DNA from: Candidatus Omnitrophota bacterium | GTDB taxonomy: Bacteria; Omnitrophota; Gorgyraeia; Zapsychrales; Zapsychraceae | DNA: 64,000 bases | Direction: 5' to 3' | Assembly: GCA_021108075.1 (NCBI GenBank) | Contig: JAIORP010000068.1 | Location: 74,594-138,593, forward strand | Shown here: piece by piece, positions 1-64,000 of the stretch | Layout of the letters: each line of letters begins with the position of its first letter | How positions within the stretch are numbered: the stretch's first letter is position 1 | Notes under the pieces: generated by a model | What the model was told of the DNA's origin: nothing | Database searches by the model: none | Seen by the model: only the letters and a program-made list of their open reading frames with translations | Translations under genes and position numbers: made by a program

Positions 1-576
1 GAAATTGTCGCTCTGACCATCTTACAGGGATACGTTATAGCCCGCTTCTATTCGCACCGGGTGCTCATCAATCGAGGATTAGCCTTATTGTTGCTGGTTA
101 CCCTGATATCACTTTGGTATGTTTCGGTCTTTCCGGTGTTGGCCTTCCGGCACCAATATGCTTTAATTCCAGATTTTGCCCGCTGGGTTGGGCAATCCAC
201 TGAAAAAAACGCCAAGGTCATCGTAGGAGATGAAGGCGCATGGATCAGATATTACGGTCATCGTGATGTGCTGGAACAAGTCAAAACTATCAACTACCGA
301 CTGGAATTTAAAGAACAACTTGACATTTTACACCAAGATTTTGATCAGTATAAAAGAAAACTTTTAAATCTGCTCGACCAGGGCATTCCCATTTATATTA
401 CGGACATCGGACTCGAAAGCAACAACACGGATCATCTTTTCCAACGTTTCATTGAAGATAATTTTCAAATGGAAAACATTGGATCAGCACCCTTTGAAGT
501 ATGGAACCGGAATAGTATCCGCCACCGCGTGATAAGGGTCCGGCTATACAAAATGACACCCAAAGAGAACCCATAA
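1..576 (+). CDS. hypothetical protein, 5'-partial (the frame is open back to base 1)
   Basis: Frame 1 is open from position 1. The GTG at 61 is only the first in-window start. There is an N-terminal hydrophobic segment and no recognisable motif. Confidence 0.4.
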   Translation, partial: EIVALTILQGYVIARFYSHRVLINRGLALLLLVTLISLWYVSVFPVLAFRHQYALIPDFARWVGQSTEKNAKVIVGDEGAWIRYYGHRDVLEQVKTINYRLEFKEQLDILHQDFDQYKRKLLNLLDQGIPIYITDIGLESNNTDHLFQRFIEDNFQMENIGSAPFEVWNRNSIRHRVIRVRLYKMTPKENP

Positions 577-702
577 CCCCATGACGGCGCAACTCTGCGC
601 AGACCCGAATTCCAGTGTGGTCTTCCCACAAGAACGGGGCGGTGTAACCTATACTGCGGATAAGAGGGACGTGTTCACTACTGCGATCCTATGTCTGTTA
701 TA

Positions 703-852
703 ATACCAATTCCATTAAATAATGACCGATGTTAATTTCGCGTTTCTCGACGCTTCAACGAGAAACGCACCATTCAAATTGAAGACTTTAATAAATGGAT
801 TTGGTATAAATTGCTCTATCTTAATTCTGAAAAGCAGAATTGGTTTTGGTAT
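703..852. repeat. Degenerate or nested copies of the ~82-bp MITE-like element. One is a reverse-orientation copy whose core is replaced by the hairpin cgtttctcg...cgagaaacg. It abuts a forward-orientation core fragment.
   Basis: Terminal motifs ataccaattccattaaataatgacc (703-727) and aataaatggatttggtat (790-807) match the ends of the element family. Positions 808-850 match the family core (ttctatcttaattctgaaaagcagaattgg). Confidence 0.6.
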
Positions 853-1029
853 CTCCTTCATGATTTCCTGCAATGGGATAAATGGAAAATTTTACTCCAG
901 GAGGCTGTCCGAGAATAAATTTTTTGTTCAGATCAAAGCGCGAGACGACAGAAAACCGCAGGTGTACATGTGTACGTTGAGGATTTTTTGGAGTTTTGCA
1001 ACGTAGAACTGAATAAAAAGATCATTCTC

Positions 1030-2875
1030 GGACAGCCTCCTAGGAGCTTGTCCGAGAACTAGTTATTTCAAAGGACAACCTTGTTAAAAAACATAAAAAT
1101 TTGCAGTTAAAGCATAATGCGTTTAAAAAATATTTTCAAAACTGTTCTTTGACATAATGACAAAGCTTTTTCGTTAATTTTATGCCAGTGCTGGGGCTAA
1201 TCTTCCTGATTTAATACATACCGCTCCTCTGAAAATAGCTCTGGCTATCTTTAAAAAGTTATGTGCCATGCAAACCAAGGAAAATTCTCCGGCAACTTTT
1301 GGTGAGCCACGTACACTAAACTGTCTAAAACCAGTATTCTTGATTTGTCCGAATACAGGTTCGACAATGTGTTTGCGGTTTTTGTAAATTTCACCAGAAG
1401 ATTTTTGTTTCATTTTTTCAATCATGGCTGCACGTAAATGTTCTTTATCATCAACTGTAATAATTCGGGGTTCACCTTTTTGGGATTTGCAACATCGGCT
1501 TTTAGCAGAGCAAACATTGCAATCATATTTGCTCGCTTGATAAATTTTTCTTCCATTGGCTCGTTCTCTTTTTAATGGCAATGAATGACCTTCTGGACAA
1601 GTAAAACAATCTGTTTGCTCGTTGTATTTAAAATCTGATTTTTCCAACTCATGGTCATCATTTCTTATCTCTAGCGTCGTTGTTTCTTTAGAACAAGCAA
1701 CATAAGCATCAACTTTGGATTCTTCTAAAATTTCAAGATTAGTGCCGGAAAAATAACCATTATCCAGGCTCATTTTTTCAGGAAGCGTCTCTGTGTTTTT
1801 CTGAATTTGACCAAGAGCTTCTGAAACTTCATTTTTATCATTTGCTTTTTGACTGACATGTTGCCCGACAATTATTTGATTATCTTCATCCACGCTGATT
1901 TGAGGATTGTAGTTATAATCGAATTGCCCCTTTTTTCCCATAATGCGTGCATCATGATCAGCAAAGCTAATTTGTTTTTTATCTTCAATATTTTTATTGG
2001 GATTAAGTTCTTGTTCTCGTTTTTCTAAGGCTTCTTTAGCAGCCGTAATCTTTTTAAGTCGTTTTTCTTTATGTTTAAGATCCTCCGGAATTTCATAGCC
2101 TGTTTGATCTTTGTATTGCTGATCTTCTTCTTCGTCGCATTTTGCAGCTTTTTCTATAAGTTTTTCGATTTCATTGGTTAGTTGCTTTTCTTGCTCTTTT
2201 AATCGTTTATAACTCATTGCTTTATGCTTAGAGGTATTCGCTTTAAATTTTGAACCGTCAAGACTAACATGGCCTAGCGATGCTAATCCAGCTTCTATGG
2301 CCAATTGTACACTTTGTTTAAAACATGCCTTAAAAAATGTTTTATTGTTTTTTCTAAAGTCACTTAAGACTCTAAAATCGGGTTTTTGTGCATGAGCGAT
2401 ATACATAAAACTTAGGTCTTCTTTATTCTTTTGCTGAATTTCTCGTGCGCTAAAAATGCCTTGGCTGTAAGCATAAATTAAGATAGATGTTAACAATCGG
2501 GGATCAAAGGCATGCTGACCTTGATCACTATAGTTTTTCATGAGTGAAGATGTATCTATTTGTTGAAATATATCCTCAAAAATGAAACAATAATGATCCT
2601 TGGATAACAGATTGAATATATTTGGAGGAAACAGCATACCCTGCTGATATTCTTCTGGATCTTTTTTAAAAGGAATGTTCATGTTTTCTCCTGAGTTCAA
2701 TGGAATAATTATCGAATTAAATGATTTATTATATCCTGTTTTATCGTCGAGGTAAACATCGATTTTGATTATATTCAATATTTTTAAACAACTTACGTGA
2801 TAAAAAAATCAATTTAGAAGTAACGGATTCTACAAATAAAAACTAGTTCTCGGACAAGCTCCTAGGAGGCCGTCC
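1030..2875 (-). mobile_element. Insertion sequence, IS5/IS1182-like, ~1.85 kb, with 35-bp terminal inverted repeats
   Basis: IRL at 1030-1064 (ggacagcctcctaggagcttgtccgagaactagtt) matches the reverse complement of IRR at 2841-2875 at 34 of 35 positions. Each IR is itself an imperfect palindrome centred on cctagg. A single transposase ORF lies inside. Confidence 0.7.
1180..2778 (-). CDS. DDE transposase, IS5/IS1182 family-like
   Basis: The 532-aa protein has a C-terminal block (HIVEPVFGQIKNTGFRQFSVRGSPKVAGEFSLVCMAHNFLKI) typical of IS1182/IS5-group transposases. It is Lys/Glu-rich in the middle and is flanked by the TIRs. Confidence 0.75.
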   Translation of the reverse strand: MNIIKIDVYLDDKTGYNKSFNSIIIPLNSGENMNIPFKKDPEEYQQGMLFPPNIFNLLSKDHYCFIFEDIFQQIDTSSLMKNYSDQGQHAFDPRLLTSILIYAYSQGIFSAREIQQKNKEDLSFMYIAHAQKPDFRVLSDFRKNNKTFFKACFKQSVQLAIEAGLASLGHVSLDGSKFKANTSKHKAMSYKRLKEQEKQLTNEIEKLIEKAAKCDEEEDQQYKDQTGYEIPEDLKHKEKRLKKITAAKEALEKREQELNPNKNIEDKKQISFADHDARIMGKKGQFDYNYNPQISVDEDNQIIVGQHVSQKANDKNEVSEALGQIQKNTETLPEKMSLDNGYFSGTNLEILEESKVDAYVACSKETTTLEIRNDDHELEKSDFKYNEQTDCFTCPEGHSLPLKRERANGRKIYQASKYDCNVCSAKSRCCKSQKGEPRIITVDDKEHLRAAMIEKMKQKSSGEIYKNRKHIVEPVFGQIKNTGFRQFSVRGSPKVAGEFSLVCMAHNFLKIARAIFRGAVCIKSGRLAPALA

Positions 2876-2983
2876 ATAAATGTCTAATGTTAAAACACGG
2901 GCACTTCTCAGGGACGTTTATTTTTTTTAATCACACATTGTTTTGTGATAAAATACGAATAAGTTTATTACATACCATCAATT

Positions 2984-3065
2984 ATACCAAATCCATTAAT
3001 AAATTGTTCTATCTTAATTCTGAAAAGCAGAATTGGGTTTGGTCATTATTTAATGGAATTGGTAT
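2984..3065 (+). repeat. MITE-like palindromic element, full 82-bp copy, forward orientation
   Basis: Sequence is ataccaaatccattaataaattgttctatcttaattctgaaaagcagaattgggtttggtcattatttaatggaattggtat. It has ~17-bp terminal inverted repeats, an internal palindrome, and no coding capacity. Confidence 0.8.
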
Positions 3066-3235
3066 TATCAGACATATCTGATAAGTGATATTGCAGGCTG
3101 AAAGTGGTTTATTGTGTCCGTCCCTCTGATAAAATTAGCATTTTTTATCTGAAAGTCGGAGGGTTAGTTTTTTTTAGTCCTGAAAGTTTTATAGGTACGT
3201 CGTAAATTAATTATTATGAAAAAAATCCTTGAGAT

Positions 3236-3769
3236 ATGAAGATAAAAGAGTCAGAGGCTCAGAAACTCAAAATTATTAGACAAGTTTTTGTGCTTGAACT
3301 CATTGCTTTTATTTCCGTTGGTGCATACTTGTACCTACTGTTTGGCCATTGTATTAATTTTGGCAGATGTATTCTTACAATTTTAATTTATATGATCCCT
3401 GCACAAATTCCACTTGCATTCATTGTTATTGTTTATCACAAATTGATCAACCCTCCTGTTGTTAAGGAAAAAGTGCTATATGATGAAACTAATAAATTGA
3501 ATCATACTTTGAATATCTTCACAAAAACGTTTTTAATAATTTTAAAATGGATAGGGAGTTATGTTTTGTCATTCATTGTTCTTTTTTATGTATGGGCTCT
3601 ATATTGTTTCCATTCTACAACAAGTGAAGCAGGACAAGCTATGGGATTAGTTATTGGTTTGATTTATATCCTTATTGGATTGACAATACTTTTTATTATA
3701 GTTGGTGTTTTGAAGTTTCAAAAAAATAAAAAATTTAAAACATTCCAGCGGACCCAGTCACCGCCCTGA
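3236..3769 (+). CDS. hypothetical multi-pass membrane protein
   Basis: Four to five hydrophobic helices. No known motif. Confidence 0.45.
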   Translation: MKIKESEAQKLKIIRQVFVLELIAFISVGAYLYLLFGHCINFGRCILTILIYMIPAQIPLAFIVIVYHKLINPPVVKEKVLYDETNKLNHTLNIFTKTFLIILKWIGSYVLSFIVLFYVWALYCFHSTTSEAGQAMGLVIGLIYILIGLTILFIIVGVLKFQKNKKFKTFQRTQSPP

Positions 3770-3820
3770 GGTCTTCGCCTGTGCCGCTGGTTTCAAGTGT
3801 TGGGCCTTTGACGTACTCAA

Positions 3821-4684
3821 GTGGAGATTGCTGCGATGACGATCAAAAAAAAGGATCGGAAGCTTTTAGAAGCCGTGAAAAAGGTGGGCTACCAAGAAGG
3901 CGAAACGTTTTTTGGCGGCAGAGCGGTAAACGATATCGGCCTTGAAACAGTTCAGTCTTTGATACGGAACGGGGCAAATGTCAATATGCAGGATGAGGGA
4001 AACGGGTCGACGCCATTGATTCACGCCATTCAAAATTGTAATTTTAAAATTGCCGATTTCCTTATAAGTTCAGGTGCTGATGTTAACCTGCCCAATCGAG
4101 CCGGAGTCTCCCCACTGCACATGGCCGCCATGGTCAGTACTAAAGCGGTATCATTTCTCCTTGAAAAGGGAGCCGATTACAGTTTAAAGACAAAAGACGG
4201 CGTTTCAATTATTGAATGGGCGGAACAAAATAATCTCACAGGCGCTATCGAGACGATAATGGCATGGAAGAATAGGCCCCAGAAGAAGAATAACCCCATG
4301 GGCTTTCTGAAGAAACTTTTTGGCAAAAGAAAAATCACGGAAAGGTCAGTCGACGCCAAACAGTCATCGCAAGGGGCGAAGAAGCTGCCAGATATATTTT
4401 GCGTTGTGACTGATGTGCCTGTGGAAGATCCCGGCGGAGTTGGGAACAGTGTTCTGGATAAGTATGACATAGAAATAGGCCTTGATACGGCTGTTTTGGT
4501 GGTATGCAATAACCGTGTGGTGTGTCAGGCTGAACCGGACCTTCCCTATTTTATGGCGATAGCAATGAGAATAGCAAAGGATAAAGGGTGGCCTCAGGAC
4601 AAAATTAATTATGATAAAATTGTCTGTCGCAGATTTATAATAGATTCGCCCCAAAGAACCAGGGGGTATATCATGACCGTTTAA
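3821..4684 (+). CDS. ankyrin-repeat protein
   Basis: Three to four ankyrin repeats (GANVNMQDEGNGSTPLIHAIQNCNFKIADFLISSGADVNLPNRAGVSPLHMAA...LLEKGADYSLKTKDG) followed by a ~150-aa region of unknown function. Confidence 0.75.
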   Translation: MEIAAMTIKKKDRKLLEAVKKVGYQEGETFFGGRAVNDIGLETVQSLIRNGANVNMQDEGNGSTPLIHAIQNCNFKIADFLISSGADVNLPNRAGVSPLHMAAMVSTKAVSFLLEKGADYSLKTKDGVSIIEWAEQNNLTGAIETIMAWKNRPQKKNNPMGFLKKLFGKRKITERSVDAKQSSQGAKKLPDIFCVVTDVPVEDPGGVGNSVLDKYDIEIGLDTAVLVVCNNRVVCQAEPDLPYFMAIAMRIAKDKGWPQDKINYDKIVCRRFIIDSPQRTRGYIMTV

Positions 4685-4811
4685 GGTGAATAAAGGCATT
4701 GGGTCGGTTTACATTCTTGTCAGATTTTTGAAATGCTATGAGTCTAGAGCCTCATGACAACTGCCCAACAAGACAATCCAGAGGACGTTTTGCAACTGCC
4801 GCTGATTTCAA

Positions 4812-5468
4812 GTGTTGGAGACAAAAAACATGAAACATATAAAAATATTTGTAATAATTATTACGATTTTATTCCTTGCTTCCTATTCATATTCACAGAT
4901 TGAACATTTCGAAATTGGTAAAAATTTAGAAATATCATCAAAATTAATAAAAAAAATTAAAGTTGTGCTTCCTGAGGATTGGAAGATTAAAATTCAGGAA
5001 CAAAAGTTGCGATTCGAAAGGAAGAAAACAATTTCAGCGGTAATCATCGCTCCGAGTATGCCGCCAGGACTTGTAAAACCAAATGAAATTTTATACTATT
5101 GCGTATTGGCAGTAACAGAATTTATATCACCAGATACATTTGCAAAAATAAATAAAAATAATCTAAGATTAGAGAAAGAAGCTGAGTTATTGTATCTCGA
5201 GAAAAAAATTTATGATATTCCAGCAAAAAAATTCAAAGCGCCACCGTGGGAATATGAATATTATCCACGCACACCTGAAGAGTCATCAATTGTCGAGAGA
5301 TACAAATATTTGTATTCTCAAATCCAAATACTCCCAGACTACTATTGTAATGATCAAAGCTTCTTCTTTTATCAGCAAAGATTAAAATATAAAAACGTTA
5401 ATGAAGAAAAAGAATGTAAAAAAATAACACAAAGAATACTAGAATTATTAAATAAATATGAAAAATAA
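4812..5468 (+). CDS. hypothetical secreted protein
   Basis: N-terminal signal peptide (MKHIKIFVIIITILFLASYSYSQ). Lys-rich. No known domain. The start may be the internal ATG at 4830. Confidence 0.5.
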   Translation: MLETKNMKHIKIFVIIITILFLASYSYSQIEHFEIGKNLEISSKLIKKIKVVLPEDWKIKIQEQKLRFERKKTISAVIIAPSMPPGLVKPNEILYYCVLAVTEFISPDTFAKINKNNLRLEKEAELLYLEKKIYDIPAKKFKAPPWEYEYYPRTPEESSIVERYKYLYSQIQILPDYYCNDQSFFFYQQRLKYKNVNEEKECKKITQRILELLNKYEK

Positions 5469-5720
5469 AAAATTTCTAATAAATCGCTCTACACCGACCA
5501 AATTTACCGCCTAAAAAGCGGCGTCAAATCTGGAGGGAGGGCTTAAATGTTAAACGAATATGAAGATCGACTGGACTAAATCCCAACGAATAGAGTAAAA
5601 AGTTCGTAGACGCTGTCCACATCGGCCTTGATATCGAGTTGTTAGGAATAAAACCCGGGCCGAGGTGATGGATTGGATTGAAAATATAAATACGGCAGGG
5701 TTATATTAATGTTGGAACTA

Positions 5721-5802
5721 ATACCAAATCCATTAACAAATTGTCCTATTTTAATTCTGAAAAGCAGAATTGGCTTTGGTCATTATTTAATGGAATTGGT
5801 AT
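5721..5802 (+). repeat. MITE-like palindromic element, 82-bp copy, forward orientation
   Basis: Near-identical to the copy at 2984-3065. Confidence 0.8.
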
Positions 5803-5877
5803 AAATGGGGATAGATAAGTTCCAGACAGCGTCCGCGAATGTTTGTGACGCTTGTTTCAGATAGCAAGGAGTTGACA

Positions 5878-6462
5878 ATGAATGTTCAAAAAAAATGGCT
5901 TATGTTTATGACTATTTGTGTATTGTTTTTTAGTGATCCTTTGAACGCTTCTGCCGACAGATGTGCGGATGTCTTTGATAAAGGCCATCAGAAATTTAAA
6001 GCAGCTAAAGAAGCAGGAGGGCAAAAAAAATATAACCAATCGATTCGACTTTATAAAGAGGCGCAACGGCACTATTGGCAGGCTTCAAACATGATGAATT
6101 GCAAATGTCCTAAACTCAATAAGACGGCCAAGAATAATGTTAATATATGTGATGGCAATATTGAGATAATGAAAAAGAATCTGAAGACTCAAACGAAGTA
6201 CCAAAAGAATTTGAATACCGAGGCCAAGGCCTATGATAAGTATAATAAAGCCCAACGGATATTTGAACAGGGCGATTCATTTGCCAAACGAAAGCAATGG
6301 TCTCGGGCGTATGAAGCATATCGGGAAGCGGCTATGCTTTGGGAGAGCGTTGCAATGACAAACCGATCTGAAAATGGACGGAAGGCCAGGCAAGCTGCCC
6401 GGCAAGCACGCGATCTCGCGAAAAAAGCCCGGCAGCAAAAACGTCAATCGTCTGGAAGGTAA
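5878..6462 (+). CDS. hypothetical secreted Lys/Ala-rich protein
   Basis: AAGGAG RBS 7 nt upstream of ATG 5878. Signal peptide MNVQKKWLMFMTICVLFFSDPLNASA. Basic coiled-coil-like C-terminus. Confidence 0.5.
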   Translation: MNVQKKWLMFMTICVLFFSDPLNASADRCADVFDKGHQKFKAAKEAGGQKKYNQSIRLYKEAQRHYWQASNMMNCKCPKLNKTAKNNVNICDGNIEIMKKNLKTQTKYQKNLNTEAKAYDKYNKAQRIFEQGDSFAKRKQWSRAYEAYREAAMLWESVAMTNRSENGRKARQAARQARDLAKKARQQKRQSSGR

Positions 6463-6489
6463 ATTAAAATGGTTCGAAAAAAATGGGGT

Positions 6490-6540
6490 ATCGCAGACGC
6501 TGTATTGATCAGTATGAGGTAGAATCACATGCGAATAAAA
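6490..6540 (+). repeat. Left copy of a ~50-bp direct repeat flanking the GC-rich island. It contains a TAGAAT hexamer and a conserved hairpin.
   Basis: tcgcagacgctgtattgatcagtatgaggtagaatcacatgcgaataaaat aligns with 7962-8014 at ~85% identity. The stem tcgca/tgcga covaries with ttcgta/tacgaa in the partner copy. Confidence 0.6.
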
Positions 6541-6698
6541 TGCGGGTGTCTCCCCGTCTATACGCCTGTCAGCGGCGTCAGGATTTCGATCGAGGATGGA
6601 ATTGTTTTGTGAGTCTGAGGGCAGATTGTCGCTGCGGACAGCGTCTGCACCAGAATTCGATAAAGAAATATTAAGATTGATCTAATCGAGGGGGCCTT

Positions 6699-7958
6699 AT
6701 GACTAATGAAACGTCAAGACAAACTTCGTCCAGTTCTGGTCCTACGATCTTTCAAGCCTTTATTTGGGGTTTCATGGTCGCGGCGTTTGGCTCACTCTTC
6801 GCCTTCATCGGGAGCCTGATAAGCGATAAACCCGTGCTGCCCCCGGCAGCTGATACCCTTCACGGTGCTTCCACGCCCGCAGAGATGAATCGGGTTGTCG
6901 ATACGCTCCTCTCGGTTGGGAATTTGGCGATCGAACATGATAGCGCGCTGGTCTTGAAGCTGGGATTTACCATCATTGCCTTGTGCGTTCTGACCGTTAT
7001 AGCCACGGTGTGGATCGTCACTCATCGGCGACAGCTTCAGCGCGCGTTGGTCCCGACGTGGCACACGGTGTTACTGATCCTGATGCTGGCTGTGCCGCCT
7101 ATCATCATCACCGTTGGGGCTTGTTTCATGAAAGGCAGCTTGTTCCAGTCTTCTGAGATATCCCACGCCCTGCAAAACGAGAACACTCGCCCGCCGGTCG
7201 TCCGGAAAGGGGCAATGGTAACGGTGCTTATCCCGACAACCTTGCAGTCGTTCTTTGCTTATCACAAGTGTGATTCGTTTAAAATAGAGCATGCCATGGC
7301 TGCGTTGCCCTCGGGTGAGCGCATACCCGTGACCCTGGCTGATGCCCGTTTCAATGACGGCGGACGCAAGCCCGGCAGTACCGACTTCATCCCGCTGATG
7401 GAAAATGTCAAGCTGCGCCTGCAGTTCACCTTGCCGGATGACCCTGAACTTTACGGTGCTGTGATCGACCTGGGCGTTTCCGGATCGCTTAACCTGATTC
7501 CCAGCAGTAGCAAAGAACCGACAGACCGCGAAAATTTCGACATGACAGCGCGTTTTCGTGTCGCGCGTGACCAGGAAGCGGATTTCCAGGAAGACTACGA
7601 TGCGCTTACGTCGAGAGTGACGCGCTACAACTGGTTCTCTTTCCCTTCGGCTGGGTTTGCGATCCTTGGGATCATATTTTTCAGCCCGTGGATGTGCCGG
7701 AAATGCCGTGGGCGGGTCAGCGCCTTCAAGATCAGGGAAGATCATCTTTGTCCGAAGTGCTTTGAAGAACGGCAGAAGGCTGCCGAGGTTAAGAAGAAGA
7801 CCGCTGCGAAAAAAATTTTTTCCGCGCCAGCCACTGACGATCCAAAAAAGCAAGCTGCGCAGAATGAGGCTTCAAAGCTTTCCTGTCCGAATGGTCACGG
7901 GCCCTTACGATTGTGGGATGGCAAACTAAAATGTTGGACCTGTGGGTGGGAGTCCTAA
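6699..7958 (+). CDS. hypothetical membrane protein with C-terminal zinc-ribbon motifs. GC-rich and probably horizontally acquired.
   Basis: GC ~55-58% against ~38% in the flanks. Three to four TM helices. Cys pairs CRKCRG...CPKCFEE and CPNGH...CWTCGW. Confidence 0.5.
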   Translation: MTNETSRQTSSSSGPTIFQAFIWGFMVAAFGSLFAFIGSLISDKPVLPPAADTLHGASTPAEMNRVVDTLLSVGNLAIEHDSALVLKLGFTIIALCVLTVIATVWIVTHRRQLQRALVPTWHTVLLILMLAVPPIIITVGACFMKGSLFQSSEISHALQNENTRPPVVRKGAMVTVLIPTTLQSFFAYHKCDSFKIEHAMAALPSGERIPVTLADARFNDGGRKPGSTDFIPLMENVKLRLQFTLPDDPELYGAVIDLGVSGSLNLIPSSSKEPTDRENFDMTARFRVARDQEADFQEDYDALTSRVTRYNWFSFPSAGFAILGIIFFSPWMCRKCRGRVSAFKIREDHLCPKCFEERQKAAEVKKKTAAKKIFSAPATDDPKKQAAQNEASKLSCPNGHGPLRLWDGKLKCWTCGWES

Positions 7959-7961
7959 AAC

Positions 7962-8014
7962 GTTCGTAGACGCTGAATTGATCTGAATGCGGTAGAATCA
8001 CATACGAACAAAAT
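7962..8014 (+). repeat. Right copy of the ~50-bp direct repeat flanking the GC-rich island
   Basis: gttcgtagacgctgaattgatctgaatgcggtagaatcacatacgaacaaaat. The same core (gacgctg...ttgatc...ggtagaatcacat.cgaa) is present in the left copy. Confidence 0.6.
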
Positions 8015-8270
8015 ATAGAATAAGGGGTCACAACTTGGCAACCAGACTATCTTTACTCAAAGACCTGGGCCAAAGAGAGCCTGAAAAATGTGGTAGAATA
8101 ACGCGTGAAAGAGCCAGAAATAAAGGAGTAATCACCATCACCCTATTCATTCGACCCCGCCCGTCAACCCCGGTCCTGGGGGGCTTTTATGCGAAAGATT
8201 CTCTTTTTTTGTTAGTCCTGAATTTTTTAATGGGAAAGTCGTGGATTAATTGTTTTATGGAAGAAATACA

Positions 8271-8981
8271 ATGAAAGATATCAATGTCATAAATATCAAC
8301 AGTACTAATTTTTATTTACTTAAATGTAAAGAAGGTTATTTGCTTATAGATGCCGGGTGGGTTGGTAAATATAATAATTTTAAAAAGGCGTTAAGCAGAC
8401 TTAATATTAGCATCGATTCCATAAAATTTATATTGATAACGCATCACCATCATGATCACACCGCTCTGGTTCAAGATATTCGTAAAGAAACCAAATGTAA
8501 AATTATCTTACATAAATATGAAACCGGTTATATTGAAAAAGGAATTACCTGTATCAATGAAACCAGGCAGTTCAATATTTATTTACGCTTACTGGACAGG
8601 GTCCTCTCTCCATTTATTAAATATGATTACACTCCAATAGCATTGAATGAATCTGACATAATCATCAATAATGGTCATTACAACATTTATGACCTTACAG
8701 GAATAAAAGGGGAAATATTCCATACGCCGGGACATTCAAAGGGTTCTATTTCATTGCTGTTGTCAAATGGAGACGCTTTCGTCGGGGATGTCGCGATGAA
8801 CATCTTAAAAGTGTTTGGTCATAAATATCGACCGGTTGAAGCGGAAGATTATAGTGAAATATATAAAAGCTGGGAGAAATTAATTCAATACGGCGCAAGA
8901 AATATATATCCTTCGCATGGTCATAAATTTTCTGTTGACGAATTGAGAAAATGTTTATCAGAAGAAAGAAAGTTTATATAA
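8271..8981 (+). CDS. MBL-fold metallo-hydrolase
   Basis: HxHxDH motif (ITHHHHDHTALV) plus downstream His/Asp ligands (HTPGHS, GDVA). A ggaag RBS lies before ATG 8271. Confidence 0.8.
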   Translation: MKDINVININSTNFYLLKCKEGYLLIDAGWVGKYNNFKKALSRLNISIDSIKFILITHHHHDHTALVQDIRKETKCKIILHKYETGYIEKGITCINETRQFNIYLRLLDRVLSPFIKYDYTPIALNESDIIINNGHYNIYDLTGIKGEIFHTPGHSKGSISLLLSNGDAFVGDVAMNILKVFGHKYRPVEAEDYSEIYKSWEKLIQYGARNIYPSHGHKFSVDELRKCLSEERKFI

Positions 8982-8991
8982 TAATGGGATA

Positions 8992-9054
8992 ATACCAATT
9001 TTATTAAATAATGACCGGCATCGAAATAGAACAATGAATAAATGGATTTGGTAT
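8992..9054 (-). repeat. MITE-like element, internally deleted copy (63 bp), reverse orientation
   Basis: Both terminal inverted repeats are retained (ataccaattttattaaataatgacc ... aataaatggatttggtat). Confidence 0.6.
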
Positions 9055-9124
9055 AAACACGGAATTGAAAAAACGGACGATTTTTTAAACCGTTTATTCG
9101 GGGGGGTAAACGAGAAAATAAAAT

Positions 9125-9592
9125 ATGAAATTTGAAATAAAACAAATCGGAACCATCCGTTCTCCATACAAAAGTAAAAAGGAATGCCCGATTCAAGGAG
9201 GCATCAAACCCGGAGGAATAGGCGGAATAGAGATATTCCCGGAATATGAAGAAGCATTGGAAACAATAGAAACATTTTCACATATCATACTATTGTATAT
9301 ATTTGACAGGGCGGATGAAATAAAATTATCCGGACCGACTTTCCTTGATGACGCTTTCCATGGAGTCTTCGCCTCCCGTCACCCCTGCAGGCCGAATGGA
9401 ATTGGAATCTCTATAGTAAAATTAGAAAAAAGAAACAAAAATATTTTAGAAGTCAGCGAAATAGACGTTTTAGACAATACGCCGCTTGTTGACATAAAAC
9501 CATATATTCCAAGATTTGATTATCGGGAAAATGCTAACAATGGTTGGACTGAAATAAAAAAAATACGTGAGAAACCGTCAGGTCGAGAATAA
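9125..9592 (+). CDS. TsaA/YaeB-family (TrmO-like) SAM-dependent methyltransferase domain protein
   Basis: IGTIRSPYKSKKECPIQGG ... FASRHPCRPNGIGISIVKL ... DVLDNTPLVDIKPYIP fits the TsaA-like fold signature (N-terminal RSP...P.Q motif). Confidence 0.7.
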   Translation: MKFEIKQIGTIRSPYKSKKECPIQGGIKPGGIGGIEIFPEYEEALETIETFSHIILLYIFDRADEIKLSGPTFLDDAFHGVFASRHPCRPNGIGISIVKLEKRNKNILEVSEIDVLDNTPLVDIKPYIPRFDYRENANNGWTEIKKIREKPSGRE

Positions 9593-10491
9593 GATAAAAA
9601 TTTGTAACACATGCACGGTTCCCGTTGTTAGGGAGAAAGACTTCCCTGGCGAAGATTTTCAATGATTTTTTATAGTTGTAAAGAATTTATTTCATTAACG
9701 CGTTTTTGTGTTTTTAGATGTTTCGGGATGCGGGAAGCCTATTGAGAGAATCACACCCGGATCTCTCAATAGTAATTTTCAATTTATTTTATTTGACCCC
9801 CGGTTGATGGATACAAAATAATAGATTTATTCCTTGTCGAATATCAGCCATTTTCCTGAATAATAAGAATGGAAAGAACAGCTGTTTCTTTTTTTAGGAT
9901 AAAACGCTTGATTCCGGTCAAAGGACATGATTGAATACGTATATATCAAATATCAAAATTTAAGAATAATATCAGGGAAGTGGTGCTTTTGTGTTTTTTA
10001 AATTACCAGGGAATGCGCTGGTTTTTTTAATATAGCTGATCCTGAAGAGCGACTAAAATGCTTGAAACAGTTAAAGTTAAGTTAAAAAACATGGTATGGT
10101 TTGCAAGAACACGACGGGAAAAAAAGGAAAACCCGCAAGATAAAACCACAAAAAATAAATGCGATTTATAGTGCGACCTGTTTAAAATCGAGTTAATTCG
10201 GATCATTGATCCGAATCATCCGCTGGCAAATCTGATGAAACAAATAACGGCTCAGCATTTGATCAACGATTTGAGAAGCATTTTGCGGATGAAGGACGGC
10301 CAGCGAGCTCGAAACGATTGATGGTCAGTTTATATTATTTGGTCGGTCCTGAAAAAGCCTGTTTTTAGGCTGTCAGGATCATCTGCTTTAGTAACAGACA
10401 TATGCCGTAACCGGAATGAGATAAAATTTATTTAATTCAGGTCATGGCGCGTGTCTGACATTTATAACCCGGATTTCTTTTGGAGGATAAC

Positions 10492-13400
10492 ATGAAAAGG
10501 TTTATTTACTTATCCCTGATTTCCCTGTTGATGCTTCCGTCCTTACATCATCAAACAGTTTATGCTAAAGAAGAGATGACGCAAGGGATCGGTCAAGAGC
10601 GGCAGGATCGCGGGAATGACTCTCAGTTCAGCATTCAAGAAATTTATGTTCCTTATGAAAATTTGAATGAGGCTTTACAAAAAAAAGAGAAGGGTGTTTT
10701 GATCCCGTATTCTGATTTTTTGCGCTTATGGGAGAAAGCGTCTAAAAAGCCGCCGTCAAAGGCTCCTCCGGTTCCCCCCGTGGACGCGGCTATCATTCAC
10801 TCGGAATACAAGGGAAAGGTTCTTGATGATATTGCCGAGTTTGAAGCGGAACTGAAAATTTCCGCCTTAAAAGAAAAATGGGCTAAATTACATTTAAATA
10901 TAAAAGATATCGCGATTACATCCTTATCTCTTAACGGGAAAACTCCTCTTTTGAAACCGGTTAAAGGGGGATTAGAACTGATCCTGCCGGAAAAAGGTGA
11001 GTATATTCTTAAAGTGAATTTTTCCGCGCAAGTCAATACGTCTCCCGGAGAAAAATTCATCCATTTCCGCGTCCCGTCATCACCTCTTACCAAAATAGAT
11101 ATGACTGTTCCCGGCAAAGATTTAGATGTTAAAATTGAGCCGATGCTTTCTAAGAAAAGTAATGTCGACGGAGATAATACGAAATTCTCCGCGTTTCTCG
11201 CTCCGGGAGGCGATGTGAATATCCGGTGGTTAGCGAAAACAACGGACACGAAAGTAACCAGGAGTCTTATCTTCGCGAAATTATTGAATGAAGTGAATAT
11301 TAAAGAATCTGTTTATTTAATCAACACAAAAATTAATTTTTCGATTATGCAGGCGGAAACAGATTCCTTCCAGGTCAAGATTCCCAAAGCGTTAAGTCTT
11401 GTCCGCGTGGATGGAAAAAACATTAAAGATTGGGAAATGAGTGAAGAGGGGGTCCTAACGGTTAACCTCTATGAAAAAATAGACGGTCAGTATATTCTTT
11501 CTGTGAGCACGGAAAAATACCGTGATTTAGAAGAGAACTCTTTTGAAATCCCTCAGTTTGAAGTGCTTAATGCCAAGAGAGAAGAGGGGGAAATTATTAT
11601 TAAAGCCGAACCGTCTTTACGCGTTCAGGTTGAGAAAAAAGACCGCGTCACACAAATTGATCCGAAAGAACTTCAAGGCCGGGTGACATTTAATGAACTT
11701 GTCTCAGCTTTTAAATATTTTCGACGTCCCTTTCATGTCAGTTTAAATATTTCTAAAATTCAGCCTAAAATTACCGCTGAACAGAATGTTTTTATTTCTT
11801 TTTCTGAAACAATTATTGATTATTACACGAATGTAAAATTTACGGTAAAGGACGCGGGGTTGTTTAAGTTCAGATTTATTATTCCGGATAATTTTAGAAT
11901 CGTTGAGGTCGGATCAGATCAAACGGTTGATAGCTTTGATGTTTCTAAAGAAAAGGATCAGAATATTTTAACTGTTATTTTGAAGAATAAAGCTTACGCC
12001 AATTTTTTGTTACCGATTCATCTGGAAGCCGATAAGGAGGATAAGGATGTTGTGTTGGCTTTGCCGAAAGTTCAATGTTTAGACGCGGAAAAGGAAGAGG
12101 GGATTATTACTCTTTCTCTTCGTAAAAATCTTAAATTATCGACGGACGATATGAAATCTTTGCGTCCGATCAGTCTGGAAGAATTAAAGTCCCAGGGGAC
12201 AAGAGATCCGGATATCAAGAATGAGATAGCAGCAGGTTATCGCTACGCGACACCGGATTATTCCTGTCGTTTGAAAATTGATAAAAGAAAGACAAAAATT
12301 ATCGCGAGTGTTGAACGGAATATTGATGTTGAAGAAGCTGTCATGAAAATTAATGATGTTATCCGTTACAATATTTTATACGCTCCGACAAGTTTGTTCC
12401 GGATAGAGCTTCCTGCCGCGATCGCGAAAGACGTTATTATCAGCGGGAACAATATTAAGGAAAAACGGCTGGCCGTTAATGAAGAAATTCAAAAAGGCGT
12501 TTGGACCATTGAACTTCATTCTCCGACGCTGAATAATTTTGATTTAAATGTTAGTTTCGAAAAGAAACTTCCGTCGATCAAGACAGGAGATGAAAGAATA
12601 ATTGAGGTGCCGGGGATCAGGGTCATTGATGTTTTTAATGAGACCGGGTATATCTCAGTATCGAAAAGTCCTGATCTTCAGGTTGAAGCTAAAGAAAAGA
12701 ATTTAGATCCCGTGGATTCAAAAGAAATTCCTGCCGCTATGAATCGTAGCCAGAGTGTGCTCGCTTTTAGATATTTAAGTCATCCGTACGCGCTTTCTCT
12801 GGAAACGACGAAACATGAGTATGAAAAAATATTGGATGCTGTTGTTAATCAAGCTCATTTTGATATTGTTGTTTCTAATGAAGGTGTCGCGAAAACAGAA
12901 GGGGTTTTCAGAATACAAAATACCAACCGGCAGAGTCTTGAGTTGACCATGCCGGAAGGAATAGATAAAATTTATTCTGTTTTTATTTCCGGTAAAAAAG
13001 CGGGTATATCAAAGGGGGGTTCGGATAGAAGTAAAATTATTATGTTGCCTAAAGATATCGCGCCGGGTAAAGAATTCACGTTGAGAATTATTTATCAAAC
13101 CCAGATAAAATCTAAATTTGGATTCTGGGGCGGACTTCACGTGAAAGGCGCGGAGATTATGGATATTCCCTGTTCGAAGATTACCTGGAGGCTGTATCTT
13201 CCGAATGAATACAGTTATCTGTATTTAAAAGGTTCCATTAATCCCGGCAGAGATGAGCATCGCGCTTATAATCATGTTAATGCTGCTGTGCAATCCCGAC
13301 GGGTCCATCATCAAACAAAAATTAATTTAACCCGTAATCAGATTCCTCAGCAAACAGATGAAGGGACTCTTTACGGCTTAGATATTGAGATGGTCCGGGA

Positions 13401-13764
13401 GGGTCGAATGTTTTCTTTCTCTAAGTTGGATAAAAATGCTTATTTAAATGTGTGTTATCTGAAGAAAAACATTATGTTTCCCTTAAGCATTATTATTGTG
13501 GTCCTGTCAACGTTTTATTTTATAACCCTGACGCAAAGAAAAGATCCGAATAAAACTAAAATGACTTGTGCTATTATCGGAGCGGTGATTGCGTTATATG
13601 TTATTCTGCCTCAAGGGTTTAAACATTTTATGTTTTTGATGCTGGTGGGGGTTGTTTTTTCCGGGGTTGTTTTGGTTATTCAAGCTTATCGGAAGAAAAA
13701 GAAAATGGGTTTAAATGCAGAAACAAACTGTAAAACTTCCGTTCAAAAAGAGAAGAAAATTTAA
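10492..13764 (+). CDS. giant-protein module 1: secreted ~1090-aa protein of unknown family with a C-terminal 3-TM anchor
   Basis: GGAGG RBS before ATG 10492. Signal peptide MKRFIYLSLISLLMLPSLHHQTVYA. Three hydrophobic helices in the last ~100 aa. Shares motifs (GVLIPY, RYF.RPF, TW..Y.PNEYSYLYL) with the downstream giant ORF. Confidence 0.85.
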   Translation: MKRFIYLSLISLLMLPSLHHQTVYAKEEMTQGIGQERQDRGNDSQFSIQEIYVPYENLNEALQKKEKGVLIPYSDFLRLWEKASKKPPSKAPPVPPVDAAIIHSEYKGKVLDDIAEFEAELKISALKEKWAKLHLNIKDIAITSLSLNGKTPLLKPVKGGLELILPEKGEYILKVNFSAQVNTSPGEKFIHFRVPSSPLTKIDMTVPGKDLDVKIEPMLSKKSNVDGDNTKFSAFLAPGGDVNIRWLAKTTDTKVTRSLIFAKLLNEVNIKESVYLINTKINFSIMQAETDSFQVKIPKALSLVRVDGKNIKDWEMSEEGVLTVNLYEKIDGQYILSVSTEKYRDLEENSFEIPQFEVLNAKREEGEIIIKAEPSLRVQVEKKDRVTQIDPKELQGRVTFNELVSAFKYFRRPFHVSLNISKIQPKITAEQNVFISFSETIIDYYTNVKFTVKDAGLFKFRFIIPDNFRIVEVGSDQTVDSFDVSKEKDQNILTVILKNKAYANFLLPIHLEADKEDKDVVLALPKVQCLDAEKEEGIITLSLRKNLKLSTDDMKSLRPISLEELKSQGTRDPDIKNEIAAGYRYATPDYSCRLKIDKRKTKIIASVERNIDVEEAVMKINDVIRYNILYAPTSLFRIELPAAIAKDVIISGNNIKEKRLAVNEEIQKGVWTIELHSPTLNNFDLNVSFEKKLPSIKTGDERIIEVPGIRVIDVFNETGYISVSKSPDLQVEAKEKNLDPVDSKEIPAAMNRSQSVLAFRYLSHPYALSLETTKHEYEKILDAVVNQAHFDIVVSNEGVAKTEGVFRIQNTNRQSLELTMPEGIDKIYSVFISGKKAGISKGGSDRSKIIMLPKDIAPGKEFTLRIIYQTQIKSKFGFWGGLHVKGAEIMDIPCSKITWRLYLPNEYSYLYLKGSINPGRDEHRAYNHVNAAVQSRRVHHQTKINLTRNQIPQQTDEGTLYGLDIEMVREGRMFSFSKLDKNAYLNVCYLKKNIMFPLSIIIVVLSTFYFITLTQRKDPNKTKMTCAIIGAVIALYVILPQGFKHFMFLMLVGVVFSGVVLVIQAYRKKKKMGLNAETNCKTSVQKEKKI

Positions 13765-13783
13765 AACACGGGAAACAAGGATT

Positions 13784-16700
13784 ATGAAAAAAATTTGTAC
13801 ATCCCTGATTTGTCTTTCTGTCTTCTTTTCTTTTTCCGCTTATGCTGAAGACAGGTCTTCGACGCGGATCAAGAATCAAACAGCAGAAACGCTTATCTTT
13901 TTTCCTGAGAAGGAGATAGGGGAAATATTCAAGGCGGAAAAAGAAGGTGTTCTGATACCTTATAAAGAATACAAAAGTCTTTATGAAAAAGCCAGACAGG
14001 AGTACGGGGAAAAAAGAGAGCGGATCATTCTTAATGAAGACATTAAAGGTCCGCAGATCGTTCAAGCTCATTATGATGGATCTGTTCAGGGGGATTTACT
14101 GAAAGTTTCGGTCCGGTATCAGATTGTTCAGAATGACCCGGAGCCGCGAGTTTTACAATTGCCTTTTGGGATTGTTGAAAAATGTGCGGACGCAAGACCC
14201 TGCCGGATGAACGCGGGGGAGTATTTATCGCTGGCCGCGCAAACGAGTGGGAAAAAAACGCGGCAGACGGGTGTTTCGCGTCCGTCTGTTTCTAAAAATG
14301 TTCTTTTTTTGAAGGCGACGCTCAATAATGAGAACGCTCATATCTATAACGATAACAAAACGCCGTCCCTTATTATCCCTTCAAACGGAACCTTTACTTT
14401 AATAATTGATTTTTTTATTCCAATTAATTTTAAGGATAAGACAGGAAATATCGCTATCGATATACCTCCGGCGATGCTGGGGCAGGTCGCGATATCGACA
14501 GATATTTTTTATGATGTCCGTTTTAAAGATTTTCTTTTGACATCAAAAAAACAGGTTGATGACAAAATGGAGTTTCTTGGTTTTCTGCCGTCGATGGAAA
14601 CGTCATTGTCTTTTGAAATAACGAATCGGCGTTCTTCCGGAGAAAAAAGAGTTAAAATCAAGTCACAGGAAGAGCATCAGGCTTTTTTATCCGAGGATCT
14701 GATTGAACAGACGATTATGTATGATATGGATGTTGAAAACGGCGAGGTTGACAGGGTTGATATAATCATCGCGAAAGACCTTAATATTTATGATATATCC
14801 GGGTCTATTATTTCAAATTGGTCTCGGGAATCTAAAGAAGACACGGATATTCTGCATCTTTATTTTCATGTTCCCTTGAGTACGGGGATAACATTTGCTC
14901 TGAAAACATATCAGTATCCGGACGCGGCCTCCGGTATGTTTACTCTAGCGGACGTGCGCGTCGAGAATCTTTTTGAGAGGAAAGGAATTCTCGCGGTTTT
15001 TTATGATGATAGTATGCGGATAAACGCGCGTCAGGTTGATTTTTTATTACCGTTAAGCGGGGAAGGGGGAGTACGAAGACAGCATGAATCTGATCGGTAT
15101 GTTCTTTTTAGGGAGTATCATGTTTTTAATCTGCCTTATAAAATTTCTTTTTCTCAGAAAGATGTTCCCCTGGAGGTGACCCTGTTTCAAAATAATGAAA
15201 TAAAATTGGAACATGCCAGGATCCTATTTCAATCAGAGGTTACTCTGTCCGGGATTACTGAAGAGATAACACGGTTTAATTTTCAAGTTCCGGATAAATA
15301 TGTTTTAAGAAATTTAGACGCTTTTTTAAATGGTGAAGTTGTTAATGAAAATCATCGGCATTTTATGGAAACAGGAGAATTGTCCATTGACATCAGGAAT
15401 CCGGTGAACTTGAAAGATGAAATAACATTTCTGCTTACTTTTGAGCGAATTCTCAACGAGAAATTTTTTATGGATCAATCGTATCCGATTGCTATCCCCG
15501 CGATAACGTATCTGAACACAAAAAAGATGATCGGATCTCTTCAGGTTATAATTGATGAGGAGTTTTTGTTAGAGGATATTATCCTGAAAGGCTATTATCC
15601 CGCCCTGGAGATGATGACGGCTTCTTCATCCCAAACATTAAATAAAAATCTTTTATATGATTTTCGAACGCTCTCGCCGGAAGGATCGCTGGTTCTTTCT
15701 TATCGAAAAGCGGAACAGACAACTCAAACGATCACTTATGTGGCTGTTGACCAGGACCTTCTTCAAACGAATGCCTATATAAAATATGACATCACGGCCG
15801 GCAAGAAAGACCATTTTTATTTTGCTATTCCGCGATGGGAAGACAGCAAAATAAATATTGAAGGTCTTAATATTAAGGAAAAGAAGAAAATAAGTGAGGA
15901 GAAGTTAAAAGAGCTGCTGAAGGACCCCCTGATTCTTGACTTGAAGGATTATGATATTTGGAATGTTGTTCTTCAAAAAGAAATAATAGGTTCTTATTCG
16001 CTGGAAATTGATTATCAGAAAAAAATAGAAAAATTTGATGTCCTTACGGATATTCCTTTGATCATACCGCTCGATATTATTAATGATACCGGTTATATTG
16101 TTTTAGAAGCCAGTAAGAATACGGAAATTGACGCGCAAAAAGTCGGTTTAAATGATATTGAAATTTATGAAATTCCTCAGTGGCCTTCGTATAAACCGTC
16201 TAATCGTATTATTGAATCCTTGCGCTATTTTACACGTCCTTTTACGTTCCGCATTGCTGTTAGGCGCATGGATGAAACCCCTGTTCTTTCCTCGATAGCC
16301 GAAAGAGAAACAATTGTATATACCTTTGGAGAAGACTCGGATATTTTTTTTAAATGTGATTATGTCATCCGCAATACCAATCTTCAGTTTCTTGAAATTC
16401 AGCTCCCGAAAAGATTTGTTCTCTGGGGGGCCACGTTAAAAGGACAGGGAATTAAGCCCCGGAAAGGAAATGACAACCGTTTGTTTGTTCCTCTCCCGAC
16501 GGAAAGTGACCAGAATATTCATTTATCTCTGACCGGACAGATGGTCCGTAAGGGGAAATTCAGGGCCTGGGAATCATTTGATTTTCAAAGTCCCCGATTG
16601 AGTATCCCCTGTCTGCAGTCAAATACCACTGTTTATTTTCCGGAAAAATATTCTCTTCTCAATATTGGAGGTAATTTTGAAAAGTATCCGGAAGCGGAGT

Positions 16701-19700
16701 ATCACAGACCGTTATTGTTTCTTTCTTTAAAAGATCTATGTTTTTTTATCGGAGGAAACGCGATCAATTTGTTTTCTCCCGGATATATATCGCGCGGTCT
16801 TCAGGGACGAATCAGAAGTGTCAACGAGGATATCGGCGATCAATTTGCTCCCGGGAATGCGGTGTTTACGCAGCAAGGACAGGTCCGTGATGCTCCTCAA
16901 GATTTTCAATCGGGAGAACAGTTCGAGGGAGGTATCGGAGCAACGATGCAGTATGAGCCTTATTATTTAGAATCAAATTATGAGGTCACAAGAGATAGAG
17001 AGGTGGCTGTGTCGGAGGAAGAGTCTCTTGAAGAGCAGATGGTGAATTATGACGGACGGCAGCAAATGATGCGGTATGAAAGGAAATACAGTAAAAAGAA
17101 AGGTATTCTTTCCTTGAATATTGATATCCCGCGAGAGGGGCAATCTTTAGCCGCCTATAAACTGTGGGGGAATAGCCGCCTTCAGGTGACATTTATTTCC
17201 GATGTCTGGAAAAGGGTTTTTCATTTTTGTTTTCTTTTTCTTTTTATTGTTTTAGGTTTTCACGTAAAAAGAAAAAAAATAATGTCGTCTTTTATGTTTC
17301 TTGTTTTGACCCTTGTGGTTTGCACGCTTATTCCTCTTGTTGTTTTAAAATCATTTCTTTTTATTTTTAACGGCGCTGCTTTAGGCGCTATCGCGTTTGT
17401 TTTTATTCTGGGGGGTATGAAGCTGGTCAGGAAATTTGCCGGAAAATTCGGTTTTTATAGTGTTCTTTTTTGTCTGGTAGCTTTAACAGGTTTTGCTTGT
17501 CCACGGAACGGGTACGCTGAGGTAAGGGCCGGGAATATGGGTGAACGCCTGTATTCGCCGGACGGTTGTTGTCCTGATGAGGAAGAGAACGACGCGTTTC
17601 CGTCTGTCCGTGTGTACATCCCTTATTCAGAAAATTTTTTGAACGAGATTCAGGGTCATAGTAGAGTTTATATCCCCACTCAAGATTATTTCCGCCTTAA
17701 ATTTTTGGCGGAACCGCCGTATGAACCGAAAGATACGTTTAAATTTGAAAACGAATATGATATTACCGGATTGTTTTTAGCCGGGGAGCTGCAGACAGAT
17801 CGGATTCAGTTTGCGGCAACCGTTGATATTTTTATTAATAACGATAAATGGATACTGGTTGATCTTCCGTTTAAGAATGTGTTTATTGAAAAGTTGACCC
17901 TGGACGGACAATCAATTCCGGTTAAAGTGAAACAATCCGGACCGGGGTGTTTTGAAAGCTTTTTCAAGAGCGCGGAGCCGTATTGTTCGCCGGGGGAGGC
18001 GGATCTTTATGAAATTCCTGTTCTTGGCCGCGGACATCATTCGGTGGACTTAATATTCTTTGTGGAAATTCAATCTTCGCCGGGGAAGAAGACTTTGTCT
18101 TTCGGGCTTCCTCCTGCTCTTTTTTCGGATTTTTCTTTGGATTTAAAGCGTAAGGATGTTTTTCTTGAATTTGAAAAACCGAATAATAGTTTTTATTTGG
18201 ATGAAAGCGGTGTGAACCCTGTTGTTAAGGCGTCTTTGTCCCGACAATCAGAATTAAAACTGTCCTGGTTTCCTAAAAAATATCTTAAAAAGACAGAAAA
18301 ACCTCTTATTTACGCGGACTGCAATATTGATATGCTGATGGGTTATGAAGAAATTATTATTGTTCAAGAAACAAAGATCAGGGTAGAGAAATCTTCAATC
18401 GCGTCATTAAGTTTTTTCCTGGAACCGGATATTGTTATTGTGGATGTTTTTTCGAATAAGGTTAAGAATTGGCAAACACGACAGGAGAAAGGACAATCGG
18501 TCTTAGATGTTATTTTTAAACATGAGATCACGGACACCGTCGATATTGTCATTAAAGCGAAACGGAATGTGAGGCCGGATACGGTTTCTCCGGTGATATT
18601 TTTAAAGCCCCAGACAACAAAAAGGATTCACGGGACACTTAATTTGTTTGCGTCCGAAGAGGATAAACTTATTATTGAAAATGTGACGAATTTAAACCCG
18701 GCGGGGACAACCCGGCAGCACCAGCAAGGGGTGCCGGGCATGAAATTGCTTAAAAGTTATTCTTTCCTGACAGGAGATTTCAGCGCGCGGATTGAAAAGG
18801 TTCCGGAAGAACGAAAAGTCGCCGCCCGGATGAATAGTCAGCATGTTTTCTCGGAAAACCTTTTGAATTCCACATATGACATTAATTTGAATATCAAAAA
18901 GAATTTTCTTACAGCGATACAAATTATTCTTCCCCGGGGGCAAAAGATTGATGCTATCCATGCGGAAAACACGTCAGATTATAGTTTGCAGGATAATATT
19001 CTTGTTTTGCCTTTTAAAAGGGCGGTTAAAGGAAAGTACCGTTTTCAATTAAAGCTGGAAAGAGAAATAGACAATTTTTCTTCAGCCGCTATTGAAAGCA
19101 TTCAACTGCCTGATGTGCAAAAGGTAACCGGCGCTTCGGTTGTATTGTTCCCGCGTGGGTATGATGTTAAGGAGGTGTCTGTTTCGGGTTTAAGGTCGGC
19201 TAACATCAATACGGTGACTCCGTTAATCAAAACGGATCAAGGAGATTACGGCGCGAAATATGCCTATGTTCTTCGTGAAAAGAATTATACGGCCCGGTAT
19301 AACATATTCAAAAAAGATTCTTCTTTGGATGTGATTAAAATTTATCATTCAACCGTGAAAGATAATCTTGTCAGCGTTAAGCTTTTGAGTATTTTTAATA
19401 TCAAGAATGCCCCTGTCGACCATTTTGATATTATCGTCCCGGTTGATTTGAAAGATTCTATTGAAATTCAAGGTGAGGGAATTCAAACGATTCTTAAAAA
19501 AGTTATTAATGAGGGAAAAAGTGTCGCGATTACGGTTAATACAATAGCTAAGATCGATCATTCCTATATGCTACAGGTTTCTTTTAATCGTTATTTCGGT
19601 AATGATAAAACTTTTCATATGCCGCGCATTGTTTTTCCTCAGGCAAAAAACAAAACAGAGTTTATCGCTGTTGAAGCGGACACGGTTTATCATGTGGAAT

Positions 19701-21790
19701 CTTTTGTGAGTGAGTCTCTGTATGAGGCGGAACCGGACAGGATTCCCGCGTTGCCGGATGGGATTGATTTAAATAAAATTCTTTGGTCTTACCAATCCTC
19801 AGGGTCCGCGGAGTGGCAGTGTCGCCTGGAATTAAAACGGTTAGAACGTGAAAAATTGGTTAAAGCCAAGATATTGAGAGAAGACATAAAAACACTTCTT
19901 ATTCCGAATGGTCACGCGTTACATCAAATTGAAATAAAGATAAACAATCGAACGCTTCAGTTTTTGCCTGTTCACTTGCCGTCAACAGCATCTCTTTGGA
20001 GTCTTAAAGTTGCCGGAGAAAATGTTAGAGCGTCGTTAGTCCCGTCAGATAAGAAGGGACAAAAAAAATATTTGATCCCTCTTATTAAAAGCGGGGTCGG
20101 GGATAGAAGTTTTGATATTAAATTGATTTACATTACGCCCCTTAAAGAATTAGGGTTGTTCGGCCGGATTAATTTGTCGAATATGATCAAAACAGGCGAT
20201 GTTCCGGTTGAAAAAACAACATGGTCGGTTTTTGTTCCGGATAATTATTCTTATTTTTATTTCCGATCGAATTTAGATGAAAGTGATATTTCTATTATTG
20301 AAGCTGAAAAGACTCTGGAATTAGCTAAAGAGTATAAGTATTGGACAGATCTGGCCAGTTCAACAAAAGGAGGATTGCGGGAAAAGGCCCTGGATAATCG
20401 GAAAAAGGTTATGAAGGATTATGGGGCTCAATATTCAAGCTACCAGCGTGTGGAGACAGATTTAGCAGGACGGGAAGGAGATAACACATATAATCAGGGG
20501 ATCATTCACAAAGCCAGGTCTCAGAATACGCGGATGCTGGATGAAGCTTCGAAAATTGTTGAATATAACAAAGCCGATTCGCGGACCGTCAATCGCCAGT
20601 TGATTCAATCGGACAAAAAAGCCATGTCAGGACGGAGAAATGTAAAGGGCTGGCAAATTAAAACAAATGATTTCGGCGGGGAAGATCAGGTTGAACAGTC
20701 GATTACAAATTATCTTCAGCAGGAAGATTTGAAACAGTCTGTTAAAGGTAAGGGCGGAAAAGATAAAGGACGCAAATATTCCAAGTCGCAGCTTTTGGGG
20801 AGGAAACAGGCGCAATCAGCCCGTCAAAAAAAGGATATGGCCAGATCGTCTTTGAAGGGCCGGGCGCGTCAACAAGGCGGGTATCAAACGTCACAGACAA
20901 TGGACGTCTATGATTATGAGGATCAAACAACTCAGACAGAGCATATTTTTTATAAACAAAGCGATATGTCTGAGGGGAAAATGATAGTTAATGGGCTTGC
21001 GCGGGGTGCTGGTCGAGAGAAGGAAGAGTCTGGTTCCTTTTGGGGAGCGGATGGGTCTGCCCCGGCTCCAATTGTTCAAATTTTTTCCGGGGCAGGTAAC
21101 AAGATGCCGATTCAACAGCAGCAGGAAAAAAGAAGCACACTTCTTAAGGGACTTCGATCTATTGATATTCCTATTCCGGAACAAGGTATACGCTATTCTT
21201 ATAAGAAGTTAGGGGGAAATCCGCAAATAAAATTCTATTACCGCAGGAAAGGAAGCCTGTTGAAAATATGTTTGCTTTTGATGTGTATGGTTGCTGTCGG
21301 CGGGATTTATAAGTTTCGTCAATACCGTTTTCCTAAGGAGAAATTATTAGGAGTTTTTAAAGGAATAAACCCGGTAACTATTGTCCGTAAGATTATAGAC
21401 TCGCAGTTGCTAAGAATTGTGATTGTTGTTCTTATTGTTCCGACCTTTTTTATGCAGTCGCCGATTTGTGTTGTGTTAGTAGGCCTTTCCAGTGTTTTTC
21501 TTTTGACGCATATCTCTAAGAAACGTTATCGGAAGATAGGATATGTCCCGGTGTATAGTTTTATAATATTTTTAAAATATTTTATTTCCTACGCGATTCT
21601 GCTCGTGTCCTTCTTGAGCTTTTTTCATATGTCTTTTCTTTTTCTCGTCGGTGTTGGAATATTTTTTAATGTTATATGGATTGTTATTTATAGTATTGTT
21701 ACATTGTGCACAAAGAAAGTTGTGCTTAAGAATCCTGAAAATTCAAACGATGAGGGCGTATCGTCTTTTTCCGGTGAGGGGCCGGCATAG
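13784..21790 (+). CDS. giant ~2668-aa protein of unknown family, made of two tandem modules paralogous to 10492-13764
   Basis: Signal peptide at ATG 13784 (MKKICTSLICLSVFFSFSAYA). A central cluster of four TM helices at ~17200-17500 is followed by a signal-peptide-like segment (LTGFACPRNGYAEV). A second TM bundle lies at the C-terminus. The recurring motifs are EGVLIPYKEYKSLYEKA, RVYIPTQDYFRLKF, RYFTRPF and TWSVFVPDNYSYFYF. Confidence 0.85.
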   Translation: MKKICTSLICLSVFFSFSAYAEDRSSTRIKNQTAETLIFFPEKEIGEIFKAEKEGVLIPYKEYKSLYEKARQEYGEKRERIILNEDIKGPQIVQAHYDGSVQGDLLKVSVRYQIVQNDPEPRVLQLPFGIVEKCADARPCRMNAGEYLSLAAQTSGKKTRQTGVSRPSVSKNVLFLKATLNNENAHIYNDNKTPSLIIPSNGTFTLIIDFFIPINFKDKTGNIAIDIPPAMLGQVAISTDIFYDVRFKDFLLTSKKQVDDKMEFLGFLPSMETSLSFEITNRRSSGEKRVKIKSQEEHQAFLSEDLIEQTIMYDMDVENGEVDRVDIIIAKDLNIYDISGSIISNWSRESKEDTDILHLYFHVPLSTGITFALKTYQYPDAASGMFTLADVRVENLFERKGILAVFYDDSMRINARQVDFLLPLSGEGGVRRQHESDRYVLFREYHVFNLPYKISFSQKDVPLEVTLFQNNEIKLEHARILFQSEVTLSGITEEITRFNFQVPDKYVLRNLDAFLNGEVVNENHRHFMETGELSIDIRNPVNLKDEITFLLTFERILNEKFFMDQSYPIAIPAITYLNTKKMIGSLQVIIDEEFLLEDIILKGYYPALEMMTASSSQTLNKNLLYDFRTLSPEGSLVLSYRKAEQTTQTITYVAVDQDLLQTNAYIKYDITAGKKDHFYFAIPRWEDSKINIEGLNIKEKKKISEEKLKELLKDPLILDLKDYDIWNVVLQKEIIGSYSLEIDYQKKIEKFDVLTDIPLIIPLDIINDTGYIVLEASKNTEIDAQKVGLNDIEIYEIPQWPSYKPSNRIIESLRYFTRPFTFRIAVRRMDETPVLSSIAERETIVYTFGEDSDIFFKCDYVIRNTNLQFLEIQLPKRFVLWGATLKGQGIKPRKGNDNRLFVPLPTESDQNIHLSLTGQMVRKGKFRAWESFDFQSPRLSIPCLQSNTTVYFPEKYSLLNIGGNFEKYPEAEYHRPLLFLSLKDLCFFIGGNAINLFSPGYISRGLQGRIRSVNEDIGDQFAPGNAVFTQQGQVRDAPQDFQSGEQFEGGIGATMQYEPYYLESNYEVTRDREVAVSEEESLEEQMVNYDGRQQMMRYERKYSKKKGILSLNIDIPREGQSLAAYKLWGNSRLQVTFISDVWKRVFHFCFLFLFIVLGFHVKRKKIMSSFMFLVLTLVVCTLIPLVVLKSFLFIFNGAALGAIAFVFILGGMKLVRKFAGKFGFYSVLFCLVALTGFACPRNGYAEVRAGNMGERLYSPDGCCPDEEENDAFPSVRVYIPYSENFLNEIQGHSRVYIPTQDYFRLKFLAEPPYEPKDTFKFENEYDITGLFLAGELQTDRIQFAATVDIFINNDKWILVDLPFKNVFIEKLTLDGQSIPVKVKQSGPGCFESFFKSAEPYCSPGEADLYEIPVLGRGHHSVDLIFFVEIQSSPGKKTLSFGLPPALFSDFSLDLKRKDVFLEFEKPNNSFYLDESGVNPVVKASLSRQSELKLSWFPKKYLKKTEKPLIYADCNIDMLMGYEEIIIVQETKIRVEKSSIASLSFFLEPDIVIVDVFSNKVKNWQTRQEKGQSVLDVIFKHEITDTVDIVIKAKRNVRPDTVSPVIFLKPQTTKRIHGTLNLFASEEDKLIIENVTNLNPAGTTRQHQQGVPGMKLLKSYSFLTGDFSARIEKVPEERKVAARMNSQHVFSENLLNSTYDINLNIKKNFLTAIQIILPRGQKIDAIHAENTSDYSLQDNILVLPFKRAVKGKYRFQLKLEREIDNFSSAAIESIQLPDVQKVTGASVVLFPRGYDVKEVSVSGLRSANINTVTPLIKTDQGDYGAKYAYVLREKNYTARYNIFKKDSSLDVIKIYHSTVKDNLVSVKLLSIFNIKNAPVDHFDIIVPVDLKDSIEIQGEGIQTILKKVINEGKSVAITVNTIAKIDHSYMLQVSFNRYFGNDKTFHMPRIVFPQAKNKTEFIAVEADTVYHVESFVSESLYEAEPDRIPALPDGIDLNKILWSYQSSGSAEWQCRLELKRLEREKLVKAKILREDIKTLLIPNGHALHQIEIKINNRTLQFLPVHLPSTASLWSLKVAGENVRASLVPSDKKGQKKYLIPLIKSGVGDRSFDIKLIYITPLKELGLFGRINLSNMIKTGDVPVEKTTWSVFVPDNYSYFYFRSNLDESDISIIEAEKTLELAKEYKYWTDLASSTKGGLREKALDNRKKVMKDYGAQYSSYQRVETDLAGREGDNTYNQGIIHKARSQNTRMLDEASKIVEYNKADSRTVNRQLIQSDKKAMSGRRNVKGWQIKTNDFGGEDQVEQSITNYLQQEDLKQSVKGKGGKDKGRKYSKSQLLGRKQAQSARQKKDMARSSLKGRARQQGGYQTSQTMDVYDYEDQTTQTEHIFYKQSDMSEGKMIVNGLARGAGREKEESGSFWGADGSAPAPIVQIFSGAGNKMPIQQQQEKRSTLLKGLRSIDIPIPEQGIRYSYKKLGGNPQIKFYYRRKGSLLKICLLLMCMVAVGGIYKFRQYRFPKEKLLGVFKGINPVTIVRKIIDSQLLRIVIVVLIVPTFFMQSPICVVLVGLSSVFLLTHISKKRYRKIGYVPVYSFIIFLKYFISYAILLVSFLSFFHMSFLFLVGVGIFFNVIWIVIYSIVTLCTKKVVLKNPENSNDEGVSSFSGEGPA

Positions 21791-21956
21791 GTTTTTTTGA
21801 TCCTTTTTATTTAATGCCGCGTTTCAGGGGACATTATCAAGAATTGTGTCTCTTTTTTTTTGATGTTTGGCCAACGTCACTTCCTGATGGGTCATTTATA
21901 AAGGATATTATAAAATACGAAATCAGTCAGTTTTTGGCGCGCTCGTTCTATTGATA

Positions 21957-22038
21957 ATACCAATTCCAGTAAATAATGACCAAAACCAATTTTGCTTTTC
22001 AGAATTAAGATAAAACAATTTATTAATGGATTTGGTAT
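21957..22038 (-). repeat. MITE-like palindromic element, 82-bp copy, reverse orientation
   Basis: ataccaattccagtaaataatgaccaaaaccaattttgcttttcagaattaagataaaacaatttattaatggatttggtat. Confidence 0.8.
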
Positions 22039-22316
22039 AAGATATGTTCATAAGAGTAAAGAAGAAATTATAATATTTTTTGTTTAGACGCGTCCGGTAT
22101 TCTCAGCCGGATTAGCGGGATCCCCAAAAGTTTTTTAATCAGAAATTTTTGAAAATTAGCGCCAACAGTTCTTGAAGCAGTAAGTACAACGGGTGTGAGC
22201 CCGTGGGAAGCTATTCAGTCATTTTTATTGCAAAATTTGGGTTGAATGTCAGGTTTAAAATTATGGTAGTGAATAAAAACAACATTTATCAAAAAGAAAA
22301 AATACTGGAAGCAAGA

Positions 22317-22766
22317 ATGAAGACATCTCCAATCGTTATTATTTTTTTTCTCCTTTTTGCGATAGTGATGTTTTCAGTTGGAATCCCGCGCTATCTGAAA
22401 ACTAAAAAATTTATTGATGATTCTTTCTCAACAAGCGGTATTATTTCTGAAATTGAGAAAGAGTCTCGGAAGACACGCGCAGGAACAACTAAGATTACCT
22501 ATTATGTCATTTACACGTTCCTAACAAAAAACGGAGAGGAAATAAAAGGGAAATCTTCTGTGCCCAGAGGTCCTTCTGATTTCAAAATCAGTGATCAAAT
22601 TACAATATTATATGATCCTGATAATCCTAATAATTCTAAAATGAATACTTTTTCTGATTTGTGGATGGATTCTTTTTGTTTGAATTTATTAGGCATTTTT
22701 TTAATTATTTCAAGCGTTGTTGTATCAATACAATATAAAAAATACATATCAAGGCGACCTATCTGA
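22317..22766 (+). CDS. DUF3592-like membrane-anchored protein
   Basis: N-terminal TM helix, then a beta-rich region (TTKITYYVIYTFLTKNGEEIKGKSSV...ITILYDPDNP) and a C-terminal TM helix, as in DUF3592 proteins. Confidence 0.45.
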   Translation: MKTSPIVIIFFLLFAIVMFSVGIPRYLKTKKFIDDSFSTSGIISEIEKESRKTRAGTTKITYYVIYTFLTKNGEEIKGKSSVPRGPSDFKISDQITILYDPDNPNNSKMNTFSDLWMDSFCLNLLGIFLIISSVVVSIQYKKYISRRPI

Positions 22767-22830
22767 CCATTTTTTGCGTCTGAAAAACGGCAGGTGACCT
22801 TTGTGTTGTACGGATAAAAAAAGGAAAAAA

Positions 22831-24054
22831 ATGAAAAATAAACTTAAAATTATTCAAAGTATTGCGGTTGCCACCTTTTTTTTAAGCCCTTCTTTTATTT
22901 TCGCGGAAACAAGTCGTGATTTACAAACAGTGGTAAAAGGCAATAGTAATTTCGGTTTCGATTTATACCAAAATCTTAAAGGGGAAGAAGGGAATTTATT
23001 CTTTTCACCCTATAGCATCTCTACAGCACTCGCAATGACATATGCGGGCGCTCGGGGCCAAACAGAAAAAGAAATGGCAAGAGTCTTGCATTTTTCTTTG
23101 GAACAGGATTCCCTCCATTTTTCACTTTCAAAACTTCAGACCCATCTGAATGCCATTCAAAATAAAGGACATATTAAACTGAGTATAGCTAATTCATTAT
23201 GGGCGCAAAAGAATTATCTTTTTTTGGACACTTTTTTTGATTTGAACAAAAAGTACTACGGTGCTGGTTTAAATTTTGTTGATTTTGAAAAAGAAACCGA
23301 AACGGCAAGAATAGCCATAAATACATGGGTCGAAAATGAAACGCAGCAAAAAATCAAAGAGTTAATCAAACGGGGCGGGATTGATTCCGTAACGACATTG
23401 GTCCTCTGTAATGCGATTTATTTTAAAGGTAATTGGTTCAGTCAATTTGATAAAGAAAGGACAGCGGATGCTGATTTTTATATTTCACCCGTCAAAACCA
23501 TAAAGATTCCTATGATGAGCAAAAAATCAGAGTTTAAATTTAAAGATTTTGGTAATTTTAGCGCTATAGAGTTTCCGTACGAAGGAAATGATCTGTCCAT
23601 GATTGTTTTTCTCCCCAAAGAAATAGATGGCCTGGTAGAATTTGAAAGAAACCTGACAGATGATAACGTAGGAATTTGGACCGATAAACTGATAGCGTCT
23701 TATAAGTCGGAAATTTTGGTTGACTTTCCTAAATTTAAAACTACTTGTGAATTTGAATTATCGAAAATGTTTAGTGGCATGGGTATGCCGAGTGCTTTTT
23801 CGCTTCCCCCTGCTGATTTTTCCGGCATGACAGGCCGAAAAGACCTTTTTATAAGTAAAATTATTCATAAGGCTTTCATAGACGTCAATGAAGAAGGAAC
23901 AGAAGCTGCCGCGGCAACGGCCGTGGTTATGCAGATGTTCGCAATAAGTAGACCGTTAACATTTCGAGCAAACCATCCCTTTGTTTTTTTAATACGTGAA
24001 AGTCGAACAGGAAGCATTTTGTTTATTGGCAGGATTCTTGATCCAACAAAATAA
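22831..24054 (+). CDS. serpin (serine protease inhibitor), secreted
   Basis: Serpin motifs are FSPYSISTALAMTYAGARGQT, NAIYFKGNW, the hinge EEGTEAAAATAV and the C-terminal HPFVFLIRE...SILFIGRILDP. An N-terminal signal peptide is present. Confidence 0.85.
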   Translation: MKNKLKIIQSIAVATFFLSPSFIFAETSRDLQTVVKGNSNFGFDLYQNLKGEEGNLFFSPYSISTALAMTYAGARGQTEKEMARVLHFSLEQDSLHFSLSKLQTHLNAIQNKGHIKLSIANSLWAQKNYLFLDTFFDLNKKYYGAGLNFVDFEKETETARIAINTWVENETQQKIKELIKRGGIDSVTTLVLCNAIYFKGNWFSQFDKERTADADFYISPVKTIKIPMMSKKSEFKFKDFGNFSAIEFPYEGNDLSMIVFLPKEIDGLVEFERNLTDDNVGIWTDKLIASYKSEILVDFPKFKTTCEFELSKMFSGMGMPSAFSLPPADFSGMTGRKDLFISKIIHKAFIDVNEEGTEAAAATAVVMQMFAISRPLTFRANHPFVFLIRESRTGSILFIGRILDPTK

Positions 24055-24145
24055 ATAAAACGTACAACAAATCGCACGCTTGCCCGGTGGTGTGGAGGGG
24101 AAAAGCCCGTGAGGGTTCTCTCCATGCCGATTATAAGAGAAATAA

Positions 24146-24533
24146 AAATGAAAATTATGGCAATTTAAATTTGGTTGATTTTCGTGAATGTTGTATACGC
24201 TGAAACTCCGTATGAATTTGAAAAATATAAGGCATATTATGACGGTCCGATTTAGCCATCGCAGAAACGGTATTAAAAGATACTGACGCAAAAGTTAAAA
24301 CAAAAAAAGATGCTAAAAAAATAGTTATGTTGACGCTTCGTGCTGAAGAATCTGTCGCAGTTGTAGGTGTTTTCAAATTAGCTGGCGACATAAAGGATTT
24401 TTCTGAATCGACAGATTGGCTTTGGATCGTTCATCGGAATAGCAATATCAATCATCCAGGAAAGATTAAAGTTGAATGGATTAATTCTCGTACAGGTGGT
24501 ATTTTAAAACTGGATGAAGTTTTAAACGATTAG
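24146..24533 (+). pseudogene. possible decayed gene for a small secreted protein, with an in-frame TAA after MKIMAI and a frame change near 24250
   Basis: The signal-like N-terminus MKIMAI*IWLIFVNVVYAETP... is interrupted by a stop. The downstream frame (...DLAIAETVLKDTDAKVK...MLTLRAEESVAVVGVFKLAGD...) continues without an ATG until 24327. Confidence 0.3.
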
Positions 24534-24649
24534 ACCTATAACCATTTCATCCAGCAGACGTAAAAAAGCTGTGCTTTTCCTCCGCTGATGTTGATGTTCG
24601 ACAGTAGAAGAGATGCACCCCCGGAAACAAATGAAGAAAGGAGAAAACG

Positions 24650-25237
24650 ATGCACACAGTACTGAATAGAAATATTTTCTTCGTTAAAGAACACGTAGGA
24701 ATGTTCAAGGCAGCCAATAATTATGATATCTATGACCCCGACACCGAGTCGGTCATCATGGAGTGCCGAGAGGACCGACTGGGCATTCTGACCAGGATTT
24801 TAAGGTTCACAGACTACAAGCGAATGACCCCGTTTGATATACAGATCAGGACTCCGGAAGGACAGCAGGTCATTCGTGTGAAGAGGGGAATATCGTTGTT
24901 TCTGTCGAAGGTGCAGGTTCTGGATGAAAATGATCATGTCATCGGTATGTTTAAGCAGAAGTTTTTCTCGTTAGGTGGAGCCTTTACGGTACTCGACGCC
25001 AGTGAAAACCCGGTGTGCCAACTCAAAGGTAAATGGACGGGATGGGACTTTAAGTTTTTGGACGGTGAAACTGAACTGGCGCATGTTACTAAAAAGTGGG
25101 CGGGAATAGGTAAGGAGTTTTTTACCAGCGCGGATAACTATGTGTTGCAGATTTCAGACTGCGTGCCTACCGATGATGTGGCACGGTACCTGATCGTTGC
25201 CGCTGTAATGTGTATTGACATGGTATTAAAAGAATAG
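24650..25237 (+). CDS. tubby C-terminal-like / LURP-one-related (DUF567-like) protein
   Basis: ~195 aa with a pattern of alternating beta strands (FDIQIRTPEGQQVIRVKRGISLFLSKVQVLDENDHVIGMFKQKFFSLGGAFTVLD...) that resembles the scramblase/LURP1 fold. The assignment is tentative. Confidence 0.4.
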   Translation: MHTVLNRNIFFVKEHVGMFKAANNYDIYDPDTESVIMECREDRLGILTRILRFTDYKRMTPFDIQIRTPEGQQVIRVKRGISLFLSKVQVLDENDHVIGMFKQKFFSLGGAFTVLDASENPVCQLKGKWTGWDFKFLDGETELAHVTKKWAGIGKEFFTSADNYVLQISDCVPTDDVARYLIVAAVMCIDMVLKE

Positions 25238-25434
25238 TCGGAATCAGAGTCGAACAAGTGTGTTAACCGGAGTTCACGGGGCGGAGCGACGGGGAAATTC
25301 GGTTAATACCGGCGTTAGCTTCCTAAATATGAAAAAATAATTAATACAACAAAGGCATTAACAGAAATTTTAAATGATTTTCATGATGTTTTCCTTAATC
25401 GGACCCGATAGAATTATTTTTTAGAAGAGAAGGC

Positions 25435-26364
25435 ATGAAAAAAATTATTATTTTAAGTGTTTTATTATTTTTTACCTCACAATCGCACGCGTCCAAAACA
25501 ACCGCATTTTTTGGGGTGGAGCACCGGGAGCTTATCCGGGAAGATATCTTGCGGGAATCCGTGGAATATGGGGATTATCACATCAAGATTTATCGTGACG
25601 GGGATATCGGAACTTTCGGCATCTTGCGAATATTCAAGAATGGAGCTTTAGTCTTTGAGGAGGAGCGGCACAGTTATTTTTTGGGTGCAGGCGATGGGGA
25701 TTCGCGTTTGGAGTATTACCCTGAAATCGGACAGGATATAACCGGTGATGGCGAGCCAAATCTGCTCGTTTCGCATTGGTCCGGAGGGGCGCACTGCTGT
25801 TATGATGTGTATATTTTTTCTATCGGTGACGAGTTTAGGTTCATTGATAAAATTGAGGGGGCGCACGGGGTTGTCAGTTTTAAAGATTTAAATGCGGATA
25901 GCATTTATGAATCTATAACCTGTGATTGGGCTTTCGCTTATTGGCATGAATGTTTTGCCGGTTCGCCGGCGCCCCAAGTCGTATTGAGTTATAACAACGG
26001 AGTTTATCAGCCGGATTTTAATTTAATGAAAAGGCCTTTGCCGGACATTGAAAAAGAATACACTGAACGGGCTAACGATGATTATTATCAGGAAGACTGT
26101 ACCGATAAATCTTTTTGGTGGAAAAAAAACGGCGCTTGTGTGAAAACTCCGGTTTGGACGCATATGTTGAATTTAATCTATGGCGGATATCCGAATCTTG
26201 CCTGGAAATTTTTGGATGATGTTTGGGAATCGGATGAACAGACAAAAACGGATTTTATCGTGGATTTCAAACGGCAATTATCATTGAGTCGATACGCTGA
26301 TTGGTTGCCGGTTGATTTAGAAGGATACGGGTCGAATACCCGGGATGAAGCGGATAAAGAATAA
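25435..26364 (+). CDS. hypothetical secreted protein
   Basis: Signal peptide MKKIIILSVLLFFTSQSHAS. Cys-containing. No known domain. Confidence 0.55.
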   Translation: MKKIIILSVLLFFTSQSHASKTTAFFGVEHRELIREDILRESVEYGDYHIKIYRDGDIGTFGILRIFKNGALVFEEERHSYFLGAGDGDSRLEYYPEIGQDITGDGEPNLLVSHWSGGAHCCYDVYIFSIGDEFRFIDKIEGAHGVVSFKDLNADSIYESITCDWAFAYWHECFAGSPAPQVVLSYNNGVYQPDFNLMKRPLPDIEKEYTERANDDYYQEDCTDKSFWWKKNGACVKTPVWTHMLNLIYGGYPNLAWKFLDDVWESDEQTKTDFIVDFKRQLSLSRYADWLPVDLEGYGSNTRDEADKE

Positions 26365-26418
26365 AATTTATGACGGAGAGCAGAAGATGCGCGGAGATTT
26401 TCGGAAAAAGCGTTATTA

Positions 26419-26500
26419 ATACCAATTCCATTAAATAATGACCAAAACCAATTCTGCTTTTCAGAATTAAGATAGAACAATTTATTAATGGATTTGGTAT
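26419..26500 (-). repeat. MITE-like palindromic element, 82-bp copy, reverse orientation
   Basis: ataccaattccattaaataatgaccaaaaccaattctgcttttcagaattaagatagaacaatttattaatggatttggtat. Confidence 0.8.
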
Positions 26501-26613
26501 AAAGAAGAACCGGGCGATGTGATGGCATAAAGACAAAATGTTGTGATATCGCCCCGTAGAGATTGATATAAGGCAAAGGATAAATAAGGAACATTTTAAA
26601 TAGGGGGAAGATC

Positions 26614-26886
26614 ATGCCGGACTTTCTGGATGTTACAAAGAGCGGAGTTCTGATTGCCCGGAATCGTCAGGAATATGTTTTTGATATTCTCCCTGACTTC
26701 CAACGGAACGGAAGCGAACGCCGTGGTTCCAAAGTTTATCAGGACAAAGATGGCCGCCGGATTATGGCTGATATATACTGTTTCCCTTCCGGGAGTGAGT
26801 TTATTATCGGCTATTACCAGCCCGAAGACGATGTTGATATAAGTCTGGGGGCATTACTGGATGAAATAGCCGTCGAGGACGAGTAG
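26614..26886 (+). CDS. hypothetical small acidic protein
   Basis: The ORF follows a GGGGGAAG RBS-like sequence. No similarity recognised. Confidence 0.3.
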   Translation: MPDFLDVTKSGVLIARNRQEYVFDILPDFQRNGSERRGSKVYQDKDGRRIMADIYCFPSGSEFIIGYYQPEDDVDISLGALLDEIAVEDE

Positions 26887-27404
26887 GCCGACAGCGGTCA
26901 TTTTATTTTTATGGACGTTTCTGATATTTTTATTTTGTGCCTTCTCGTTACGATTCCAATTGCATTTTCCGGGTTAAAGGAATCCCAAATAATTGCGAAG
27001 CAATCAAACAAGGAGAGAATGAGGATGACGTGATGTGTTATTTGTCGACGGAGGTATCAGTTATCCGTCTATCCTCGCTAAAGTTTTACCTGCTCAAAAT
27101 ATCGTCTGTCTGTACATTCCTCCGGATGAAAGCCGCCGGCAATGGGAACAGGCTGAAGCAAGAAAACCGATGAAAGACATGATTTTCGATTGCCCCCCTC
27201 AAAAAAGATCAGGTGATTTAAACATAAAGACATTTTTTTAATACGGTCGTAACCCCTTCCTGGCCTTACTTTTTTGTCGCTGCTGATTCACCCTTTTCAG
27301 CCCCGGTTCGTTATATATTATTATATATAGACATATTTTAATTTATATTTTACACTTATATTAGATTTTCGAATTGGTTCTTCCTCAAATCCCGGGATAT
27401 CACG

Positions 27405-30400
27405 ATGTATACTTTGTATAAAGACAATTTTTATTGCTTCAATAAATTCATATTCCTATTAGTCTATATATATATTATTTTTAGTATTTCTCCGGCCTGT
27501 TTATGGGCTCAAACACAGGTTGTTTCCGCGCCGGAGATGTTGAATCTTCCATCCCCTGGCAAGATGGTCCAGCTGAGTTCGGATTTTGTGCCGACGGTTC
27601 TGACCGGGATCAAGGTTTATCCGGACAATCCGTTTCGTTTTGATTTTATCATGGACGCCGGGGAAGAAGACGTCCATGACGAGGCCTTAGCCGCAGAGGG
27701 AGAGACATTGATCAATTATTTTTTGACCGCTTTAACTGTTCCGGAAGATGATTTATGGGTCAACTTATCTCCGTATGAACAAGACAGAATCATTCCGGAA
27801 AAGTTCGGCCACACGGACATGGGACGGGATTTATTAGCCCAGGATTATGTGTTGAAACAGTTAACTTCCAGCCTCATGCATCCGGACAGCGCGCTGGGTC
27901 AGAGGTTTTGGGATAAGGTGTATGAAAAAGCGCGAAAAAAATACGGTTCATTGGACATTCCCCTGAGTACTTTTCATAAAATTTGGATCGTGCCCCGGAA
28001 AGCCGTGGTTTATGAACAAGGCCATTCCGCTTTTGTCGTGGAAACACATTTAAAGGTTATGCTTGAAGAAGATTATTTGGCCCTGCGGCATACCAGAGGG
28101 GAAAAGATGACGGATAGAACAGGACCGGTTGCGGACAGCGGTCCTGTCCTGGCGGGCGAGGCCCGAAAGCAGTCCATGCCGCCTGAAGCTTCAAACGCGA
28201 TCAAAGAAATCCTGATCCCTGAAATTGAAAAGGAAGTCAATGAAGGCAAAACCTTCTCTCGTCTGCGGAAAATATTTCACTCCATGGTTTTAGCCACTTG
28301 GTTTAAAAGGAAACTTAAAAACAGCATCCTGGGCAAGACCTATGTGGGTCAGAATAAGGTTGTCGGCATAGATATCGCTGATAAAGAGGTTAAGCAAAAG
28401 ATTTACGGCCAGTATCTTGAAGCTTTCCGCGTCGGTGTTTTTGACTGTATCCGCGAGGATTATGATGTTCAAACGCAGGAACTGATCCCCAGAAGATATT
28501 TTTCCGGCGGTATTCAGGGCATGACGTCTTTTCATGATTCCGCCATGCTGATTGTCAATGACGAGGCCTCAAGGTCATTGGTTCAAAGCCGGTTTATCCG
28601 GCCGTATGTTTTGTCGACAGATTTAACCATCGCCCAGGAACGTCTGGGTGACAGGTTTTTAAAAATGCAGGAACTCCTGGCGCGTTTTGTTCAGCTGAAT
28701 TTTCAAAATAATTGGAACGATTTCTTTGATTATCTAGAACAACAGCAAAGCGCCGAAGACGCGGGTTTAAAAGAGCCGTTATTGCGGAGTTTGGAAAATA
28801 TCGGATTGTCCGGGGAGGACATCCAGTCGGTCAGGACCGGTATTGTTTTCGTCAATGAACGGGCCCGCAGACTGAACCGGGGCGAAGACGAGATCGGAGG
28901 GATTATCGTCCGTCATAAAGCGGACTTTAAGATGCTGCTGCCGCGCTACAGTTATCAAGATTCAGGATCAATGAACGATTTCATTCATTTTTTTCATGAA
29001 GTTGTGGAAATCTTGTTATTAAACACGGGTGTTACCTATGATGTCGCGCATCAAGAGGCTCTGGCCTTGAACGAGGGGATCGGCGAGAGCGAAAATTTTG
29101 CCGCAGTCTTAGCGAAAGCCCGGGAGGTTGTCGCGGCCGTTAAGATGAATCTTTCAGAGAACAGATACGCGTTAAGAGATGTGTCTTTGGATGTGGACGG
29201 CCTGATCGGCTCGAGCATGACCCGCCGGGATTTTCTTAAATGGGGCAGTATTTTTACGGCTGGCGCTCTTTTTAGTATTCCGTTTATTGAACAGATTTTA
29301 GTGCGGAATAAAACGTCTTCGGTCAAAATATCCGAGGCGTTTATTAATAATTTTGTGCGGCGAAGGCTGCAGACAGGCGCTTTTTTTGAATCTTATTTAA
29401 CGAAAAATTTTTCTGATCAGGTGGATGTTGAAGGCTTAAAATGGAAACAGTTTAAGCACGCCCTGGATATTAGCGATTGGATGCAGGCCGCAATTTTAAT
29501 GGACGATGTTATTCCGGTTAAGGTTAAAGACGATGAAAACATTGCCTGGCTGTTCCAGGGGTTGAGCGCCGTAAAAGATGTCCTTCGTTTTCACAACCCG
29601 TATTCCAATAGTTACGACCAGGAAGGCGGATGGTATTATGGCAAAACACCGTTGATTACAAAAAACATCGTCCCGGTAAAATATCATGATGATGTGCAGC
29701 GTCTGCACGATAGCCAGCATATTTTTGGATTTCTGGACGCGTTTAACAATATTTTTCAGGAGCCGGCCTATCTTAGAAACGGAGCGCCGGTTTATAGCGG
29801 TCAGGAACATCACTGGGCGTATTTAGCCTGGAAAAAGGCGGAGAATGACGGGTTCCTTCCACTGGCAGACCGGACTGACGCGTCACAGAAAACACAAAAG
29901 ACGGTTTTGGTCCGTTGGGATGCCCACCCGGACATGGGGGCGACCTTGTCCGGAGATAAATTACTGAAATGGCTTAACACGATCAGGTCCCAGAAATTTC
30001 AGGACGTGTCTTTAGCGGAGTCAGCGGCCGATGATATGACCCTGTCAGATTTTACGACCCCGGCGATATGGGAGGGTTTGGTGGATAAATTGATTTTTGT
30101 TTTTCCGTATGATTTCCTGAACGAAGAAGCGCGGGATTACTATTGGCCTGCTGTTGAAGAAAGTTCCGGAGAACTGGAGATCGGTATCTATGAAAAAGAC
30201 GGGAAACCGACCCTGGGGTATTGGAGCGACCATCCGAATTTATCCGGACGGGGCGGGTTCTTAACCGAAGAAGAATGGGAACAGGCGAAACCGCGTTATA
30301 CCCGAAAGATCGAAGTGCAATACGTGAGCCCGGACAGGATCGCCTCACAGCCTCAGAAATATATTCAAGGCGATGATTTCGTGATCTTCGATCATGACCT

Positions 30401-30959
30401 GGATGACCTGGGAACCCGAAATCCCAATGATATTGATGTGTATCCGAATTACGCTTTAACAGAATCGCAGTTCAATCAGTCTTTAGAGTACAAAGCGCGT
30501 TTTTTTAATCAGGTGCAGGAACAGATCGCCGTGGCCGGTCTTTACCTGTCGCCGAATTATTCAAGAAAGATATATGAGCGCCAGCTCTTGGCGCGCATGT
30601 TAGATATAATCCTTCCCTCAGATGATAGGGGTTCTTATACTTCGCCGTGGGCCGAGGATGAATTAGCGAACCTGAAGCTTGTGGGCCAGGCTACGATTGC
30701 CAAAAATCAAGCTGTGGATGCCGATAGCGCGATGTTAACACCCGTTGGTGGTATTGATTTAGACGCGCGAAATTTGGAGCTGGAGATCAAAGGAGATGAG
30801 CTTGATTTTGATAACCTGTATTTGAAAAGGATTGAAAGCATGTATGTTCCTGTGAAAGGATATTCGCCGGTGATCTTTCACATCGCGCCGGCCAATGTTC
30901 CGATGCTGTTAGGCGTGTCCAGCGACGAGACCGGTCCGTTAGCCGGTGTGGATATTTAA
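27405..30959 (+). CDS. large hypothetical protein (1184 aa) with an N-terminal signal peptide and an internal twin-arginine-like motif
   Basis: N-terminus FIFLLVYIYIIFSISPACLWAQ. At residue ~605 (ATG 29217) there is MTRRDFLKWGSIFTAGALFSIPF, a textbook Tat signal pattern. No known catalytic motifs. Confidence 0.55.
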   Translation: MYTLYKDNFYCFNKFIFLLVYIYIIFSISPACLWAQTQVVSAPEMLNLPSPGKMVQLSSDFVPTVLTGIKVYPDNPFRFDFIMDAGEEDVHDEALAAEGETLINYFLTALTVPEDDLWVNLSPYEQDRIIPEKFGHTDMGRDLLAQDYVLKQLTSSLMHPDSALGQRFWDKVYEKARKKYGSLDIPLSTFHKIWIVPRKAVVYEQGHSAFVVETHLKVMLEEDYLALRHTRGEKMTDRTGPVADSGPVLAGEARKQSMPPEASNAIKEILIPEIEKEVNEGKTFSRLRKIFHSMVLATWFKRKLKNSILGKTYVGQNKVVGIDIADKEVKQKIYGQYLEAFRVGVFDCIREDYDVQTQELIPRRYFSGGIQGMTSFHDSAMLIVNDEASRSLVQSRFIRPYVLSTDLTIAQERLGDRFLKMQELLARFVQLNFQNNWNDFFDYLEQQQSAEDAGLKEPLLRSLENIGLSGEDIQSVRTGIVFVNERARRLNRGEDEIGGIIVRHKADFKMLLPRYSYQDSGSMNDFIHFFHEVVEILLLNTGVTYDVAHQEALALNEGIGESENFAAVLAKAREVVAAVKMNLSENRYALRDVSLDVDGLIGSSMTRRDFLKWGSIFTAGALFSIPFIEQILVRNKTSSVKISEAFINNFVRRRLQTGAFFESYLTKNFSDQVDVEGLKWKQFKHALDISDWMQAAILMDDVIPVKVKDDENIAWLFQGLSAVKDVLRFHNPYSNSYDQEGGWYYGKTPLITKNIVPVKYHDDVQRLHDSQHIFGFLDAFNNIFQEPAYLRNGAPVYSGQEHHWAYLAWKKAENDGFLPLADRTDASQKTQKTVLVRWDAHPDMGATLSGDKLLKWLNTIRSQKFQDVSLAESAADDMTLSDFTTPAIWEGLVDKLIFVFPYDFLNEEARDYYWPAVEESSGELEIGIYEKDGKPTLGYWSDHPNLSGRGGFLTEEEWEQAKPRYTRKIEVQYVSPDRIASQPQKYIQGDDFVIFDHDLDDLGTRNPNDIDVYPNYALTESQFNQSLEYKARFFNQVQEQIAVAGLYLSPNYSRKIYERQLLARMLDIILPSDDRGSYTSPWAEDELANLKLVGQATIAKNQAVDADSAMLTPVGGIDLDARNLELEIKGDELDFDNLYLKRIESMYVPVKGYSPVIFHIAPANVPMLLGVSSDETGPLAGVDI

Positions 30960-31266
30960 TCGGATAAATAAATTTTTTTTAAGCCTTCCAATGCGTATTA
31001 TTTTCTTAAAAGCCGAGTGATCCCTTTTCAGGATCAGATTTCGTCCGGCCCATTCAACCCGGCGTTATAGGCGAATTCTAAAAAATATGGCATCAAAAGA
31101 TGTTTAATGAGGTACAATTATTGTCATCGGGGCGATGTTTTGTTAAATCTGTATTGTTTTTAAGACAGATCTATCCTTCACGCTGCTGTTCGACGAGATA
31201 GTCGTTAAAGGCCGTTAAAGAGAAAAATGATATTTTTTTATAACGAGTATAAGAAGGGTAAACAAA

Positions 31267-31980
31267 ATGAGTGATGGGGAAACGCGGTATTTTTTGTTTT
31301 TGTTTTGTCTTGCTATTGTTGTGACGGTCTTCACTGTTTCAAAAAAGTTGAGGTATAAGATCTTTAAATCCAGATCGCCGGTCTATAAATTGACGTTTGA
31401 TCTTAAGAACGGTCAGAAAATCAGCCTTGAGGATGTTGTGGTTATTGTTCCTCAAAGCATTGTTATGCAGGCCGTCAAGGAATTTGGATCGATGCAGAAA
31501 ATCCCCAGGATTGATTCAAAGGATCTTACCCGTTTTGAAACAGATATGTATAATGATTATGATGATAACGCTTATGTTAAAGGCGCGATTAAGACGTTTC
31601 GGGCCTGGCATGCCGGTTTTATATTGAAGATTGTTGACCCGCTGAATATTTTTCCGGAAGAGGAACGGTCCGTCTATGTGCCGAAGATAAATGAAGAGGA
31701 TTTCCAGGATTTTATTTATGTCGTTTTTATGGATATCAACAATGCGGAAACCATGCCTGAGACAACAAAACGGATCCGCCGGCAATTTGATGTTTTTTTG
31801 GCGAAATTTTTTTCGGATGAGAACGAGTTTTTGATCTCCTGGGCCGAACGTTGTCTGTTAACAAATAAACGGGTAGTGATTATGACGAACGATGAGATCC
31901 CTGACCTGCAGCACAGCATTCCGCTTGATCAGATTGTTCAGTACACGGAGATCGCCGGGGACAAGAGGTTTGTTGCTTAG
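31267..31980 (+). CDS. hypothetical protein with an N-terminal TM anchor
   Basis: One N-terminal hydrophobic helix. The rest is unassigned. Confidence 0.45.
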   Translation: MSDGETRYFLFLFCLAIVVTVFTVSKKLRYKIFKSRSPVYKLTFDLKNGQKISLEDVVVIVPQSIVMQAVKEFGSMQKIPRIDSKDLTRFETDMYNDYDDNAYVKGAIKTFRAWHAGFILKIVDPLNIFPEEERSVYVPKINEEDFQDFIYVVFMDINNAETMPETTKRIRRQFDVFLAKFFSDENEFLISWAERCLLTNKRVVIMTNDEIPDLQHSIPLDQIVQYTEIAGDKRFVA

Positions 31981-32065
31981 CGCGCGCACATCGGCTGTTT
32001 GCGTCGTACGCGTTGAGAAAGGATCTGAAGGGATTATGAAAAAAAGAAGAGGGGAGACTTAAAGG

Positions 32066-33319
32066 ATGACTCATTTTTCCAGCCACCGTGACCAGGACTT
32101 TTTAGAACATCCGACCCGGTTTTTAAGCGATAAGCTTATGCCCAAATATTGGCCGCCGCGGCCGAATTGGTTTTGGAAAAAAATGATTCATGTGCTGCTC
32201 GCTTATTATGTTCGCAATCACTGGAAATTTTTAGACATTCACATCGATGGCGCCGAAGAAACATTTCAAAAGTTTGGCCCTAACGACGGCGTGCTTATTA
32301 CGCCGAACCATAGCCATGAGGGCGACCCGCATATCCTTCTAAAAGCGGCAAAAAAGTTTCATAAAAAATTTTATTTTATGGCTGCCTGGCAGGCTTTTTG
32401 CGGGCACGGGGGGCTTGATGGCCGCATTTTACAGCGCATGGGCGTCTTCAGTGTTGACCGGGATGGGTGCGACCGCCGGGCGGTCCGGACGGCGGTTGAG
32501 TTGCTGTGCGCGGGGCAGTATCTTGTTGTTTTTCCGGAAGGTGAAATCCACAGGTTAAACGACCGGCTGAAACCGTTGTGTGACGGGGTCGCGTATATGG
32601 CTTTGAGCGCGCAGCGTGAATTGAAAAAGAATGCTTCCGATGCAAAGATTTGGATATTGCCCTCCGCGATTCGATATGAGATGACAGATGATGTGATCCC
32701 TGAGTTGGAACAGGCGATGAAACGGCTTGAAGCCCATTTTTTATGGTGGAAGCCGCCTAAAGACGCGTCGTTGCAGGAACGGATCGTTCTGTTCGGAGAG
32801 ATGCTTTTGACGATAAAAGAAAAAGAGAAGACAGGCAAATCTTTTAAGGAATCCGGAGATCTTCCTCACCGGATCCAGAAAATGATCAAAAATATTTTAG
32901 CGCAGCACGAAAAGAAATATCTGAAACGGTCGGCAACGGCCAGCAATGTCGCCATGCGGGTTAAAGCCCTGCGGCGGCAATTGCTCGATCTTTGGTTGGA
33001 TGACGCCCAAACGCCGGACGTGCGGCAAGAGGCGTATCAGGCCTTAGATGATGTGCAGTTGGTCCTGCAATTGTCGAGTTATCCGGGTGATTATATCTCG
33101 GAAAAGCCCAATGTCCTGCGTCTGGCCGAAACGATCGAGAAGTTCGAAGAAGATATTTTCGGCCTGAACCATTCGATCGGTTCCCGACGGGCAAAATTAA
33201 TTTTCGGGCAAGCCATTGATATGAGCTGTGATGTTGACCTGAGTCATATGCGCGCTGCTATCTCAGGTTTAACGGATCGTTTGGAAGAAACGATTCAGTC
33301 CTTGATGGATCAATTTTGA
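32066..33319 (+). CDS. lysophospholipid / glycerol-phosphate acyltransferase family protein (PlsC-like)
   Basis: HX4D motif (NHSHEGDPH) and an FPEGxx block (VFPEGEIHR), which are characteristic of the acyltransferase family. Confidence 0.55.
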   Translation: MTHFSSHRDQDFLEHPTRFLSDKLMPKYWPPRPNWFWKKMIHVLLAYYVRNHWKFLDIHIDGAEETFQKFGPNDGVLITPNHSHEGDPHILLKAAKKFHKKFYFMAAWQAFCGHGGLDGRILQRMGVFSVDRDGCDRRAVRTAVELLCAGQYLVVFPEGEIHRLNDRLKPLCDGVAYMALSAQRELKKNASDAKIWILPSAIRYEMTDDVIPELEQAMKRLEAHFLWWKPPKDASLQERIVLFGEMLLTIKEKEKTGKSFKESGDLPHRIQKMIKNILAQHEKKYLKRSATASNVAMRVKALRRQLLDLWLDDAQTPDVRQEAYQALDDVQLVLQLSSYPGDYISEKPNVLRLAETIEKFEEDIFGLNHSIGSRRAKLIFGQAIDMSCDVDLSHMRAAISGLTDRLEETIQSLMDQF

Positions 33320-33375
33320 AAGAGGGGTGCTTCAGGAACAGCCGACAAGTTGGCCGTCAAGATAAAGGATAACTT

Positions 33376-34002
33376 ATGCCAAAGAAAAAATTCGCCGGCG
33401 TCGTTTTATTGGCGGCCTTGTTTATTGTTTGCGGTGCCGGGAAACTGTATTCGACCACCGGGATTTTTCGATATCGGCAGCCCAGAATTTTTACGGAAGC
33501 GTCCTTTATGCGCACATTCTCGTCCCCTAAAATGTCTGAAGACGAACGGGAAGATTTTTTGAATAGCGAGCATGGACAAAATTTGTTAAGGCTATTGAAC
33601 CGGTTAATTGAGAGCCGGCTGATTGACCGGCAGGTGTTTTTTTATTATACGCTGGTCCAGCTGTTATTAGGGTCGATGCTGATAGCTATGGGCATTGGAC
33701 TGATCAACCTGAAAGAATGGGCGCGGATATTTACGGTTTATTATCACCTGCTTGTTATGCCGCTCGCGTTACTTGTTGCAGATATGTACATTTATAAAAT
33801 TTGGCAAGTCGTGAAGAGTGTGTTTGCGCTTGGGGAATCGGAAAGTTTTGTCGTCGGTGCTTTGGCGGTCAAAACCTGTCTCGGCGTGGTCATTGCCTTT
33901 TTGATTGCTTTTTTCTTTTCGCGAGACAAAATTAAAGATCAATTTGAACCTGGTCAAACCACCGGTGAACAGGTTCCCTCGGAAGAACGTCAAATCGTTT
34001 AA
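33376..34002 (+). CDS. hypothetical membrane protein
   Basis: Signal/TM segment followed by three TM helices. Confidence 0.45.
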   Translation: MPKKKFAGVVLLAALFIVCGAGKLYSTTGIFRYRQPRIFTEASFMRTFSSPKMSEDEREDFLNSEHGQNLLRLLNRLIESRLIDRQVFFYYTLVQLLLGSMLIAMGIGLINLKEWARIFTVYYHLLVMPLALLVADMYIYKIWQVVKSVFALGESESFVVGALAVKTCLGVVIAFLIAFFFSRDKIKDQFEPGQTTGEQVPSEERQIV

Positions 34003-34429
34003 CAGGATTAATGGGTAGTGAGATTTGGTAAGAAAAAATTTTGGTCCTGTTTTCCCCTGTGTTTGTGTATGCTGTTTTGTTTGTCATTGCCGGTTGCTCG
34101 GGCGTGGGCTCATATGCAGCGCAGGTTGATTCGTCACGGTGGCAGTTAAGGAATTTGGAATAGTTGGGCCCCGCCCTTATCGGATCGCCCGTGGAAATAT
34201 GTTTATTGGTGTGCTTATAGGGTGATTCTTATCGGCGTTATTGAATTGATTATGGTGGTAAATCCGTGAAATAAAATAATAAAAAGGTCTGAAGCCAGGC
34301 TGATCTTTCACAATTTTTGCGTCTGATAACATTAAGATGTGTTTTAATGGGACCTAAGACATTTTTTTATTTCTTGTTGCTAAATATTTTTTAATATTGT
34401 TAAATAATTATTTTTTATGAGGTTATCCT

Positions 34430-35062
34430 ATGAAAAGAAAAGTGTCACGGTTTATTTTGATCGTTTTTTTACTTGTTTCGTCGGGGTGCTATCAGCGCTC
34501 GGGTACAAAAAAAGAATATTACGAGACAGGCGAATTGATGTCCGAGTGCGATTATGTCGGCTATGATTATCATGGCACGTGTAAGTTTTATTATCGCAAT
34601 GGCGCGCTGAAAGAATCCTCGTTGTTTGTTCAGGGGGAACAAACAGGGTTGCTGCAGCTTTACAATGAGCGGGGGCGGTTGATTGAAGCATCGATGCTGA
34701 AAGACGGCGAAAGGCAGGGGCTCATGCGGCTGTATGACGATGATGGGAAACTGCTAAAGGAAGGCAATGTTATCGACGGTAAACCGGAAGGTCTTGTGCG
34801 GGAGTATTATGATGATGGCCAGATTGCCCGTGAAGCCTTTTATTCCAATTCAGCGCAGACGATCGATGTGATCGAGTTTTATGAAAACGGAGCCAGGAAG
34901 TCACGTTATAAAAAGGACGGATTGCAGTACGTCGGAATGTATTTTGAGTATCATATAAATGGCCGGATCGCCGAAGAGTCCGAATACAAAGACGGTCAGC
35001 GCCTTTCGCAGAAAAGGTTTGACCGTCAGGGTAATTGTTATGCCGGAGATTGCAAACAGTAG
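34430..35062 (+). CDS. MORN-repeat (YwqK-like) lipoprotein
   Basis: Lipoprotein-like signal (LLVSSGCY) followed by ~7 tandem ~23-aa repeats of the form G.L.E...Y..DG.....G (MORN variant). Confidence 0.6.
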   Translation: MKRKVSRFILIVFLLVSSGCYQRSGTKKEYYETGELMSECDYVGYDYHGTCKFYYRNGALKESSLFVQGEQTGLLQLYNERGRLIEASMLKDGERQGLMRLYDDDGKLLKEGNVIDGKPEGLVREYYDDGQIAREAFYSNSAQTIDVIEFYENGARKSRYKKDGLQYVGMYFEYHINGRIAEESEYKDGQRLSQKRFDRQGNCYAGDCKQ

Positions 35063-35069
35063 AAAAAAA

Positions 35070-35123
35070 GTAAGGACGGTTAGTACTTTTTTAAAAAAAG
35101 CACCAACCGTCCTTACTTTTTTT
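35070..35123. terminator. bidirectional rho-independent terminator between convergent genes
   Basis: Stem gtaaggacggtt (35070-35081) pairs with aaccgtccttac (35105-35116). It is flanked by an A-run upstream and a T-run (35117-35123) downstream, so it works in both orientations. Confidence 0.6.
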
Positions 35124-36744
35124 GAATGATCATCGTCCCATGGTTTTTCGACCACATCGGTTCATTATCCCAATCCCCGAACATCATAACCCGTTCATAA
35201 TTCTGATCGATGTAATTATGCAATAGTTTACAATGCGTTTTTCCAAAACGGCCAATCCCCTGTTCATTGGACGATATCCGGTTAGACATGACGAGATAAC
35301 GCAGGGCCGGATTTTTAAGCCGGTTGATGATGTCCTGTTCCTGGCTCGTCGGCATGTACAGAAAGTCGACCATGATGATATATTTGGTGGGATTGTTTTT
35401 TTCGGTTAAGAAATAATATAACGGGTCATAGGGAAACGCGAAAAAGGTTTCATTGTCTTTGAGGTGTGTTTGAAGAAAATGTGTTGTCTGCTGGACCGTC
35501 TGAATCCACTGGCTGTCGTTGCGCACCAATATTTGCACGCGGGGATGGGCAAAGAAATTGGTCTGTAATTTTAAGAAATATTGAAACTTAATATATTGAA
35601 AACTGACAATAAAAATCACAAGGGCGATGATAAACAATTGAATGACGCGGTGCAGCTTTGGAATGCAATGATAAACGGTCATGGATAAAAAAATGATAAA
35701 GAATGGTGTCGACCAATTGATCCGATAATAAACACCGCTCAAAATGAATTCATGCAAATACGTCAGGGCAAATAACAGGACAAAAAAGGTGCCAAGGATC
35801 AATTGACGGTCTGCCTGTGATTCTTTGAAATTTTTTTCTTTGATTAAAATATGGGAATAAGATGCGAATAAAACCGTTAACCCTCCACTGATAAATAAGG
35901 CTAAGGGAGAACGTGTCATCTGAAAAATTAAAAATTTAAAGAATTCAGCGACGCCCGCGAGTATATGGATATTAAAGGGATGGTCAGAAGATAAATAGGG
36001 TAAACATTGATGTACCCATGGGGCAGGCAGATTGCGGACATAAAGAAAGTAAATGCCCGTGACAGTTGCCGGCAGGATAACAATCCCCAGAAAAAAGAAT
36101 TTTTTTGGAGAAAATATTTTATCCGGGCGAAAGAGGTTCGTGATCAAGACGGCGACAAAAACATTGAACAAAGAGACTAACCCGTAATTAACTTTAATCA
36201 AAAATAAAATAAAAACGCAAAGCAAAGCGGCATACACATATTTTTTTGAATTTTTGTGTAAGAAACAGATCAGATAGTAGAAGCAGGCCAAAGACGCAAC
36301 AACGGCGCCCGTGTGACTGTAGGTGTGCCAGAAGTATTGGAAGAACACCCAGAAATAGATCGTGCCCAGGAGTCCCCACATATAGTTTGTGAGTCGGCGT
36401 AAAGCGCCGAAGAAAAAAAGACCAGCGGTCACTTTTAACAGGGTTTCCCCCAGCAGGACACTTTGAACAGAAATTCCAAATATTTTTAAAAAGAGAGCGA
36501 AGTAGTAAGGCATCAAAGGTCCGTAAGGCCACCAGAAATCCCTGAAGGGATGCCCGCCTTGCATGGTCTTTAAAAAGGCCATCAAGTTGCTTCCGTGGTC
36601 ACCGGTCGTTAAGAAGGCTTGATAGTATAAATTGTGTGATAAGATAAGGAACCCAACGAGAAAGAGGCAGGTATAAAAAATAATATGATTGCAATTTATT
36701 TTTGAAGTCATACGCAACATTAGAGATGATGGATTATGTGACAT
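35113..36744 (-). CDS. polytopic membrane protein, possibly a GT-C-type glycosyltransferase, with a C-terminal soluble domain
   Basis: ~12 TM helices in the N-terminal ~380 aa, then a ~150-aa hydrophilic domain. No catalytic motif was confirmed. Confidence 0.5.
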   Translation of the reverse strand: MSHNPSSLMLRMTSKINCNHIIFYTCLFLVGFLILSHNLYYQAFLTTGDHGSNLMAFLKTMQGGHPFRDFWWPYGPLMPYYFALFLKIFGISVQSVLLGETLLKVTAGLFFFGALRRLTNYMWGLLGTIYFWVFFQYFWHTYSHTGAVVASLACFYYLICFLHKNSKKYVYAALLCVFILFLIKVNYGLVSLFNVFVAVLITNLFRPDKIFSPKKFFFLGIVILPATVTGIYFLYVRNLPAPWVHQCLPYLSSDHPFNIHILAGVAEFFKFLIFQMTRSPLALFISGGLTVLFASYSHILIKEKNFKESQADRQLILGTFFVLLFALTYLHEFILSGVYYRINWSTPFFIIFLSMTVYHCIPKLHRVIQLFIIALVIFIVSFQYIKFQYFLKLQTNFFAHPRVQILVRNDSQWIQTVQQTTHFLQTHLKDNETFFAFPYDPLYYFLTEKNNPTKYIIMVDFLYMPTSQEQDIINRLKNPALRYLVMSNRISSNEQGIGRFGKTHCKLLHNYIDQNYERVMMFGDWDNEPMWSKNHGTMIIQKK

Positions 36745-37116
36745 TGTTTTGTCAGCGGGCGATTTATCTTAAGACTTATATAAATTAACATATAATTCAT
36801 CCATGTTGATAGAAAACATGTTTTATTTCTTTACAATCAATTCTTGTATTTGCAGAGGTCTGCTGAGCGTTGGGAAATGGATCGTTTCTTTTGCTATTTG
36901 AAGATGGATATGATATTATTCTTTTTTATAAGGCTTATATTAACATATTAATATTTATCGTCATTAAGCAAAGATTCTTTCGGGACCATGGGCTTTGAGC
37001 GAAGATGAGGATTTGAATGTCCTTGCCTTTCCGCGCGCGTTTCATGTGTGCTTTTTTTGGGACAAACTCCGGACAATATTCATTTATAGACTGTTATCAG
37101 AAGAAAGGTTTTTGTT

Positions 37117-37437
37117 ATGGCAACAATTGAAGATTTAGTGAAATTAAAGCTGCAAATTGCTGAAATTAAAGAGGTTAATGAACACCCTGATGCGGATCGT
37201 CTGTATGTTTTAAAGATTGATTTAGGAGGGGATGAACGGCAATTGGTTGCAGGGATCCGAAAGAATTATGCGCCGGATGAGCTTGTGGGCAAGCAAATTG
37301 TGGTCATTAGCAATCTGGAGCCGGCTGTTATAAGAGGTCAGGAGTCGCAAGGCATGTTGTTAGCCGCTTTATCAGAGGACGGCCCGGTCATTCTAACCCC
37401 TGAAAAAAAGGTTACATTAGGATCAAATATCCGGTAA
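37117..37437 (+). CDS. tRNA-binding domain protein (CsaA/Trbp111-like)
   Basis: LKLQIAEIKEVNEHPDADRLYVLKIDLGGDERQLVAGIRKNYAPDELVGKQIVVISNLEPAVIRG matches the EMAP/MetRS-C tRNA-binding OB fold. Confidence 0.75.
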   Translation: MATIEDLVKLKLQIAEIKEVNEHPDADRLYVLKIDLGGDERQLVAGIRKNYAPDELVGKQIVVISNLEPAVIRGQESQGMLLAALSEDGPVILTPEKKVTLGSNIR

Positions 37438-37505
37438 GGTTGATCAGGGAATAACCCCGTGAACGAATCCGGGGGGTTAAGCTTTTTTTATCAAAGGAGG
37501 TCGCG

Positions 37506-37925
37506 ATGGCTGTGGAAACAGAATATATCCATTTGTCGACACGTGGGCACGCAGATGTCCATGATATTACCGGGCAAGTGGCCCAAAAACTGGAAGGCTT
37601 AAAAAAGATCAAAGATGGAATTGTCACGATCAATGTTTGCGGTTCCACAGGGGCATTAACCACCTGTGAATATGAATCAGGGCTAGTTGAAGACATCCGT
37701 GATATTTTTAATAAACTCATTCCTCCGGGACAATATCAGCATGATCAAGCCTGGGGTGACGGTAATGGCCATTCGCATTTGCGGGCCTCTATCGTTGGGC
37801 CATCGTTAACCTTGCCGTTTAACAATAGTTGCCTCATTTTAGGAACCTGGCAGCAGATTATCTTCATTGATTTTGATAATCGTTCCCGTGACCGAAAGTT
37901 GGTTTTGCAGTTTATAGGAGAGTGA
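37506..37925 (+). CDS. YjbQ family protein (UPF0047, secondary thiamine-phosphate synthase-like)
   Basis: HLSTRGHADVHDIT...HLRASIVGPSLTLPFNNSCLILGTWQQIIFIDFD is the YjbQ signature. Confidence 0.8.
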   Translation: MAVETEYIHLSTRGHADVHDITGQVAQKLEGLKKIKDGIVTINVCGSTGALTTCEYESGLVEDIRDIFNKLIPPGQYQHDQAWGDGNGHSHLRASIVGPSLTLPFNNSCLILGTWQQIIFIDFDNRSRDRKLVLQFIGE

Positions 37926-37926
37926 T

Positions 37927-38448
37927 ATGCTGTTAAATTTTCCCCAAGTGGTTCCATCGGACGTTTGTTTAGCCTGCGATGGCTGCTGCCGGTTTGAACA
38001 TGCGCGAAGTCCCTGGCGCCCGCAAATCGCGCGGGAAGAACAATCGTTTTTTGTGGAAAAAAAGGGGTGTATGTGCCCCGTCAATACTGCCGACGAGGAT
38101 TTTCCGCAGCCCTGTTATGTCTCGACCAAACCCTGGCACGCGCAGGTGAAATGCTGTTATTTCCAGGCCAAGACACATCGTTGCGATATTTATAACGAGC
38201 GTCCTTTTGACTGTCAGCTCTATCCTTTTTTGTTGGTCAAAGAAGGTCAGCAGCATAAATTAGGATTACACTTAAGTTGTCCTTTTGTTTTAGAAAAACG
38301 TTATCAGCCTTCTTTTGAGGAATTGATAGGGAGAGTGAAGACATATTTTCAAACAAAAGAAATGGCTTTATTTGTCCAGAGTAATTCTCAGATGTTTTCG
38401 GCTTATGAGGAACACCGCCCAGAAATTGAGGTTTTAGATTCGATTTAA
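37927..38448 (+). CDS. YkgJ-family Cys-cluster protein (UPF0153)
   Basis: CLACDGCCRFE motif near the N-terminus. The start codon overlaps the preceding stop (ATATG). Confidence 0.55.
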   Translation: MLLNFPQVVPSDVCLACDGCCRFEHARSPWRPQIAREEQSFFVEKKGCMCPVNTADEDFPQPCYVSTKPWHAQVKCCYFQAKTHRCDIYNERPFDCQLYPFLLVKEGQQHKLGLHLSCPFVLEKRYQPSFEELIGRVKTYFQTKEMALFVQSNSQMFSAYEEHRPEIEVLDSI

Positions 38449-38490
38449 TTTAGATTTTATACGAAGACGGAAACCTGTCTTGAGAATTTT

Positions 38491-39378
38491 ATGCTGTCGT
38501 TAAAAGAACAACAAGAAGTCACGCGCTGTTTACGTCATCAATCCCGGATGCTTTCCGTTTATTCTTATTCAGCATTAAGGCTATGGCAGGACTTTTTTTC
38601 GTTTGATTTTCGAGGCTTTGATGGCCAGCCCTGTTTGTTTGCCCACAGTCCGATTGGGGTGTTTCAATTTTGGCCGCCGTTGTCAGATCGTATCACGCCG
38701 TCGGCGCTTTCTTCCTGTTTTGATTATATGGAAACAGTGAATGGGGGCGCGGGGATTACGCGCATCGAACATGTCGCGTTAAGTCAGGTGCGGTGGTTTC
38801 AAACAGATTATAACGTGCGCTTAAAAGGGTGTGAGTATTTATACCGGTCTAAAGATATTGCCGGACTAAAAGGGAACCGGTATAAGCGTCAACGCGCGGC
38901 GTATAATCAATTTGTTAAGGCGTATGATTTTTTATATGAGTCCTTTGATGTTTGTAATGGTGCGGCCTGTCTGGAACTGTATGATCAATGGATGCGAGGC
39001 CGGCAGGAAAAATGCTCGGATGATCTGTACCAGCAGATGCTGATAGATAACCGGACGGTTCATAAAAGACTTTTTAACGATTTTGAACAGTTGGATCTCC
39101 TTGGGCGCTTGATAAAAGTTGACAATGAGGTGGTCGCGTTTACGTTTGGCTATCCTGTCCGTTCGGACATGTTTTGTGTCTTTTGTGAAATTGCTGATCT
39201 TCGATTGGCAGGGGTTGCCATTGCTGTTTTCCGGTTGTTTTGCCAAGAGTTAATGTCCCTGGGGTATGTGTGGATTAATGTGATGGATGATATCGGCTTG
39301 CCGAATATTAAACGGACAAAAGAATCATTTTTTCCGGCTGCCCTGATCCCATCTTATAATGTTACGAGGAAGGAATAA
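38491..39378 (+). CDS. DUF2156-like (MprF C-terminal-like, GNAT-fold) protein
   Basis: ~295 aa. Tentative resemblance to the DUF2156 family. No catalytic motif was confirmed. Confidence 0.35.
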   Translation: MLSLKEQQEVTRCLRHQSRMLSVYSYSALRLWQDFFSFDFRGFDGQPCLFAHSPIGVFQFWPPLSDRITPSALSSCFDYMETVNGGAGITRIEHVALSQVRWFQTDYNVRLKGCEYLYRSKDIAGLKGNRYKRQRAAYNQFVKAYDFLYESFDVCNGAACLELYDQWMRGRQEKCSDDLYQQMLIDNRTVHKRLFNDFEQLDLLGRLIKVDNEVVAFTFGYPVRSDMFCVFCEIADLRLAGVAIAVFRLFCQELMSLGYVWINVMDDIGLPNIKRTKESFFPAALIPSYNVTRKE

Positions 39379-39379
39379 T

Positions 39380-40204
39380 ATGAGCTTTTTAAACGATGTG
39401 ACGATTGCCATTGTCGACGTTGAAACAACGGGATTGTCTCCTATTCATGGGGACCGCCTCGTGGAGATAGCGGCCATGAAAATAAAGGGGATGAAAATTG
39501 TCGACCGTTGGGAATCGTTGATTTATCCCGGGCGGGAAATGACGGTAGAGGCATCGATGGTCAATGGAATTACGGATGATATGTTGGTCGGTCAGCCGAT
39601 GGCCAAAGATATGCTTCCGTCGTTTATGGATTTTATTGAAGGGGCTTATATGATGGGGCACAATGTGAAGTTTGACTGGAAGTTCATCAATAATGAACTG
39701 GATTTAGCCGGTTATGATCCCATCAAAGAAGATGTTTTGATTGATACGATAAAAATATCACGGGGCATTGTTCCAGGTTTGCCCAGTTACGCATTGCTGG
39801 CGTTAAGTCGATTTTTCGGGATTCGTCAGACCCAAATGCATCGCGCTATGTCTGACGTTGAGTTAACGTTTCAGGTCTTTTGCCGGTTGATGGAACAGAT
39901 CGATAATAAGGGATATTGGGAATTTGAAAATTTTATCAATGTTTTTGGCGTGAAGAAATTGCGGAAACAGCATGTTCGGCATAAGATAAAAGTGATTCAA
40001 GAGGCTTCCAACAGACAAGAAGCTGTTAAAGTTTTGTATGTCGGCGGGGGCAGAAAAACAAGCTACCGCAAAGTAATGCCTAAAAAAATTGTGGGGGAAG
40101 GAAAAGAGACGGTTATCGTCGGGTATTGTTATTTAAGGGAAAATGAACGTTATTTTCGATTGGATCGGATTGTTGCCGTTGAGCCGCTTGAAATTTTATT
40201 TTAG
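39380..40204 (+). CDS. DnaQ-like 3'-5' exonuclease with a C-terminal extension
   Basis: Exo I IVDVETTGL, Exo II GHNVKFDWKFI and Exo III HRAMSDVELTFQVF motifs. Confidence 0.75.
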   Translation: MSFLNDVTIAIVDVETTGLSPIHGDRLVEIAAMKIKGMKIVDRWESLIYPGREMTVEASMVNGITDDMLVGQPMAKDMLPSFMDFIEGAYMMGHNVKFDWKFINNELDLAGYDPIKEDVLIDTIKISRGIVPGLPSYALLALSRFFGIRQTQMHRAMSDVELTFQVFCRLMEQIDNKGYWEFENFINVFGVKKLRKQHVRHKIKVIQEASNRQEAVKVLYVGGGRKTSYRKVMPKKIVGEGKETVIVGYCYLRENERYFRLDRIVAVEPLEILF

Positions 40205-40237
40205 CATAGCCGGTTATTGTTATGATGGGAATGATTT

Positions 40238-41680
40238 ATGTTAACGAAAATTATTGTTTTTGACCAAGATCCTATTGAATTGGCTCATTTCTTCAGGAAC
40301 GAGTCCTATTTCTTTTTTTTAGACAGCAGCCAGCAGGAACAATCGCGGGACCGTTTTTCTTTTATGGGCTTTGATCCTTTTGACATCTTTGAATCTAAGT
40401 CGCAAGCAGCGTTACCGTTATTAAAGCAAAGGGTGCAAAAGTTTTTTGATTTGTGGCAACAAGACGCACAGGATCTGGGCGGGCTGTTCAACCGGTCTTC
40501 TGACAGGATGCCCTGCCCCGGATTAGTCGGTTTTATCGCCTATGACCACGGTTTATCTTTAGAGTCCATCCCTCCGCAGGCCATGGATGATTTAAAATTA
40601 CCTGATGTTTTATTTGGTTTTTATGATTTCGTGCTCGTGTTTGATCATCTTAAAAAAACATTAACGATCATCAGTACCGGGTTTCCGCATGCTGACCGTC
40701 AAGCCCGGGAAAGAAAAGCCCGACAACGGTTAACCCTGATCCTCGATAAAATTCAACAGGGATTCAAACAGGCTTCTTCTTTTTCCTGTCCGGGTATGTC
40801 TTATGACGGCCCGGAGGGAGAACCCCGTTTCCAAAGCAATTTTTCCAGAGAACAATATTGTCGGATGATTGAGACGGCGCAACAGCATATCGCTGCCGGC
40901 GATATTTATCAGGTGAATTTATCCCAGCGGTATGAATTTGATCCTGATGACGGGGGCATAGACCCGTTTGATGTTTACCGTCATTTACGGTCTTTATCGC
41001 CCTGTCCGTTTGGCTGTTATTTTCAGGCCGGAGCTTTTCAAATTTTATGCAATTCTCCTGAGCGTTTTTTAAAACTGCAAGATGGCGTGGTTCAGACCTG
41101 CCCCATGAAAGGCACGCGTCCGCGCGGAGGAAATGAGGAGGAAGACGCATTGATGCGCCAACAAATTATAGAAAGTAAAAAAGAAAAAGCCGAGTTGCTC
41201 ATGATCACGGATTTAGAACGGAATGATTTGGGGCGTGTCTGCCAGTATGGTTCTGTTCGTGTCGTGTCCTTAAGAGTCCTGGAGGAATATCCCACTGTGT
41301 ATCAGACGACGTCGACGATCGAAGGCCGGATCCAAGGCAATAAGGATTGTTTTGATGTCTTGCAGGCTTGTTTTCCAGGCGGATCGATAACAGGATGTCC
41401 TAAAATCCGGGCGATGGAAATCATTGAAGAGCTGGAGCCTCATCGACGGGGAATTTATACCGGAACAATGGGCTATATCGATTATTCCGGCAACATGGAT
41501 TTTAATATCCTCATTCGAACATTGTTATCGTATCAGAATAAATATTATTATCAGGTCGGAGGCGGTATCGTCACGGATTCAATCGCGGAGCACGAATACC
41601 AGGAAACCCTTGTTAAGGCCAAAGCGATCCAACAGGCATTAACGGATATTTTTGGAGCGCGCCATCTTCATGAAAAATGA
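40238..41680 (+). CDS. pabB: aminodeoxychorismate synthase component I (chorismate-binding enzyme family)
   Basis: Chorismate-binding C-terminal motifs (PMKGTRPRG, ITDLERNDLGRV, GGSITGCPKIRAMEIIEELE, GIYTGTMGY). It is adjacent to a class IV aminotransferase. Confidence 0.75.
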   Translation: MLTKIIVFDQDPIELAHFFRNESYFFFLDSSQQEQSRDRFSFMGFDPFDIFESKSQAALPLLKQRVQKFFDLWQQDAQDLGGLFNRSSDRMPCPGLVGFIAYDHGLSLESIPPQAMDDLKLPDVLFGFYDFVLVFDHLKKTLTIISTGFPHADRQARERKARQRLTLILDKIQQGFKQASSFSCPGMSYDGPEGEPRFQSNFSREQYCRMIETAQQHIAAGDIYQVNLSQRYEFDPDDGGIDPFDVYRHLRSLSPCPFGCYFQAGAFQILCNSPERFLKLQDGVVQTCPMKGTRPRGGNEEEDALMRQQIIESKKEKAELLMITDLERNDLGRVCQYGSVRVVSLRVLEEYPTVYQTTSTIEGRIQGNKDCFDVLQACFPGGSITGCPKIRAMEIIEELEPHRRGIYTGTMGYIDYSGNMDFNILIRTLLSYQNKYYYQVGGGIVTDSIAEHEYQETLVKAKAIQQALTDIFGARHLHEK

Positions 41681-42533
41681 AAAAAATAAGGTCACTATTT
41701 TTATCGACGGGAATGATCAGAGGTGTTCCGCGTCTGAAGCGGCGGAATTTGTTCCTGGACGATTGGATGGCACAGGTGCTTTTGAAACCATGCGTTTATA
41801 TAAAAATACTGTTTTGTTTTGGCCCGGTCACTGGCTGCGTTGGCGAAGAGGTCTAAGGCGACTGGGGCTGACAATGAATTTTTCTGAGCGAAAGATAAAA
41901 ACAATGATCGTTGCGATAATCCGGAAGAATCACATGACAGACGGCCGTCTGCGGCTCATGCGCTGGCGGAATAAAAAGCAAGAGCATCTGGCCATTGTTC
42001 CTGGTTTTAATATCCCTCAGGCAAAAGATTATCGGTGTGGATATCGCGCTTGCTTCTCGGCTGTTCGACGGCCCCGGCATCCGTATACTCATCTGAAAAT
42101 ACTTCAATATCATTGTTTTCGCTTGAGTTTAATGGAGGCACGTGATCAGGGGTATGATGAAGGGATTTTATTAAACAATAAAAAAGAAGTGGTTGAAAGT
42201 TCCCGGGGAAATATTTTTTATTATTTGAAGGGAGAGTTGAAAACCCCGGCCATAAAAAGCGGGTGTATTAACGGGATTACCCGTCAGCAGGTCATGGCCT
42301 TAGCGCGTGATTCAGGCTTAAAGTGTGATCCTGTGCGGGCTGATGCCGAGGATTTTATACGGGCCGAGGAAGTCTTTATCACCAACGCGGTCATGGGGCT
42401 GATGCCGGTCGTTTCCATTTTTGAGCATCCAATCGGAAAGGGCTGTCCGGGGCCTGTCCTGCAAAGTTTAAGACGAGCATACCGGGAAAAAATTGAAAAT
42501 TATTGTTTGTCTCTGGGGGATAAGATTATATAA
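41652..42533 (+). CDS. pabC: aminodeoxychorismate lyase (class IV aminotransferase fold)
   Basis: Class IV motif ESSRGNIFYY. Overlaps the pabB stop. Confidence 0.65.
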   Translation: MERAIFMKNEKNKVTIFIDGNDQRCSASEAAEFVPGRLDGTGAFETMRLYKNTVLFWPGHWLRWRRGLRRLGLTMNFSERKIKTMIVAIIRKNHMTDGRLRLMRWRNKKQEHLAIVPGFNIPQAKDYRCGYRACFSAVRRPRHPYTHLKILQYHCFRLSLMEARDQGYDEGILLNNKKEVVESSRGNIFYYLKGELKTPAIKSGCINGITRQQVMALARDSGLKCDPVRADAEDFIRAEEVFITNAVMGLMPVVSIFEHPIGKGCPGPVLQSLRRAYREKIENYCLSLGDKII

Positions 42534-42609
42534 TTTTTTTAAATCTCTCAAAAATGTTTTCAAATTGGCGGTTGCTCTATTTTATTAATATAAGTATAAT
42601 TAATGTACT

Positions 42610-43602
42610 ATGAATAAAAAAATATATTTGTTTCTTATTCTCATTTTATTTTCTATATGCTCCCTGTCAGCAGCAGAGGGGCGTTCTGTCGATTCAACCG
42701 TTTTTTATAAGGAATCGGAAATGCCGAACGATTCTTTGGGTTATATAAAGGAAGAAATTATGCTGTTGATTCAAAAGAACGATGCCCTCACGTATGAATA
42801 CAAACTATTAAAAAAGCAGTATGAAAGTTTATATCAAAAAATGAAACAAAAAAGCAGTGAGTTTGGATCAGGCGAACAGTATTTCGCCCTGCTTCAGCAA
42901 AAGCTGGGTGTCGTCCAGACGCAGACCAACGCTATTGACCGGAATTTAAATGAATTAGAGAATAACCTTTTCAAGGAACAATTCCGCGTCGACCTTTTAC
43001 AGAATCAAGTGCGGGAGAATGAGGAGCAAAAGCAATTGTTAGCCGGGCGCTTGAAAAGTTTAAGAAACCAAAAATACTCAATGGATTTGATATTAGAAGA
43101 GAAGAAAATTGAACTGACACGTCTGGATAAGGATCAATCCGAGGATTTGGAGGAATTAAGAGTTCAAATTAAATTTAATATGGAAGAGGAAAAGAACCTG
43201 ACAAAAAGGCTGTATGAGTTAGAAAAAGAATATATTCTGTTTCCCAAAAAGGCGCAGTTATTCAAGAGCAGCAACAAAGATCTTCAGGCGGCCTTAAACC
43301 GCATTACGCGGCATAAGCAGTTGAAGGAAGACGAAACCCGTCATCTCCAGGATAAGAAAGAGTTGCTGCTTCAATCCACACAAGAAGTCATTGATCAACA
43401 GCAGCTCGAAAAGACGAATTTAGAGAACATTGTCTCTGAATTAGATATGGAATATAAGACCTTGAATAAAAAAGTCGAAGTATTTATTGATCGACGCCAA
43501 AGAAAAAAGGTCGTGCTGAGTCAAATTATCGCGATTGATAAAGAAAATCAGCAATTGCGGGAGAAAATTGAGGAATTGCAAATCGTCCTTGATTTAAAAT
43601 AA
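42610..43602 (+). CDS. secreted coiled-coil protein
   Basis: Signal peptide MNKKIYLFLILILFSICSLSAAEG, then ~300 aa that are heptad-rich in Gln/Glu/Lys/Leu. Confidence 0.5.
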   Translation: MNKKIYLFLILILFSICSLSAAEGRSVDSTVFYKESEMPNDSLGYIKEEIMLLIQKNDALTYEYKLLKKQYESLYQKMKQKSSEFGSGEQYFALLQQKLGVVQTQTNAIDRNLNELENNLFKEQFRVDLLQNQVRENEEQKQLLAGRLKSLRNQKYSMDLILEEKKIELTRLDKDQSEDLEELRVQIKFNMEEEKNLTKRLYELEKEYILFPKKAQLFKSSNKDLQAALNRITRHKQLKEDETRHLQDKKELLLQSTQEVIDQQQLEKTNLENIVSELDMEYKTLNKKVEVFIDRRQRKKVVLSQIIAIDKENQQLREKIEELQIVLDLK

Positions 43603-43718
43603 TAAGAGGGATGGGCCGTTCATTAATGTCGAATGGATTTTCGATTTTTTGTTTTATATTTTATGTATGTGGTTCACTAAAGATTTATTAAAAAAGATTT
43701 TTTCAGAAAGGGTTTATC

Positions 43719-44204
43719 ATGGATGAGATTTTGGAAATATTATCGAATGACGCACGCGTCACACCAGAAGAAATATCTAAAATGACGGGTTGCAGCGTTG
43801 AGAGCATTAAGAAAGCCATTAAAAAATATGAGAAAAACGGCGTTATTGTCAAATATAAGACCGTCATTAACCCGGACCTTGTGGCAGAAAAACCTGCGCG
43901 TGTTCGGGCTCTCATTGAGGTGAGTATCACGCCGCAAAAGGATGTGGGCTTTGATTATATTGCCGAGCGGATTTACAGCTTTCCGGAAGTAACCAGTTGT
44001 TCTTTAGTCTCAGGGACTTATGACCTTCTTTTAATCGTGGAAGGAGATGACCTGCACACCGTTTCAAATTTTATCGCTTCAAAATTGTCTCCGATGGCCC
44101 AGGTCAGAAGCACGGTCACGCATTTCTTATTAAAGAAATATAAAGAAGATGGGTTAGTTTTAAAGAAAAAGAAGAATGGGAAAAGATTAAATATTTCCTA
44201 TTGA
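43719..44204 (+). CDS. Lrp/AsnC family transcriptional regulator
   Basis: N-terminal HTH (ILEILSNDARVTPEEISKMTGCSVESIKKAIKKYEKNGVI) plus a RAM domain. Confidence 0.8.
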   Translation: MDEILEILSNDARVTPEEISKMTGCSVESIKKAIKKYEKNGVIVKYKTVINPDLVAEKPARVRALIEVSITPQKDVGFDYIAERIYSFPEVTSCSLVSGTYDLLLIVEGDDLHTVSNFIASKLSPMAQVRSTVTHFLLKKYKEDGLVLKKKKNGKRLNISY

Positions 44205-44326
44205 TACCTGCTGGCCGCGTTGATACCCCTGATGGCGCTGTTTGGACCCAGGGACAATAGACCGATTTTTTAAGCGTAAACATTGATTATATTGAAATAG
44301 ATAGTATATTTGTTTGAAAGCACATT

Positions 44327-44470
44327 ATACCAAACGCATTAATGAATTGTTCTATTTCAATTTTGATGTTCTCGTTAAAGTGTTGAGAAAAGCAGAATCG
44401 GTTTTGGCAATTATTTAATGAAATGAATTCCTCTGAGATCTGTTGCGAGGAGATTCACTGGAATTGGTAT
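44327..44470 (+). repeat. MITE-like element, 144-bp variant with two internal hairpin insertions
   Basis: The termini ataccaaacgcattaatgaattg ... ttatttaatg...ggaattggtat match the family. The core contains the extra stem-loops ttctcg..cgagaa-like and tcctc..gagga. Confidence 0.65.
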
Positions 44471-44497
44471 TAATTGAATCTTTAAAAAAGAGTGATC

Positions 44498-45658
44498 ATG
44501 GATTATCATATATCAAAAAAAGTTGAGCAAATGGCGCCTTCGGGAATACGCGCTTTTTTTGACCTTGTCCTGGGGATGAAAGATGTTATTTCTTTGGGCG
44601 TTGGCGAGCCTGATTTTGTTTCCCCCTGGCATATCCGCGAAAAAGCGATTTACTCATTAGAGCAAGGCTTCACCTCTTACACGTCGAATAAAGGGATGCC
44701 TCAACTGCGTAAGCAGATTGCCGGTTTTTTAAAGGCCCGTTATGGCTTGAGATATGATCCCGAAGAAGAAATATTGATCACCGTCGGCGTGAGTGAAGGG
44801 CTCGATCTTGCGATGCGGGCGTTATTGAACCCGGGTGATAAGGTTCTCATTCCTGAGCCGGTTTATGTCTCCTATATCCCGACAGTTGAGATGGCGGGTG
44901 GTAAAGTGACGGTTTTAAAGACGGATATTAGTAATGGGTTTAAATTAACACCTGATCAGATTGACAAAGCCGCCGCCCATGGAGCAAAGATGCTGGTTTT
45001 AAATTACCCGTGTAACCCAACCGGTGTTTCTTACACAAAGAAAGAATTGACGGCTATTGCTAAAATTGTTAAAAAACATGAGTTGATATTAGTCAGCGAT
45101 GAAGTCTATGATGAGCTGACGTATGATTTTGCGCATACACCATTTGCGTCTCTTAAGGGGATGAAAGATCATGTGGTTTATCTGAATGGGTTCTCAAAGT
45201 CTTACGCGATGACAGGCTTTCGGGTCGGTTGGGCCTGTGGACCGAGAAAAGCGATTGCCGCGATGACGAAAATTCATCAATATACGATTTTATGCGCCCC
45301 TATTAATGGGCAAATGGCTGCTCAAGAAGCGTTAAAAAATGGAAATCCGCAGGTTCAGGCCATGAAGCGCGAATATAACCGCCGTCGAAAATATATCATT
45401 GGCGCTTTGAATGATATTGGTTTGTCCTGTCATTTGCCGGAAGGTGCGTTTTATGCGTTTCCTTGTATTAAAGCGGCAAACATGTCGTCAATGGATTTTG
45501 CCAGTCAATTGCTTCAGAAAAAGAAAGTCGCACTTATTCCTGGAGTAGCGTTTGGGTCGGAGTGTGATGATTATGTCCGGATTTCCTATGCGTCGAGTTA
45601 CGAGAATTTAAAAGAAGCGATTGCGCGCATCCAAAGTTTTATGGCCAATCAAAAATAA
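44498..45658 (+). CDS. pyridoxal-phosphate-dependent aminotransferase, class I (aspartate aminotransferase family)
   Basis: PLP-lysine region YLNGFSKSYAMTGFRVGW, the NP.NPTG motif (NYPCNPTGVSY), and a family-typical N-terminus. Confidence 0.85.
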   Translation: MDYHISKKVEQMAPSGIRAFFDLVLGMKDVISLGVGEPDFVSPWHIREKAIYSLEQGFTSYTSNKGMPQLRKQIAGFLKARYGLRYDPEEEILITVGVSEGLDLAMRALLNPGDKVLIPEPVYVSYIPTVEMAGGKVTVLKTDISNGFKLTPDQIDKAAAHGAKMLVLNYPCNPTGVSYTKKELTAIAKIVKKHELILVSDEVYDELTYDFAHTPFASLKGMKDHVVYLNGFSKSYAMTGFRVGWACGPRKAIAAMTKIHQYTILCAPINGQMAAQEALKNGNPQVQAMKREYNRRRKYIIGALNDIGLSCHLPEGAFYAFPCIKAANMSSMDFASQLLQKKKVALIPGVAFGSECDDYVRISYASSYENLKEAIARIQSFMANQK

Positions 45659-45679
45659 TACGATAGCAGGTAGTTTAAA

Positions 45680-46093
45680 ATGATAGATGAAGACCATTTG
45701 GCTGAATCAGGCCAAAACATTGAACAGGAAGATCTTTTTTTTGAGATTTCTTTTTGCAAAGGGATTTTGAAGAGAAATCCGAACTTTATGCGGGCACTGA
45801 TACTGCTCGGCGATTTGTATACCCGTTCCGGTCAGTATCCAGAGGGCCTGGTCATCGACCTCAAGTTACAGGAATTGTCTCCGGACGATCCGTATATTTT
45901 GTATAATTTGTCCTGTAGCTATTCTTTGCTGAAACAGTGTGATAAAGCCTTTTTGGCCATTCAACAGGCCATTGCCTGCGGTTATCAAGACTTTGAATTT
46001 TTAGAAAAAGATAAGGATTTAATGTATCTTCGCAATGATGTCCGGTTTCAAGAGTATTATGAAAAGTTAAAGAATCAGATGTGTCATGAATAA
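45680..46093 (+). CDS. TPR-repeat protein
   Basis: Two to three TPR-like helices (ALILLGDLYTRSGQYPEG..., ILYNLSCSYSLLKQCDKAFLAIQQAIACGY). Confidence 0.5.
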   Translation: MIDEDHLAESGQNIEQEDLFFEISFCKGILKRNPNFMRALILLGDLYTRSGQYPEGLVIDLKLQELSPDDPYILYNLSCSYSLLKQCDKAFLAIQQAIACGYQDFEFLEKDKDLMYLRNDVRFQEYYEKLKNQMCHE

Positions 46094-47243
46094 AATCATT
46101 CCTTCCGTTGGCCCAATAAAGACGACTCTCCGGGATTTGGATCAATCAAAGCGGTACCATCAATTAAAAAATCGGCTGTATTTTTTCAGCCTTTTTATTG
46201 ACGTGTTGGTTCTGCTTTTTATTTTTTTCAGCGGTTACAGCCAGAACATCAAACTGTGGGCCCAACGGCTTTCGGGCATGCCCGTGATTTTTAATGGATT
46301 GTATTTGATTGTTTTTAGTTTGCTGATGTCTGTCGTTCATTTTCCTATGAGTGTTTTTTCCGGTTTTTATTGGGAGCATCGTTTTCAACTGTCGAACCAG
46401 AGTTTTACACAGTGGTTCTGGGATGATTTAAAGAAGACCCTGCTGGGTTTAGCCTTAGTCCTGGTGATGATTGAGTTTGTGTACTTCTTTTTGGCTCAAT
46501 TTCCCGATTCGTGGTGGTTATGGGCCGGTGCCTTCTGGCTTTTTATTTCTTTTGTCATCGTGAAGATCACCCCGCATTTTATCATTCCGTTATTTTATAA
46601 ATATAAGAACATCGAAGATGAAGAGCTGCGGCAGCGCATTTTTATTTTGTTTAAGAACTGTCAGGTTTCGTTGAATGATATCTATGCGATTGATATGTCC
46701 AGCAAGACGAAAGCCGCCAATGCTTTTTTGTGCGGGATGGGCAGGACCCGGCGCGTCGTCTTAAGCGATACCTTGATTTCAAACTTTTCAATTGATGAAA
46801 TTGAGAGTGTTGTCGCTCATGAACTCGGCCACTATAAACATCATGATATTTTACGTTTGCTGGCTGTAAACACGGTCGTTATTTTTAGTCTTTTTTATAT
46901 GATGTATCGACTATTTGATTCAGCGGTTCCTTATTTTGGTCTGACCGGAATTGATGATATTTCTTTTTTTCCTGTTTTTATCCTGACATTTATTCTTGTC
47001 AGTTTTCTGATCACGCCCGCGTTGAATGCCTTCAGCCGTTTGCTGGAGCGTGATGCCGATTTGTACGGCCTACAGAACACCACCAACAAAGGATCGTTTG
47101 TTTCGATGATGAATAAATTAGGCGAGATGAATTTGGCTGAGAAAAATCCAAGTCCTATGGTCGAGATGTTTTTTTATGACCACCCGCCAGTCGGTAAGCG
47201 TATAGCTTTTGCTCAGCAATATGTTGAAACAAATGCTGTATAA
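46086..47243 (+). CDS. M48-family zinc metallopeptidase (Ste24/HtpX-like)
   Basis: HELGH motif (VVAHELGHYKHHD) in a polytopic membrane protein. Confidence 0.8.
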   Translation: MNKIIPSVGPIKTTLRDLDQSKRYHQLKNRLYFFSLFIDVLVLLFIFFSGYSQNIKLWAQRLSGMPVIFNGLYLIVFSLLMSVVHFPMSVFSGFYWEHRFQLSNQSFTQWFWDDLKKTLLGLALVLVMIEFVYFFLAQFPDSWWLWAGAFWLFISFVIVKITPHFIIPLFYKYKNIEDEELRQRIFILFKNCQVSLNDIYAIDMSSKTKAANAFLCGMGRTRRVVLSDTLISNFSIDEIESVVAHELGHYKHHDILRLLAVNTVVIFSLFYMMYRLFDSAVPYFGLTGIDDISFFPVFILTFILVSFLITPALNAFSRLLERDADLYGLQNTTNKGSFVSMMNKLGEMNLAEKNPSPMVEMFFYDHPPVGKRIAFAQQYVETNAV

Positions 47244-47249
47244 GTAGCT

Positions 47250-49052
47250 TTGACCAGGTCAATCGTTTGTTATTGGAGGGGGATCAATATTTTAGATTAT
47301 CGACGTATTCATCCGCTTTATGTGCTTGGTTTTTTAACCGTGTTGACATTTTGTAATTGTCTTTTGAACGGATTTGTCGGCGATGACGGGTTTTTGATTG
47401 TTCACAATACATTTTTTCAGAAATGGGAAAATGTTCGGCTATTATTTGATCCGTCCGTCATGACCCAGTCCGATAATGTTTTTAATTCTTCCCAATATTT
47501 TCATACAGGGTCGGTTGCCTTCCGTCCGGTTTTATCTCTCAGTTATTTTCTGGATTTTGCCCTTTTCCAGAAGAACGCCTGGGGGTATCATCTGCACAGT
47601 TTGCTTATTCATGTGCTGAATGTTGTGGGTGTTTACACCCTCTTGCGGTTTCTTTCTGATAAAAAATTTTTAGCGCTTAGTGTCGCGCTTCTTTTTAGTC
47701 TACATCCCTTAAAAAGTGATCCGGTTTGCAGTATCGGCTATCGCGCAGACTTATTGGCCTGTCTGTGGATGCTGGGGGCCTTTTTGAGTTACGCGGCGGG
47801 TAAAGGTCGTGGAGATGGGAAAAAGAGGCGCGCTTTAGGCGCGGTTTCGTATCTTTGTTATGCTTTAGCTCTTTTGTCCAAGGAGTCAACCATTATTTTT
47901 CCCGTCCTATTAATCTCTTATGATGTGGTTGTTAAGAGGGAAAAGGTTTTTTCAGTGCCTGAGTTTTTGGGAAGATACGGTGGTTATCTTTTCCTTCTGT
48001 TTCTTTATTTGTTTGCCTATGTTTTTTTCATGAAGAACCATACCCTGCAGTCGATGGCCTATTGGGGAGGGAATATTTTTTCCCATATGGGGATGATGCT
48101 ACAAATATTTTTTCATTATGCGCTCAGCTTTATCTGGCCATTGCATGTCAAGGTGCTCCCTCCGGGGTATTTGCCCGCCTGGAGCGGATTCAGTCTATGG
48201 GTGATTGCCTGTGGATGCGTATTTTTGGTGCTGTTAGCGGTTGTATATAAAAAGGCGTTGAAAACAGATCGATTAAAATCTTTTTTTATCATCTGGTTTT
48301 TTGTTTGTCTTCTGCCTGTTGCGAATGTGGTTCCCATTGCTAATCCTATGGCGAACCGCTTTTTATACCTGCCTTCGATCGGAATTGCGTATTTACTCGC
48401 GGTCTGGATGCTGGCTTTCATGGCGTATTTGAAAACGCGGTTTTCAAAAGCGTCATACGATAAGATGTTTTATGTTGGCATTATCGGAGTATGTTCGCTC
48501 ATGACAATGACCTTAAATACAGCCTGGAAAAGTGACTCTGTTCTGGCCCTTCATATGATGAAAGACTATCCGCATGCGCCACAGGGGTACTTGCTGTTAG
48601 CCCTGCAGGTCTTTGATGAGGGATTGCTACATGAAGCCAAAGACCTGGCTGATAAAAGCCTTGAACTCGGCATTTCAGATCCAAGGGCATACTATATCGC
48701 GGGCGCGACGCGATTAACCTTTTTAGACAAGTCAAAACCTTATTTTGAACGCTGTATTCAGGAATTCCCGCAGTATGCATTGGCTTATGTGGCCTTGGGG
48801 CGCATATATTTTTTTAAAGAGGATGATAATAAGGCTTTGCATTATTTCCAAAAAAGTATACAATTATCTTCATCTTATGCCGCTTATGCCTATATGATGC
48901 AAATATACATCAAAGATGGAAATATTTCAGAAGCCCAACGCTTGTTTCATGAGGCCCGGCAGCACATACAGAAGAAGGAATACCTTCTCTCATTAGAAAA
49001 TATTTTAAAGATCGCGGGCGATTGGCGAGGCCCTGTAGATGTTGGGATATAA
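47250..49052 (+). CDS. polytopic membrane protein with C-terminal TPR repeats (TMTC / DUF1736-like putative GT-C glycosyltransferase)
   Basis: ~11 TM helices, then TPR repeats (HMMKDYPHAPQGYLLLALQVFDEG..., YALAYVALGRIYFFKEDDNKALHYFQKSIQL). Confidence 0.5.
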   Translation: MTRSIVCYWRGINILDYRRIHPLYVLGFLTVLTFCNCLLNGFVGDDGFLIVHNTFFQKWENVRLLFDPSVMTQSDNVFNSSQYFHTGSVAFRPVLSLSYFLDFALFQKNAWGYHLHSLLIHVLNVVGVYTLLRFLSDKKFLALSVALLFSLHPLKSDPVCSIGYRADLLACLWMLGAFLSYAAGKGRGDGKKRRALGAVSYLCYALALLSKESTIIFPVLLISYDVVVKREKVFSVPEFLGRYGGYLFLLFLYLFAYVFFMKNHTLQSMAYWGGNIFSHMGMMLQIFFHYALSFIWPLHVKVLPPGYLPAWSGFSLWVIACGCVFLVLLAVVYKKALKTDRLKSFFIIWFFVCLLPVANVVPIANPMANRFLYLPSIGIAYLLAVWMLAFMAYLKTRFSKASYDKMFYVGIIGVCSLMTMTLNTAWKSDSVLALHMMKDYPHAPQGYLLLALQVFDEGLLHEAKDLADKSLELGISDPRAYYIAGATRLTFLDKSKPYFERCIQEFPQYALAYVALGRIYFFKEDDNKALHYFQKSIQLSSSYAAYAYMMQIYIKDGNISEAQRLFHEARQHIQKKEYLLSLENILKIAGDWRGPVDVGI

Positions 49053-49076
49053 GAAGGGGAGTCAGTATATCAAAAG

Positions 49077-49508
49077 GTGGAGGACAAGATGAAGAGTTAT
49101 CGGGAAGAATTATGGTTTAACACACAAACGCGCCGGGAATATATCAATATATCCCGGGAGGTTCAGAAAACGCTTAATCAGAGCGGTATTAAAGAGGGCT
49201 TGTGTTTGGTGAATGCCATGCATATCACCGCAAGTGTATATATTAATGATGATGAACGGGGTTTGATCTCTGATTATGACCAATGGTTGGAACAGCTCGC
49301 TCCGCATGAGCCGATTTCCCATTACCGTCATAATAACACGGGGGAGGATAATGGGGATGCGCATTTAAAACGTCAGGTCATGGGCCGTGAAGTTGTTGTT
49401 GCGGTGACAAATGGTCGTTTGGATTTTGGTCCATGGGAGCAGATTTTTTATGCCGAGTTCGATGGACGCAGAAGAAAAAGAGTTTTGGTTAAGATTATTG
49501 GTGAATAA
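49077..49508 (+). CDS. YjbQ family protein (second paralog)
   Basis: [52 protein letters not shown] matches the YjbQ C-terminal signature. Confidence 0.75.
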
Positions 49509-49561
49509 TAGTCATTCCCTGTCAATATGGGTGACTGGAGAGAAGAACAGGAGGTTTTCAT

Positions 49562-50467
49562 ATGAGTTTGATCGCCCTAGGAACGATTGCTTTGGATAAT
49601 ATCAAGACGGTATCTGGTTTGAAGAAAAATTTATTAGGCGGATCGGCCGCTCATTTTAGTATGAGTTCAAGTTTGTTCACGGATGTCCACATCGTTAGTG
49701 TTATTGGTCAGGATTTTCCGGCCAAACATAAAAAATTTTTAGAGGATAAGGGCGTGAACCTTGAATCTGTGATTGAGAACCCCGGACCGTCGTTTGCGTG
49801 GACAGGGGAATACAGGAAAGGTGATTACAATAATGCGATCACGTTAAAGACAGAATTGGGTGTCTTGTTAGATTATCAGCCATTTGTGAGCGAGGCCCAA
49901 AAAAATATTTCACATGTTTTTTTAGCCAACTTTGATCCACAGATTCAAATGGCTTTTTTGAAACAAATGAAGAACCCCCAATTCGTTGGCCTGGACACGA
50001 TGAATTTATGGATTCAGCACCAGAAAAAGACGGTCTTGAAATTGATGAAGAAAATCCATCTTTTTGTGCTTAATGATGGTGAGGCCTGTGCTCTTACCGG
50101 CGAGACCAATTTGATTAAAGCCGCGAAGAAATTACGGAGGATGGGGCCTGCATATGTTGTGATCAAAAAAGGCGAACATGGCGTTCTGTTTTATTCGGAT
50201 GACTTTATGTTTTCCTATTCCGCTTATCCCGTTGAGAAGGTTGTTGATCCAACGGGCGCGGGTGATACGTTTGCCGGCGGTCTGATGGGATATTTAAGCA
50301 AGGCCTCGAAAGTGAATGAAACAACAATGCGAAAGGCTGTTATTTATGCGACGACATTGGCCTCCTTTAACGTCGAGGCCTTTGGGATGTCGAAGACCTC
50401 GGGCTTAACAATGGTGACGGTTAATGAACGCAGGAAGCATTACTTGAGGTTTATTTCTCCTAAATGA
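49562..50467 (+). CDS. PfkB-family carbohydrate/nucleoside kinase
   Basis: Ribokinase motif DPTGAGDTFAGG. Confidence 0.8.
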   Translation: MSLIALGTIALDNIKTVSGLKKNLLGGSAAHFSMSSSLFTDVHIVSVIGQDFPAKHKKFLEDKGVNLESVIENPGPSFAWTGEYRKGDYNNAITLKTELGVLLDYQPFVSEAQKNISHVFLANFDPQIQMAFLKQMKNPQFVGLDTMNLWIQHQKKTVLKLMKKIHLFVLNDGEACALTGETNLIKAAKKLRRMGPAYVVIKKGEHGVLFYSDDFMFSYSAYPVEKVVDPTGAGDTFAGGLMGYLSKASKVNETTMRKAVIYATTLASFNVEAFGMSKTSGLTMVTVNERRKHYLRFISPK

Positions 50468-50538
50468 TTGTCCTTTGTTGACCTTAGCGGAGTCATCCCG
50501 CGGGTGCCGTCTTAGATCGTTCAGCCTCTATTTTAGAG

Positions 50539-50886
50539 TTGCCTGTGTTTGAGGATGGAAATAGACGTATCAAATTTACCGAGACAGGGAAAGAAATATT
50601 TATGCCTGATAAATTTATGGATCAAATCGCACTGGTGGCTGCCATTGTTTTGCCGCTTTTCAACATCCCGTTAATCGTTAAGATTCTTCGACGGAAATCC
50701 TCTCAGGATTTAAGCCTGTGCTGGGTCCTGGGGGTGTGGACGTGCATCGTTTTGATGGCCCCTTCGGGCATGCGCTCAGAAGATATTGTTTGGCGGGTCT
50801 TTAATTATGTTAATATCGTATTGTTTACTTTTGTTATGATTGTGACAGTCAAATATAGAAAAGGAATGAAAACGCATGCCGGATAA
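50539..50886 (+). CDS. small membrane protein (hypothetical)
   Basis: Two to three hydrophobic helices. The start may be ATG 50602. Confidence 0.35.
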   Translation: MPVFEDGNRRIKFTETGKEIFMPDKFMDQIALVAAIVLPLFNIPLIVKILRRKSSQDLSLCWVLGVWTCIVLMAPSGMRSEDIVWRVFNYVNIVLFTFVMIVTVKYRKGMKTHAG

Positions 50887-51835
50887 ATCGCGCAATAAAG
50901 AAAACAAGGAGATCAAAAAGGAACAGACCCGTTGCGGTTTTGTTTCGGTGGTTGGACGTCCAAATGTTGGCAAATCAACACTTGTTAATAAAATGATTGG
51001 AGAAAAAATATCAATTGTCTCACGTGTTCCGCAAACGACACGAAGACAGATCAGGGGCATTTATACGGATGAGCGCGGCCAGATCATTTTTATTGATACC
51101 CCTGGTTTGCACCTGGGCTCAGACCGCTTGGATCGATTTATGAACCGTTCTTCAACCGGGACGTTAGATGAAGTTGATTGTGTGATTCATCTGGTTGATC
51201 CTAGCCGCAGGGTCGGGGAAGAAGAGAAAAATGTTGTCCAGCATTTGAAGTCCATTAAAGTTCCGATTATTTTGGGTTTAAATAAAGTCGATTTGAAAAG
51301 CCTTGATTTTACCCCTTACATCTCACTATGGGAGAAGATGGCTGGAAAAGCGATTACAGATATTAAGCATTTAACCATGATCGCTATATCAGGCAAATCA
51401 GGGATCAACCTGGACAAACTGATGGATATTATTTTTCATTCTTTGCCCAGAGGTCCGCTGTTATACCCTCAGGATATTATTTGTGATCTGCCCCGCCGTT
51501 TGGCTATGGCGGATATTATTCGGGAAAAATTGTTTAATCTGATGCGCCAGGAAATACCGCATTCCCTTGAAGTTTATATCGAACATGTCCAACCGCGCAA
51601 GGGGAACATGTTGAATGTTAAGGCCTTGATCATGGTGGCCCGCCCCGGACAAAAAGAGATCGTGATAGGAAAAAAAGGAGAAATTTTGAAGCTGATTGGA
51701 ACAAAGGCCCGTAAGGAGCTGGAAATCCTTTTAGAATCGAAAGTCTTTCTCGACCTTCATGTTAAGGCCAAAAAGGGCTGGCGCGACAACCTTTCTGTTC
51801 TGCAGGACCTCGGTTATGAATTTTTTATTGATTAG
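50876..51835 (+). CDS. era: GTPase Era
   Basis: G1 GRPNVGKST, G2/G3 (DTPG) and a C-terminal KH domain. Confidence 0.9.
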   Translation: MPDKSRNKENKEIKKEQTRCGFVSVVGRPNVGKSTLVNKMIGEKISIVSRVPQTTRRQIRGIYTDERGQIIFIDTPGLHLGSDRLDRFMNRSSTGTLDEVDCVIHLVDPSRRVGEEEKNVVQHLKSIKVPIILGLNKVDLKSLDFTPYISLWEKMAGKAITDIKHLTMIAISGKSGINLDKLMDIIFHSLPRGPLLYPQDIICDLPRRLAMADIIREKLFNLMRQEIPHSLEVYIEHVQPRKGNMLNVKALIMVARPGQKEIVIGKKGEILKLIGTKARKELEILLESKVFLDLHVKAKKGWRDNLSVLQDLGYEFFID

Positions 51836-51960
51836 GCCTGTTTCCTGTTTTTTGACAGAGAAACAACCCCGCACGATCATTCCATAATAGACTATCTTTT
51901 CTCGCTGGAATTGAATATACTGATGAATAATATTAACGCCGCAAGCATATTCTATCTCAT

Positions 51961-52638
51961 ATGAAATCAAACTTTATGTCTGTCAAGCAAATCCAGGAGC
52001 TGGATCGTATGGCCATTGAAGAGAAGAGGGTTCCTTCGGTCGCTTTGATGGAGAATGCCGGCCGTTCGGTTGCGGATCATGTGTCCGCGCTGCTTGAAAA
52101 AAAGAAAGAAGCGTGTGTCTGTGTTCTGTGCGGGCTTGGAAATAACGCCGGAGATGGTTTTGTGGCCGCCAGACATTTGTGGAATGCAGAAATGAATGTT
52201 TCTGTGTTTTTGCTCGGACCTTCTGATAAGTTGAAGAATGATGCCCGCATCAATTATGAAATTTTAAAACGCTGTCATTACCCCGTTAAGGAAATCTTCC
52301 GTTTAACGCCCACTTTAAAGACGGTATTGGCGAAGGCTGATGTTGTTGTCGACGCCATTTTTGGAGTTGGTTTAAATCGAGACATCGAAGGGTTATTTCG
52401 TTCGTGCATAGCGTTGGTCAATGATTTGCGGTGTCAGGTCGTTGCGGTGGATATTCCTTCTGGCCTGGACGGAACAACCGGGCATATTTACCAGGTCTGC
52501 ATAAAGGCGAAAAGGACTGTGACCTTCAGTGCTCCCAAGGCCGGGTTTTATCGTCAGGAAGGTCCACGATATGTCGGTGATGTCGTGACCGTTGATATCG
52601 GTATTCCGCGTAAATTGTTTAAAGGCCGTAAGAAATAG
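51961..52638 (+). CDS. nnrE: NAD(P)H-hydrate epimerase (YjeF N-terminal domain)
   Basis: VALMENAGRSVADHV ... CGLGNNAGDGFVAARHL matches the YjeF-N signature. The protein is standalone (225 aa). Confidence 0.75.
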   Translation: MKSNFMSVKQIQELDRMAIEEKRVPSVALMENAGRSVADHVSALLEKKKEACVCVLCGLGNNAGDGFVAARHLWNAEMNVSVFLLGPSDKLKNDARINYEILKRCHYPVKEIFRLTPTLKTVLAKADVVVDAIFGVGLNRDIEGLFRSCIALVNDLRCQVVAVDIPSGLDGTTGHIYQVCIKAKRTVTFSAPKAGFYRQEGPRYVGDVVTVDIGIPRKLFKGRKK

Positions 52639-52667
52639 CTGCAGGCAAAATAGATGGAAAGCAAGAG

Positions 52668-53327
52668 ATGTTAAATAATCAACATATTGACCGAGTGATA
52701 ACCTTGCTGCGCAAGGGCGTTAAGGATTTGCCTGATCCGTCGGTCACAATGGTCGGTAAACAGTGGGGTGATCCTTTTTTAGTCTTGATATCCTGTATCA
52801 TGAGCTTACGCACAAAAGATGAAACGACTTTGCCCGCTGCGTCACGATTGTTTAAGACCGCCAGAACACCCCGGGGTATCCTTAATCTGACCGCAAAACA
52901 AATTGAGAAATTGATTTATCCTGTCGGTTTTTATAAAACAAAAGCGAAAACCATCCGTGCGATATGCCGGAAGCTGTTGGAGGAATTTAATGGCCAGGTG
53001 CCGGATGATTTAGATGTTTTGCTGACTTTTAAAGGGGTTGGCCGTAAAACGGCCAACCTGGTTGTAACTGAAGGTTTTCATAAACTGGGAATTTGTGTCG
53101 ATACACATGTGCACCGTATTTCAAATCGCTTGGGATATGTAGCCACGTCCACGCCGAACGACACAGAAATGGTTTTGCGCGAAAAGTTGCCAAAAAAGCA
53201 TTGGATCGCCTACAATACTCTGCTAGTATTGTGGGGGCAGAACGTCTGTCGTCCGATATCACCCTTTTGTTCGCAATGTCCCATCTGCAAATATTGTGCG
53301 CGATGTCAAGTGGAGAAGAGTCGATAA
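52668..53327 (+). CDS. nth: endonuclease III (HhH-GPD base-excision glycosylase with a 4Fe-4S cluster)
   Basis: HhH-GPD region FKGVGRKTANLVV and a C-terminal C-x6-C-x2-C-x5-C cluster. Confidence 0.8.
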   Translation: MLNNQHIDRVITLLRKGVKDLPDPSVTMVGKQWGDPFLVLISCIMSLRTKDETTLPAASRLFKTARTPRGILNLTAKQIEKLIYPVGFYKTKAKTIRAICRKLLEEFNGQVPDDLDVLLTFKGVGRKTANLVVTEGFHKLGICVDTHVHRISNRLGYVATSTPNDTEMVLREKLPKKHWIAYNTLLVLWGQNVCRPISPFCSQCPICKYCARCQVEKSR

Positions 53328-53331
53328 AATT

Positions 53332-54618
53332 ATGCGTTTATTTGTATATTTATCAGAAATTTTAGGCCGTAATGTTTGTGACGCCCGCAACCATGTTGTT
53401 GGAAAAATATATGATGTTTCGATGCGGATGAGTGAAGAGGTTTTTCCCCGGACGGAAAGTATCCTTGTCCGGCGGGGATTTTTTAAAAAAGAATATGCCA
53501 AAATCCCCATAGCCGATTGTGCTGATTTGGGCCGGCCTTTGCGGTTGAAAATATCAAAAGAGAAGGTCGTTTTTCAGGAAGAAAAAATTAGGAGTACCTT
53601 TTCCCTTTGTCGGCACATCCTGGATCAGCAAGTTGTTGATATTAATGACCAGAAGGTTGTGCGTGTCAATGATGTGCATTTGCTGCGCATTGATAATCAG
53701 TTTCACCTGGCACATGTTGATATCGGAATCCGTGGGATTATTCGGCGCTTGGAGTGGAATAAAATGATCGATGGCGTGGTTCGTTTGTTCGCCCCTGATT
53801 CGAGCTTCTTAACTCAGGAAGATTTTATCTCATGGAAGAACACGCAAGTGCTGACGATCGGGCGCAGTCATAATGTGCTCAGGTCAAACATGGCACGCCA
53901 AAAATTATCACGCATACCTCCCACGCAGTTGGCGGAGATCATGGAGGATTTAGACGTTTTTGAGAAAGTGTCCCTGTTTAAGTCCTTTTCCGTTGACATG
54001 CAGCACAAAGTTTTTACGGACATGGCGTTGCAGGAAAAAGAGGAATTGATCGACCAGCTCAGTAACCATGATGCCGTGAGGATTATCGAGAATATCCCCA
54101 AAGATGAGGCGACGGATTTGCTTCTGAATTTGCCGAAAGATAAGATGATGAATTTGTTGAGGCTGATGAAACGCGAAAACGCCATGATTTTGAAGAAATT
54201 ATTGGGCTTCGAGAAAGATTCGGCGGGCGGCTTGATGACGACGGAATATTTATCATTGCCAGAGGATTCTTTCGTTAAAGATGCCTTGCAGGAAATCAAA
54301 AATAATGTGGAAAAACCTGTTAACTTATTCCATATTTATATCGTTGATAATGATAACCGTCTTTTAGGGTCGACGTCCTTGAGAAACTTTATTAACGCGG
54401 ACTTGAACACGCCGATTACCGAGACGTGTTTTTCATACCGAATATTCGTGCGGACGGATGATGATATCGAAGAGGTTGCGTTGATACTGGAGAAATATAA
54501 ATTTTCATCCATTCCTGTTTTGAACGAAGACGATATTTTGCAGGGCGTCATTACCATTGATGACGTGGTCGAAGAATTAATTTCGATTGCCTGGAAAAAA
54601 TATGATGGGCAATTGTAG
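53332..54618 (+). CDS. MgtE-type cytoplasmic sensor module (PRC-barrel-like, MgtE_N and tandem CBS domains) without a transmembrane domain
   Basis: MgtE_N helices (DEATDLLLNLPKDKMMNLLRLM), then AGGLMTTEYLSL (the MgtE CBS start) and a second CBS domain. The ORF ends without any hydrophobic helices. Confidence 0.7.
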   Translation: MRLFVYLSEILGRNVCDARNHVVGKIYDVSMRMSEEVFPRTESILVRRGFFKKEYAKIPIADCADLGRPLRLKISKEKVVFQEEKIRSTFSLCRHILDQQVVDINDQKVVRVNDVHLLRIDNQFHLAHVDIGIRGIIRRLEWNKMIDGVVRLFAPDSSFLTQEDFISWKNTQVLTIGRSHNVLRSNMARQKLSRIPPTQLAEIMEDLDVFEKVSLFKSFSVDMQHKVFTDMALQEKEELIDQLSNHDAVRIIENIPKDEATDLLLNLPKDKMMNLLRLMKRENAMILKKLLGFEKDSAGGLMTTEYLSLPEDSFVKDALQEIKNNVEKPVNLFHIYIVDNDNRLLGSTSLRNFINADLNTPITETCFSYRIFVRTDDDIEEVALILEKYKFSSIPVLNEDDILQGVITIDDVVEELISIAWKKYDGQL

Positions 54619-54649
54619 GCAGGGGGCTAACGGTACCATATAAAAAAGC

Positions 54650-55930
54650 ATGAAAAAATTTTGGGAAACATTTAAAAATTCACGCCCGATAAAAAGCTTG
54701 CTGCTTTTTTTAGCTGTCATGGGCCCTGGCATCATTACCGCTAATGTGGACAACGATGCTGGCGGTATCGCGACGTATTCTCTGGCAGGGGCTCATTTTG
54801 GATATACGCTCATGTGGTCTTTGGTCCCGATCACATTGGCGCTCATCCTTGTCCAGGAAATGTGCGCGCGCATGGCCGTGGCCACGGGAAAGGGGCTGGC
54901 CGATTTAATTAGAGAGAATTACGGCGTGAAGGTGACGTTCTATCTCATGTTTGTGCTGTTTTTGGTCAATCTCACAAATGTGATGGCCGAGTTTTCCGGG
55001 ATTGCCATGAGCTTAGAACTTTTTCATATCAGCCGGTTTTTGTCCGTGCCGGTCAGCGCAATACTCGTTTGGATGCTGGTCGTTAAAGGAACGTATAAGT
55101 CCGTTGAAAAAATATTTTTATTCGCCTGCCTATTTTATGTGGCTTATATCTTTTCTGGTTTTATGGCCAAACCGGATTGGACGGATGTCTTGCATCAGAC
55201 ACTTCATCCCAAAATGGAATGGAAGCTGGATTACACGATCATGCTGGTTGGCCTGGTCGGGACAACGATTGCGCCCTGGATGCAGTTTTATCTGCAGTCA
55301 TCCATCGTCGAGAAGGGCGTGACACCGGAAGAGTATAAACATATTAAGATTGATGTGGTCGGGGGATGCATTCTTGCTCCCGTGATTGCTTTTTTTATTG
55401 TCGTGGCGTGTGGGGCAACCCTGTTTCAGGAAGGGATTATGATTGAGTCCGCGCAGGAAGCGGCGGTGGCTTTGAAGCCTTTAGCGGGGCAATATGCGAG
55501 TGTCCTCTTTGCGTTGGGATTGTTTAACGCTTCGTTTTTTGCCGCGTCTGTTTTGCCCTTGTCGACGTCATATTGTGTTTGCGAAGGGATGGGGTGGGAC
55601 GCTGGTATTGATAAACGGTTTGAAGAGGCCCCGCATTTTTTTTGGATGTATACATTTATGATTGCCATCGGGGCAGGCGTTGTTTTGATCCCGCGGTTCC
55701 CCTTATTGGGGATGATGTATTTTTCCCAGGTCGGGAACGGTATTCTTTTGCCTTTTATCCTTATTTTTATGCTGAAGCTCATTAATGATAAAGAATTGAT
55801 GGGCGAGTTTGCTAATTCGAAATTTTTAAATATTATCACTTGGGTCGCAGTTGCGATTATCATCGCTCTCACCTTAACGATGGTTGTTTTTGCTTTATCA
55901 AATTCAGACGCCTTATTTGGAATTAAATAG
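54650..55930 (+). CDS. Nramp-related divalent cation transporter with a non-canonical metal site (NRMT-like, putative Mg2+ transporter)
   Basis: 11-12 TM helices. The TM1 motif is GPGIITANVDNDAGGIATYSLAGA (DAGG in place of DPGN). The TM6 motif is GTTIAPWMQFYLQSS (T..A in place of A..M of the canonical MPH). Confidence 0.7.
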   Translation: MKKFWETFKNSRPIKSLLLFLAVMGPGIITANVDNDAGGIATYSLAGAHFGYTLMWSLVPITLALILVQEMCARMAVATGKGLADLIRENYGVKVTFYLMFVLFLVNLTNVMAEFSGIAMSLELFHISRFLSVPVSAILVWMLVVKGTYKSVEKIFLFACLFYVAYIFSGFMAKPDWTDVLHQTLHPKMEWKLDYTIMLVGLVGTTIAPWMQFYLQSSIVEKGVTPEEYKHIKIDVVGGCILAPVIAFFIVVACGATLFQEGIMIESAQEAAVALKPLAGQYASVLFALGLFNASFFAASVLPLSTSYCVCEGMGWDAGIDKRFEEAPHFFWMYTFMIAIGAGVVLIPRFPLLGMMYFSQVGNGILLPFILIFMLKLINDKELMGEFANSKFLNIITWVAVAIIIALTLTMVVFALSNSDALFGIK

Positions 55931-56082
55931 GATCCGTCGACTGGGATTGTCCTGATTCCCCCGGAAAATAGACTTTTTTGTGCTTCTGATTTGAGGATAT
56001 TTCAAGACGAGTGCCATAGATTTCAGGAACAGTATTGCCGGTGCTTGCCGGGAGGATGCCTTATTCCTGGCACGGAGGCAAA

Positions 56083-56426
56083 ATGAAAAAAATGGAAGCG
56101 ATCGTACGTAATGAAAAATTCGAAGAGATGTGCCAGGTCTTAGAGGATTCCGGAATAGGTGGTATAACCGTTGCAGAGGCTCCGGGATCTGGTCACCACC
56201 GCAATGGTCCTTGTCCGAAAATCAAAATTGACGTTTATTGTGATGAATTTTGGATTGATAAGGTTGTTGATATTGTTCGGTAGGGGGTCGTATGGGTGAA
56301 CCCGGAGACGGAAAGATCGCGGTAATTGGGTTAGACAATTTGAATCGAATCCTAACAGGCGGACAGGTCGCGAGTGCTATTCAGGGTTGGAACATTTTCT
56401 TTACTTTTCATAAAAGTGTAATATAA
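56083..56426 (+). pseudogene. P-II (GlnB-like) signal-transduction protein gene, interrupted by a -1/+2 frameshift at a G5 run
   Basis: The 5' part (MKKMEAIVRNEKFEEMCQVLEDSGIGGITVAEAPGSGHH...VVDIVR*) matches the P-II N-half. The 3' part, in another frame from 56283, reads GGRMGEPGDGKIAVIGLDNLNRILTGGQ and matches the P-II C-terminal GDGKIFV...IRTGE region. The junction is at ggggg (56283-56287). Confidence 0.45.
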
Positions 56427-56529
56427 TGGGTGATACTTTTTTATTTTGGTTTTTGTTGAGTTTATAGAGTATAATTAAAATATTAATATGGAAGGTTGTA
56501 TCTGAATAACAAAGGGTGGTGAATGTTTC

Positions 56530-56691
56530 ATGATTGAAATTAGAGTTTCTGATCAGAATAATTTTGAGAGGGCTATGAAAATCTTTAAGAAGGCTTGTCA
56601 AAAAGATGGTTTTATGATGGAATTGAAAGAGCGCAGATTTTATTCCAAGCCTTCAGAACGTAAACGTCATAAAATGAAGAAGAAACGATAG
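56530..56691 (+). CDS. rpsU: 30S ribosomal protein S21
   Basis: The 53-aa ORF MIEIRVSDQNNFERAMKIFKKACQKDGFMMELKERRFYSKPSERKRHKMKKKR aligns with bacterial S21 ([44 protein letters not shown]). It is below the length cut-off of the ORF track. Confidence 0.8.
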   Translation: MIEIRVSDQNNFERAMKIFKKACQKDGFMMELKERRFYSKPSERKRHKMKKKR

Positions 56692-56704
56692 GTTGTAAAA
56701 TTTT

Positions 56705-56754
56705 GGGACAGATACCGGATGAATATTCCGTTGGGTCTGTCCCTTATTTTTTTT
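56705..56754 (+). terminator. rho-independent terminator after rpsU
   Basis: Stem gggacaga (56705-56712) pairs with tctgtccc (56736-56743), followed by ttatttttttt. Confidence 0.55.
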
Positions 56755-56767
56755 AAGGTTAGCTGAT

Positions 56768-58324
56768 ATGATTAAAGTAAAGCGAGCATTGATTAGTGTT
56801 TCAGACAAGGGAGGGCTTGTCCCTTTTGCCCAGGGTTTAGCGCGTTTAGGTATTGAGATTATTTCCACAGGGGGAACATCCCGCATTTTACAAGAAGCCG
56901 GCATTGAGGTTAAAGAGGTTTCAGACTTTACCGGTTTCCCGGAAATGTTGGACGGTCGCGTTAAGACGTTGCACCCCAAAATCCACGCAGGATTACTTGC
57001 CATTCGCTCCAATGAGGAACACATGCAGCAACTCAAAAAACACCGTATGAAGTTGATTGATATGGTTGTTGTGAATTTATATCCGTTTGAAAGCGTCATT
57101 CAAAAGAAACGCGTTGCCTTTGAGGCAGCGATTGAAAATATTGATATTGGCGGGCCGACCATGTTGCGTGCTGCGGCCAAGAATTTCAACAGTGTTGCTG
57201 TTGTTTGCAATCCCGGACGGTATGATGATATCCTTACGGAACTCGAGAATAAGAGTGGTTTGTTGTCGGATACCGTGTTGTTTAGTTTAGCGGTCGAAAC
57301 ATTTAAGCATACGGCCAGCTATGACAATGTTATTGCTGAATATCTCGGCCAGTGTCAATCCATGGACGATTTTGGGTCCATGCCCGCAAACGTCAGCTGG
57401 TCTTTTGCGAAGATTCAGGATCTCCGTTATGGGGAAAATCCTCATCAATCGGGTGCTTTTTATTCTGTCGCAGGGCAAAAAAAGGGTTTAGCCTCTTTAC
57501 GGCAATTGCACGGAAAAGAATTGTCTTTTAATAATATTTTAGACCTGCACGCAACGGTCGCGTGTGTGCGGGAGTTTGAAAATCCTGCCGCTGTGATTAT
57601 TAAACATAACAATGCGACCGGTGTGGCCGAAGACAAATTTTTAACCACGGCATTTCAAAACGCGTTAAAGTGTGATCCGGTTTCTGCGTTTGGCGGTATT
57701 ATTGGACTGAATCGATCTGTCGACGAAAAAACCGCACAATTGATTGTTAAGAGCGGGTTTATGGAATGTGTTATCGCGCCGTCTTTTCAGAAGGCCGCCT
57801 TAAAGGTCTTGACCCGGAAGAAGAACTTGCGCCTATTGACGTTAGATTTCCGTAAAATCAACAAGAATGGCTATGATTTTAAACAAGTGTTTGGCGGTTT
57901 GTTGCTGCAGGACCGTGACGAACGGGCTTTGACCACAAACGAATTAAAGTTTGTGACCAAAAAAAAACCCACCAGGACTCAGCTTGATGCGATTATGTTT
58001 GGCTGGAAAGTCGTCAAGCATATTCGGTCCAATGCTATTATTCTTGTTAAAGGCCAAAAAACCGTTGGCATTGGCTGTGGGCAAACCAGTCGAGTTGAAA
58101 GTGTCCGGATCGCTATTCATAAAGCCGGGGCACAGGCTCAAAATGCGACGCTCATTTCGGATGCGTTTATTCCAAAGACGGATAATGTCGACCTGGCTGC
58201 TCAGGCCGGAATAAAACTGATTGTCCAGACAGGGGGGTCAATAGCTGATAAAGAAGTGATTGCGGCCGCAGACAAAGCCGGGGTTGCTATTGTTATGACC
58301 GGTGTTCGCCATTTTAAACATTAG
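56768..58324 (+). CDS. purH: bifunctional AICAR transformylase / IMP cyclohydrolase
   Basis: N-terminal MGS-like region ALISVSDKGGLVPFAQGLARLGIEIISTGGT ... KTLHPKIHAGLLA, and full length (~518 aa). Confidence 0.9.
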   Translation: MIKVKRALISVSDKGGLVPFAQGLARLGIEIISTGGTSRILQEAGIEVKEVSDFTGFPEMLDGRVKTLHPKIHAGLLAIRSNEEHMQQLKKHRMKLIDMVVVNLYPFESVIQKKRVAFEAAIENIDIGGPTMLRAAAKNFNSVAVVCNPGRYDDILTELENKSGLLSDTVLFSLAVETFKHTASYDNVIAEYLGQCQSMDDFGSMPANVSWSFAKIQDLRYGENPHQSGAFYSVAGQKKGLASLRQLHGKELSFNNILDLHATVACVREFENPAAVIIKHNNATGVAEDKFLTTAFQNALKCDPVSAFGGIIGLNRSVDEKTAQLIVKSGFMECVIAPSFQKAALKVLTRKKNLRLLTLDFRKINKNGYDFKQVFGGLLLQDRDERALTTNELKFVTKKKPTRTQLDAIMFGWKVVKHIRSNAIILVKGQKTVGIGCGQTSRVESVRIAIHKAGAQAQNATLISDAFIPKTDNVDLAAQAGIKLIVQTGGSIADKEVIAAADKAGVAIVMTGVRHFKH

Positions 58325-58333
58325 TATCCAGGG

Positions 58334-59779
58334 TTGGCATCCGTCTTTCGTTCGAGAATGTTTCTATTTAATGATTTTGACCTGCCAGATATGAAGACAC
58401 AAGACATTGAATCTTATCTCTCATCATTTCCTAATTATGAAGTTAATCTGACCGAAAAGAAATACGTGGATTTTTCTTTGTGCCGTATTCATGCCTTATT
58501 AAAAAAAATGTGTGACCCGCAGGAAGCATTAACCATCGTGCATGTCGCCGGATCGAAGGGCAAGGGATCGACTTGTGTCATGGTGGCACATATTTTAAAG
58601 GCCGCAGGTTATGTTGTCGGATTGTACACATCCCCCCACTTGTATCGGCTTAATGAGCGGATTCGTTTATTGAGACCCGAACAGGACAAAAAGAAAATCC
58701 GTGTTGCGTCCGGACAGGTGCTGTATGACGATGAGATCGCAGCGGAAGAATTAGCGGACGTGATCCGCGCGTTAAAACCTGTTTTAGACGGGTCTCGCTT
58801 TCACCCTGAACAGGGTTACTTAACGTATTTTGAATTGTTGACAGCGCTAGGTCTCTACTATTTCAGAGAGCAAAAAGCGGATGTTGCCGTTTTGGAGACA
58901 GGATTGGGAGGGCGCTATGATGCGACAAATAGTGTTGATGCGGATTGCATTGCGATAACATCGATCAGCCTGGAGCACACGGCCTTACTAGGGACGTCCT
59001 TGCCAGCTATTGCCCGGGAGAAAGTAGCGATTGTTAAGCATTCGGATCAAAGGGTTGTATTGGCGCCGCAATCTTCTGATGTGTTGCACGTCCTTCAGTC
59101 TTATTGCGCGCGTCTTCAGGTTAATCCGATTATGGCCCAGGAACCGATTGGTGGTCAAATTGTTAAGTCGCATGGCTCTGGGTGTGGTCAAGTTTTCAAT
59201 GTCCAATCAAGCCGGGGACGATATAAAAATCTTTTTTTACCTTTGTTGGGAGCGCATCAACGGATCAACGCGGCCGTGGCCATTGAACTGGCCGAACAGC
59301 TGAAGGCCTTGTCTTTTAAGGTCCATCCGCAGGATATTCGACAGGGGTTGTCGGATATTTTTTGGCCTATTCGTTTTGAAGTGCTGCAGCACGCACCGGT
59401 TATGATTTTAGATGCGGCGCATAATGCATATTCCATGTCATTGCTGGCTCAAGATGTCCAAGACCTGTATCCGCAACGCAAGGTTTACGCCTTGGTCGGT
59501 TTTTTAAAAGATAAGAATGTTCAGGCGATGTTCGATGTGTTATCCCGATTTTCTGATGAAATCATCGTCACGCAAAGTCATCATCCCCGAGCTTATGCCT
59601 GTGAAGAGATGGATGTTCGCTTAGCAAAGAATATGGTATCATTAATGACAATCAAAAATGTAGAAGAAGCGGTCGAATGCGTCTTGGCCAAGGCGCGGCC
59701 AGAGGATGTTATTGTCGTTTCAGGATCCATTTTTGTTGTCGCTCATGTACGGCAATATATGGTTTTGAAGAACGCGTAA
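58334..59779 (+). CDS. folC: folylpolyglutamate synthase / dihydrofolate synthase
   Basis: Mur-ligase P-loop VAGSKGKGST and FolC-like domain organisation. Confidence 0.8.
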   Translation: MASVFRSRMFLFNDFDLPDMKTQDIESYLSSFPNYEVNLTEKKYVDFSLCRIHALLKKMCDPQEALTIVHVAGSKGKGSTCVMVAHILKAAGYVVGLYTSPHLYRLNERIRLLRPEQDKKKIRVASGQVLYDDEIAAEELADVIRALKPVLDGSRFHPEQGYLTYFELLTALGLYYFREQKADVAVLETGLGGRYDATNSVDADCIAITSISLEHTALLGTSLPAIAREKVAIVKHSDQRVVLAPQSSDVLHVLQSYCARLQVNPIMAQEPIGGQIVKSHGSGCGQVFNVQSSRGRYKNLFLPLLGAHQRINAAVAIELAEQLKALSFKVHPQDIRQGLSDIFWPIRFEVLQHAPVMILDAAHNAYSMSLLAQDVQDLYPQRKVYALVGFLKDKNVQAMFDVLSRFSDEIIVTQSHHPRAYACEEMDVRLAKNMVSLMTIKNVEEAVECVLAKARPEDVIVVSGSIFVVAHVRQYMVLKNA

Positions 59780-59795
59780 AGTTGAAAGGTTTTTT

Positions 59796-61211
59796 ATGTA
59801 TCAATATCAAGGAATGGAAGATACGATTGTCGCGATTGCCACCCCCATGGGGCAGGGTGGCATAGGGCTTGTTCGTTTAAGTGGGCAGCAATCCATCGCG
59901 ATCGCCGACAAAATGTTTTTAGGCCGTTCAGGGCAGAAGCCATCTGGATTTAAAACTTTTTCCGTCCATTATGGTGATGTTTTTTATCCGCAAGTGGAGT
60001 CCTTATCCTCAAAAGCAAATGTTGTTGATGAGGTTTTATTGACTGTGATGCTGGCCCCGAAAAGTTACACGACTGAAGATGTTGTTGAAATAAGCTGTCA
60101 TGGTGGCCTTGTGGTTTTAGAAACAATTGTGAAGATCGCCATGCATCATGGAGCACGCTTGGCAGAACCGGGTGAATTTACAAAAAGGGCCTTTTTGAAC
60201 GGGCGTATAGATCTAACGCAGGCAGAAGCTGTTTTAGATGTTATTCAATCTAGGACCGATAAATTCTTGCAGGTCAGCACGCATCAATTGAAGGGGGACC
60301 TTTCTGTTTTTTTAGAAAGAATACGTACAAATTTAATGCATGAATACACCCATCTCGAAGCTTTGATCAATTTTCCCGAGGAGGAAATTGATAGTCAAGG
60401 CAGCAAGCCATCATCTGACCCGTTGATCGCGATCGAACAGGATATTAAGGCCCTTTTAGATTCATCGCGCAAAGGACAGATTCTCAAAGAAGGTTTAAAG
60501 GTTGTGTTTTGTGGCAAACCCAACGTGGGCAAATCATCGCTGCTGAATGTTTTATTAAAACATCCCCGCGCGATTGTCTCACATATTGCGGGAACGACAC
60601 GCGATACCATTGAGGAAGTGGCCCATATTCAAGGCATTCCCTTTCAATTGATTGATACCGCCGGAATTCTTGAGCCTTGTGATGCGATAGAGCAAGAAGC
60701 GGTTAGACGGAGCCATACGCACCGCCAAAGTGCGGATGTCGTTGTTTTGGTTTTAGACCAACATCAGGCATTGGATTGGAAGGATGAAAAAATTATTGAG
60801 GTTGTTCAGGGACAGAACGTTATCGTCTTGTTCAATAAATGTGACTTGCCTAAGGGGATCGATGATATTGTCTTAAAAGAAAAATTTCCGACACAAACGA
60901 TATTATTTGTTTCAGCCTTGACCCGAACAGGGATAGAGGCCTTTGAGGAAGCGATTGTTCAGCAGGTTTTAGGGGATTCATCCCCGGATCATTACGGTTT
61001 AATGATCAGCAATTTGAGACATGTTCAATCGCTGCGGGATTGTCAGAAACAAATTTTGTCTGCCTTAGACGACCGTCAAAAGAATTTGTCCTTAGAATTT
61101 GTTTCTGACCGGATTAAGCGCGCGGTAAACTCTTTGGATCAGATTACCGGTCGAAATATTGATTTTGATTTGATTGATCAAATTTTTTCACAGTTTTGCA
61201 TCGGGAAGTAA
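59796..61211 (+). CDS. mnmE: tRNA modification GTPase MnmE
   Basis: N-terminal DTIVAIATPMGQGGIGLVRLSG, G-domain GKPNVGKSSLLN, and the C-terminal CIGK tetrapeptide. Confidence 0.9.
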   Translation: MYQYQGMEDTIVAIATPMGQGGIGLVRLSGQQSIAIADKMFLGRSGQKPSGFKTFSVHYGDVFYPQVESLSSKANVVDEVLLTVMLAPKSYTTEDVVEISCHGGLVVLETIVKIAMHHGARLAEPGEFTKRAFLNGRIDLTQAEAVLDVIQSRTDKFLQVSTHQLKGDLSVFLERIRTNLMHEYTHLEALINFPEEEIDSQGSKPSSDPLIAIEQDIKALLDSSRKGQILKEGLKVVFCGKPNVGKSSLLNVLLKHPRAIVSHIAGTTRDTIEEVAHIQGIPFQLIDTAGILEPCDAIEQEAVRRSHTHRQSADVVVLVLDQHQALDWKDEKIIEVVQGQNVIVLFNKCDLPKGIDDIVLKEKFPTQTILFVSALTRTGIEAFEEAIVQQVLGDSSPDHYGLMISNLRHVQSLRDCQKQILSALDDRQKNLSLEFVSDRIKRAVNSLDQITGRNIDFDLIDQIFSQFCIGK

Positions 61212-61314
61212 TACCAAATCCATTAATTAATTGTTCTATTTCAATTCTGATATTCTCGCTAAAGCGTCGAGAAAAGCAGAATCGGTTTTGGTCATTATTT
61301 AATGGAATTGGTAT
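61211..61314 (+). repeat. MITE-like element, 104-bp variant with one internal hairpin insertion
   Basis: ataccaaatccattaattaattgttctatttcaattctga[tattctcgctaaagcgtcgagaaa]agcagaatcggttttggtcattatttaatggaattggtat. It lies immediately after the mnmE stop. Confidence 0.75.
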
Positions 61315-61345
61315 AAACAGAAATAAATCAATGGGGTGGTAGGGG

Positions 61346-62086
61346 TTACTCGCTTAAAATTTTAGCGTTCATTTTCAATATGTTTTTCATGAGTTCTTTG
61401 TTGTTTAACAGGGAACGAATTTTTGGGTGGGATATTAATTTCGCCATATTTTTTTCTTCAACCATTTTTTTTATTTCTTCATCTTCGATAAATTCAATAA
61501 AATCTTCTTCACCCATGAGAGCTTGATACTCTTCTGAGTTCTTTATTTTTATGATTTTTTTAGGGTCATTGATTGTCTTCGTGACTTGAGCAACACTCTC
61601 TGCTGTCGGTAACCGGTTTTTTGTGATCGATTGGATAAAGAGATAACTGTTTGAATGGTATATTTTTTCTTGAATCGTGGAAATCCACGGAAATATGGCT
61701 GGAGCCGGCAAAAGAGTCAGTAAATAAATGACGATGATCATGAAAGATCCTTTCCAGATAAGATGAAAGAGTCCGCCAATGAACCGGCTGAGCTGGGACA
61801 GGTCTTCCTCTTTTTCTTTGGTCATTTTATTCCAGGTAAAAAGGAAAAGATTGAGGATCAAAGCGAGAAGGAACGGCCCGAAGGAGGCTAATAAAAGGGC
61901 GATTTTGAGATCTTCATTCTTTTGATAATGAAAATAGGCAAGGGCGGTACAAATCATCAGTGAAACGGGACCAATGACGGATCGCAGAAATCCCTTGTGA
62001 TATCCCCGCCAAATGAAGTAGGTACAGCAAAGGATGATAACATAGTCGACAATATAGGTTAAGAAATATTTGGCTATTATTTCCAT
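61346..62086 (-). CDS. CvpA-family membrane protein
   Basis: N-terminal TM helices with the R/K-G-F-x-R/K motif after TM1 (IWRGYHKGFLRSV) and a C-terminal soluble region. Confidence 0.5.
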   Translation of the reverse strand: MEIIAKYFLTYIVDYVIILCCTYFIWRGYHKGFLRSVIGPVSLMICTALAYFHYQKNEDLKIALLLASFGPFLLALILNLFLFTWNKMTKEKEEDLSQLSRFIGGLFHLIWKGSFMIIVIYLLTLLPAPAIFPWISTIQEKIYHSNSYLFIQSITKNRLPTAESVAQVTKTINDPKKIIKIKNSEEYQALMGEEDFIEFIEDEEIKKMVEEKNMAKLISHPKIRSLLNNKELMKNILKMNAKILSE

Positions 62087-62562
62087 TTTTTAGTACTCTC
62101 GTTCATAATATAGTCATGAAATTGTTATAAGTATATCATAAATAGACTAAAATCGACATTTTTTTCGTAAAGAGACAGTGTCTTTTTACAGTAATTCAAG
62201 GTTTTTGTGCGTGGTTGTGACGATAATGTGGCAAAAAAGGAACATTGAGAGCTCATATGATTTTTTGAGAATGAAAAAAAGTATATTAAAAGGACGAAGA
62301 AAAGATCAATGTTGTAAATTAATTCTTTTTATAGTGTTAGGACAAACATTTTCTTGAATGTGATAAAATTTATTTGTTTTAATCGTTGATTTTTTTTGTT
62401 TAATGTATTATATTTAAAATAAAGAAAACGTTTTCAGTGACAGGTTTTCAGATTTGCTCTTTAGACAAATTTTTAAGGTATATTCAGGAAAAACAAGAAC
62501 AAACAGAAAAATAAGAACGACATTAGGGTTGTCGTTTTAATCAGCCGTATTGAGTAATATTT

Positions 62563-62901
62563 ATGAGTGAAAACAACAATAATAAAAGAAAAAATAAACG
62601 TCTTCATTGTGAGGTTCCTGTCTATGGCAAAGCCAATACTCGCTATGACCGCGTAACAACGGTTGATTTTTGTAAGGATGGGATGGGATTGATCACGGAA
62701 GATGAAATATCTGTTAATGAAGAAATTGCGATCCAAATTGACTTAGATGAAGATGATCCTGTTTTTGTTATCGGCAAAGTTAAATGGATCAATCCAATTG
62801 CTGATTCGCAAAAATACCGAATCGGTATGTCCTTTGAAAATGTTTTTCGCGGATCAAAAACACGTCTGAAAAAGTTTTTCAACGGAAAAAATGAAGAATG
62901 A
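62563..62901 (+). CDS. PilZ-domain protein
   Basis: KRKNKRLHCEVP (an RxxxR-like element) and D.G.GLIT. Small size (112 aa). Confidence 0.5.
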   Translation: MSENNNNKRKNKRLHCEVPVYGKANTRYDRVTTVDFCKDGMGLITEDEISVNEEIAIQIDLDEDDPVFVIGKVKWINPIADSQKYRIGMSFENVFRGSKTRLKKFFNGKNEE

Positions 62902-63242
62902 TCACAACCAGCCCTCCAGGTTTTGAGCGTCGTTTATTTGAACGATTTATTATTCGTTTCCCCACAAAGTTTAAAGATTCCCGCGATGATTTTGGCTCAA
63001 ATGTTTTTCTGCATGAAGCTTCCGCCAGCGGTTTACGCATTACAACCAAGGAACGTCTGTTTGTCAATGATGTGGTTGTTTTAGAAATCGAAGTTCCTGA
63101 TCAAGCTCCGCCGTTGAACTTAAAAGGTGAGGTCGTTTGGGTGAAAAGTATCGAGCCCTATGGCTGGGAGTCTGGCCTAAAATTCCCTAAATTGAATTTG
63201 TTGCGGTTAGAACGTTTATATAAATTTATTGCTGACCGTTAA
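62898..63242 (+). CDS. PilZ-domain protein (second, overlapping the previous gene by ATGA)
   Basis: ERRLFERFIIRFP (RxxxR) and ASASGLRITT (D/N-x-S-x-x-G). Confidence 0.55.
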   Translation: MITTSPPGFERRLFERFIIRFPTKFKDSRDDFGSNVFLHEASASGLRITTKERLFVNDVVVLEIEVPDQAPPLNLKGEVVWVKSIEPYGWESGLKFPKLNLLRLERLYKFIADR

Positions 63243-63649
63243 TTTCTTTTTTGATCGTCCCCGGTCCATCAGACGGACTCAATTTCCTTTTGTTGTTTTT
63301 TTCCCATCTGGTTTCCGTTTATTTCTATTTATTTCTATAAAGGTTTGTGATCAGATTCTTGCAAGTCATTCTCTTTTTGATTTTGAGATTGTTATTTGTT
63401 AAATAGCCTCTGTTGGCTGAAAGCCTTACAGGACAAGTAGTTATATCGCTGCTTTTATTATATGTTCTGCTCGAGAAGAACAGGACTTATCATCGTTTGC
63501 CTTCAAGAAAGGTCTTTGCTGTTTTTGACAATTAAAAAATTAGATGTTATACTCAGGTTTCTTAAAGATTAATACTCTTTTTATTTCAATGCCTTATATA
63601 AATTTTACCATTAATTTATATAGGAATCATTAAATTCTGGGGAGAAGGT

Positions 63650-64000
63650 AATGAAAAAAATAGCCCATGTTGTCTGTGTTGTTATCGTGGGTGTTGCCAT
63701 TTTTTGTAATATCACGGGATGCGTGAGAACGCCACCAGAGAAAAATGTAGTCACGGTGTGGCATTGGATGACCGACCGGGATCAGGCTTTTAAGGAATTA
63801 GCCGCGCGGTATGAAGAACAAACAGGTATTAAGATTAAGATCAACTTGTATGCCCCTTCGGATGCTTTTAGCCGAAAAGTCGTTGCTTCTGCTCAAGCCA
63901 AAGTCCTTCCAGATATTTATGGCATTTTAGGCAAGAAAAAAATTTTTGCATCTTTCATTGAAGGCGGTTTTGTTGTTGATCTCACGGCTGAATTTCAAAA
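63650..64000 (+). CDS. ABC transporter substrate-binding lipoprotein (family 1), 3'-partial
   Basis: Lipoprotein signal VAIFCNITGC, then VVTVWHWMTDRDQAFKELAARYEEQTGIKI, typical of sugar-type SBPs. The ORF runs off the window end. Confidence 0.65.

What the first reader, a model, noticed from the sequence alone, without database searches (positions are those of the whole stretch)
2984..61314. A family of ~82-bp MITE-like palindromic elements is present in at least 8 copies in 64 kb
Copies lie at 703-852 (nested or degenerate), 2984-3065, 5721-5802, 8992-9054 (internally deleted), 21957-22038, 26419-26500, 44327-44470 (144 bp) and 61211-61314 (104 bp). They have ~17-bp terminal inverted repeats (ataccaaatccattaa…ttaatggaattggtat) and a conserved core (ttctatcttaattctgaaaagcagaattgg). 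They occur in both orientations and are strictly intergenic. The variants carry extra internal hairpins: copies 7 and 8 share the inserted stem-loop t[at]ttctcg…cgagaaa. One copy per ~8 kb is unusually dense. Several copies sit directly after stop codons (for example after mnmE) and may double as terminators, or may bound accessory gene cassettes.
Basis: seen in the sequence. Interest (0 to 1): 0.6.

Follow-up and report, generated by a model that had tools for sequence, protein, structure and literature searches.

The report
Small mobile DNA repeats in Omnitrophota
The repeats are real: a family of ~80–105-bp non-coding "hitch-hiker" transposons (MITEs) in an uncultured Omnitrophota bacterium that insert at TTA/TAA sites, which is an ordinary kind of element but a previously undescribed family whose transposase is still unknown.

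Summary
Observation confirmed. The window holds 8 full copies and 1 fragment at the stated coordinates (0 expected by chance).

New here: the element proper is TACC…GGTA. Every full copy in the window is flanked by a perfect 3-bp direct repeat, TTA or TAA, and so are 20 of about 27 copies overall. This is a target-site duplication, which makes the MITE reading strong.

The ~103-bp form with the central TTCTCG…CGAGAA hairpin is ancestral. The window's four 80-bp copies are a 22-nt deletion derivative that went on amplifying.

The family also occurs in two other MAG species. A wider set of ~100-bp elements in metagenomes and in Pseudoalteromonas chromids shares the same terminus (TACCAATTCC…) and the same TWA duplication but has unrelated interiors.

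A syntenic relative lacks the element after mnmE. In the window, the duplication at that site is the mnmE stop codon.

The terminator idea is not supported: there is no T-tract and orientation is random.

No autonomous partner was found. An IS5/PIF-Harbinger-like transposase is inferred from the 3-bp TWA duplication only.

Unexpected: the window differs from otherwise identical public contigs only in the 2.2-kb segment bounded by two inverted copies. This is either recombination through the MITEs or an assembly switch at the repeats.

Verdict: new member of a known kind, modest interest.

The parts
704..806 (-). Full 103-bp copy of the hairpin-bearing subfamily. TSD TAA at 701-703 and 807-809. 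It forms the left border of the variable segment.
   Evidence: It is 92% identical to a copy in Omnitrophota OFTM38 (L009).
807..852 (+). Truncated fragment (about positions 16-60) of an 80-bp-type copy, abutting the 704-806 copy.
   Evidence: (I9/I10). It is present only in the window's haplotype, not in L070/L071.
2985..3064 (+). 80-bp copy (deletion derivative). TSD TTA at 2982-2984 and 3065-3067. It forms the right border of the variable segment.
   Evidence: Its left ~30 nt differ at 3 positions from the same copy in L070/L071.
5722..5801 (+). 80-bp copy, TSD TAA/TAA, 37 bp upstream of ORF 5839-6462.
8993..9053 (-). 61-bp copy with an internal deletion of the core. TSD TTA/TTA in element orientation. 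It lies between the MBL-fold gene and trmO.
   Evidence: It no longer folds as a hairpin.
21958..22037 (-). 80-bp copy, TSD TTA/TTA in element orientation, downstream of the 2691-aa ORF.
26420..26499 (-). 80-bp copy, closest to the subfamily consensus (79/80 identical to the 2985 copy). TSD TTA/TTA.
44328..44469 (+). 142-bp copy: the hairpin-bearing form plus a private 40-nt insertion (about 44417-44456) that splits the right TIR. TSD TTA/TTA. It lies between the AsnC-family gene and the aminotransferase gene.
61212..61313 (+). 102-bp hairpin-bearing copy. TSD TAA/TAA, and the left TAA (61209-61211) is the mnmE stop codon.
   Evidence: It is identical in a second strain contig, L025. The element is absent from the same spacer in the syntenic relative L022.
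810..2980 (.). Segment between two inverted MITE copies. It is replaced by a different 2,077 bp (beta-lactamase-fold gene) in otherwise identical public contigs.
1040..2865 (-). 1,826-bp IS1182/IS5-like insertion sequence (532-aa DDE transposase, ORF 1180-2778) inside the variable segment. It is not the partner of this MITE: its ends (AGGAGCTTGTCCGAGAACTAG) are unrelated.
   Evidence: (I11). Coverage of 204.9x against 14.6x gives about 14 copies per genome.

Best explanation

Each element has about 20-bp terminal inverted repeats (TACCAAWTCCATTAAATAAT...ATTATTTAATGGAATTGGTA), two short spacers and a central 12-bp hairpin. The ancestral form is about 103 bp.

A transposase supplied in trans binds the two TIRs, excises the element and inserts it at a TTA/TAA (TWA) trinucleotide with a 3-nt staggered cut. 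Repair of that cut leaves the 3-bp duplication seen at the ends.

In the window's lineage a 22-nt deletion of the central hairpin produced an 80-bp derivative. It kept the TIRs and a shorter hairpin and amplified to at least four copies.

Shown: the repeats, TIRs, TSDs, subfamily structure, hairpin potential with compensatory changes, spread to other genomes, and an empty orthologous site.

Inferred: the trans-acting enzyme. It is most likely a DDE transposase of the IS5 / PIF-Harbinger type, judged only from the 3-bp TWA duplication (about 35% confidence for that sub-claim).

Secondary effect: because copies are 80-100 bp of near-identical sequence, they can act as homology arms for recombination. 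This is the likeliest reason that one 2.2-kb segment bounded by two inverted copies differs between otherwise identical assemblies.
For: 1. Eight of 8 full copies in the window have identical TTA or TAA triplets on both sides. Across the window and the first 19 loci, 20 of about 27 copies have a perfect TWA duplication, one has TCA/TCA, and most of the rest are one mismatch off. The chance of a matching TWA pair is about 0.001 per copy, so P is below 1e-37.
2. The triplet reads TTA in some copies and TAA in others relative to the element's internal asymmetry. It is therefore target DNA, not part of the element.
3. Elements with the same TIRs but unrelated interiors exist: L004:4279, L006:4931; 17 loci of a Ga0074199/Ga0209749 family; a UOGJ family; 163-bp and 263-bp forms; and a 207-bp Pseudoalteromonas element. 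All have TWA duplications. This is the pattern expected when only the transposase-binding ends are constrained.
4. Copies are inserted into or directly beside other copies and share the TTA: window 704, L002:2569, L004:1979, L014:6388, and nested copies in L057.
5. There is no coding capacity and all copies are intergenic. There is no Rfam match.
6. In the syntenic relative L022, mnmE ends in TAA followed by a 68-bp spacer without the element, and there is no copy in 21 kb. In the window the element sits exactly after that TAA, with TAA repeated on its far side.
7. The four 80-bp copies are 73-79/80 identical, which indicates recent amplification.
8. The literature uses TSD length and sequence as a signature of the transposase superfamily, and gives 3 bp for PIF/Harbinger and IS5 against TA for Tc1/mariner (PMC4122938; PMC12730594).
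Against: No autonomous element with matching TIRs was found. The places searched were the window, about 647 kb of fetched loci from MITE-bearing genomes, viral contigs, a metagenome scan designed to avoid MITE interiors, and annotated plasmids/chromids.

The termini (TACC...) do not resemble the GG/GA-starting ends I recall for IS5-family elements (own knowledge).

No presence/absence polymorphism of a copy was seen between strains. The copies at 61212, 5722, 21958, 26420 and 44328 are present in all available contigs.

The 'empty site' comes from a relative whose MnmE is only 68% identical, so the spacers cannot be aligned base for base.

Compensatory changes in the TIR stem and central hairpin could also mean that selection acts on structure, not only on transposase binding.
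Confidence: 0.87

Rival explanations
1. REP/REPIN-type element. On this reading the repeats are paired palindromic units replicated by a RAYT (IS200/IS605-like tyrosine transposase) and kept for a host function. They would not be TIR/DDE-type MITEs.
For: The size is about 100 bp, the elements form long hairpins, they are intergenic and dense, and both helices show compensatory changes.
Against: REP/REPIN and IS200/IS605-derived elements do not make target-site duplications (own knowledge). Here 20 of about 27 copies have a perfect TWA duplication whose orientation is independent of the element. No RAYT-like gene was seen in the window's annotated ORFs, but not all ORFs were scanned.
Confidence: 0.03
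2. A MITE of the IS630/Tc1-mariner type with a TA duplication, like the Neisseria Correia elements or pneumococcal RUP, rather than a 3-bp TWA duplicator.
For: Every flank contains TA. The elements are similar in size and hairpin shape to Correia and RUP (own knowledge).
Against: A TA duplication fits only if the element carries an extra A at its left end in some copies and an extra T at its right end in others. The 3-bp TTA/TAA reading fits all 8 window copies with symmetric ends TACC...GGTA. One copy has TCA/TCA.
Confidence: 0.05
3. A host-selected structured regulatory element (terminator, mRNA-stabilising hairpin or promoter carrier) whose spread is secondary. On this reading the conservation reflects function, not transposase recognition.
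For: RNA folds are stable, -16 to -36 kcal/mol with z down to -7. There are compensatory changes. The same architecture of terminal stem plus central hairpin, at about 100-105 bp, recurs in families with unrelated interiors. A weak outward -35/-10 (TGGTCA-17-TATTAT, using the TSD) is flagged at 3040-3068.
Against: There is no T-tract, and no copy is flagged as terminator-like. Promoter-like hits in the region are no more frequent than in shuffles: 31 against 28.5 +/- 6.1. Orientation relative to neighbours is random: four copies have the right end facing a downstream gene start and four face gene 3' ends. Damaged copies (8993-9053, 44328-44469) persist.
Confidence: 0.05
4. About the variable segment only. 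The difference between the window and the public contigs at 810-2980 is an assembly artefact, with the assembler switching paths inside the 80-103-bp repeats. It would not be a real MITE-anchored recombination.
For: The breakpoints fall inside repeat copies, and all four flanking mismatches lie within the MITE copies. This is exactly where a graph assembler can switch. No independent contig spanning the window's junctions was found. No long contig on record carries the IS transposase.
Against: The window traverses a 1.8-kb IS present at about 14 copies per genome. Short-read assemblers normally cannot do that, which suggests long-read support, and chimeras at 100-bp repeats are unlikely with long reads (inference). 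The alternative haplotype is identical in two independent samples (L070, L071). Real recombination would give the same mismatch pattern.
Confidence: 0.4

Closest known systems
Bacterial MITEs in general (for example Correia/NEMIS of Neisseria and RUP of Streptococcus pneumoniae)
   Same: Size of about 80-160 bp, non-coding, terminal inverted repeats, a whole-element hairpin, high copy number, intergenic location, target-site duplication, and deletion or insertion variants within a family.
   Different: Correia and RUP duplicate TA and are linked to IS630-type partners (own knowledge; review PMC10969869 read). This family duplicates TTA/TAA, has different termini (TACCAATTCC...), has no identified partner, and occurs in Omnitrophota.
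Tourist-like MITEs / PIF-Harbinger transposons of eukaryotes and their bacterial IS5-family relatives
   Same: A 3-bp duplication at TWA (TTA/TAA) in AT-rich target DNA (PMC4122938; PMC12730594). Many MITE families share the TIRs of one transposase.
   Different: No PIF/IS5-type transposase with these TIRs was found here. The termini do not resemble the ends I recall for IS5/PIF elements (own knowledge). The link rests on the TSD alone.
REP/BIME and REPIN elements
   Same: Dense, intergenic, hairpin-forming repeats of about 100 bp with compensatory changes. They can act as substrates for recombination.
   Different: REPINs have no TIR-plus-TSD signature and are tied to RAYT genes (own knowledge). 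Here clear TWA duplications are present.
Unannotated ~207-bp elements in Pseudoalteromonas chromids, and ~100-bp families in metagenomes Ga0074199, Ga0209749 and UOGJ01
   Same: The same terminus (TACCAATTC...), the same TTA/TAA duplication, the same architecture of terminal stem plus central hairpin, and nested insertions.
   Different: The interiors are unrelated and the hosts belong to different phyla. These are probably sister families mobilised by related transposases, not the same family.

Membership tests
MITE (non-autonomous TIR transposon) | Short length (under about 300 bp) with no coding capacity | tested here: met
   Copies are 61-142 bp. There is no consistent ORF, and all lie between genes.
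MITE (non-autonomous TIR transposon) | Terminal inverted repeats | tested here: met
   A terminal stem of about 20 bp, paired in 93.7% of cells across 20 copies.
MITE (non-autonomous TIR transposon) | Target-site duplication of fixed length flanking each copy | tested here: met
   Eight of 8 copies in the window and 20 of about 27 overall have a perfect 3-bp TWA duplication. Its orientation is independent of the element.
MITE (non-autonomous TIR transposon) | Multiple dispersed copies, also outside this window | tested here: met
   Eight copies plus 1 fragment in the window.
MITE (non-autonomous TIR transposon) | Evidence of insertion: an empty orthologous or paralogous site, or nested insertions | tested here: met
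   The spacer is empty after mnmE-TAA in the syntenic relative L022. There are insertions into or beside other copies. No strain-level presence/absence polymorphism was found.
MITE (non-autonomous TIR transposon) | An autonomous partner IS with matching TIRs | tested here: inconclusive
   None was found in the window, in 647 kb of loci, in viral contigs, in one metagenome scan or in PLSDB. Whole genomes could not be scanned.
IS5 / PIF-Harbinger-derived (Tourist-like) MITE | A 3-bp TWA (TTA/TAA) target-site duplication | tested here: met
   The family trait is taken from PMC4122938.
IS5 / PIF-Harbinger-derived (Tourist-like) MITE | TIRs matching those of an IS5/PIF-type transposase-encoding element | tested here: inconclusive
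   No partner was found. The only IS5-superfamily element in the window (IS1182-like, 1040-2865) has unrelated ends.
IS630/Tc1-mariner-derived MITE (Correia or RUP type) | A TA dinucleotide duplication | tested here: not met
   The flanks fit a symmetric element only with a 3-bp TTA/TAA duplication.
REP / REPIN | No target-site duplication, and association with a RAYT gene | tested here: not met
   TSDs are present. No RAYT was seen among the 20 annotated window ORFs.
Intrinsic (Rho-independent) terminator | A G+C-rich stem followed by a T/U tract, oriented with the upstream gene | tested here: not met
   No copy is flagged. The stems are A+T-rich, nothing is followed by a U-tract, and orientation is random.
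Known RNA family (Rfam 15) | A match at the gathering threshold | tested here: not met
   There were 0 matches in the whole window.

The most novel reading that the evidence does not exclude
The window's family may be one branch of a cross-phylum superfamily of ~100-bp MITEs, found in Omnitrophota, marine Gammaproteobacteria and diverse metagenomes. On this reading all members are defined by the terminus TACCAATTCC, a TWA duplication, and a length- and structure-constrained layout of terminal stem plus central hairpin.

They would be mobilised by a bacterial transposase lineage that has not yet been linked to them, possibly a prokaryotic counterpart of PIF/Harbinger. In this genome they would also act as portable homology arms that swap gene cassettes between strains, here a beta-lactamase-fold gene for an IS-bearing segment.
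Probability: 0.2. Interest if true: 0.55.

Novelty: new member of a known kind. Interest (0 to 1): 0.3.

Why it matters
Mobile DNA in Omnitrophota, an uncultured and often host-dependent phylum, is essentially undescribed. My literature searches found nothing on MITEs in this phylum.

This family gives a ready marker for strain typing and for assembly problems in these MAGs, since contigs break or switch at the copies.

It also gives a clean signature (TACCAATTCC terminus plus TWA duplication) with which to look for an unrecognised transposase lineage shared with marine Gammaproteobacteria.

If the MITE-bounded segment replacement is real, it shows in a natural population how 80-100-bp repeats mediate swaps of gene content. 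None of this changes the general picture of what MITEs are.

Tried and rejected
1. Autonomous partner. I searched for solo TIRs and for TIR pairs 0.5-3.5 kb apart with matching TWA in the window and all loci, and found none.
   - The partial copies in L016 and L018 lie beside HtpG, MetH, TsaD and a peptidase gene, not a transposase.
   - The viral-contig TIR hit is a chance match inside an ORF.
   - The metagenome scan with TSD + TIR + a base not found in any MITE returned only more MITE families, truncated remnants (L034 lies beside a TetR-like gene) and about 10 chance hits in what I read by eye as an HNH-endonuclease-like motif, not tested against a family library.
   - PLSDB hits carry no transposase under them, and the IS30-family gene near one Pseudoalteromonas copy has unrelated ends.
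   - A phmmer screen of 701 ORFs with the window's transposase found only that same IS.
2. The window's own IS1182-like IS as the partner. Rejected because its ends are unrelated.
3. Strain-level empty sites. L025, L071, L079-L085 all carry the same copies.
4. Independent support for the window's junctions through ORFs 722-1006 and 2887-3081. Neither is on record.
5. Terminator or promoter role.
6. Rfam. No match.
7. Literature on Omnitrophota or Pseudoalteromonas MITEs. Nothing specific.
8. A TTAA (piggyBac-like) or TA duplication. Neither fits the flanks.


Full report

Yes. The repeat finder and profile searches with nhmmer recover every listed copy:
- 703-807 (-)
- 2984-3065 (+)
- 5721-5802 (+)
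- 8992-9054 (-)
- 21957-22038 (-)
- 26419-26500 (-)
- 44327-44470 (+)
- 61211-61314 (+)

The "703-852 nested or degenerate" region is one full 103-bp copy (704-806) followed directly by a 46-bp fragment of a second copy (807-852). Together the pieces occupy 774 bp, 1.2% of the window. Rfam has no match at gathering threshold anywhere in the window, and there are no tRNAs.

**2. The key new fact: a target-site duplication.**

If the element is taken as TACC...GGTA, every one of the 8 full copies is flanked on both sides by the same trinucleotide. In element orientation it is TTA...TTA in six copies and TAA...TAA in two (5722 and 61212).

The triplet can read either way relative to the element's asymmetric interior. 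It is therefore duplicated target DNA and not part of the element.

The rule holds outside the window. Among about 27 full copies in the window and the first 19 loci:
- 20 have a perfect TWA duplication.
- One has TCA/TCA.
- Most of the rest are one mismatch away.

From the window's trinucleotide frequencies, a matching TWA pair is expected with p of about 0.001 per copy. The observed count has P below 1e-37 even under a generous A+T-rich model. A TA or TTAA duplication does not fit a symmetric element.

**3. Organism and distribution.**

NCBI names the window's MnmE as coming from a Candidatus Omnitrophica MAG. The matching public contig is ENA ERZ26872899 NODE_2, 168,659 bp.

The 19 loci fetched hold at least 25 copies.

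In those genomes nearly all copies are 102-105 bp and carry the central hairpin TTCTCG-loop-CGAGAA. The window's 704-806 copy is 92% identical to an OFTM38 copy (L009). The one alignable coding stretch between the window and CAZIRV01 is only 67% identical. This hints, weakly, at horizontal spread or at constraint on the element.

**4. Anatomy and family history.**

The alignment of 20 hairpin-bearing copies (A1) and the single-strand folds give one architecture:
- a terminal stem of about 20 bp (the TIRs);
- about 15-nt unpaired spacers on each side;
- a central 12-bp hairpin with a 9-10-nt loop.

DNA-fold z-scores run from -3.8 to -8.6 for intact copies. The internally deleted 8993-9053 copy and the interrupted 44328-44469 copy no longer fold well.

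Six base pairs, three in each helix, show changes on both sides. Versions of the structure slid by 1-3 columns show 0-2, and no shuffle out of 500 reaches the observed values. The sequences are related, so this is supportive and not decisive.

The window's four 80-bp copies equal the 102-bp form minus 22 nt of the central hairpin. They still form a 7-10-bp central stem and are 73-79/80 identical to one another. Only the extra 40 nt in 44328-44469 is a private insertion. It is unique in the window and splits the right TIR, so that copy is probably dead.

**5. Same ends, different interiors.**

Two copies in CAZIRV01 (L004:4279-4383 and L006:4931-5039) have the same TIRs and TSD but an unrelated interior.

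A metagenome scan for TSD + TIR followed by a base that no known subfamily has returned 42 loci:
- 17 belong to a ~100-bp family from Ga0074199/Ga0209749, with a diverged right TIR and TTA/TAA flanks.
- Others form a ~101-bp UOGJ family, 163-bp and 263-bp forms, and a nested pair of two subfamilies in a TARA contig.
- About ten are chance hits in coding sequence that I read by eye as an HNH-endonuclease-like motif; I did not test that.

In PLSDB, unannotated ~207-bp elements with the terminus TACCAATTCGC... and a TTA duplication occur at 3-17 copies per Pseudoalteromonas chromid.

All families folded here show the same layout of terminal stem plus central hairpin. Conserved ends with freely varying interiors is what is expected when the ends are the transposase-binding sites.

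**6. Evidence of insertion.**

Several copies lie directly against the end of another copy and share its TTA (L002:2569, L004:1979, L014:6388), or lie inside another copy (window 704-806 next to the fragment at 807-852; L057).

The copy at 61212-61313 begins immediately after the mnmE stop codon, and that TAA is its left TSD. The nearest relative on record is L022, with MnmE 68% identical. It has the same gene order (purH-folC-mnmE-cvpA<-pilZ-pilZ-SBP), its mnmE also ends in TAA, its 68-bp spacer has no element, and it has no copy in 21 kb.

At strain level I found no presence/absence polymorphism. L025, L071 and L079-L085 carry the same copies.

**7. What it does not appear to be.**

Terminator. 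No copy matches the stem-plus-T-tract pattern. The RNA hairpins are stable (-16 to -36 kcal/mol) but A+T-rich and are not followed by U-tracts.

Regulatory element. Orientation is random relative to neighbours, with four right ends facing a downstream start and four facing a 3' end. One weak outward promoter-like match uses the element end plus the TSD (TGGTCA-17-TATTAT, 3040-3068), but promoter-like matches in the region are not enriched over shuffles.

REP/REPIN or IS200/IS605-derived elements. These do not create duplications (own knowledge).

IS630/Correia-type elements. These duplicate TA (own knowledge; for Tc1/mariner).

**8. Mechanism and the missing partner.**

The best-supported mechanism is trans-mobilisation by a DDE transposase that makes a 3-nt staggered cut at TWA. 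The literature treats TSD length and sequence as a signature of the superfamily and assigns 3 bp to PIF/Harbinger and IS5 (PMC4122938; PMC12730594).

That is the only basis for naming the enzyme type, and I rate that sub-claim at about 35%. I could not find the autonomous element (see the tried-and-rejected section). The window's own IS, at 1040-2865, is not the partner because its ends are unrelated:
- It is 1,826 bp and encodes a 532-aa DDE_Tnp_1_6/DUF772 transposase.
- It has about 14 copies per genome, from coverage of 204.9x against 14.6x.
- Its ends read AGGAGCTTGTCCGAGAACTAG.

**9. An unexpected structural difference bounded by two copies.**

The window is 100% identical to NODE_2 over 14650-54204 and 56796-64000. 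It differs by only 4 mismatches over 1-809 and 2981-13769, and all four lie inside the copies at 703-807 and 2984-3065.

The DNA between those two inverted copies is entirely different:
- The window has 2,171 bp: the copy fragment, a second small repeat and the IS.
- NODE_2 (L070) and an independent sample (L071) have 2,077 bp encoding a 362-aa beta-lactamase-fold protein.

Both versions keep intact TSDs.

The pattern fits exchange through the MITE copies. On the left, the fragment following the 704-806 copy is what would result from recombination with a sister copy nested in an 80-bp element elsewhere. On the right, the crossover would lie between positions ~25 and ~50 of the 2985 copy.

It equally fits an assembler switching paths at the repeats. 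I could not find independent contigs spanning the window's junctions. The window traverses a 14-copy, 1.8-kb IS, which argues for long-read support and so for a real variant, but this is inference. I put real recombination at about 60% and artefact at about 40%.

**10. Comparison, novelty and verdict.**

The element meets every testable defining feature of a MITE except an identified partner. It works like Tourist-type (TWA) MITEs, and it differs from the classic bacterial TA-duplicating MITEs such as Correia and RUP.

It is a new member of a known kind. My searches found no published description of MITEs in Omnitrophota or of this terminus.

The density of about 1 per 8 kb is high but not outside what is known for Correia or REP elements (own knowledge). 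It is also uneven: 6 of 8 copies lie in the first 27 kb, among ankyrin, serpin, scramblase and giant-protein genes.

Interest is modest at 0.3. The more novel reading is a cross-phylum superfamily with an unrecognised transposase lineage that also acts as cassette-swapping homology arms. The evidence does not exclude it; I give it about 0.2.

Noticed in passing
window 897-1043 (IR arms 899-934 / 1006-1041); L015:100-245; L005:6202-6347; L073: A second, unrelated small palindromic repeat of about 145 bp. Its ends (AGGAGGCTGTCCGAGAA) resemble those of the adjacent IS1182-like IS (AGGAGCTTGTCCGAGAACTAG). It is 88% and 81% identical to copies in the CAZIRV01 MAG, and the repeat+IS arrangement recurs in a diverged copy (L073). 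It is probably a non-autonomous derivative of that IS.
   Followed up: partly
window 1040-2865: A 1,826-bp IS1182/IS5-like IS, 100% identical across six contigs from several samples. In short-read assemblies it is collapsed into ~1.8-kb contigs at about 14x chromosomal coverage (204.9 against 14.6), so there are about 14 copies per genome.
   Followed up: partly
window 810-2980 vs L070:7669-9745 and L071: The window is not identical to its closest public contig. A 362-aa beta-lactamase-fold gene (PF00144) in the public version is replaced in the window by the IS-bearing segment.
   Followed up: partly
L024:16576-16680 (about 5.5 kb beyond the right end of the window on the same contig): Another ~105-bp palindromic element with different TIRs (ACCCGAAAAATGCAATTGG...CCAATTGCATTTTTCGGGT) flanked by TTA/TAA-like bases. 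It may be a third MITE-like family in this genome.
   Followed up: no
window 6491-6541 / 7964-8014, and 8066-8176 vs L070:9164-9279: Direct repeats (86% identical) bracket ORF 6699-7958, which sits in a 50% G+C island within DNA of 34-39% G+C. A ~115-bp sequence next to it also occurs beside the beta-lactamase-fold gene of the other haplotype (85% identical). This looks like another small repeat associated with imported genes.
   Followed up: no
window 3821-4684, 22801-24054, 24650-25237, 10480-13764, 13715-21790: A cluster of eukaryote-like genes (ankyrin repeat, serpin, scramblase) and two giant ORFs (1094 and 2691 aa) with no Pfam match. This fits a host-associated lifestyle, and most MITE copies lie in this region.
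   Followed up: no
window 35063-35123: A near-perfect 30-bp inverted repeat with a 1-nt loop and A/T runs on both sides, lying between convergent ORFs 34430-35062 (+) and 35113-36744 (-). It looks like a bidirectional intrinsic terminator and is unrelated to the MITE.
   Followed up: no
L069:4005-4211 and 99 places in 13 PLSDB records (Pseudoalteromonas chromids): An unannotated ~207-bp MITE-like family in cultured Pseudoalteromonas, with 3-17 copies per chromid, terminus TACCAATTCGC and a TTA duplication. It would be a tractable cultured system in which to look for the shared transposase.
   Followed up: partly

What the first reader, a model, noticed from the sequence alone, without database searches (positions are those of the whole stretch)
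6470..8200. A GC-rich foreign gene is bracketed by ~50-bp direct repeats that carry a covarying hairpin
The 6699-7958 gene and its flanks are ~55-58% GC in a ~38% GC context. The gene encodes a membrane protein with zinc-ribbon motifs. The island is bounded by direct repeats at 6490-6540 and 7962-8014 (~85% identical, both containing ggtagaatcacat). The outer stem of each repeat differs between the two copies, but in a compensatory way: tcgca…tgcga in one copy and ttcgta…tacgaa in the other. That argues for selection on a folded structure such as a recombination site, an attC-like hairpin, or an RNA element. The core gacgctgt also occurs as an 11-bp inverted pair (6492-6502 / 6638-6648) and again at 5603-5619 and 5823-5855 upstream of the neighbouring gene.
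Basis: seen in the sequence. Interest (0 to 1): 0.6.

Follow-up and report, generated by a model that had tools for sequence, protein, structure and literature searches.

The report
Local junction repeats flanking a foreign gene
A horizontally acquired membrane-protein gene in an uncultured Omnitrophota genome sits between two copies of a small, locally clustered intergenic repeat, which looks more like a recombination junction than the folded, covarying hairpin first proposed.

Summary
The 419-aa gene (6699-7958) has 54% GC and 63% GC3, against 42.7 +/- 3.7% GC for 31 other genes in the window. It lies between 51-nt direct repeats (6491-6541 and 7964-8014, 86% identical). The covarying hairpin is not supported: it rests on one compensatory pair, fold z-scores are +0.17 and -1.06, and a four-copy test is matched by 278 of 500 shuffles.

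The repeats belong to a four-copy family that shares an invariant 12-nt core, TCGYAGACGCTG. All four copies lie within about 9 kb and have the same orientation. Two copies also have an inverted core 135-210 nt downstream. I found no copies in the other 56 kb or in the public collections scanned. Homologues of the gene in five other genomes have no such repeats.

Two results are new. A second GC-outlier gene (ankyrin, 3836-4684) is flanked by its own unique 22-nt direct repeat. Copy E3 is a mosaic: it matches E1 to the left of the core and E2 to the right.

There are no canonical attC sites, tRNA genes, Rfam matches or recombinases in the window; the only mobility gene is an IS1182 transposase. 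My best reading is att-like junction repeats of a small cassette-like variable region (confidence about 0.4). Decayed MITE and shared-promoter readings remain open. Interest is modest.

The parts
6699..7958 (+). 419-aa gene, a horizontally acquired orphan membrane protein. It has N-terminal TM helices, an Ig-like beta-sandwich at about residues 170-290, a further TM helix, and one conserved plus one variable zinc ribbon.
   Evidence: GC 54.0% and GC3 0.63. No Pfam, NCBIfam or PADLOC family. 16 homologues, the best at 70-73% identity. 44 clusters among 1.84e9 representatives. AF2 pLDDT 76.7. No PDB fold match with E < 0.03.
6491..6541 (+). Left direct repeat, the A-module of element E2 (core TCGCAGACGCTG plus right arm). 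It starts 29 nt after the stop codon of the 194-aa gene.
   Evidence: (nhmmer E = 1.8e-16).
7964..8014 (+). Right direct repeat, the A-module of element E3 (core TCGTAGACGCTG plus right arm). Its 8-nt left arm, TAAAACGT (7956-7963), supplies the TAA stop codon of the 419-aa gene.
   Evidence: E = 8.7e-15; mosaic: matches E1 on the left and E2 on the right.
5597..5664 (+). A-module of element E1, upstream of the 194-aa gene. It shares the left arm and core with E3 (19 of 20 nt) and has GAATAAAA at the same offset. Its right arm is diverged.
   Evidence: D9, D20; E = 1.4e-14.
5825..5844 (-). Inverted copy of the core that closes element E1. It forms a 20-nt inverted repeat, 80% complementary, with 5598-5617.
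   Evidence: I3.
6637..6648 (-). Inverted copy of the core that closes element E2. GCAGACGCTGT / ACAGCGTCTGC form 11 exact pairs with 6493-6503. Element E2 therefore spans about 6491-6648 (158 nt).
   Evidence: (I4).
5721..5802 (+). An 86-nt MITE-like palindromic element nested inside E1. It belongs to a different, dispersed repeat family.
   Evidence: TIR TACCAAATCCATTAA, flanking TAA/TAA.
5878..6462 (+). 194-aa secreted or membrane-anchored orphan gene. It is the single-gene unit between E1 and E2.
   Evidence: no paralogy with its neighbours.
8066..8176 (+). Module C, a second repeated intergenic block downstream of E3's A-module. It contains an extended -10-like TGTGGTAGAAT and is 85% identical to a block after the serine-hydrolase gene in the alternative assembly (L001 5701-5816).
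3782..3803 (+). Left copy of a 22-nt direct repeat (TGCCGCTGGTTTCAAGTGTTGG) flanking the ankyrin gene.
   Evidence: z = 9.5; only two copies in the window; 0.01 expected.
4797..4818 (+). Right copy of the 22-nt direct repeat (21 of 22 identical), 11 nt upstream of the start of the 212-aa gene.
3836..4684 (+). Ankyrin-repeat gene at 44.9% GC, between genes of 31% and 28% GC. It is the second DR-flanked compositional outlier.

Best explanation
The two 51-nt repeats are members of a small, locally confined family of intergenic junction elements, which I call E0 to E3. Each element starts within 6-136 nt after the stop codon of one gene and runs towards the start of the next. All four share an invariant 12-nt core, TCGYAGACGCTG. 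E1 and E2 end with an inverted copy of that core about 135-210 nt downstream. The elements separate unrelated single genes of very different base composition, in a variable segment of an Omnitrophota genome that also holds an IS element and MITEs.

The most likely history is as follows. The 419-aa gene came from a higher-GC donor lineage. It was placed here by recombination at such an element, either a Campbell-type single crossover or a site-specific-like exchange within or next to the core, and this left one element copy on each side, as with attL and attR.

Shown: the repeats, the family, its clustering, the foreign composition of the gene, the mosaic structure of E3, and the second DR-flanked outlier gene. 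Inferred: that the repeats are products or substrates of recombination, and which enzyme acts on them (unknown, and not encoded in this window). The proposed covarying hairpin is not needed for this explanation and is not supported.
For: - There are four full copies, at L001:1096-1161 (2.2 kb upstream of the window), 5597-5664, 6486-6550 and 7957-8021, with nhmmer E = 1e-14 to 1e-16. No other hit in the remaining 56 kb has E < 0.09.
- All copies are on the + strand, the same orientation as the genes. The genes they separate are not paralogues.
- These genes differ strongly in GC: 28%, 41.5%, 54% and 32.5%.
- A flank test on 40 genes found significant up/downstream direct repeats only for the IS transposase, the ankyrin gene (22 nt, z = 9.5) and the 419-aa gene (51 nt, z = 22). 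The last two are the two GC-richest genes of the local segment (Fisher p = 0.0013).
- At sites where E1 and E2 differ, E3 matches E1 at 8 of 8 sites up to the end of the core and matches E2 at 19 of 20 sites after it (p = 2.9e-6).
- Homologues of the gene in five other genomes have neither the motif nor flanking repeats, so the repeats belong to the recipient locus.
- DNA homology to those homologues starts at the start codon, or 13 nt upstream of it.
- The sequence is identical in independent assemblies of four samples, so it is not an assembly artefact.
Against: - No integrase or recombinase is encoded in the 64-kb window or in the 3.3 kb upstream of it.
- The two copies are only 86% identical, so they are either old or were never identical.
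- The core shows no dyad symmetry of the kind seen in tyrosine-recombinase core sites (read directly from the sequence).
- The ankyrin-gene repeat has a different sequence, so a single site-specific system cannot explain both events.
- E1's right arm is diverged but still in register (ATC, GAATAAAA). The mosaic pattern could therefore reflect uneven divergence plus a duplication that simply began at the core.
- No empty site or excision product could be examined. The relatives available are at most 68% identical in a neighbouring protein and are not syntenic.
- Only about 67 kb of this genome could be read.
Confidence: 0.4

Rival explanations
1. E elements are decayed copies of a non-autonomous mobile element (MITE, Correia-like or REPIN-like). 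Full copies (E1, E2) are about 160 nt with 11-20-nt terminal inverted repeats; E0 and E3 are truncated. On this reading, the bracketing of the GC-rich gene is an accident of several copies landing in neighbouring intergenic regions.
For: - E1 and E2 have inverted cores at both ends (I3/I4) and are collinear over about 160 nt once the nested 86-nt element is removed.
- The genome clearly tolerates such elements. A different 86-nt MITE occurs 8 times in the window with TTA/TAA duplications, and an IS1182 is present.
- With 4 of about 8 local intergenic regions occupied, two copies flanking one gene is not surprising.
Against: - No target-site duplication flanks E1 or E2 (read directly from the sequence).
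- All four copies lie within 9 kb and none in the other 56 kb, roughly (9/67)^3 = 0.002 under random placement. The real MITE, by contrast, is dispersed.
- All copies share one orientation.
- Pattern scans of GTDB species genomes, JGI metagenomes and IMG/VR gave only single, chance-level hits.
- This reading does not explain the separate 22-nt repeat around the ankyrin gene.
Confidence: 0.22
2. E elements are a shared cis-regulatory module for a few co-regulated envelope or secreted-protein genes. The module would combine an operator, a promoter and a 5' leader. The 12-nt core would be a protein-binding site, and the inverted second core in E1 and E2 an auxiliary operator or a leader stem.
For: - Every copy lies upstream of a gene and is co-oriented with it: LamG-domain protein, 194-aa, 419-aa and MBL hydrolase.
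- Conservation is concentrated in a 12-nt block.
- E2, E3 and module C share ATGnGGTAGAAT, which resembles a -10 element and in module C an extended -10 (D2).
- E0 is 100% conserved in a second strain that is 97.6% identical overall, although its immediate flanks are equally conserved.
Against: - The sigma-70 scan finds no promoter in any A-module.
- The best -35-like hexamer (TAGACG) lies 20 nt from TAGAAT, and E0 and E1 lack TAGAAT (read directly from the sequence).
- E2 and E3 are 86% identical across 51 nt, which points to recent common descent rather than motif constraint alone.
- Three of the four cores lie 6-34 nt after the previous stop codon and 130-307 nt from the next start codon, at no fixed distance.
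Confidence: 0.2
3. One reading: each 51-nt repeat folds into a hairpin, as ssDNA or RNA, that is kept by selection (attC-like, IS200/IS605-end-like, or an RNA element).
For: There is one compensatory change (C-G in E2, U-A in E3) in a 5-6-bp stem. 83% of stem cells are paired across the four copies, against 25-46% for slid controls.
Against: - Fold z-scores are +0.17 and -1.06 on the + strand and -0.34 and -0.22 on the - strand. The whole elements E2, E3 and E0 give z = -1.45, +0.42 and -0.63.
- 278 of 500 shuffles equal the observed covariation.
- E0 and E1 each carry a mismatch in the stem, and the stem closes a 34-nt loop.
- There are no canonical attC core sites.
- There is no Rfam hit.
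- There is no HUH transposase in the window.
Confidence: 0.08
4. The repeats are functionless scars. They would be short duplications created by illegitimate or microhomology-mediated insertion of foreign DNA, and neither substrates for further recombination nor regulatory.
For: - Two different repeat sequences (51 nt and 22 nt) flank the two outlier genes.
- No recombinase is nearby.
- The copies have drifted to 86% identity.
Against: The same core recurs at E0 and E1 and as inverted copies, which a one-off scar does not explain.
Confidence: 0.1

Closest known systems
Integron gene-cassette arrays and CALINs (clusters of attC sites lacking an integrase)
   Same: Unrelated single ORFs are co-oriented, differ in base composition, and are separated by related elements of about 50-160 nt with imperfect inverted ends. 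Each element begins just after a stop codon. One element is a mosaic of two others, as expected when exchange occurs at a conserved core. No integrase is nearby, as in CALINs.
   Different: There are no R''/R' core sites (RYYYAAC / GTTRRRY) on either strand. The apparent exchange point is at the 5' end of the element, so each unit would carry its element upstream of its ORF rather than downstream. There are only 2-3 units. E0 and E3 lack the second inverted end. No IntI was found.
Recombinase-associated acquired interbacterial defence arrays (rAID-1) of Bacteroidales (bioRxiv 10.1101/471110)
   Same: [quoted passage not shown] Here too there are small orphan genes, including an ankyrin-repeat protein.
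   Different: rAID-1 is defined by a conserved XerD-family tyrosine recombinase at the head of the array and by homology to immunity genes. Neither was found here, and this is a different phylum with a different repeat sequence.
attL/attR direct repeats of integrated elements, and Campbell-type duplication of a short homology
   Same: A compositionally foreign insert is bounded by direct repeats of tens of nucleotides. The hybrid left/right arm pattern is centred on a common core.
   Different: The insert carries a single cargo gene and no integrase. The repeats are only 86% identical. There is no tRNA or tmRNA target. Further copies of the same site lie nearby.
Correia/NEMIS-type MITEs and REP/REPIN elements
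   Same: They are intergenic, about 150 nt long with terminal inverted repeats, able to form a long hairpin in read-through transcripts, and may carry promoter-like sequences.
   Different: This family is low-copy and tightly clustered. It has no target-site duplication. The GTAG head is not conserved (GTAG, GCAG and GCGG all occur). No RAYT or parent IS was seen.

Membership tests
Integron attC site / cassette array | Conserved core sites R'' (RYYYAAC) and R' (GTTRRRY) at the two ends of a 50-200-nt element | tested here: not met
   A regex scan of both strands of window 2800-9700 found 0 pairs.
Integron attC site / cassette array | Imperfect inverted repeats at the element ends that fold into a hairpin | tested here: inconclusive
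   E1 (20 nt, 80% complementary) and E2 (11 exact pairs) have inverted cores. E0 and E3 do not. The fold z-score is significant only for E1, which also contains a palindromic MITE.
Integron attC site / cassette array | IntI tyrosine recombinase with attI next to the array (absent in CALINs) | tested here: not met
   No recombinase domain was found among the ORFs of the window scanned against Pfam or NCBIfam (40 of the 44 of 150 aa or more), or among the called genes of L001 3.3 kb upstream. The rest of the genome could not be reached.
rAID-1-like array | XerD-family recombinase heading an array of orphan immunity genes | tested here: not met
   No recombinase was found (same calls). No PADLOC or NCBIfam immunity-family hit was found apart from generic ankyrin matches.
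rAID-1-like array | Repetitive intergenic sequences and skewed GC between co-oriented genes | tested here: met
MITE | Terminal inverted repeats | tested here: met
   Met for E1 and E2 only (I3, I4).
MITE | Target-site duplication and dispersed multicopy distribution | tested here: not met
   No direct duplication abuts the inverted repeats (read). The four copies lie within 9 kb and none lies in the other 56 kb. No copy was found in the collection scans.
REP/REPIN (RAYT-associated) | Conserved GT[AG]G head, short GC-rich palindrome, high copy number, RAYT gene | tested here: not met
   The head varies (GTAG x3, GCAG x2, GCGG x1). The family is low-copy. There is no Y1 transposase in the window (Pfam scans).
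IS200/IS605-type ends | Tight subterminal hairpins at both ends in direct orientation, flanking tnpA/tnpB | tested here: not met
   The proposed stem is 5-6 bp and closes a 34-nt loop, with z about 0. The cargo is a membrane protein with no Pfam hit.
Known structured RNA (Rfam) | Covariance-model match | tested here: not met
   No hit at gathering score in the window, and none at E <= 1 in 5400-8400.
tRNA/tmRNA-derived att site | The repeat is the 3' part of a tRNA or tmRNA gene adjacent to the island | tested here: not met
   ARAGORN found 0 genes in the window and in L001 1-4000.
DGR template/variable repeat | Mismatches confined to adenines of one copy; reverse transcriptase nearby | tested here: not met
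   The seven mismatches are C/T, T/A, A/T, T/A, A/C, G/A and T/C. No RT domain was found in the Pfam scans.

The most novel reading that the evidence does not exclude
Omnitrophota may carry a non-integron cassette system. In it, single genes, including ones captured from distant higher-GC bacteria, would travel with a roughly 150-nt element placed 5' of the ORF. They would be inserted, excised or shuffled by a recombinase encoded elsewhere in the genome that exchanges strands at the 12-nt core TCGYAGACGCTG. E1-194aa-E2-419aa-E3 would be a short array of such cassettes, and E3 a hybrid site left by such an exchange.
Probability: 0.15. Interest if true: 0.65.

Novelty: new variant of a known kind. 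Interest (0 to 1): 0.3.

Why it matters
If the junction reading holds, it would be a concrete example of how very small, host-dependent Omnitrophota genomes take up and arrange foreign single genes without a recognisable integron. It would also supply a defined 12-nt core that can be searched for in complete genomes and in read data. If it does not hold, the locus is an ordinary variable region holding an IS element, MITEs and a few paralogous intergenic segments. In either case, the feature that made the finding attractive, a hairpin under compensatory selection, does not stand.

Tried and rejected
- Covarying hairpin: rejected on folds and on the pair-count test.
- Canonical attC: rejected.
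- Known RNA family: none found.
- tRNA-derived att site: none found.
- DGR TR/VR: the mismatch pattern is wrong.
- Tandem gene duplication as the source of the shared flanks: rejected, because the flanked proteins show no similarity to each other.
- A conserved multi-gene island travelling with the 419-aa gene: rejected. Neighbours of the homologues are unrelated, and DNA homology is confined to the CDS.
- Sigma-70 promoter inside the repeat: not detected. The partial resemblance of GCGGTAGAATC to the enterobacterial ops element GGCGGTAGnnTG (recalled from memory) is 7-8 of 10 specified positions over a very short motif. I treated it as chance.
- Search for the repeat elsewhere: scans of GTDB genomes, JGI metagenomes and IMG/VR with TCGYAGACGCTGNNNNNATCNNNATG returned 21, 43 and 3 single hits. 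All scored 20.5 bits or less against the family profile, against 50-56 bits for true copies. These scans need exact pattern matches, so diverged copies would be missed.
- Empty-site comparison: not possible. The nearest relatives of the neighbouring 1090-aa protein are at most 68% identical and not syntenic upstream. A second strain (97.6% identity) was available only for the E0 region.
- Function of the 419-aa protein: no family, no PDB fold match, and no match in plasmids or phages.
Full report
**Source.** The window comes from a Candidatus Omnitrophica MAG. The 419-aa protein is NCBI K8S27_04720 and lies on ENA ERZ26872899 NODE_2, 168,659 bp. The same DNA was assembled independently from other samples: SRR32473238 is 100% identical over 12.2 kb, and ERZ26872904 and SRR32473237 are 99.9-100% identical. 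The features are therefore not assembly artefacts.

**Observation.**
- Gene 6699-7958 has 54.0% GC and GC3 0.63. The window is 41.2% GC, and 31 other + strand genes average 42.7% (sd 3.7, maximum 48.8) with GC3 0.455 (sd 0.063).
- GC3 is uniformly high along the CDS, 0.59-0.65.
- The neighbouring genes are themselves unusually AT-rich: the 212-aa gene is 28%, the 177-aa gene 31% and the MBL gene 32.5%. The whole 3-9 kb segment is compositionally patchy.
The two intergenic regions are 45.8% and 41.7%. The GC-rich 3' third of the upstream 194-aa gene reflects an Ala/Arg-rich tail, with GC1/GC2 of 0.62/0.55 and GC3 of 0.45.
- The direct repeats are real: 6491-6541 and 7964-8014, 51 nt, 86% identical. 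Their flank-alignment score lies 22 sd above shuffles.
- The other occurrences of the core are also real: 5604 (+), 5827-5838 (-) and 6637-6648 (-).

**The hairpin.**
- The stems TCGCA/TGCGA and TTCGTA/TACGAA exist and differ by one compensatory pair.
- The 61-nt repeats fold no better than dinucleotide shuffles, with z = +0.17 and -1.06 on the + strand and -0.34 and -0.22 on the - strand. The MFE fold of the first copy does not use the proposed stem.
- The family has four members (see the next section). On their alignment the stem has 83% of cells paired, one pair with a change on both sides, and mismatches in E0 and E1. 278 of 500 column shuffles do as well.
- The whole elements E2, E3 and E0 give z = -1.45, +0.42 and -0.63. 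Only E1 is significant (z = -5.1), and it contains a nested palindromic MITE and a 20-nt inverted repeat.
- There is no Rfam family match at gathering score in the window, or at E <= 1 in 5400-8400.
- I conclude that the case for selection on this hairpin is not made.

**What the repeats belong to.**
- A profile built from the copies finds four full members: E0 at L001:1096-1161 (2.2 kb upstream of the window), E1 at 5597-5664, E2 at 6486-6550 and E3 at 7957-8021, with E = 1e-14 to 1e-16. Nothing else in the remaining 56 kb scores better than E = 0.09 apart from the two inverted cores.
- All four share an invariant 12-mer, TCGYAGACGCTG, followed by ATC five nucleotides later and an A-rich block about 40 nt downstream.
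- In E1 and E2 an inverted core closes the element 135-210 nt downstream. With the nested 86-nt element removed, E1 is about 161 nt and E2 is 158 nt, and the two are collinear.
- E0 and E1 also share a 3' block, GCAGGRTT..GTTGGAACT.
- The cores of E0, E2 and E3 start 34, 29 and 6 nt after the preceding stop codon. In E3 the left arm, TAAAACGT, supplies the stop codon of the 419-aa gene.
- The genes that follow the four elements are a LamG-domain protein, the 194-aa orphan, the 419-aa protein and an MBL-fold hydrolase. They are unrelated to each other.
- Part of the region after E3 (module C, 8066-8176) recurs, 85% identical, after a serine-hydrolase gene in the alternative assembly.

**Two results that bear on mechanism.**
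1. I aligned the 250 nt upstream of each of 40 genes of the window with the 250 nt downstream. Only three genes give a significant direct repeat: the IS1182 transposase (through its own palindromic ends), the ankyrin gene 3836-4684 and the 419-aa gene. The ankyrin repeat, at 3782-3803 and 4797-4818, is 22 nt with 21 of 22 identical and z = 9.5, and it is unique in the window. The ankyrin gene and the 419-aa gene are the two GC-richest genes in the AT-rich local segment (2 of 2 against 0 of 37, Fisher p = 0.0013).
2. E3 is a mosaic. At alignment sites where E1 and E2 differ, E3 agrees with E1 at 8 of 8 sites in the left arm plus core, and with E2 at 19 of 20 sites to the right (p = 2.9e-6). A switch of partner at a short conserved core is what recombination at that core would leave. 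As a caveat, E1's right arm is still in register with the others, so uneven divergence plus a duplication that began at the core could give a similar picture.

**The gene.**
- The word-indexed search finds only 16 relatives. The best are 70-73% identical, and one is labelled Pseudomonadota. An exhaustive profile search finds 44 clusters among 1.84 billion representatives.
- In five homologue loci the neighbours are unrelated and there is no E motif or flanking repeat.
- DNA similarity begins at the start codon, or 13 nt before it, and ends near codon 367.
- In 62-64% GC hosts the homologue has the host GC. In a roughly 42% GC context it again stands out at 54%. The gene is therefore foreign here, and the repeats belong to the recipient locus.
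- The AF2 model (pLDDT 76.7) shows N-terminal TM helices, an Ig-like beta-sandwich, another long helix and zinc ribbons. C333, C336, C351 and C354 are invariant.
- There is no PDB fold match with E < 0.03, no Pfam, NCBIfam or PADLOC family, and no plasmid or phage match.
- One relative replaces the zinc-ribbon tail with ankyrin repeats.

**Comparison with known systems.**
- Integron attC: the region 2800-9700 has no RYYYAAC...GTTRRRY pair 50-200 nt apart on either strand. No integrase was found among the 40 of the window's ORFs of 150 aa or more that were scanned against Pfam or NCBIfam, or among the Pfam-annotated genes called 3.3 kb upstream. The only mobility gene is an IS1182 transposase, 1180-2778 (-), NCBIfam E = 8.6e-120.
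- tRNA-derived att: there are no tRNA genes.
- MITE: E1 and E2 have terminal inverted repeats, but there are no target-site duplications and the family is clustered rather than dispersed. The true MITE in this window behaves differently.
- REP/RAYT and IS200/IS605 ends: the defining features are not met.
[quoted passage not shown] Here the recombinase is missing from view.

**Distribution.** Exact-pattern scans of GTDB species genomes, JGI metagenomes and IMG/VR returned only single hits at about the number expected by chance. All scored 20.5 bits or less on the family profile, against 50-56 bits for the true copies. This MAG's own contig is not in those collections. Relatives of the neighbouring 1090-aa protein are at most 68% identical and not syntenic upstream. 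No orthologous empty site could therefore be examined, and only about 67 kb of the genome could be read.

**Verdict.**
- The repeats are real, non-random and flank a truly foreign gene, but the hairpin argument fails.
- The best-supported reading (about 0.4) is that they are att-like junction elements of a small cassette-like variable region, where unrelated genes were inserted or exchanged by recombination at or next to a 12-nt core. The enzyme is unknown.
- A decayed local MITE-like family (about 0.22), a shared regulatory module (about 0.2), functionless insertion scars (about 0.1) and the original hairpin idea (about 0.08) remain as rivals.
- The evidence is thin: four copies in one MAG, with no population or expression data. 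I therefore rate interest as modest.

Noticed in passing
window 700-850, 2982-3067, 5721-5802, 8989-9057, 21955-22040, 26417-26502, 44325-44478, 61211-61317: An abundant MITE-like palindromic element of about 86 nt (longer variants reach 105-155 nt). Its terminal inverted repeats are TACCAAATCCATTAA / TTAATGGAATTGGTA, and complete copies are flanked by TTA or TAA on both sides. There are eight copies in 64 kb, all intergenic, and one is nested inside element E1. It was not found in the other fetched loci or in IMG/VR.
   Followed up: partly
window 810-2980 versus L001 4206-6282: This is a structural variant between assemblies of the same organism. The window carries an IS1182-family element here (transposase 1180-2778 on the - strand; 45-nt inverted ends at 1023-1067 and 2838-2882). 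The ENA contig instead carries a 362-aa serine-hydrolase (Beta-lactamase family) gene followed by a copy of module C. Both junctions fall at copies of the 86-nt MITE.
   Followed up: partly
window 3782-3803 and 4797-4818: A unique 22-nt direct repeat (21 of 22 identical) brackets the ankyrin-repeat gene, which has 45% GC and sits between genes of 31% and 28% GC. The last 10 codons of the upstream 177-aa gene are also GC-rich (GC3 0.70), so the left boundary of the insertion may lie inside that gene.
   Followed up: partly
window 3165-3235 and 8205-8270: The roughly 70 nt just upstream of the 177-aa gene and of the MBL gene are visibly similar (TTAGTCCTGAA...GTCGT..ATTAATT..TATG). This is another shared proximal upstream module between unrelated genes.
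   Followed up: no
window 8035-8274: The 79-aa ORF called as a gene in the public annotation starts with TTG and overlaps the MBL start. It lies across repeat modules C and D and is probably not a real gene.
   Followed up: no
L001 1257-1456 versus L073: In a second strain (97.6% identical overall), divergence is concentrated in the first roughly 200 nt of the LamG-domain gene just downstream of E0 (84-87% identity, and the gene is interrupted). E0 and the end of the upstream gene are 100% identical.
   Followed up: partly
P0079; L085 7023-9050: Two observations on relatives of the 419-aa protein. One carries C-terminal ankyrin repeats in place of the zinc ribbons. A distant one (38% identical) ends a four-gene cluster that sits next to bpX4 and bpMoxR genes. 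Both hint at a membrane scaffold with exchangeable cytoplasmic modules, possibly in a conflict system.
   Followed up: no
window 10492-21790, 22801-24054, 24650-25237, 34430-35062: There is a conserved pair of giant genes (1090 aa and about 2670 aa) with no Pfam hit for the 1090-aa protein. The pair is kept together in relatives at 65-68% identity. It is followed by eukaryote-like genes (serpin, scramblase, MORN repeats).
   Followed up: no

What the first reader, a model, noticed from the sequence alone, without database searches (positions are those of the whole stretch)
10492..21790. Two adjacent giant genes encode three tandem paralogous ~1100-1400-aa surface modules of an unrecognised family
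ORF A (10492-13764) and the two halves of ORF B (13784-~17200 and ~17500-21790) share the same architecture. Each has a signal peptide, then a conserved N-terminal motif ([E/K]GVLIPY..[F/Y]..L[W/Y]EKA; in module 3, RVYIPTQDYFRLKF). Each then has a ~1000-aa region that looks beta-rich, with a recurring RYF.RPF block, and a near-C-terminal motif [IV]P[CV]....TW.[LV][FY].P[ND][EN]YSY[LF]Y[LF] (13182-13232 and 20218-20262, with a degenerate copy at 16630-16670). Each ends in a multi-helix transmembrane bundle. I recognise no catalytic or adhesin domain (no cadherin, Ig, LRR, VWA or peptidase motif). A secreted inhibitory serpin and a DUF3592 protein lie immediately downstream. Together these genes take up 11.3 kb, about 18% of the window. 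This looks like a lineage-specific envelope or surface system.
Basis: seen in the sequence. Interest (0 to 1): 0.85.

Follow-up and report, generated by a model that had tools for sequence, protein, structure and literature searches.

The report
Triplicated membrane-anchored beta-sandwich envelope proteins
Two adjacent genes of an Omnitrophota bacterium encode three related, enzyme-less proteins that are anchored in the inner membrane and extend rods of beta-sandwich domains into the cell envelope; they belong to a very large, widespread protein family that no curated database describes and whose function is unknown.

Summary
ORF A (10492-13764) and both halves of ORF B (13784-21790) are paralogues (BLASTP E=1e-34 and 4e-28; profile E about 1e-100 per module).

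Each module has:
- an export signal;
- a conserved tethered N-terminal peptide;
- five beta-sandwich domains, the middle three being tandem ~175-aa repeats;
- a linker of variable length;
- a conserved hairpin;
- a helical membrane anchor.

The family is not lineage-specific. It covers 9,882 clusters at 50% identity (3,573 at E<=1e-30), as single- and double-module forms, in Omnitrophota, Verrucomicrobiota, Planctomycetota and other phyla. The A+B pair recurs in every complete Omnitrophota-type locus I fetched. No flanking gene is conserved, and a terminator-like hairpin follows ORF B, so the link to the serpin and DUF3592 genes is coincidental.

The B1/B2 junction keeps an internal signal peptide with an AxA site.

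Best reading: a non-catalytic, inner-membrane-anchored periplasmic scaffold built from three paralogues. Its function is inferred, not shown.

The parts
10492..13764 (+). ORF A: single-module protein, 1090 aa. It is the most conserved of the three paralogues.
   Evidence: It is 100% identical to NCBI K8S27_04735 of a Candidatus Omnitrophica MAG. A-type modules are each other's best hits across distant loci.
10492..10569 (+). ORF A signal peptide (MKRF…QTVYA|KE).
   Evidence: Read from the sequence: a hydrophobic core followed by V-Y-A. The AF2 model shows an N-terminal helix at low pLDDT.
10636..10785 (+). Conserved N-terminal peptide (IYVPY…GVLIPYSDFLRLWEKA) followed by a Pro-rich tether.
   Evidence: P72, F76, L79 and the PP pair are nearly invariant across 29 sequences. 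The motif is kept in all three modules and in homologues of 17-25% identity. pLDDT is 45-61, so it is not docked in the monomer model.
10774..11259 (+). ORF A domain D1, a beta-sandwich.
   Evidence: AF2 strands 99-247, pLDDT 80-92.
11260..12837 (+). ORF A: three tandem ~175-aa repeats (residues 257-424, 425-600, 601-782), each ending in an [FY]RY..P[FY] block.
   Evidence: hhalign probability 99.5-99.8%, E=1e-22 to 1e-29 between the slices. Repeat alignment A7. The fold matches the M1-aminopeptidase N-domain and OST1.
12838..13266 (+). ORF A domain D5, a beta-sandwich ending in the W.LYLP..YSY motif (13165-13227).
   Evidence: P821, Y868 and P904 are invariant.
13267..13464 (+). ORF A variable linker and conserved membrane-proximal beta-hairpin (GLDIEMVREGRMFSFSKLDKNAYLNVCY).
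   Evidence: AF2 strands 971-978 and 984-991. The same element is matched in every module by the family HMM.
13465..13761 (+). ORF A membrane anchor of three helices, with a short Lys-rich cytoplasmic tail.
   Evidence: The loop and tail charges follow the positive-inside rule.
13784..21790 (+). ORF B: double-module protein, 2668 aa, starting 19 nt after ORF A's stop codon.
   Evidence: Homologues of 2500-2750 aa follow the A-type gene in all complete Omnitrophota-type loci.
13784..17518 (+). Module B1 (residues 1-1245). Signal peptide 13784-13846; N-motif 13901-13999; repeats about 14636-16288; degenerate C-motif 16595-16669; acidic linker 16661-17083; hairpin 17090-17203; three membrane helices 17204-17422.
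   Evidence: HMM E=4e-100 and 6e-12. Repeat HMM hits. Linker net charge is -11. Coordinates.
17435..17518 (+). Internal signal-peptide-like segment at the B1/B2 junction, with an AxA-type site (…LVALTGFACPRNGYA|EV).
   Evidence: The hydrophobic segment followed by a small-x-small site before E or Q is kept in homologues of only 17-19% identity. Cleavage is inferred, not shown.
17519..21787 (+). Module B2 (residues 1246-2668). N-motif 17597-17713; repeats about 18296-19855; C-motif 20201-20263; three-helix bundle 20279-20614; basic disordered linker 20615-21178; hairpin 21179-21253; about five membrane helices 21254-21709.
   Evidence: HMM E=1.5e-100 and 2.5e-6. AF2 of residues 2130-2668 gives helices with pLDDT 80-92, then about 190 residues at pLDDT about 28. 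Linker charge is +12.
21771..21800 (+). Terminator-like hairpin (CCGG-TGAGGGG-CCGG) plus T-run that overlaps the ORF B stop codon.
   Evidence: A 410-bp gap and a promoter-like site (22047-22074) precede the DUF3592 gene.

Best explanation
ORF A and ORF B form an autonomous two-gene operon. It encodes three ancient paralogues (A, B1, B2) of one widespread, uncurated protein family.

**Shown, or directly read from sequence and model.** Each paralogue is exported by a Sec-type signal and held in the inner membrane by C-terminal alpha-helices. Its cytoplasmic parts are only short basic loops and tails. Its periplasmic part has three sections:
- a conserved peptide on a proline-rich tether;
- a rod of five beta-sandwich domains, three of which are tandem ~175-aa repeats with the M1-aminopeptidase-N / OST1 (ribophorin I) fold;
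- a linker that differs between paralogues: short and neutral in A, acidic in B1, and a three-helix bundle plus a basic disordered stretch in B2.

The proteins contain no catalytic motif, no cytoplasmic domain and no ATPase.

**Inferred.**
- ORF B is a fusion of two genes. It keeps the second gene's signal peptide and is probably cut there by signal peptidase I.
- The three products assemble about 1:1:1 into a non-catalytic scaffold that is anchored in the inner membrane and lies in the periplasm. This scaffold would bind or organise an envelope component, much as OST1 is a non-catalytic lumenal scaffold.
- The tethered N-terminal peptides and the oppositely charged linkers are candidate contacts between the modules.
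- The linker is a site where lineages insert accessory binding domains.
For: **Paralogy and shared architecture.**

**An old triplication with specialised copies.** A, B1 and B2 each find their own type in loci of only about 26% identity. The A+B pair is present in L001, L002, L005, L009, L010, L012, L014-L018 and L023.

**An autonomous unit.** No flanking gene is shared between loci. The two genes are 19 nt apart, and a terminator-like site follows ORF B.

**Topology.** Signal peptides, anchor helices and the positive-inside charge pattern agree.

**Fold.** The AF2 model has pLDDT about 90 in the ectodomain.
- Foldseek: the top eight hits are all OST1/ribophorin I, E=5e-11 to 1e-8, over about 500 aligned columns.

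**No enzyme signature.** Pfam and NCBIfam are empty. There is no HExxH and no CxEQ. The invariant residues are G, P, W and Y plus one E and one R.

**Junction site.** The internal signal peptide with an AxA site is conserved.

**Linkers as insertion sites.**
- Three-helix bundle plus disordered stretch in the window's B2.
- SQHop_cyclase_C-like domain in the B2 linker of L023.
- Pseudopilin-like insert in the module-1 linker of Verrucomicrobia members.

**Linker charges.** -11 in B1 and +12 in B2.
Against: - No experiment or interaction prediction supports assembly of the three modules. The tools fold single chains only.
- pTM of the ORF A model is 0.40, so the arrangement of the domains is uncertain.
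- Other lineages carry one, two or three modules per locus: L022 has one, L021 has two single genes, and L004, L019, L024 and L025 have a double gene alone. A three-part complex is therefore not obligatory for the family.
- Cleavage at the junction rests on a motif only.
- The similarity to OST1 is at the fold level only. The M1-N fold is widespread, so it says little about function.
- What the scaffold binds is unknown. The gene neighbourhoods give only weak, inconsistent hints: VWA genes in L004 and L019, and sugar or lipid envelope genes in L005, L024 and L025.
Confidence: 0.5

Rival explanations
1. The modules are cell-surface adhesins or an S-layer-like coat, displayed on the outside of the cell.
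For: They are large, multi-domain beta-sandwich rods without enzymes, as many adhesins are. Foldseek also matches integrin alpha legs at E about 1e-8. Two of 31 family members gave weak Por_Secre_tail hits. The window also carries host-interaction-type genes: ankyrin, serpin, scramblase and MORN.
Against: Each module ends in 3-5 alpha-helical membrane segments that follow the positive-inside rule. This anchors it in the cytoplasmic membrane. There is no autotransporter barrel, SLH domain, LPXTG motif or T9SS domain in the window's proteins. Related loci carry OmpA, LpxK and heptosyltransferase genes, so these lineages are diderm.
Confidence: 0.1
2. The modules are protease traps or protease-defence proteins that work with the neighbouring serpin. 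This would be analogous to inner-membrane-anchored bacterial alpha-2-macroglobulins.
For: A serpin gene lies 1 kb downstream. The general layout is shared: a large multi-sandwich periplasmic protein on the inner membrane. One family member has an alpha/alpha-toroid (SQHop_cyclase_C-like) domain, the fold type of thioester domains.
Confidence: 0.04
3. The family members are leg-like partners of VWA-domain proteins, in an integrin-like arrangement of a beta-sandwich leg plus a metal-dependent VWA head. They would mediate binding in the envelope. The window's cassette would use an unlinked VWA partner.
For: Double-module genes sit beside VWA genes in two distant lineages. L004 (Aureliella) has an ECF sigma factor, a 1162-aa VWA/YfbK_C protein, then the family member. 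L019 has the family member followed by a VIT-VWA protein. The model matches integrin alpha legs and the ITIH1 VIT domain.
Against: No VWA gene is adjacent in the window or in any of the 12 or more Omnitrophota-type loci, nor in L021, L022, L024 or L025. VWA genes are very common in Planctomycetota, so two adjacencies may be chance.
Confidence: 0.1
4. The 3+4+5 membrane helices form a pseudo-trimeric channel or transporter, and the ectodomains form its periplasmic chamber.
For: There are three paralogous membrane-anchored modules. The periplasmic loop LPQGFK between helices 2 and 3 of the A type is invariant within the close group.
Against: The membrane helices are the least conserved part of the family (consensus lines). 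Their number differs between modules. There is no cytoplasmic energising domain and no transporter family hit above noise. Foldseek on the B2 C-terminal model found nothing with E<=0.001.
Confidence: 0.05
5. The three modules do not assemble. They are functionally independent or partly redundant paralogues of a self-sufficient single-module protein that happen to stay adjacent.
For: Single-module genes occur alone (L022) and double-module genes occur alone (L004, L019, L024, L025). Among the top 150 family representatives, 64 are single-length and 80 are double-length.
Against: The order A, B1, B2 and the identity of each paralogue are kept down to about 26% identity. The persistent B1-B2 fusion suggests matched amounts. 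The three linkers have diverged in complementary ways.
Confidence: 0.15

Closest known systems
OST1 / ribophorin I, the non-catalytic subunit of the eukaryotic oligosaccharyltransferase (PF04597)
   Different: No sequence similarity is detectable. The window's modules have five domains rather than two and three or more anchor helices rather than one, and they come as three paralogues. No STT3, PglB or AglB gene lies in any of the loci examined. TM-scores are low (0.25-0.33 on the target).
N-terminal beta-sandwich domain of M1 aminopeptidases and LTA4 hydrolase (PF17900)
   Different: There is no catalytic domain, no HExxH and no GxMEN. Here the domain is repeated in tandem and anchored in the membrane.
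VIT domain of inter-alpha-trypsin-inhibitor heavy chains and bacterial VIT-VWA proteins (PF08487)
   Different: There is no sequence match and no VWA domain in these proteins or next to them in the window.
Inner-membrane-anchored periplasmic multi-sandwich proteins such as bacterial alpha-2-macroglobulin and BatD
   Same: Same overall layout: a large periplasmic chain of beta-sandwiches tethered to the inner membrane with no cytoplasmic domain. This comparison rests on my own knowledge of those families.
   Different: No MG, A2M or BatD profile hit. The best is BatD at E=0.094, in 1 of 23 repeats. There is no thioester motif. The sandwich fold class is different.
   Same: Uncharacterised bacterial beta-rich envelope proteins.
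   Different: No hit to DUF4139, DUF4140 or TIGR02231, even at E<=10 on isolated domains.
Giant proteins of Omnitrophota (10.1101/2023.11.21.568195; 10.64898/2026.06.07.730766)
   Same: Same phylum. Membrane-associated, and largely unannotated by sequence methods.
   Different: Those proteins are >=10,000 aa, carry many enzyme or SecA-like domains and have dozens of membrane helices. The proteins here are 1,090 and 2,668 aa, have none of those domains, and belong to a family that extends well beyond Omnitrophota.

Membership tests
OST1 / ribophorin I (PF04597) | Sequence match to the family profile | tested here: not met
   No Ribophorin_I hit for the whole proteins, for isolated domains at E<=10, for 31 diverse members or for 23 repeat copies. 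Family and repeat profiles find no OST1 chain in the PDB at E<=10.
OST1 / ribophorin I (PF04597) | Tandem non-cytoplasmic beta-sandwich domains of this fold, followed by a membrane helix | tested here: met
OST1 / ribophorin I (PF04597) | Subunit of an STT3-type oligosaccharyltransferase complex | tested here: inconclusive
   No STT3, PglB or AglB gene lies within 10 kb in any locus examined. Physical association cannot be tested with these tools.
M1 aminopeptidase | N-domain beta-sandwich fold | tested here: met
M1 aminopeptidase | Thermolysin-like catalytic domain with HExxH…E zinc site | tested here: not met
   No Peptidase_M1 hit. There is no HExxH anywhere in ORF A or ORF B.
DUF4139 / MuiA (TIGR02231) | Match to the DUF4139, DUF4140 or TIGR02231 profiles | tested here: not met
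   no hit even at E<=10.
Bacterial alpha-2-macroglobulin | MG domains and a CxEQ thioester domain | tested here: not met
   No A2M-family Pfam hit. No C[GL]EQ motif. No A2M among the listed structural hits.
VIT domain (PF08487) | Sequence match to VIT, usually followed by a VWA domain | tested here: not met
   No VIT or VWA hit. The similarity to ITIH1 is at fold level only.
Outer-surface display systems (autotransporter, S-layer SLH, T9SS cargo, LPXTG) | Beta-barrel translocator, SLH domain, Por_Secre_tail or sortase signal | tested here: not met
   None is found in ORF A or ORF B. The C-termini are alpha-helical membrane anchors.
Omnitrophota giant proteins | Length >=10,000 aa with SecA_DEAD, C39 or dockerin domains or multi-enzyme content | tested here: not met
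   The lengths are 1,090 and 2,668 aa, and no such domains are present.
The uncurated family itself (profile A5 built here) | Signal, N-terminal [VI]PY…F..LW peptide, D1, three (rarely four) ~175-aa repeats ending in [FY]RY..P[FY], D5 with W.LY.P..Y.Y, linker, hairpin, helical anchor | tested here: met
   All three window modules match end to end. Repeats are shown, motifs. The family has 9,882 / 7,027 / 3,573 clusters at E<=1e-3 / 1e-10 / 1e-30.

The most novel reading that the evidence does not exclude
The family is a true, very distant bacterial relative of the OST1/ribophorin I type of lumenal scaffold, not just a look-alike. The A+B1+B2 set would form a previously unseen hetero-trimeric periplasmic complex of about 15 beta-sandwich domains that organises an envelope glycan- or lipid-handling machine in PVC-group and related bacteria. 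That would define a new envelope structure and would give the non-catalytic subunits of eukaryotic oligosaccharyltransferase a prokaryotic root.
Probability: 0.07. Interest if true: 0.8.

Novelty: new variant of a known kind. Interest (0 to 1): 0.5.

Why it matters
A family with thousands of 50%-identity clusters, present in several phyla, has no Pfam or NCBIfam model. Where it is named at all, it is misnamed: PulG, GspG, GspH or a YwqK antitoxin.

This analysis defines:
- the module;
- the internal ~175-aa repeat and its fold class;
- the membrane topology;
- the conserved three-paralogue cassette.

Together these give annotators a usable family definition. They give experimentalists concrete targets: cleavage at the B1/B2 junction, assembly of the three modules, and the envelope phenotype in cultured Planctomycetota or Verrucomicrobiota that carry homologues.

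If the modules do form a periplasmic scaffold, it would be a new structural component of the envelope in PVC-group bacteria and Omnitrophota. Those envelopes are poorly understood.

Tried and rejected
- **Family scans.** Pfam and NCBIfam scans of the whole proteins, of seven isolated segments at E<=10, of 31 diverse family members and of 23 repeat copies gave only scattered sub-threshold noise.
- **PDB sequence searches.** The family profile and the repeat profile found nothing meaningful.
- **The 1184-aa ORF at 27405-30959.** I tested whether it is a fourth module. It is unrelated.
- **Conserved neighbours.** All-against-all BLAST of ORFs from 19 loci produced only shadow ORFs inside the two genes. 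This rejects the serpin/DUF3592 link.
- **B2 C-terminal region.** The AF2 model has low overall confidence. It shows a generic three-helix bundle, a disordered stretch and an anchor, and Foldseek found no significant match.
- **Wider word-indexed search.** A third search with a diverse alignment did not widen the hit list.
- **Genome-collection scan.** The narrower one returned close relatives only.
- **afdb50 fold library.** Not available.
- **Promoter and terminator scan.** Counts are at the level expected by chance. Only the site at the ORF B stop codon is used here, and only as supporting evidence.
- **Literature.** Searches found papers on Omnitrophota giant proteins (a different class) and nothing on this family.
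- **Rfam and tRNA scans of the window.** Empty.
Full report
**1. The observation**

The region holds two long ORFs on the + strand. ORF A runs 10492-13764 (1090 aa). Its ATG has GGAGG 7 nt upstream.

ORF B's open frame begins at 13715. The ATG at 13784 yields a typical signal peptide and aligns with the N-termini of homologues. ORF B is therefore 13784-21790 (2668 aa), starting 19 nt after ORF A's stop codon.

The paralogy is well beyond chance:
- BLASTP of A against B gives two collinear full-length alignments, to B 1265-2165 (E=1e-34) and to B 38-975 (E=4e-28).
- The two halves of B match each other at E=2e-9.
- An HMM built from diverse single-module homologues hits ORF B twice end to end (4e-100 and 1.5e-100). 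It gives separate hits to the membrane-proximal part of each half.

**2. Anatomy of a module**

The AlphaFold2 model of ORF A (29-sequence alignment) has mean pLDDT 79.8, and about 90 across residues 100-920. pTM is 0.40, so the individual domains are reliable but their mutual arrangement is not.

The model shows, in order:
- a signal peptide;
- a low-confidence N-terminal region holding the conserved peptide IYVPY…GVLIPYSDFLRLWEKA and a Pro-rich tether;
- an all-beta ectodomain (residues 99-991);
- three membrane helices (992-1081).

Slicing the family alignment and comparing the slices with hhalign shows that residues 257-424, 425-600 and 601-782 are homologous repeats (probability 99.5-99.8%, E=1e-22 to 1e-29). 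The flanking sandwiches D1 and D5 are not clearly related to them.

A repeat HMM finds three copies in B1 and B2 as well, and four in some relatives.

After D5, which ends in W.LYLP..YSY, comes a variable linker. It is followed by a conserved beta-hairpin (GLDIEMVREGRMFSFSKLDKNAYLNVCY in A) directly before the first membrane helix.

Loop and tail charges follow the positive-inside rule. The ectodomains are therefore periplasmic, and the cytoplasmic parts are only short basic stretches.

**3. The fusion in ORF B**

B1 ends with three membrane helices and a basic loop. Next comes a fourth hydrophobic segment ending …FACPRNGYA|EV.

The same arrangement, a hydrophobic stretch followed by a small-x-small site before E or Q, is present in homologues that are only 17-19% identical. 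It resembles the N-terminal signals of ORF A (TVYA|KE) and ORF B (SAYA|ED).

I infer two things. ORF B is a fusion of two ancestral genes that retains the second gene's signal peptide. It may be cut there by signal peptidase I. The cut is not shown.

B2's C-terminal 539 residues were modelled separately (pLDDT 55 overall). The model shows:
- a confident three-helix bundle (B 2166-2277, pLDDT 80-92);
- about 190 disordered residues;
- the hairpin;
- about five membrane helices.

Foldseek finds only generic helical bundles, none with E<=0.001.

The linkers differ in charge: about 0 in A, -11 in B1 and +12 in B2.

**4. What the fold resembles**

Foldseek ranks eight OST1/ribophorin I chains first (E=4.6e-11 to 1.2e-8, about 500 aligned columns). 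Integrin alpha legs follow.

No catalytic domain is matched. Neither ORF contains HExxH or CxEQ. The invariant residues of the family are mostly G, P, W and Y.

At the sequence level there is no link to any of these families. Pfam, NCBIfam and PDB profile searches are empty for the whole proteins, the isolated domains, 31 diverse members and 23 repeat copies. The only trace is one marginal Peptidase_M1_N hit (E=0.007) in one member.

**5. The family and its distribution**

ORF A is identical to a hypothetical protein of a Candidatus Omnitrophica MAG.

A profile search of 1.84 billion cluster representatives finds 9,882 clusters at E<=1e-3, 7,027 at E<=1e-10 and 3,573 at E<=1e-30. Of the top 150, 64 have single-module length and 80 have double-module length.

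Source names place members in Omnitrophota, Auribacterota, Elusimicrobiota, Desulfobacterales, Planctomycetota (Aureliella) and Verrucomicrobiota (Limisphaerales, Pedosphaera). Some high-identity fragments are labelled Heimdallarchaeota, Spirochaetes or Zixibacteria. These probably reflect mis-binning.

The family is therefore widespread, not lineage-specific.

**6. Gene neighbourhood**

An A-type gene of about 1,100 aa, followed directly by a B-type gene of about 2,600 aa, is found in every complete Omnitrophota-type locus. It is also found in two distant sets, L005 (about 26% identity) and L023. Across these, A finds A, B2 finds B2, and B1 roughly finds B1. The triplication is therefore old, and A is the most conserved copy.

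Other lineages differ:
- L021 has two single-module genes.
- L022 has one single-module gene.
- L004, L019, L024 and L025 have a double-module gene alone.

All-against-all comparison of ORFs from 19 non-redundant loci finds no conserved flanking gene.

In the window, ORF B's stop codon overlaps a hairpin plus T-run. A 410-bp gap with a promoter-like site precedes the DUF3592 gene. The serpin and DUF3592 genes are thus chance neighbours.

The other hints are weak. VWA genes lie next to the family member in L004 and L019. Sugar or lipid envelope genes lie nearby in L005, L024 and L025.

**7. Accessory insertions**

The linker between D5 and the hairpin varies by lineage:
- a three-helix bundle plus a disordered basic stretch in the window's B2;
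- a SQHop_cyclase_C-like alpha/alpha-toroid in the B2 linker of L023 (E=2.5e-11);
- a pseudopilin-like segment (…LLPALAKAKxKAQRI..NNLKQIG…) in the module-1 linker of Verrucomicrobiota members.

The last of these explains why pipelines call those proteins PulG, GspG or GspH.

**8. Interpretation**

Shown:
- three paralogous, exported, inner-membrane-anchored modules;
- a five-sandwich ectodomain with three M1-N/OST1-fold repeats;
- no enzyme or cytoplasmic domain;
- an autonomous cassette;
- a very large uncurated family.

Inferred:
- a non-catalytic periplasmic scaffold or binding role;
- assembly of A, B1 and B2;
- processing at the junction;
- the N-terminal tethered peptides and the oppositely charged linkers as contacts between modules.

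I put about 0.5 on this package. The descriptive part is close to certain. The hetero-oligomer and scaffold part is about one in three.

The rivals are each less likely, for the reasons given in their entries: surface adhesin, protease trap working with the serpin, partner of VWA proteins, channel, and independent paralogues.

**9. Novelty and score**

This is not a member of any curated family. Its fold and general layout are of a known kind, closest to OST1/ribophorin I by structure. I rate it a new variant of a known kind.

Interest is 0.5. The family's size, its lack of annotation and the conserved triplication with a retained internal signal peptide are noteworthy. But large beta-sandwich envelope proteins of unknown function are common in environmental bacteria, and no mechanism is established.

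Noticed in passing
window 1180-2778 (-): An intact-looking IS5/IS1182-type transposase ORF of 532 aa, with DDE_Tnp_1_6, DDE_Tnp_1 and DUF772 domains.
   Followed up: partly
window ~10170-10340 (+), inside the ~900-bp non-coding stretch 9593-10491 upstream of ORF A: Frameshifted fragments (…ELIRIIDPNHPLANLMKQI… then …FDQRFEKHFADEGRPASSKRLMVSLYYLVGPEK…) look, from my own knowledge of the domain, like the N-terminus of a DUF772-type transposase. This would be a decayed insertion sequence next to the cassette. tblastn with the transposase at 1180-2778 found no hit.
   Followed up: partly
window 3821-4684, 22801-24054, 24650-25237, 34430-35062 (all +): Several genes with domains more typical of eukaryotes or host-associated bacteria lie in one 64-kb window: ankyrin repeats, a full-length serpin (E=1e-122), a scramblase and MORN repeats. 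This fits the host-dependent lifestyle proposed for Omnitrophota (PMC10066038 abstract). None is linked to the cassette.
   Followed up: no
window 27405-30959 (+): A 1184-aa ORF with an N-terminal hydrophobic segment and no Pfam hit. It is unrelated to the three modules.
   Followed up: partly
window 6699-7958 (+): A 419-aa predicted membrane protein with C-terminal CxxC pairs and no Pfam hit. It sits in a stretch of GC 0.50, against 0.35-0.40 around it. It may be foreign DNA.
   Followed up: no
P0052, P0063, P0068 (Verrucomicrobiota double-module proteins); L024, L025: These family members carry a pseudopilin-like segment in the module-1 linker (weak GspG/PilA/ComGC hits at residues about 900-1200), and some have an extra N-terminal domain. 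Annotation pipelines therefore,600-aa proteins 'PulG', 'GspG' or 'GspH family'. One cluster is called a YwqK antitoxin.
   Followed up: partly
L023 10001-18487 (P0104), residues 2340-2437: A SQHop_cyclase_C-like alpha/alpha-toroid domain (E=2.5e-11) sits in the B2 linker, where the window's protein has a three-helix bundle and a disordered stretch. L023 also has a metallo-beta-lactamase-fold gene upstream of its A-type gene. The window has one too, at 8250-8981, separated from ORF A by a TrmO gene.
   Followed up: partly
L004 5794-9833 and L019 17322-19703: Double-module genes lie next to VWA proteins in two distant lineages. In Aureliella an ECF sigma factor and a 1162-aa VWA/YfbK_C protein lie upstream. 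In L019 a 793-aa VIT-VWA protein lies downstream.
   Followed up: partly
L002/L003 4778-7803 and L019 23448-26530: The cytochrome c maturation genes ResB and CcsA (Cytochrom_C_asm) lie within about 6 kb of the family genes in two lineages whose family proteins are only about 20% identical. This may be chance.
   Followed up: no
P0027, P0031, P0201; L017, L018: Proteins 64-71% identical to ORF A are labelled Zixibacteria, Heimdallarchaeota, Spirochaetes, Planctomycetales or Thermodesulfobacteriota in their source MAGs. At that identity, mis-binned Omnitrophota contigs are more likely than wide recent transfer.
   Followed up: no
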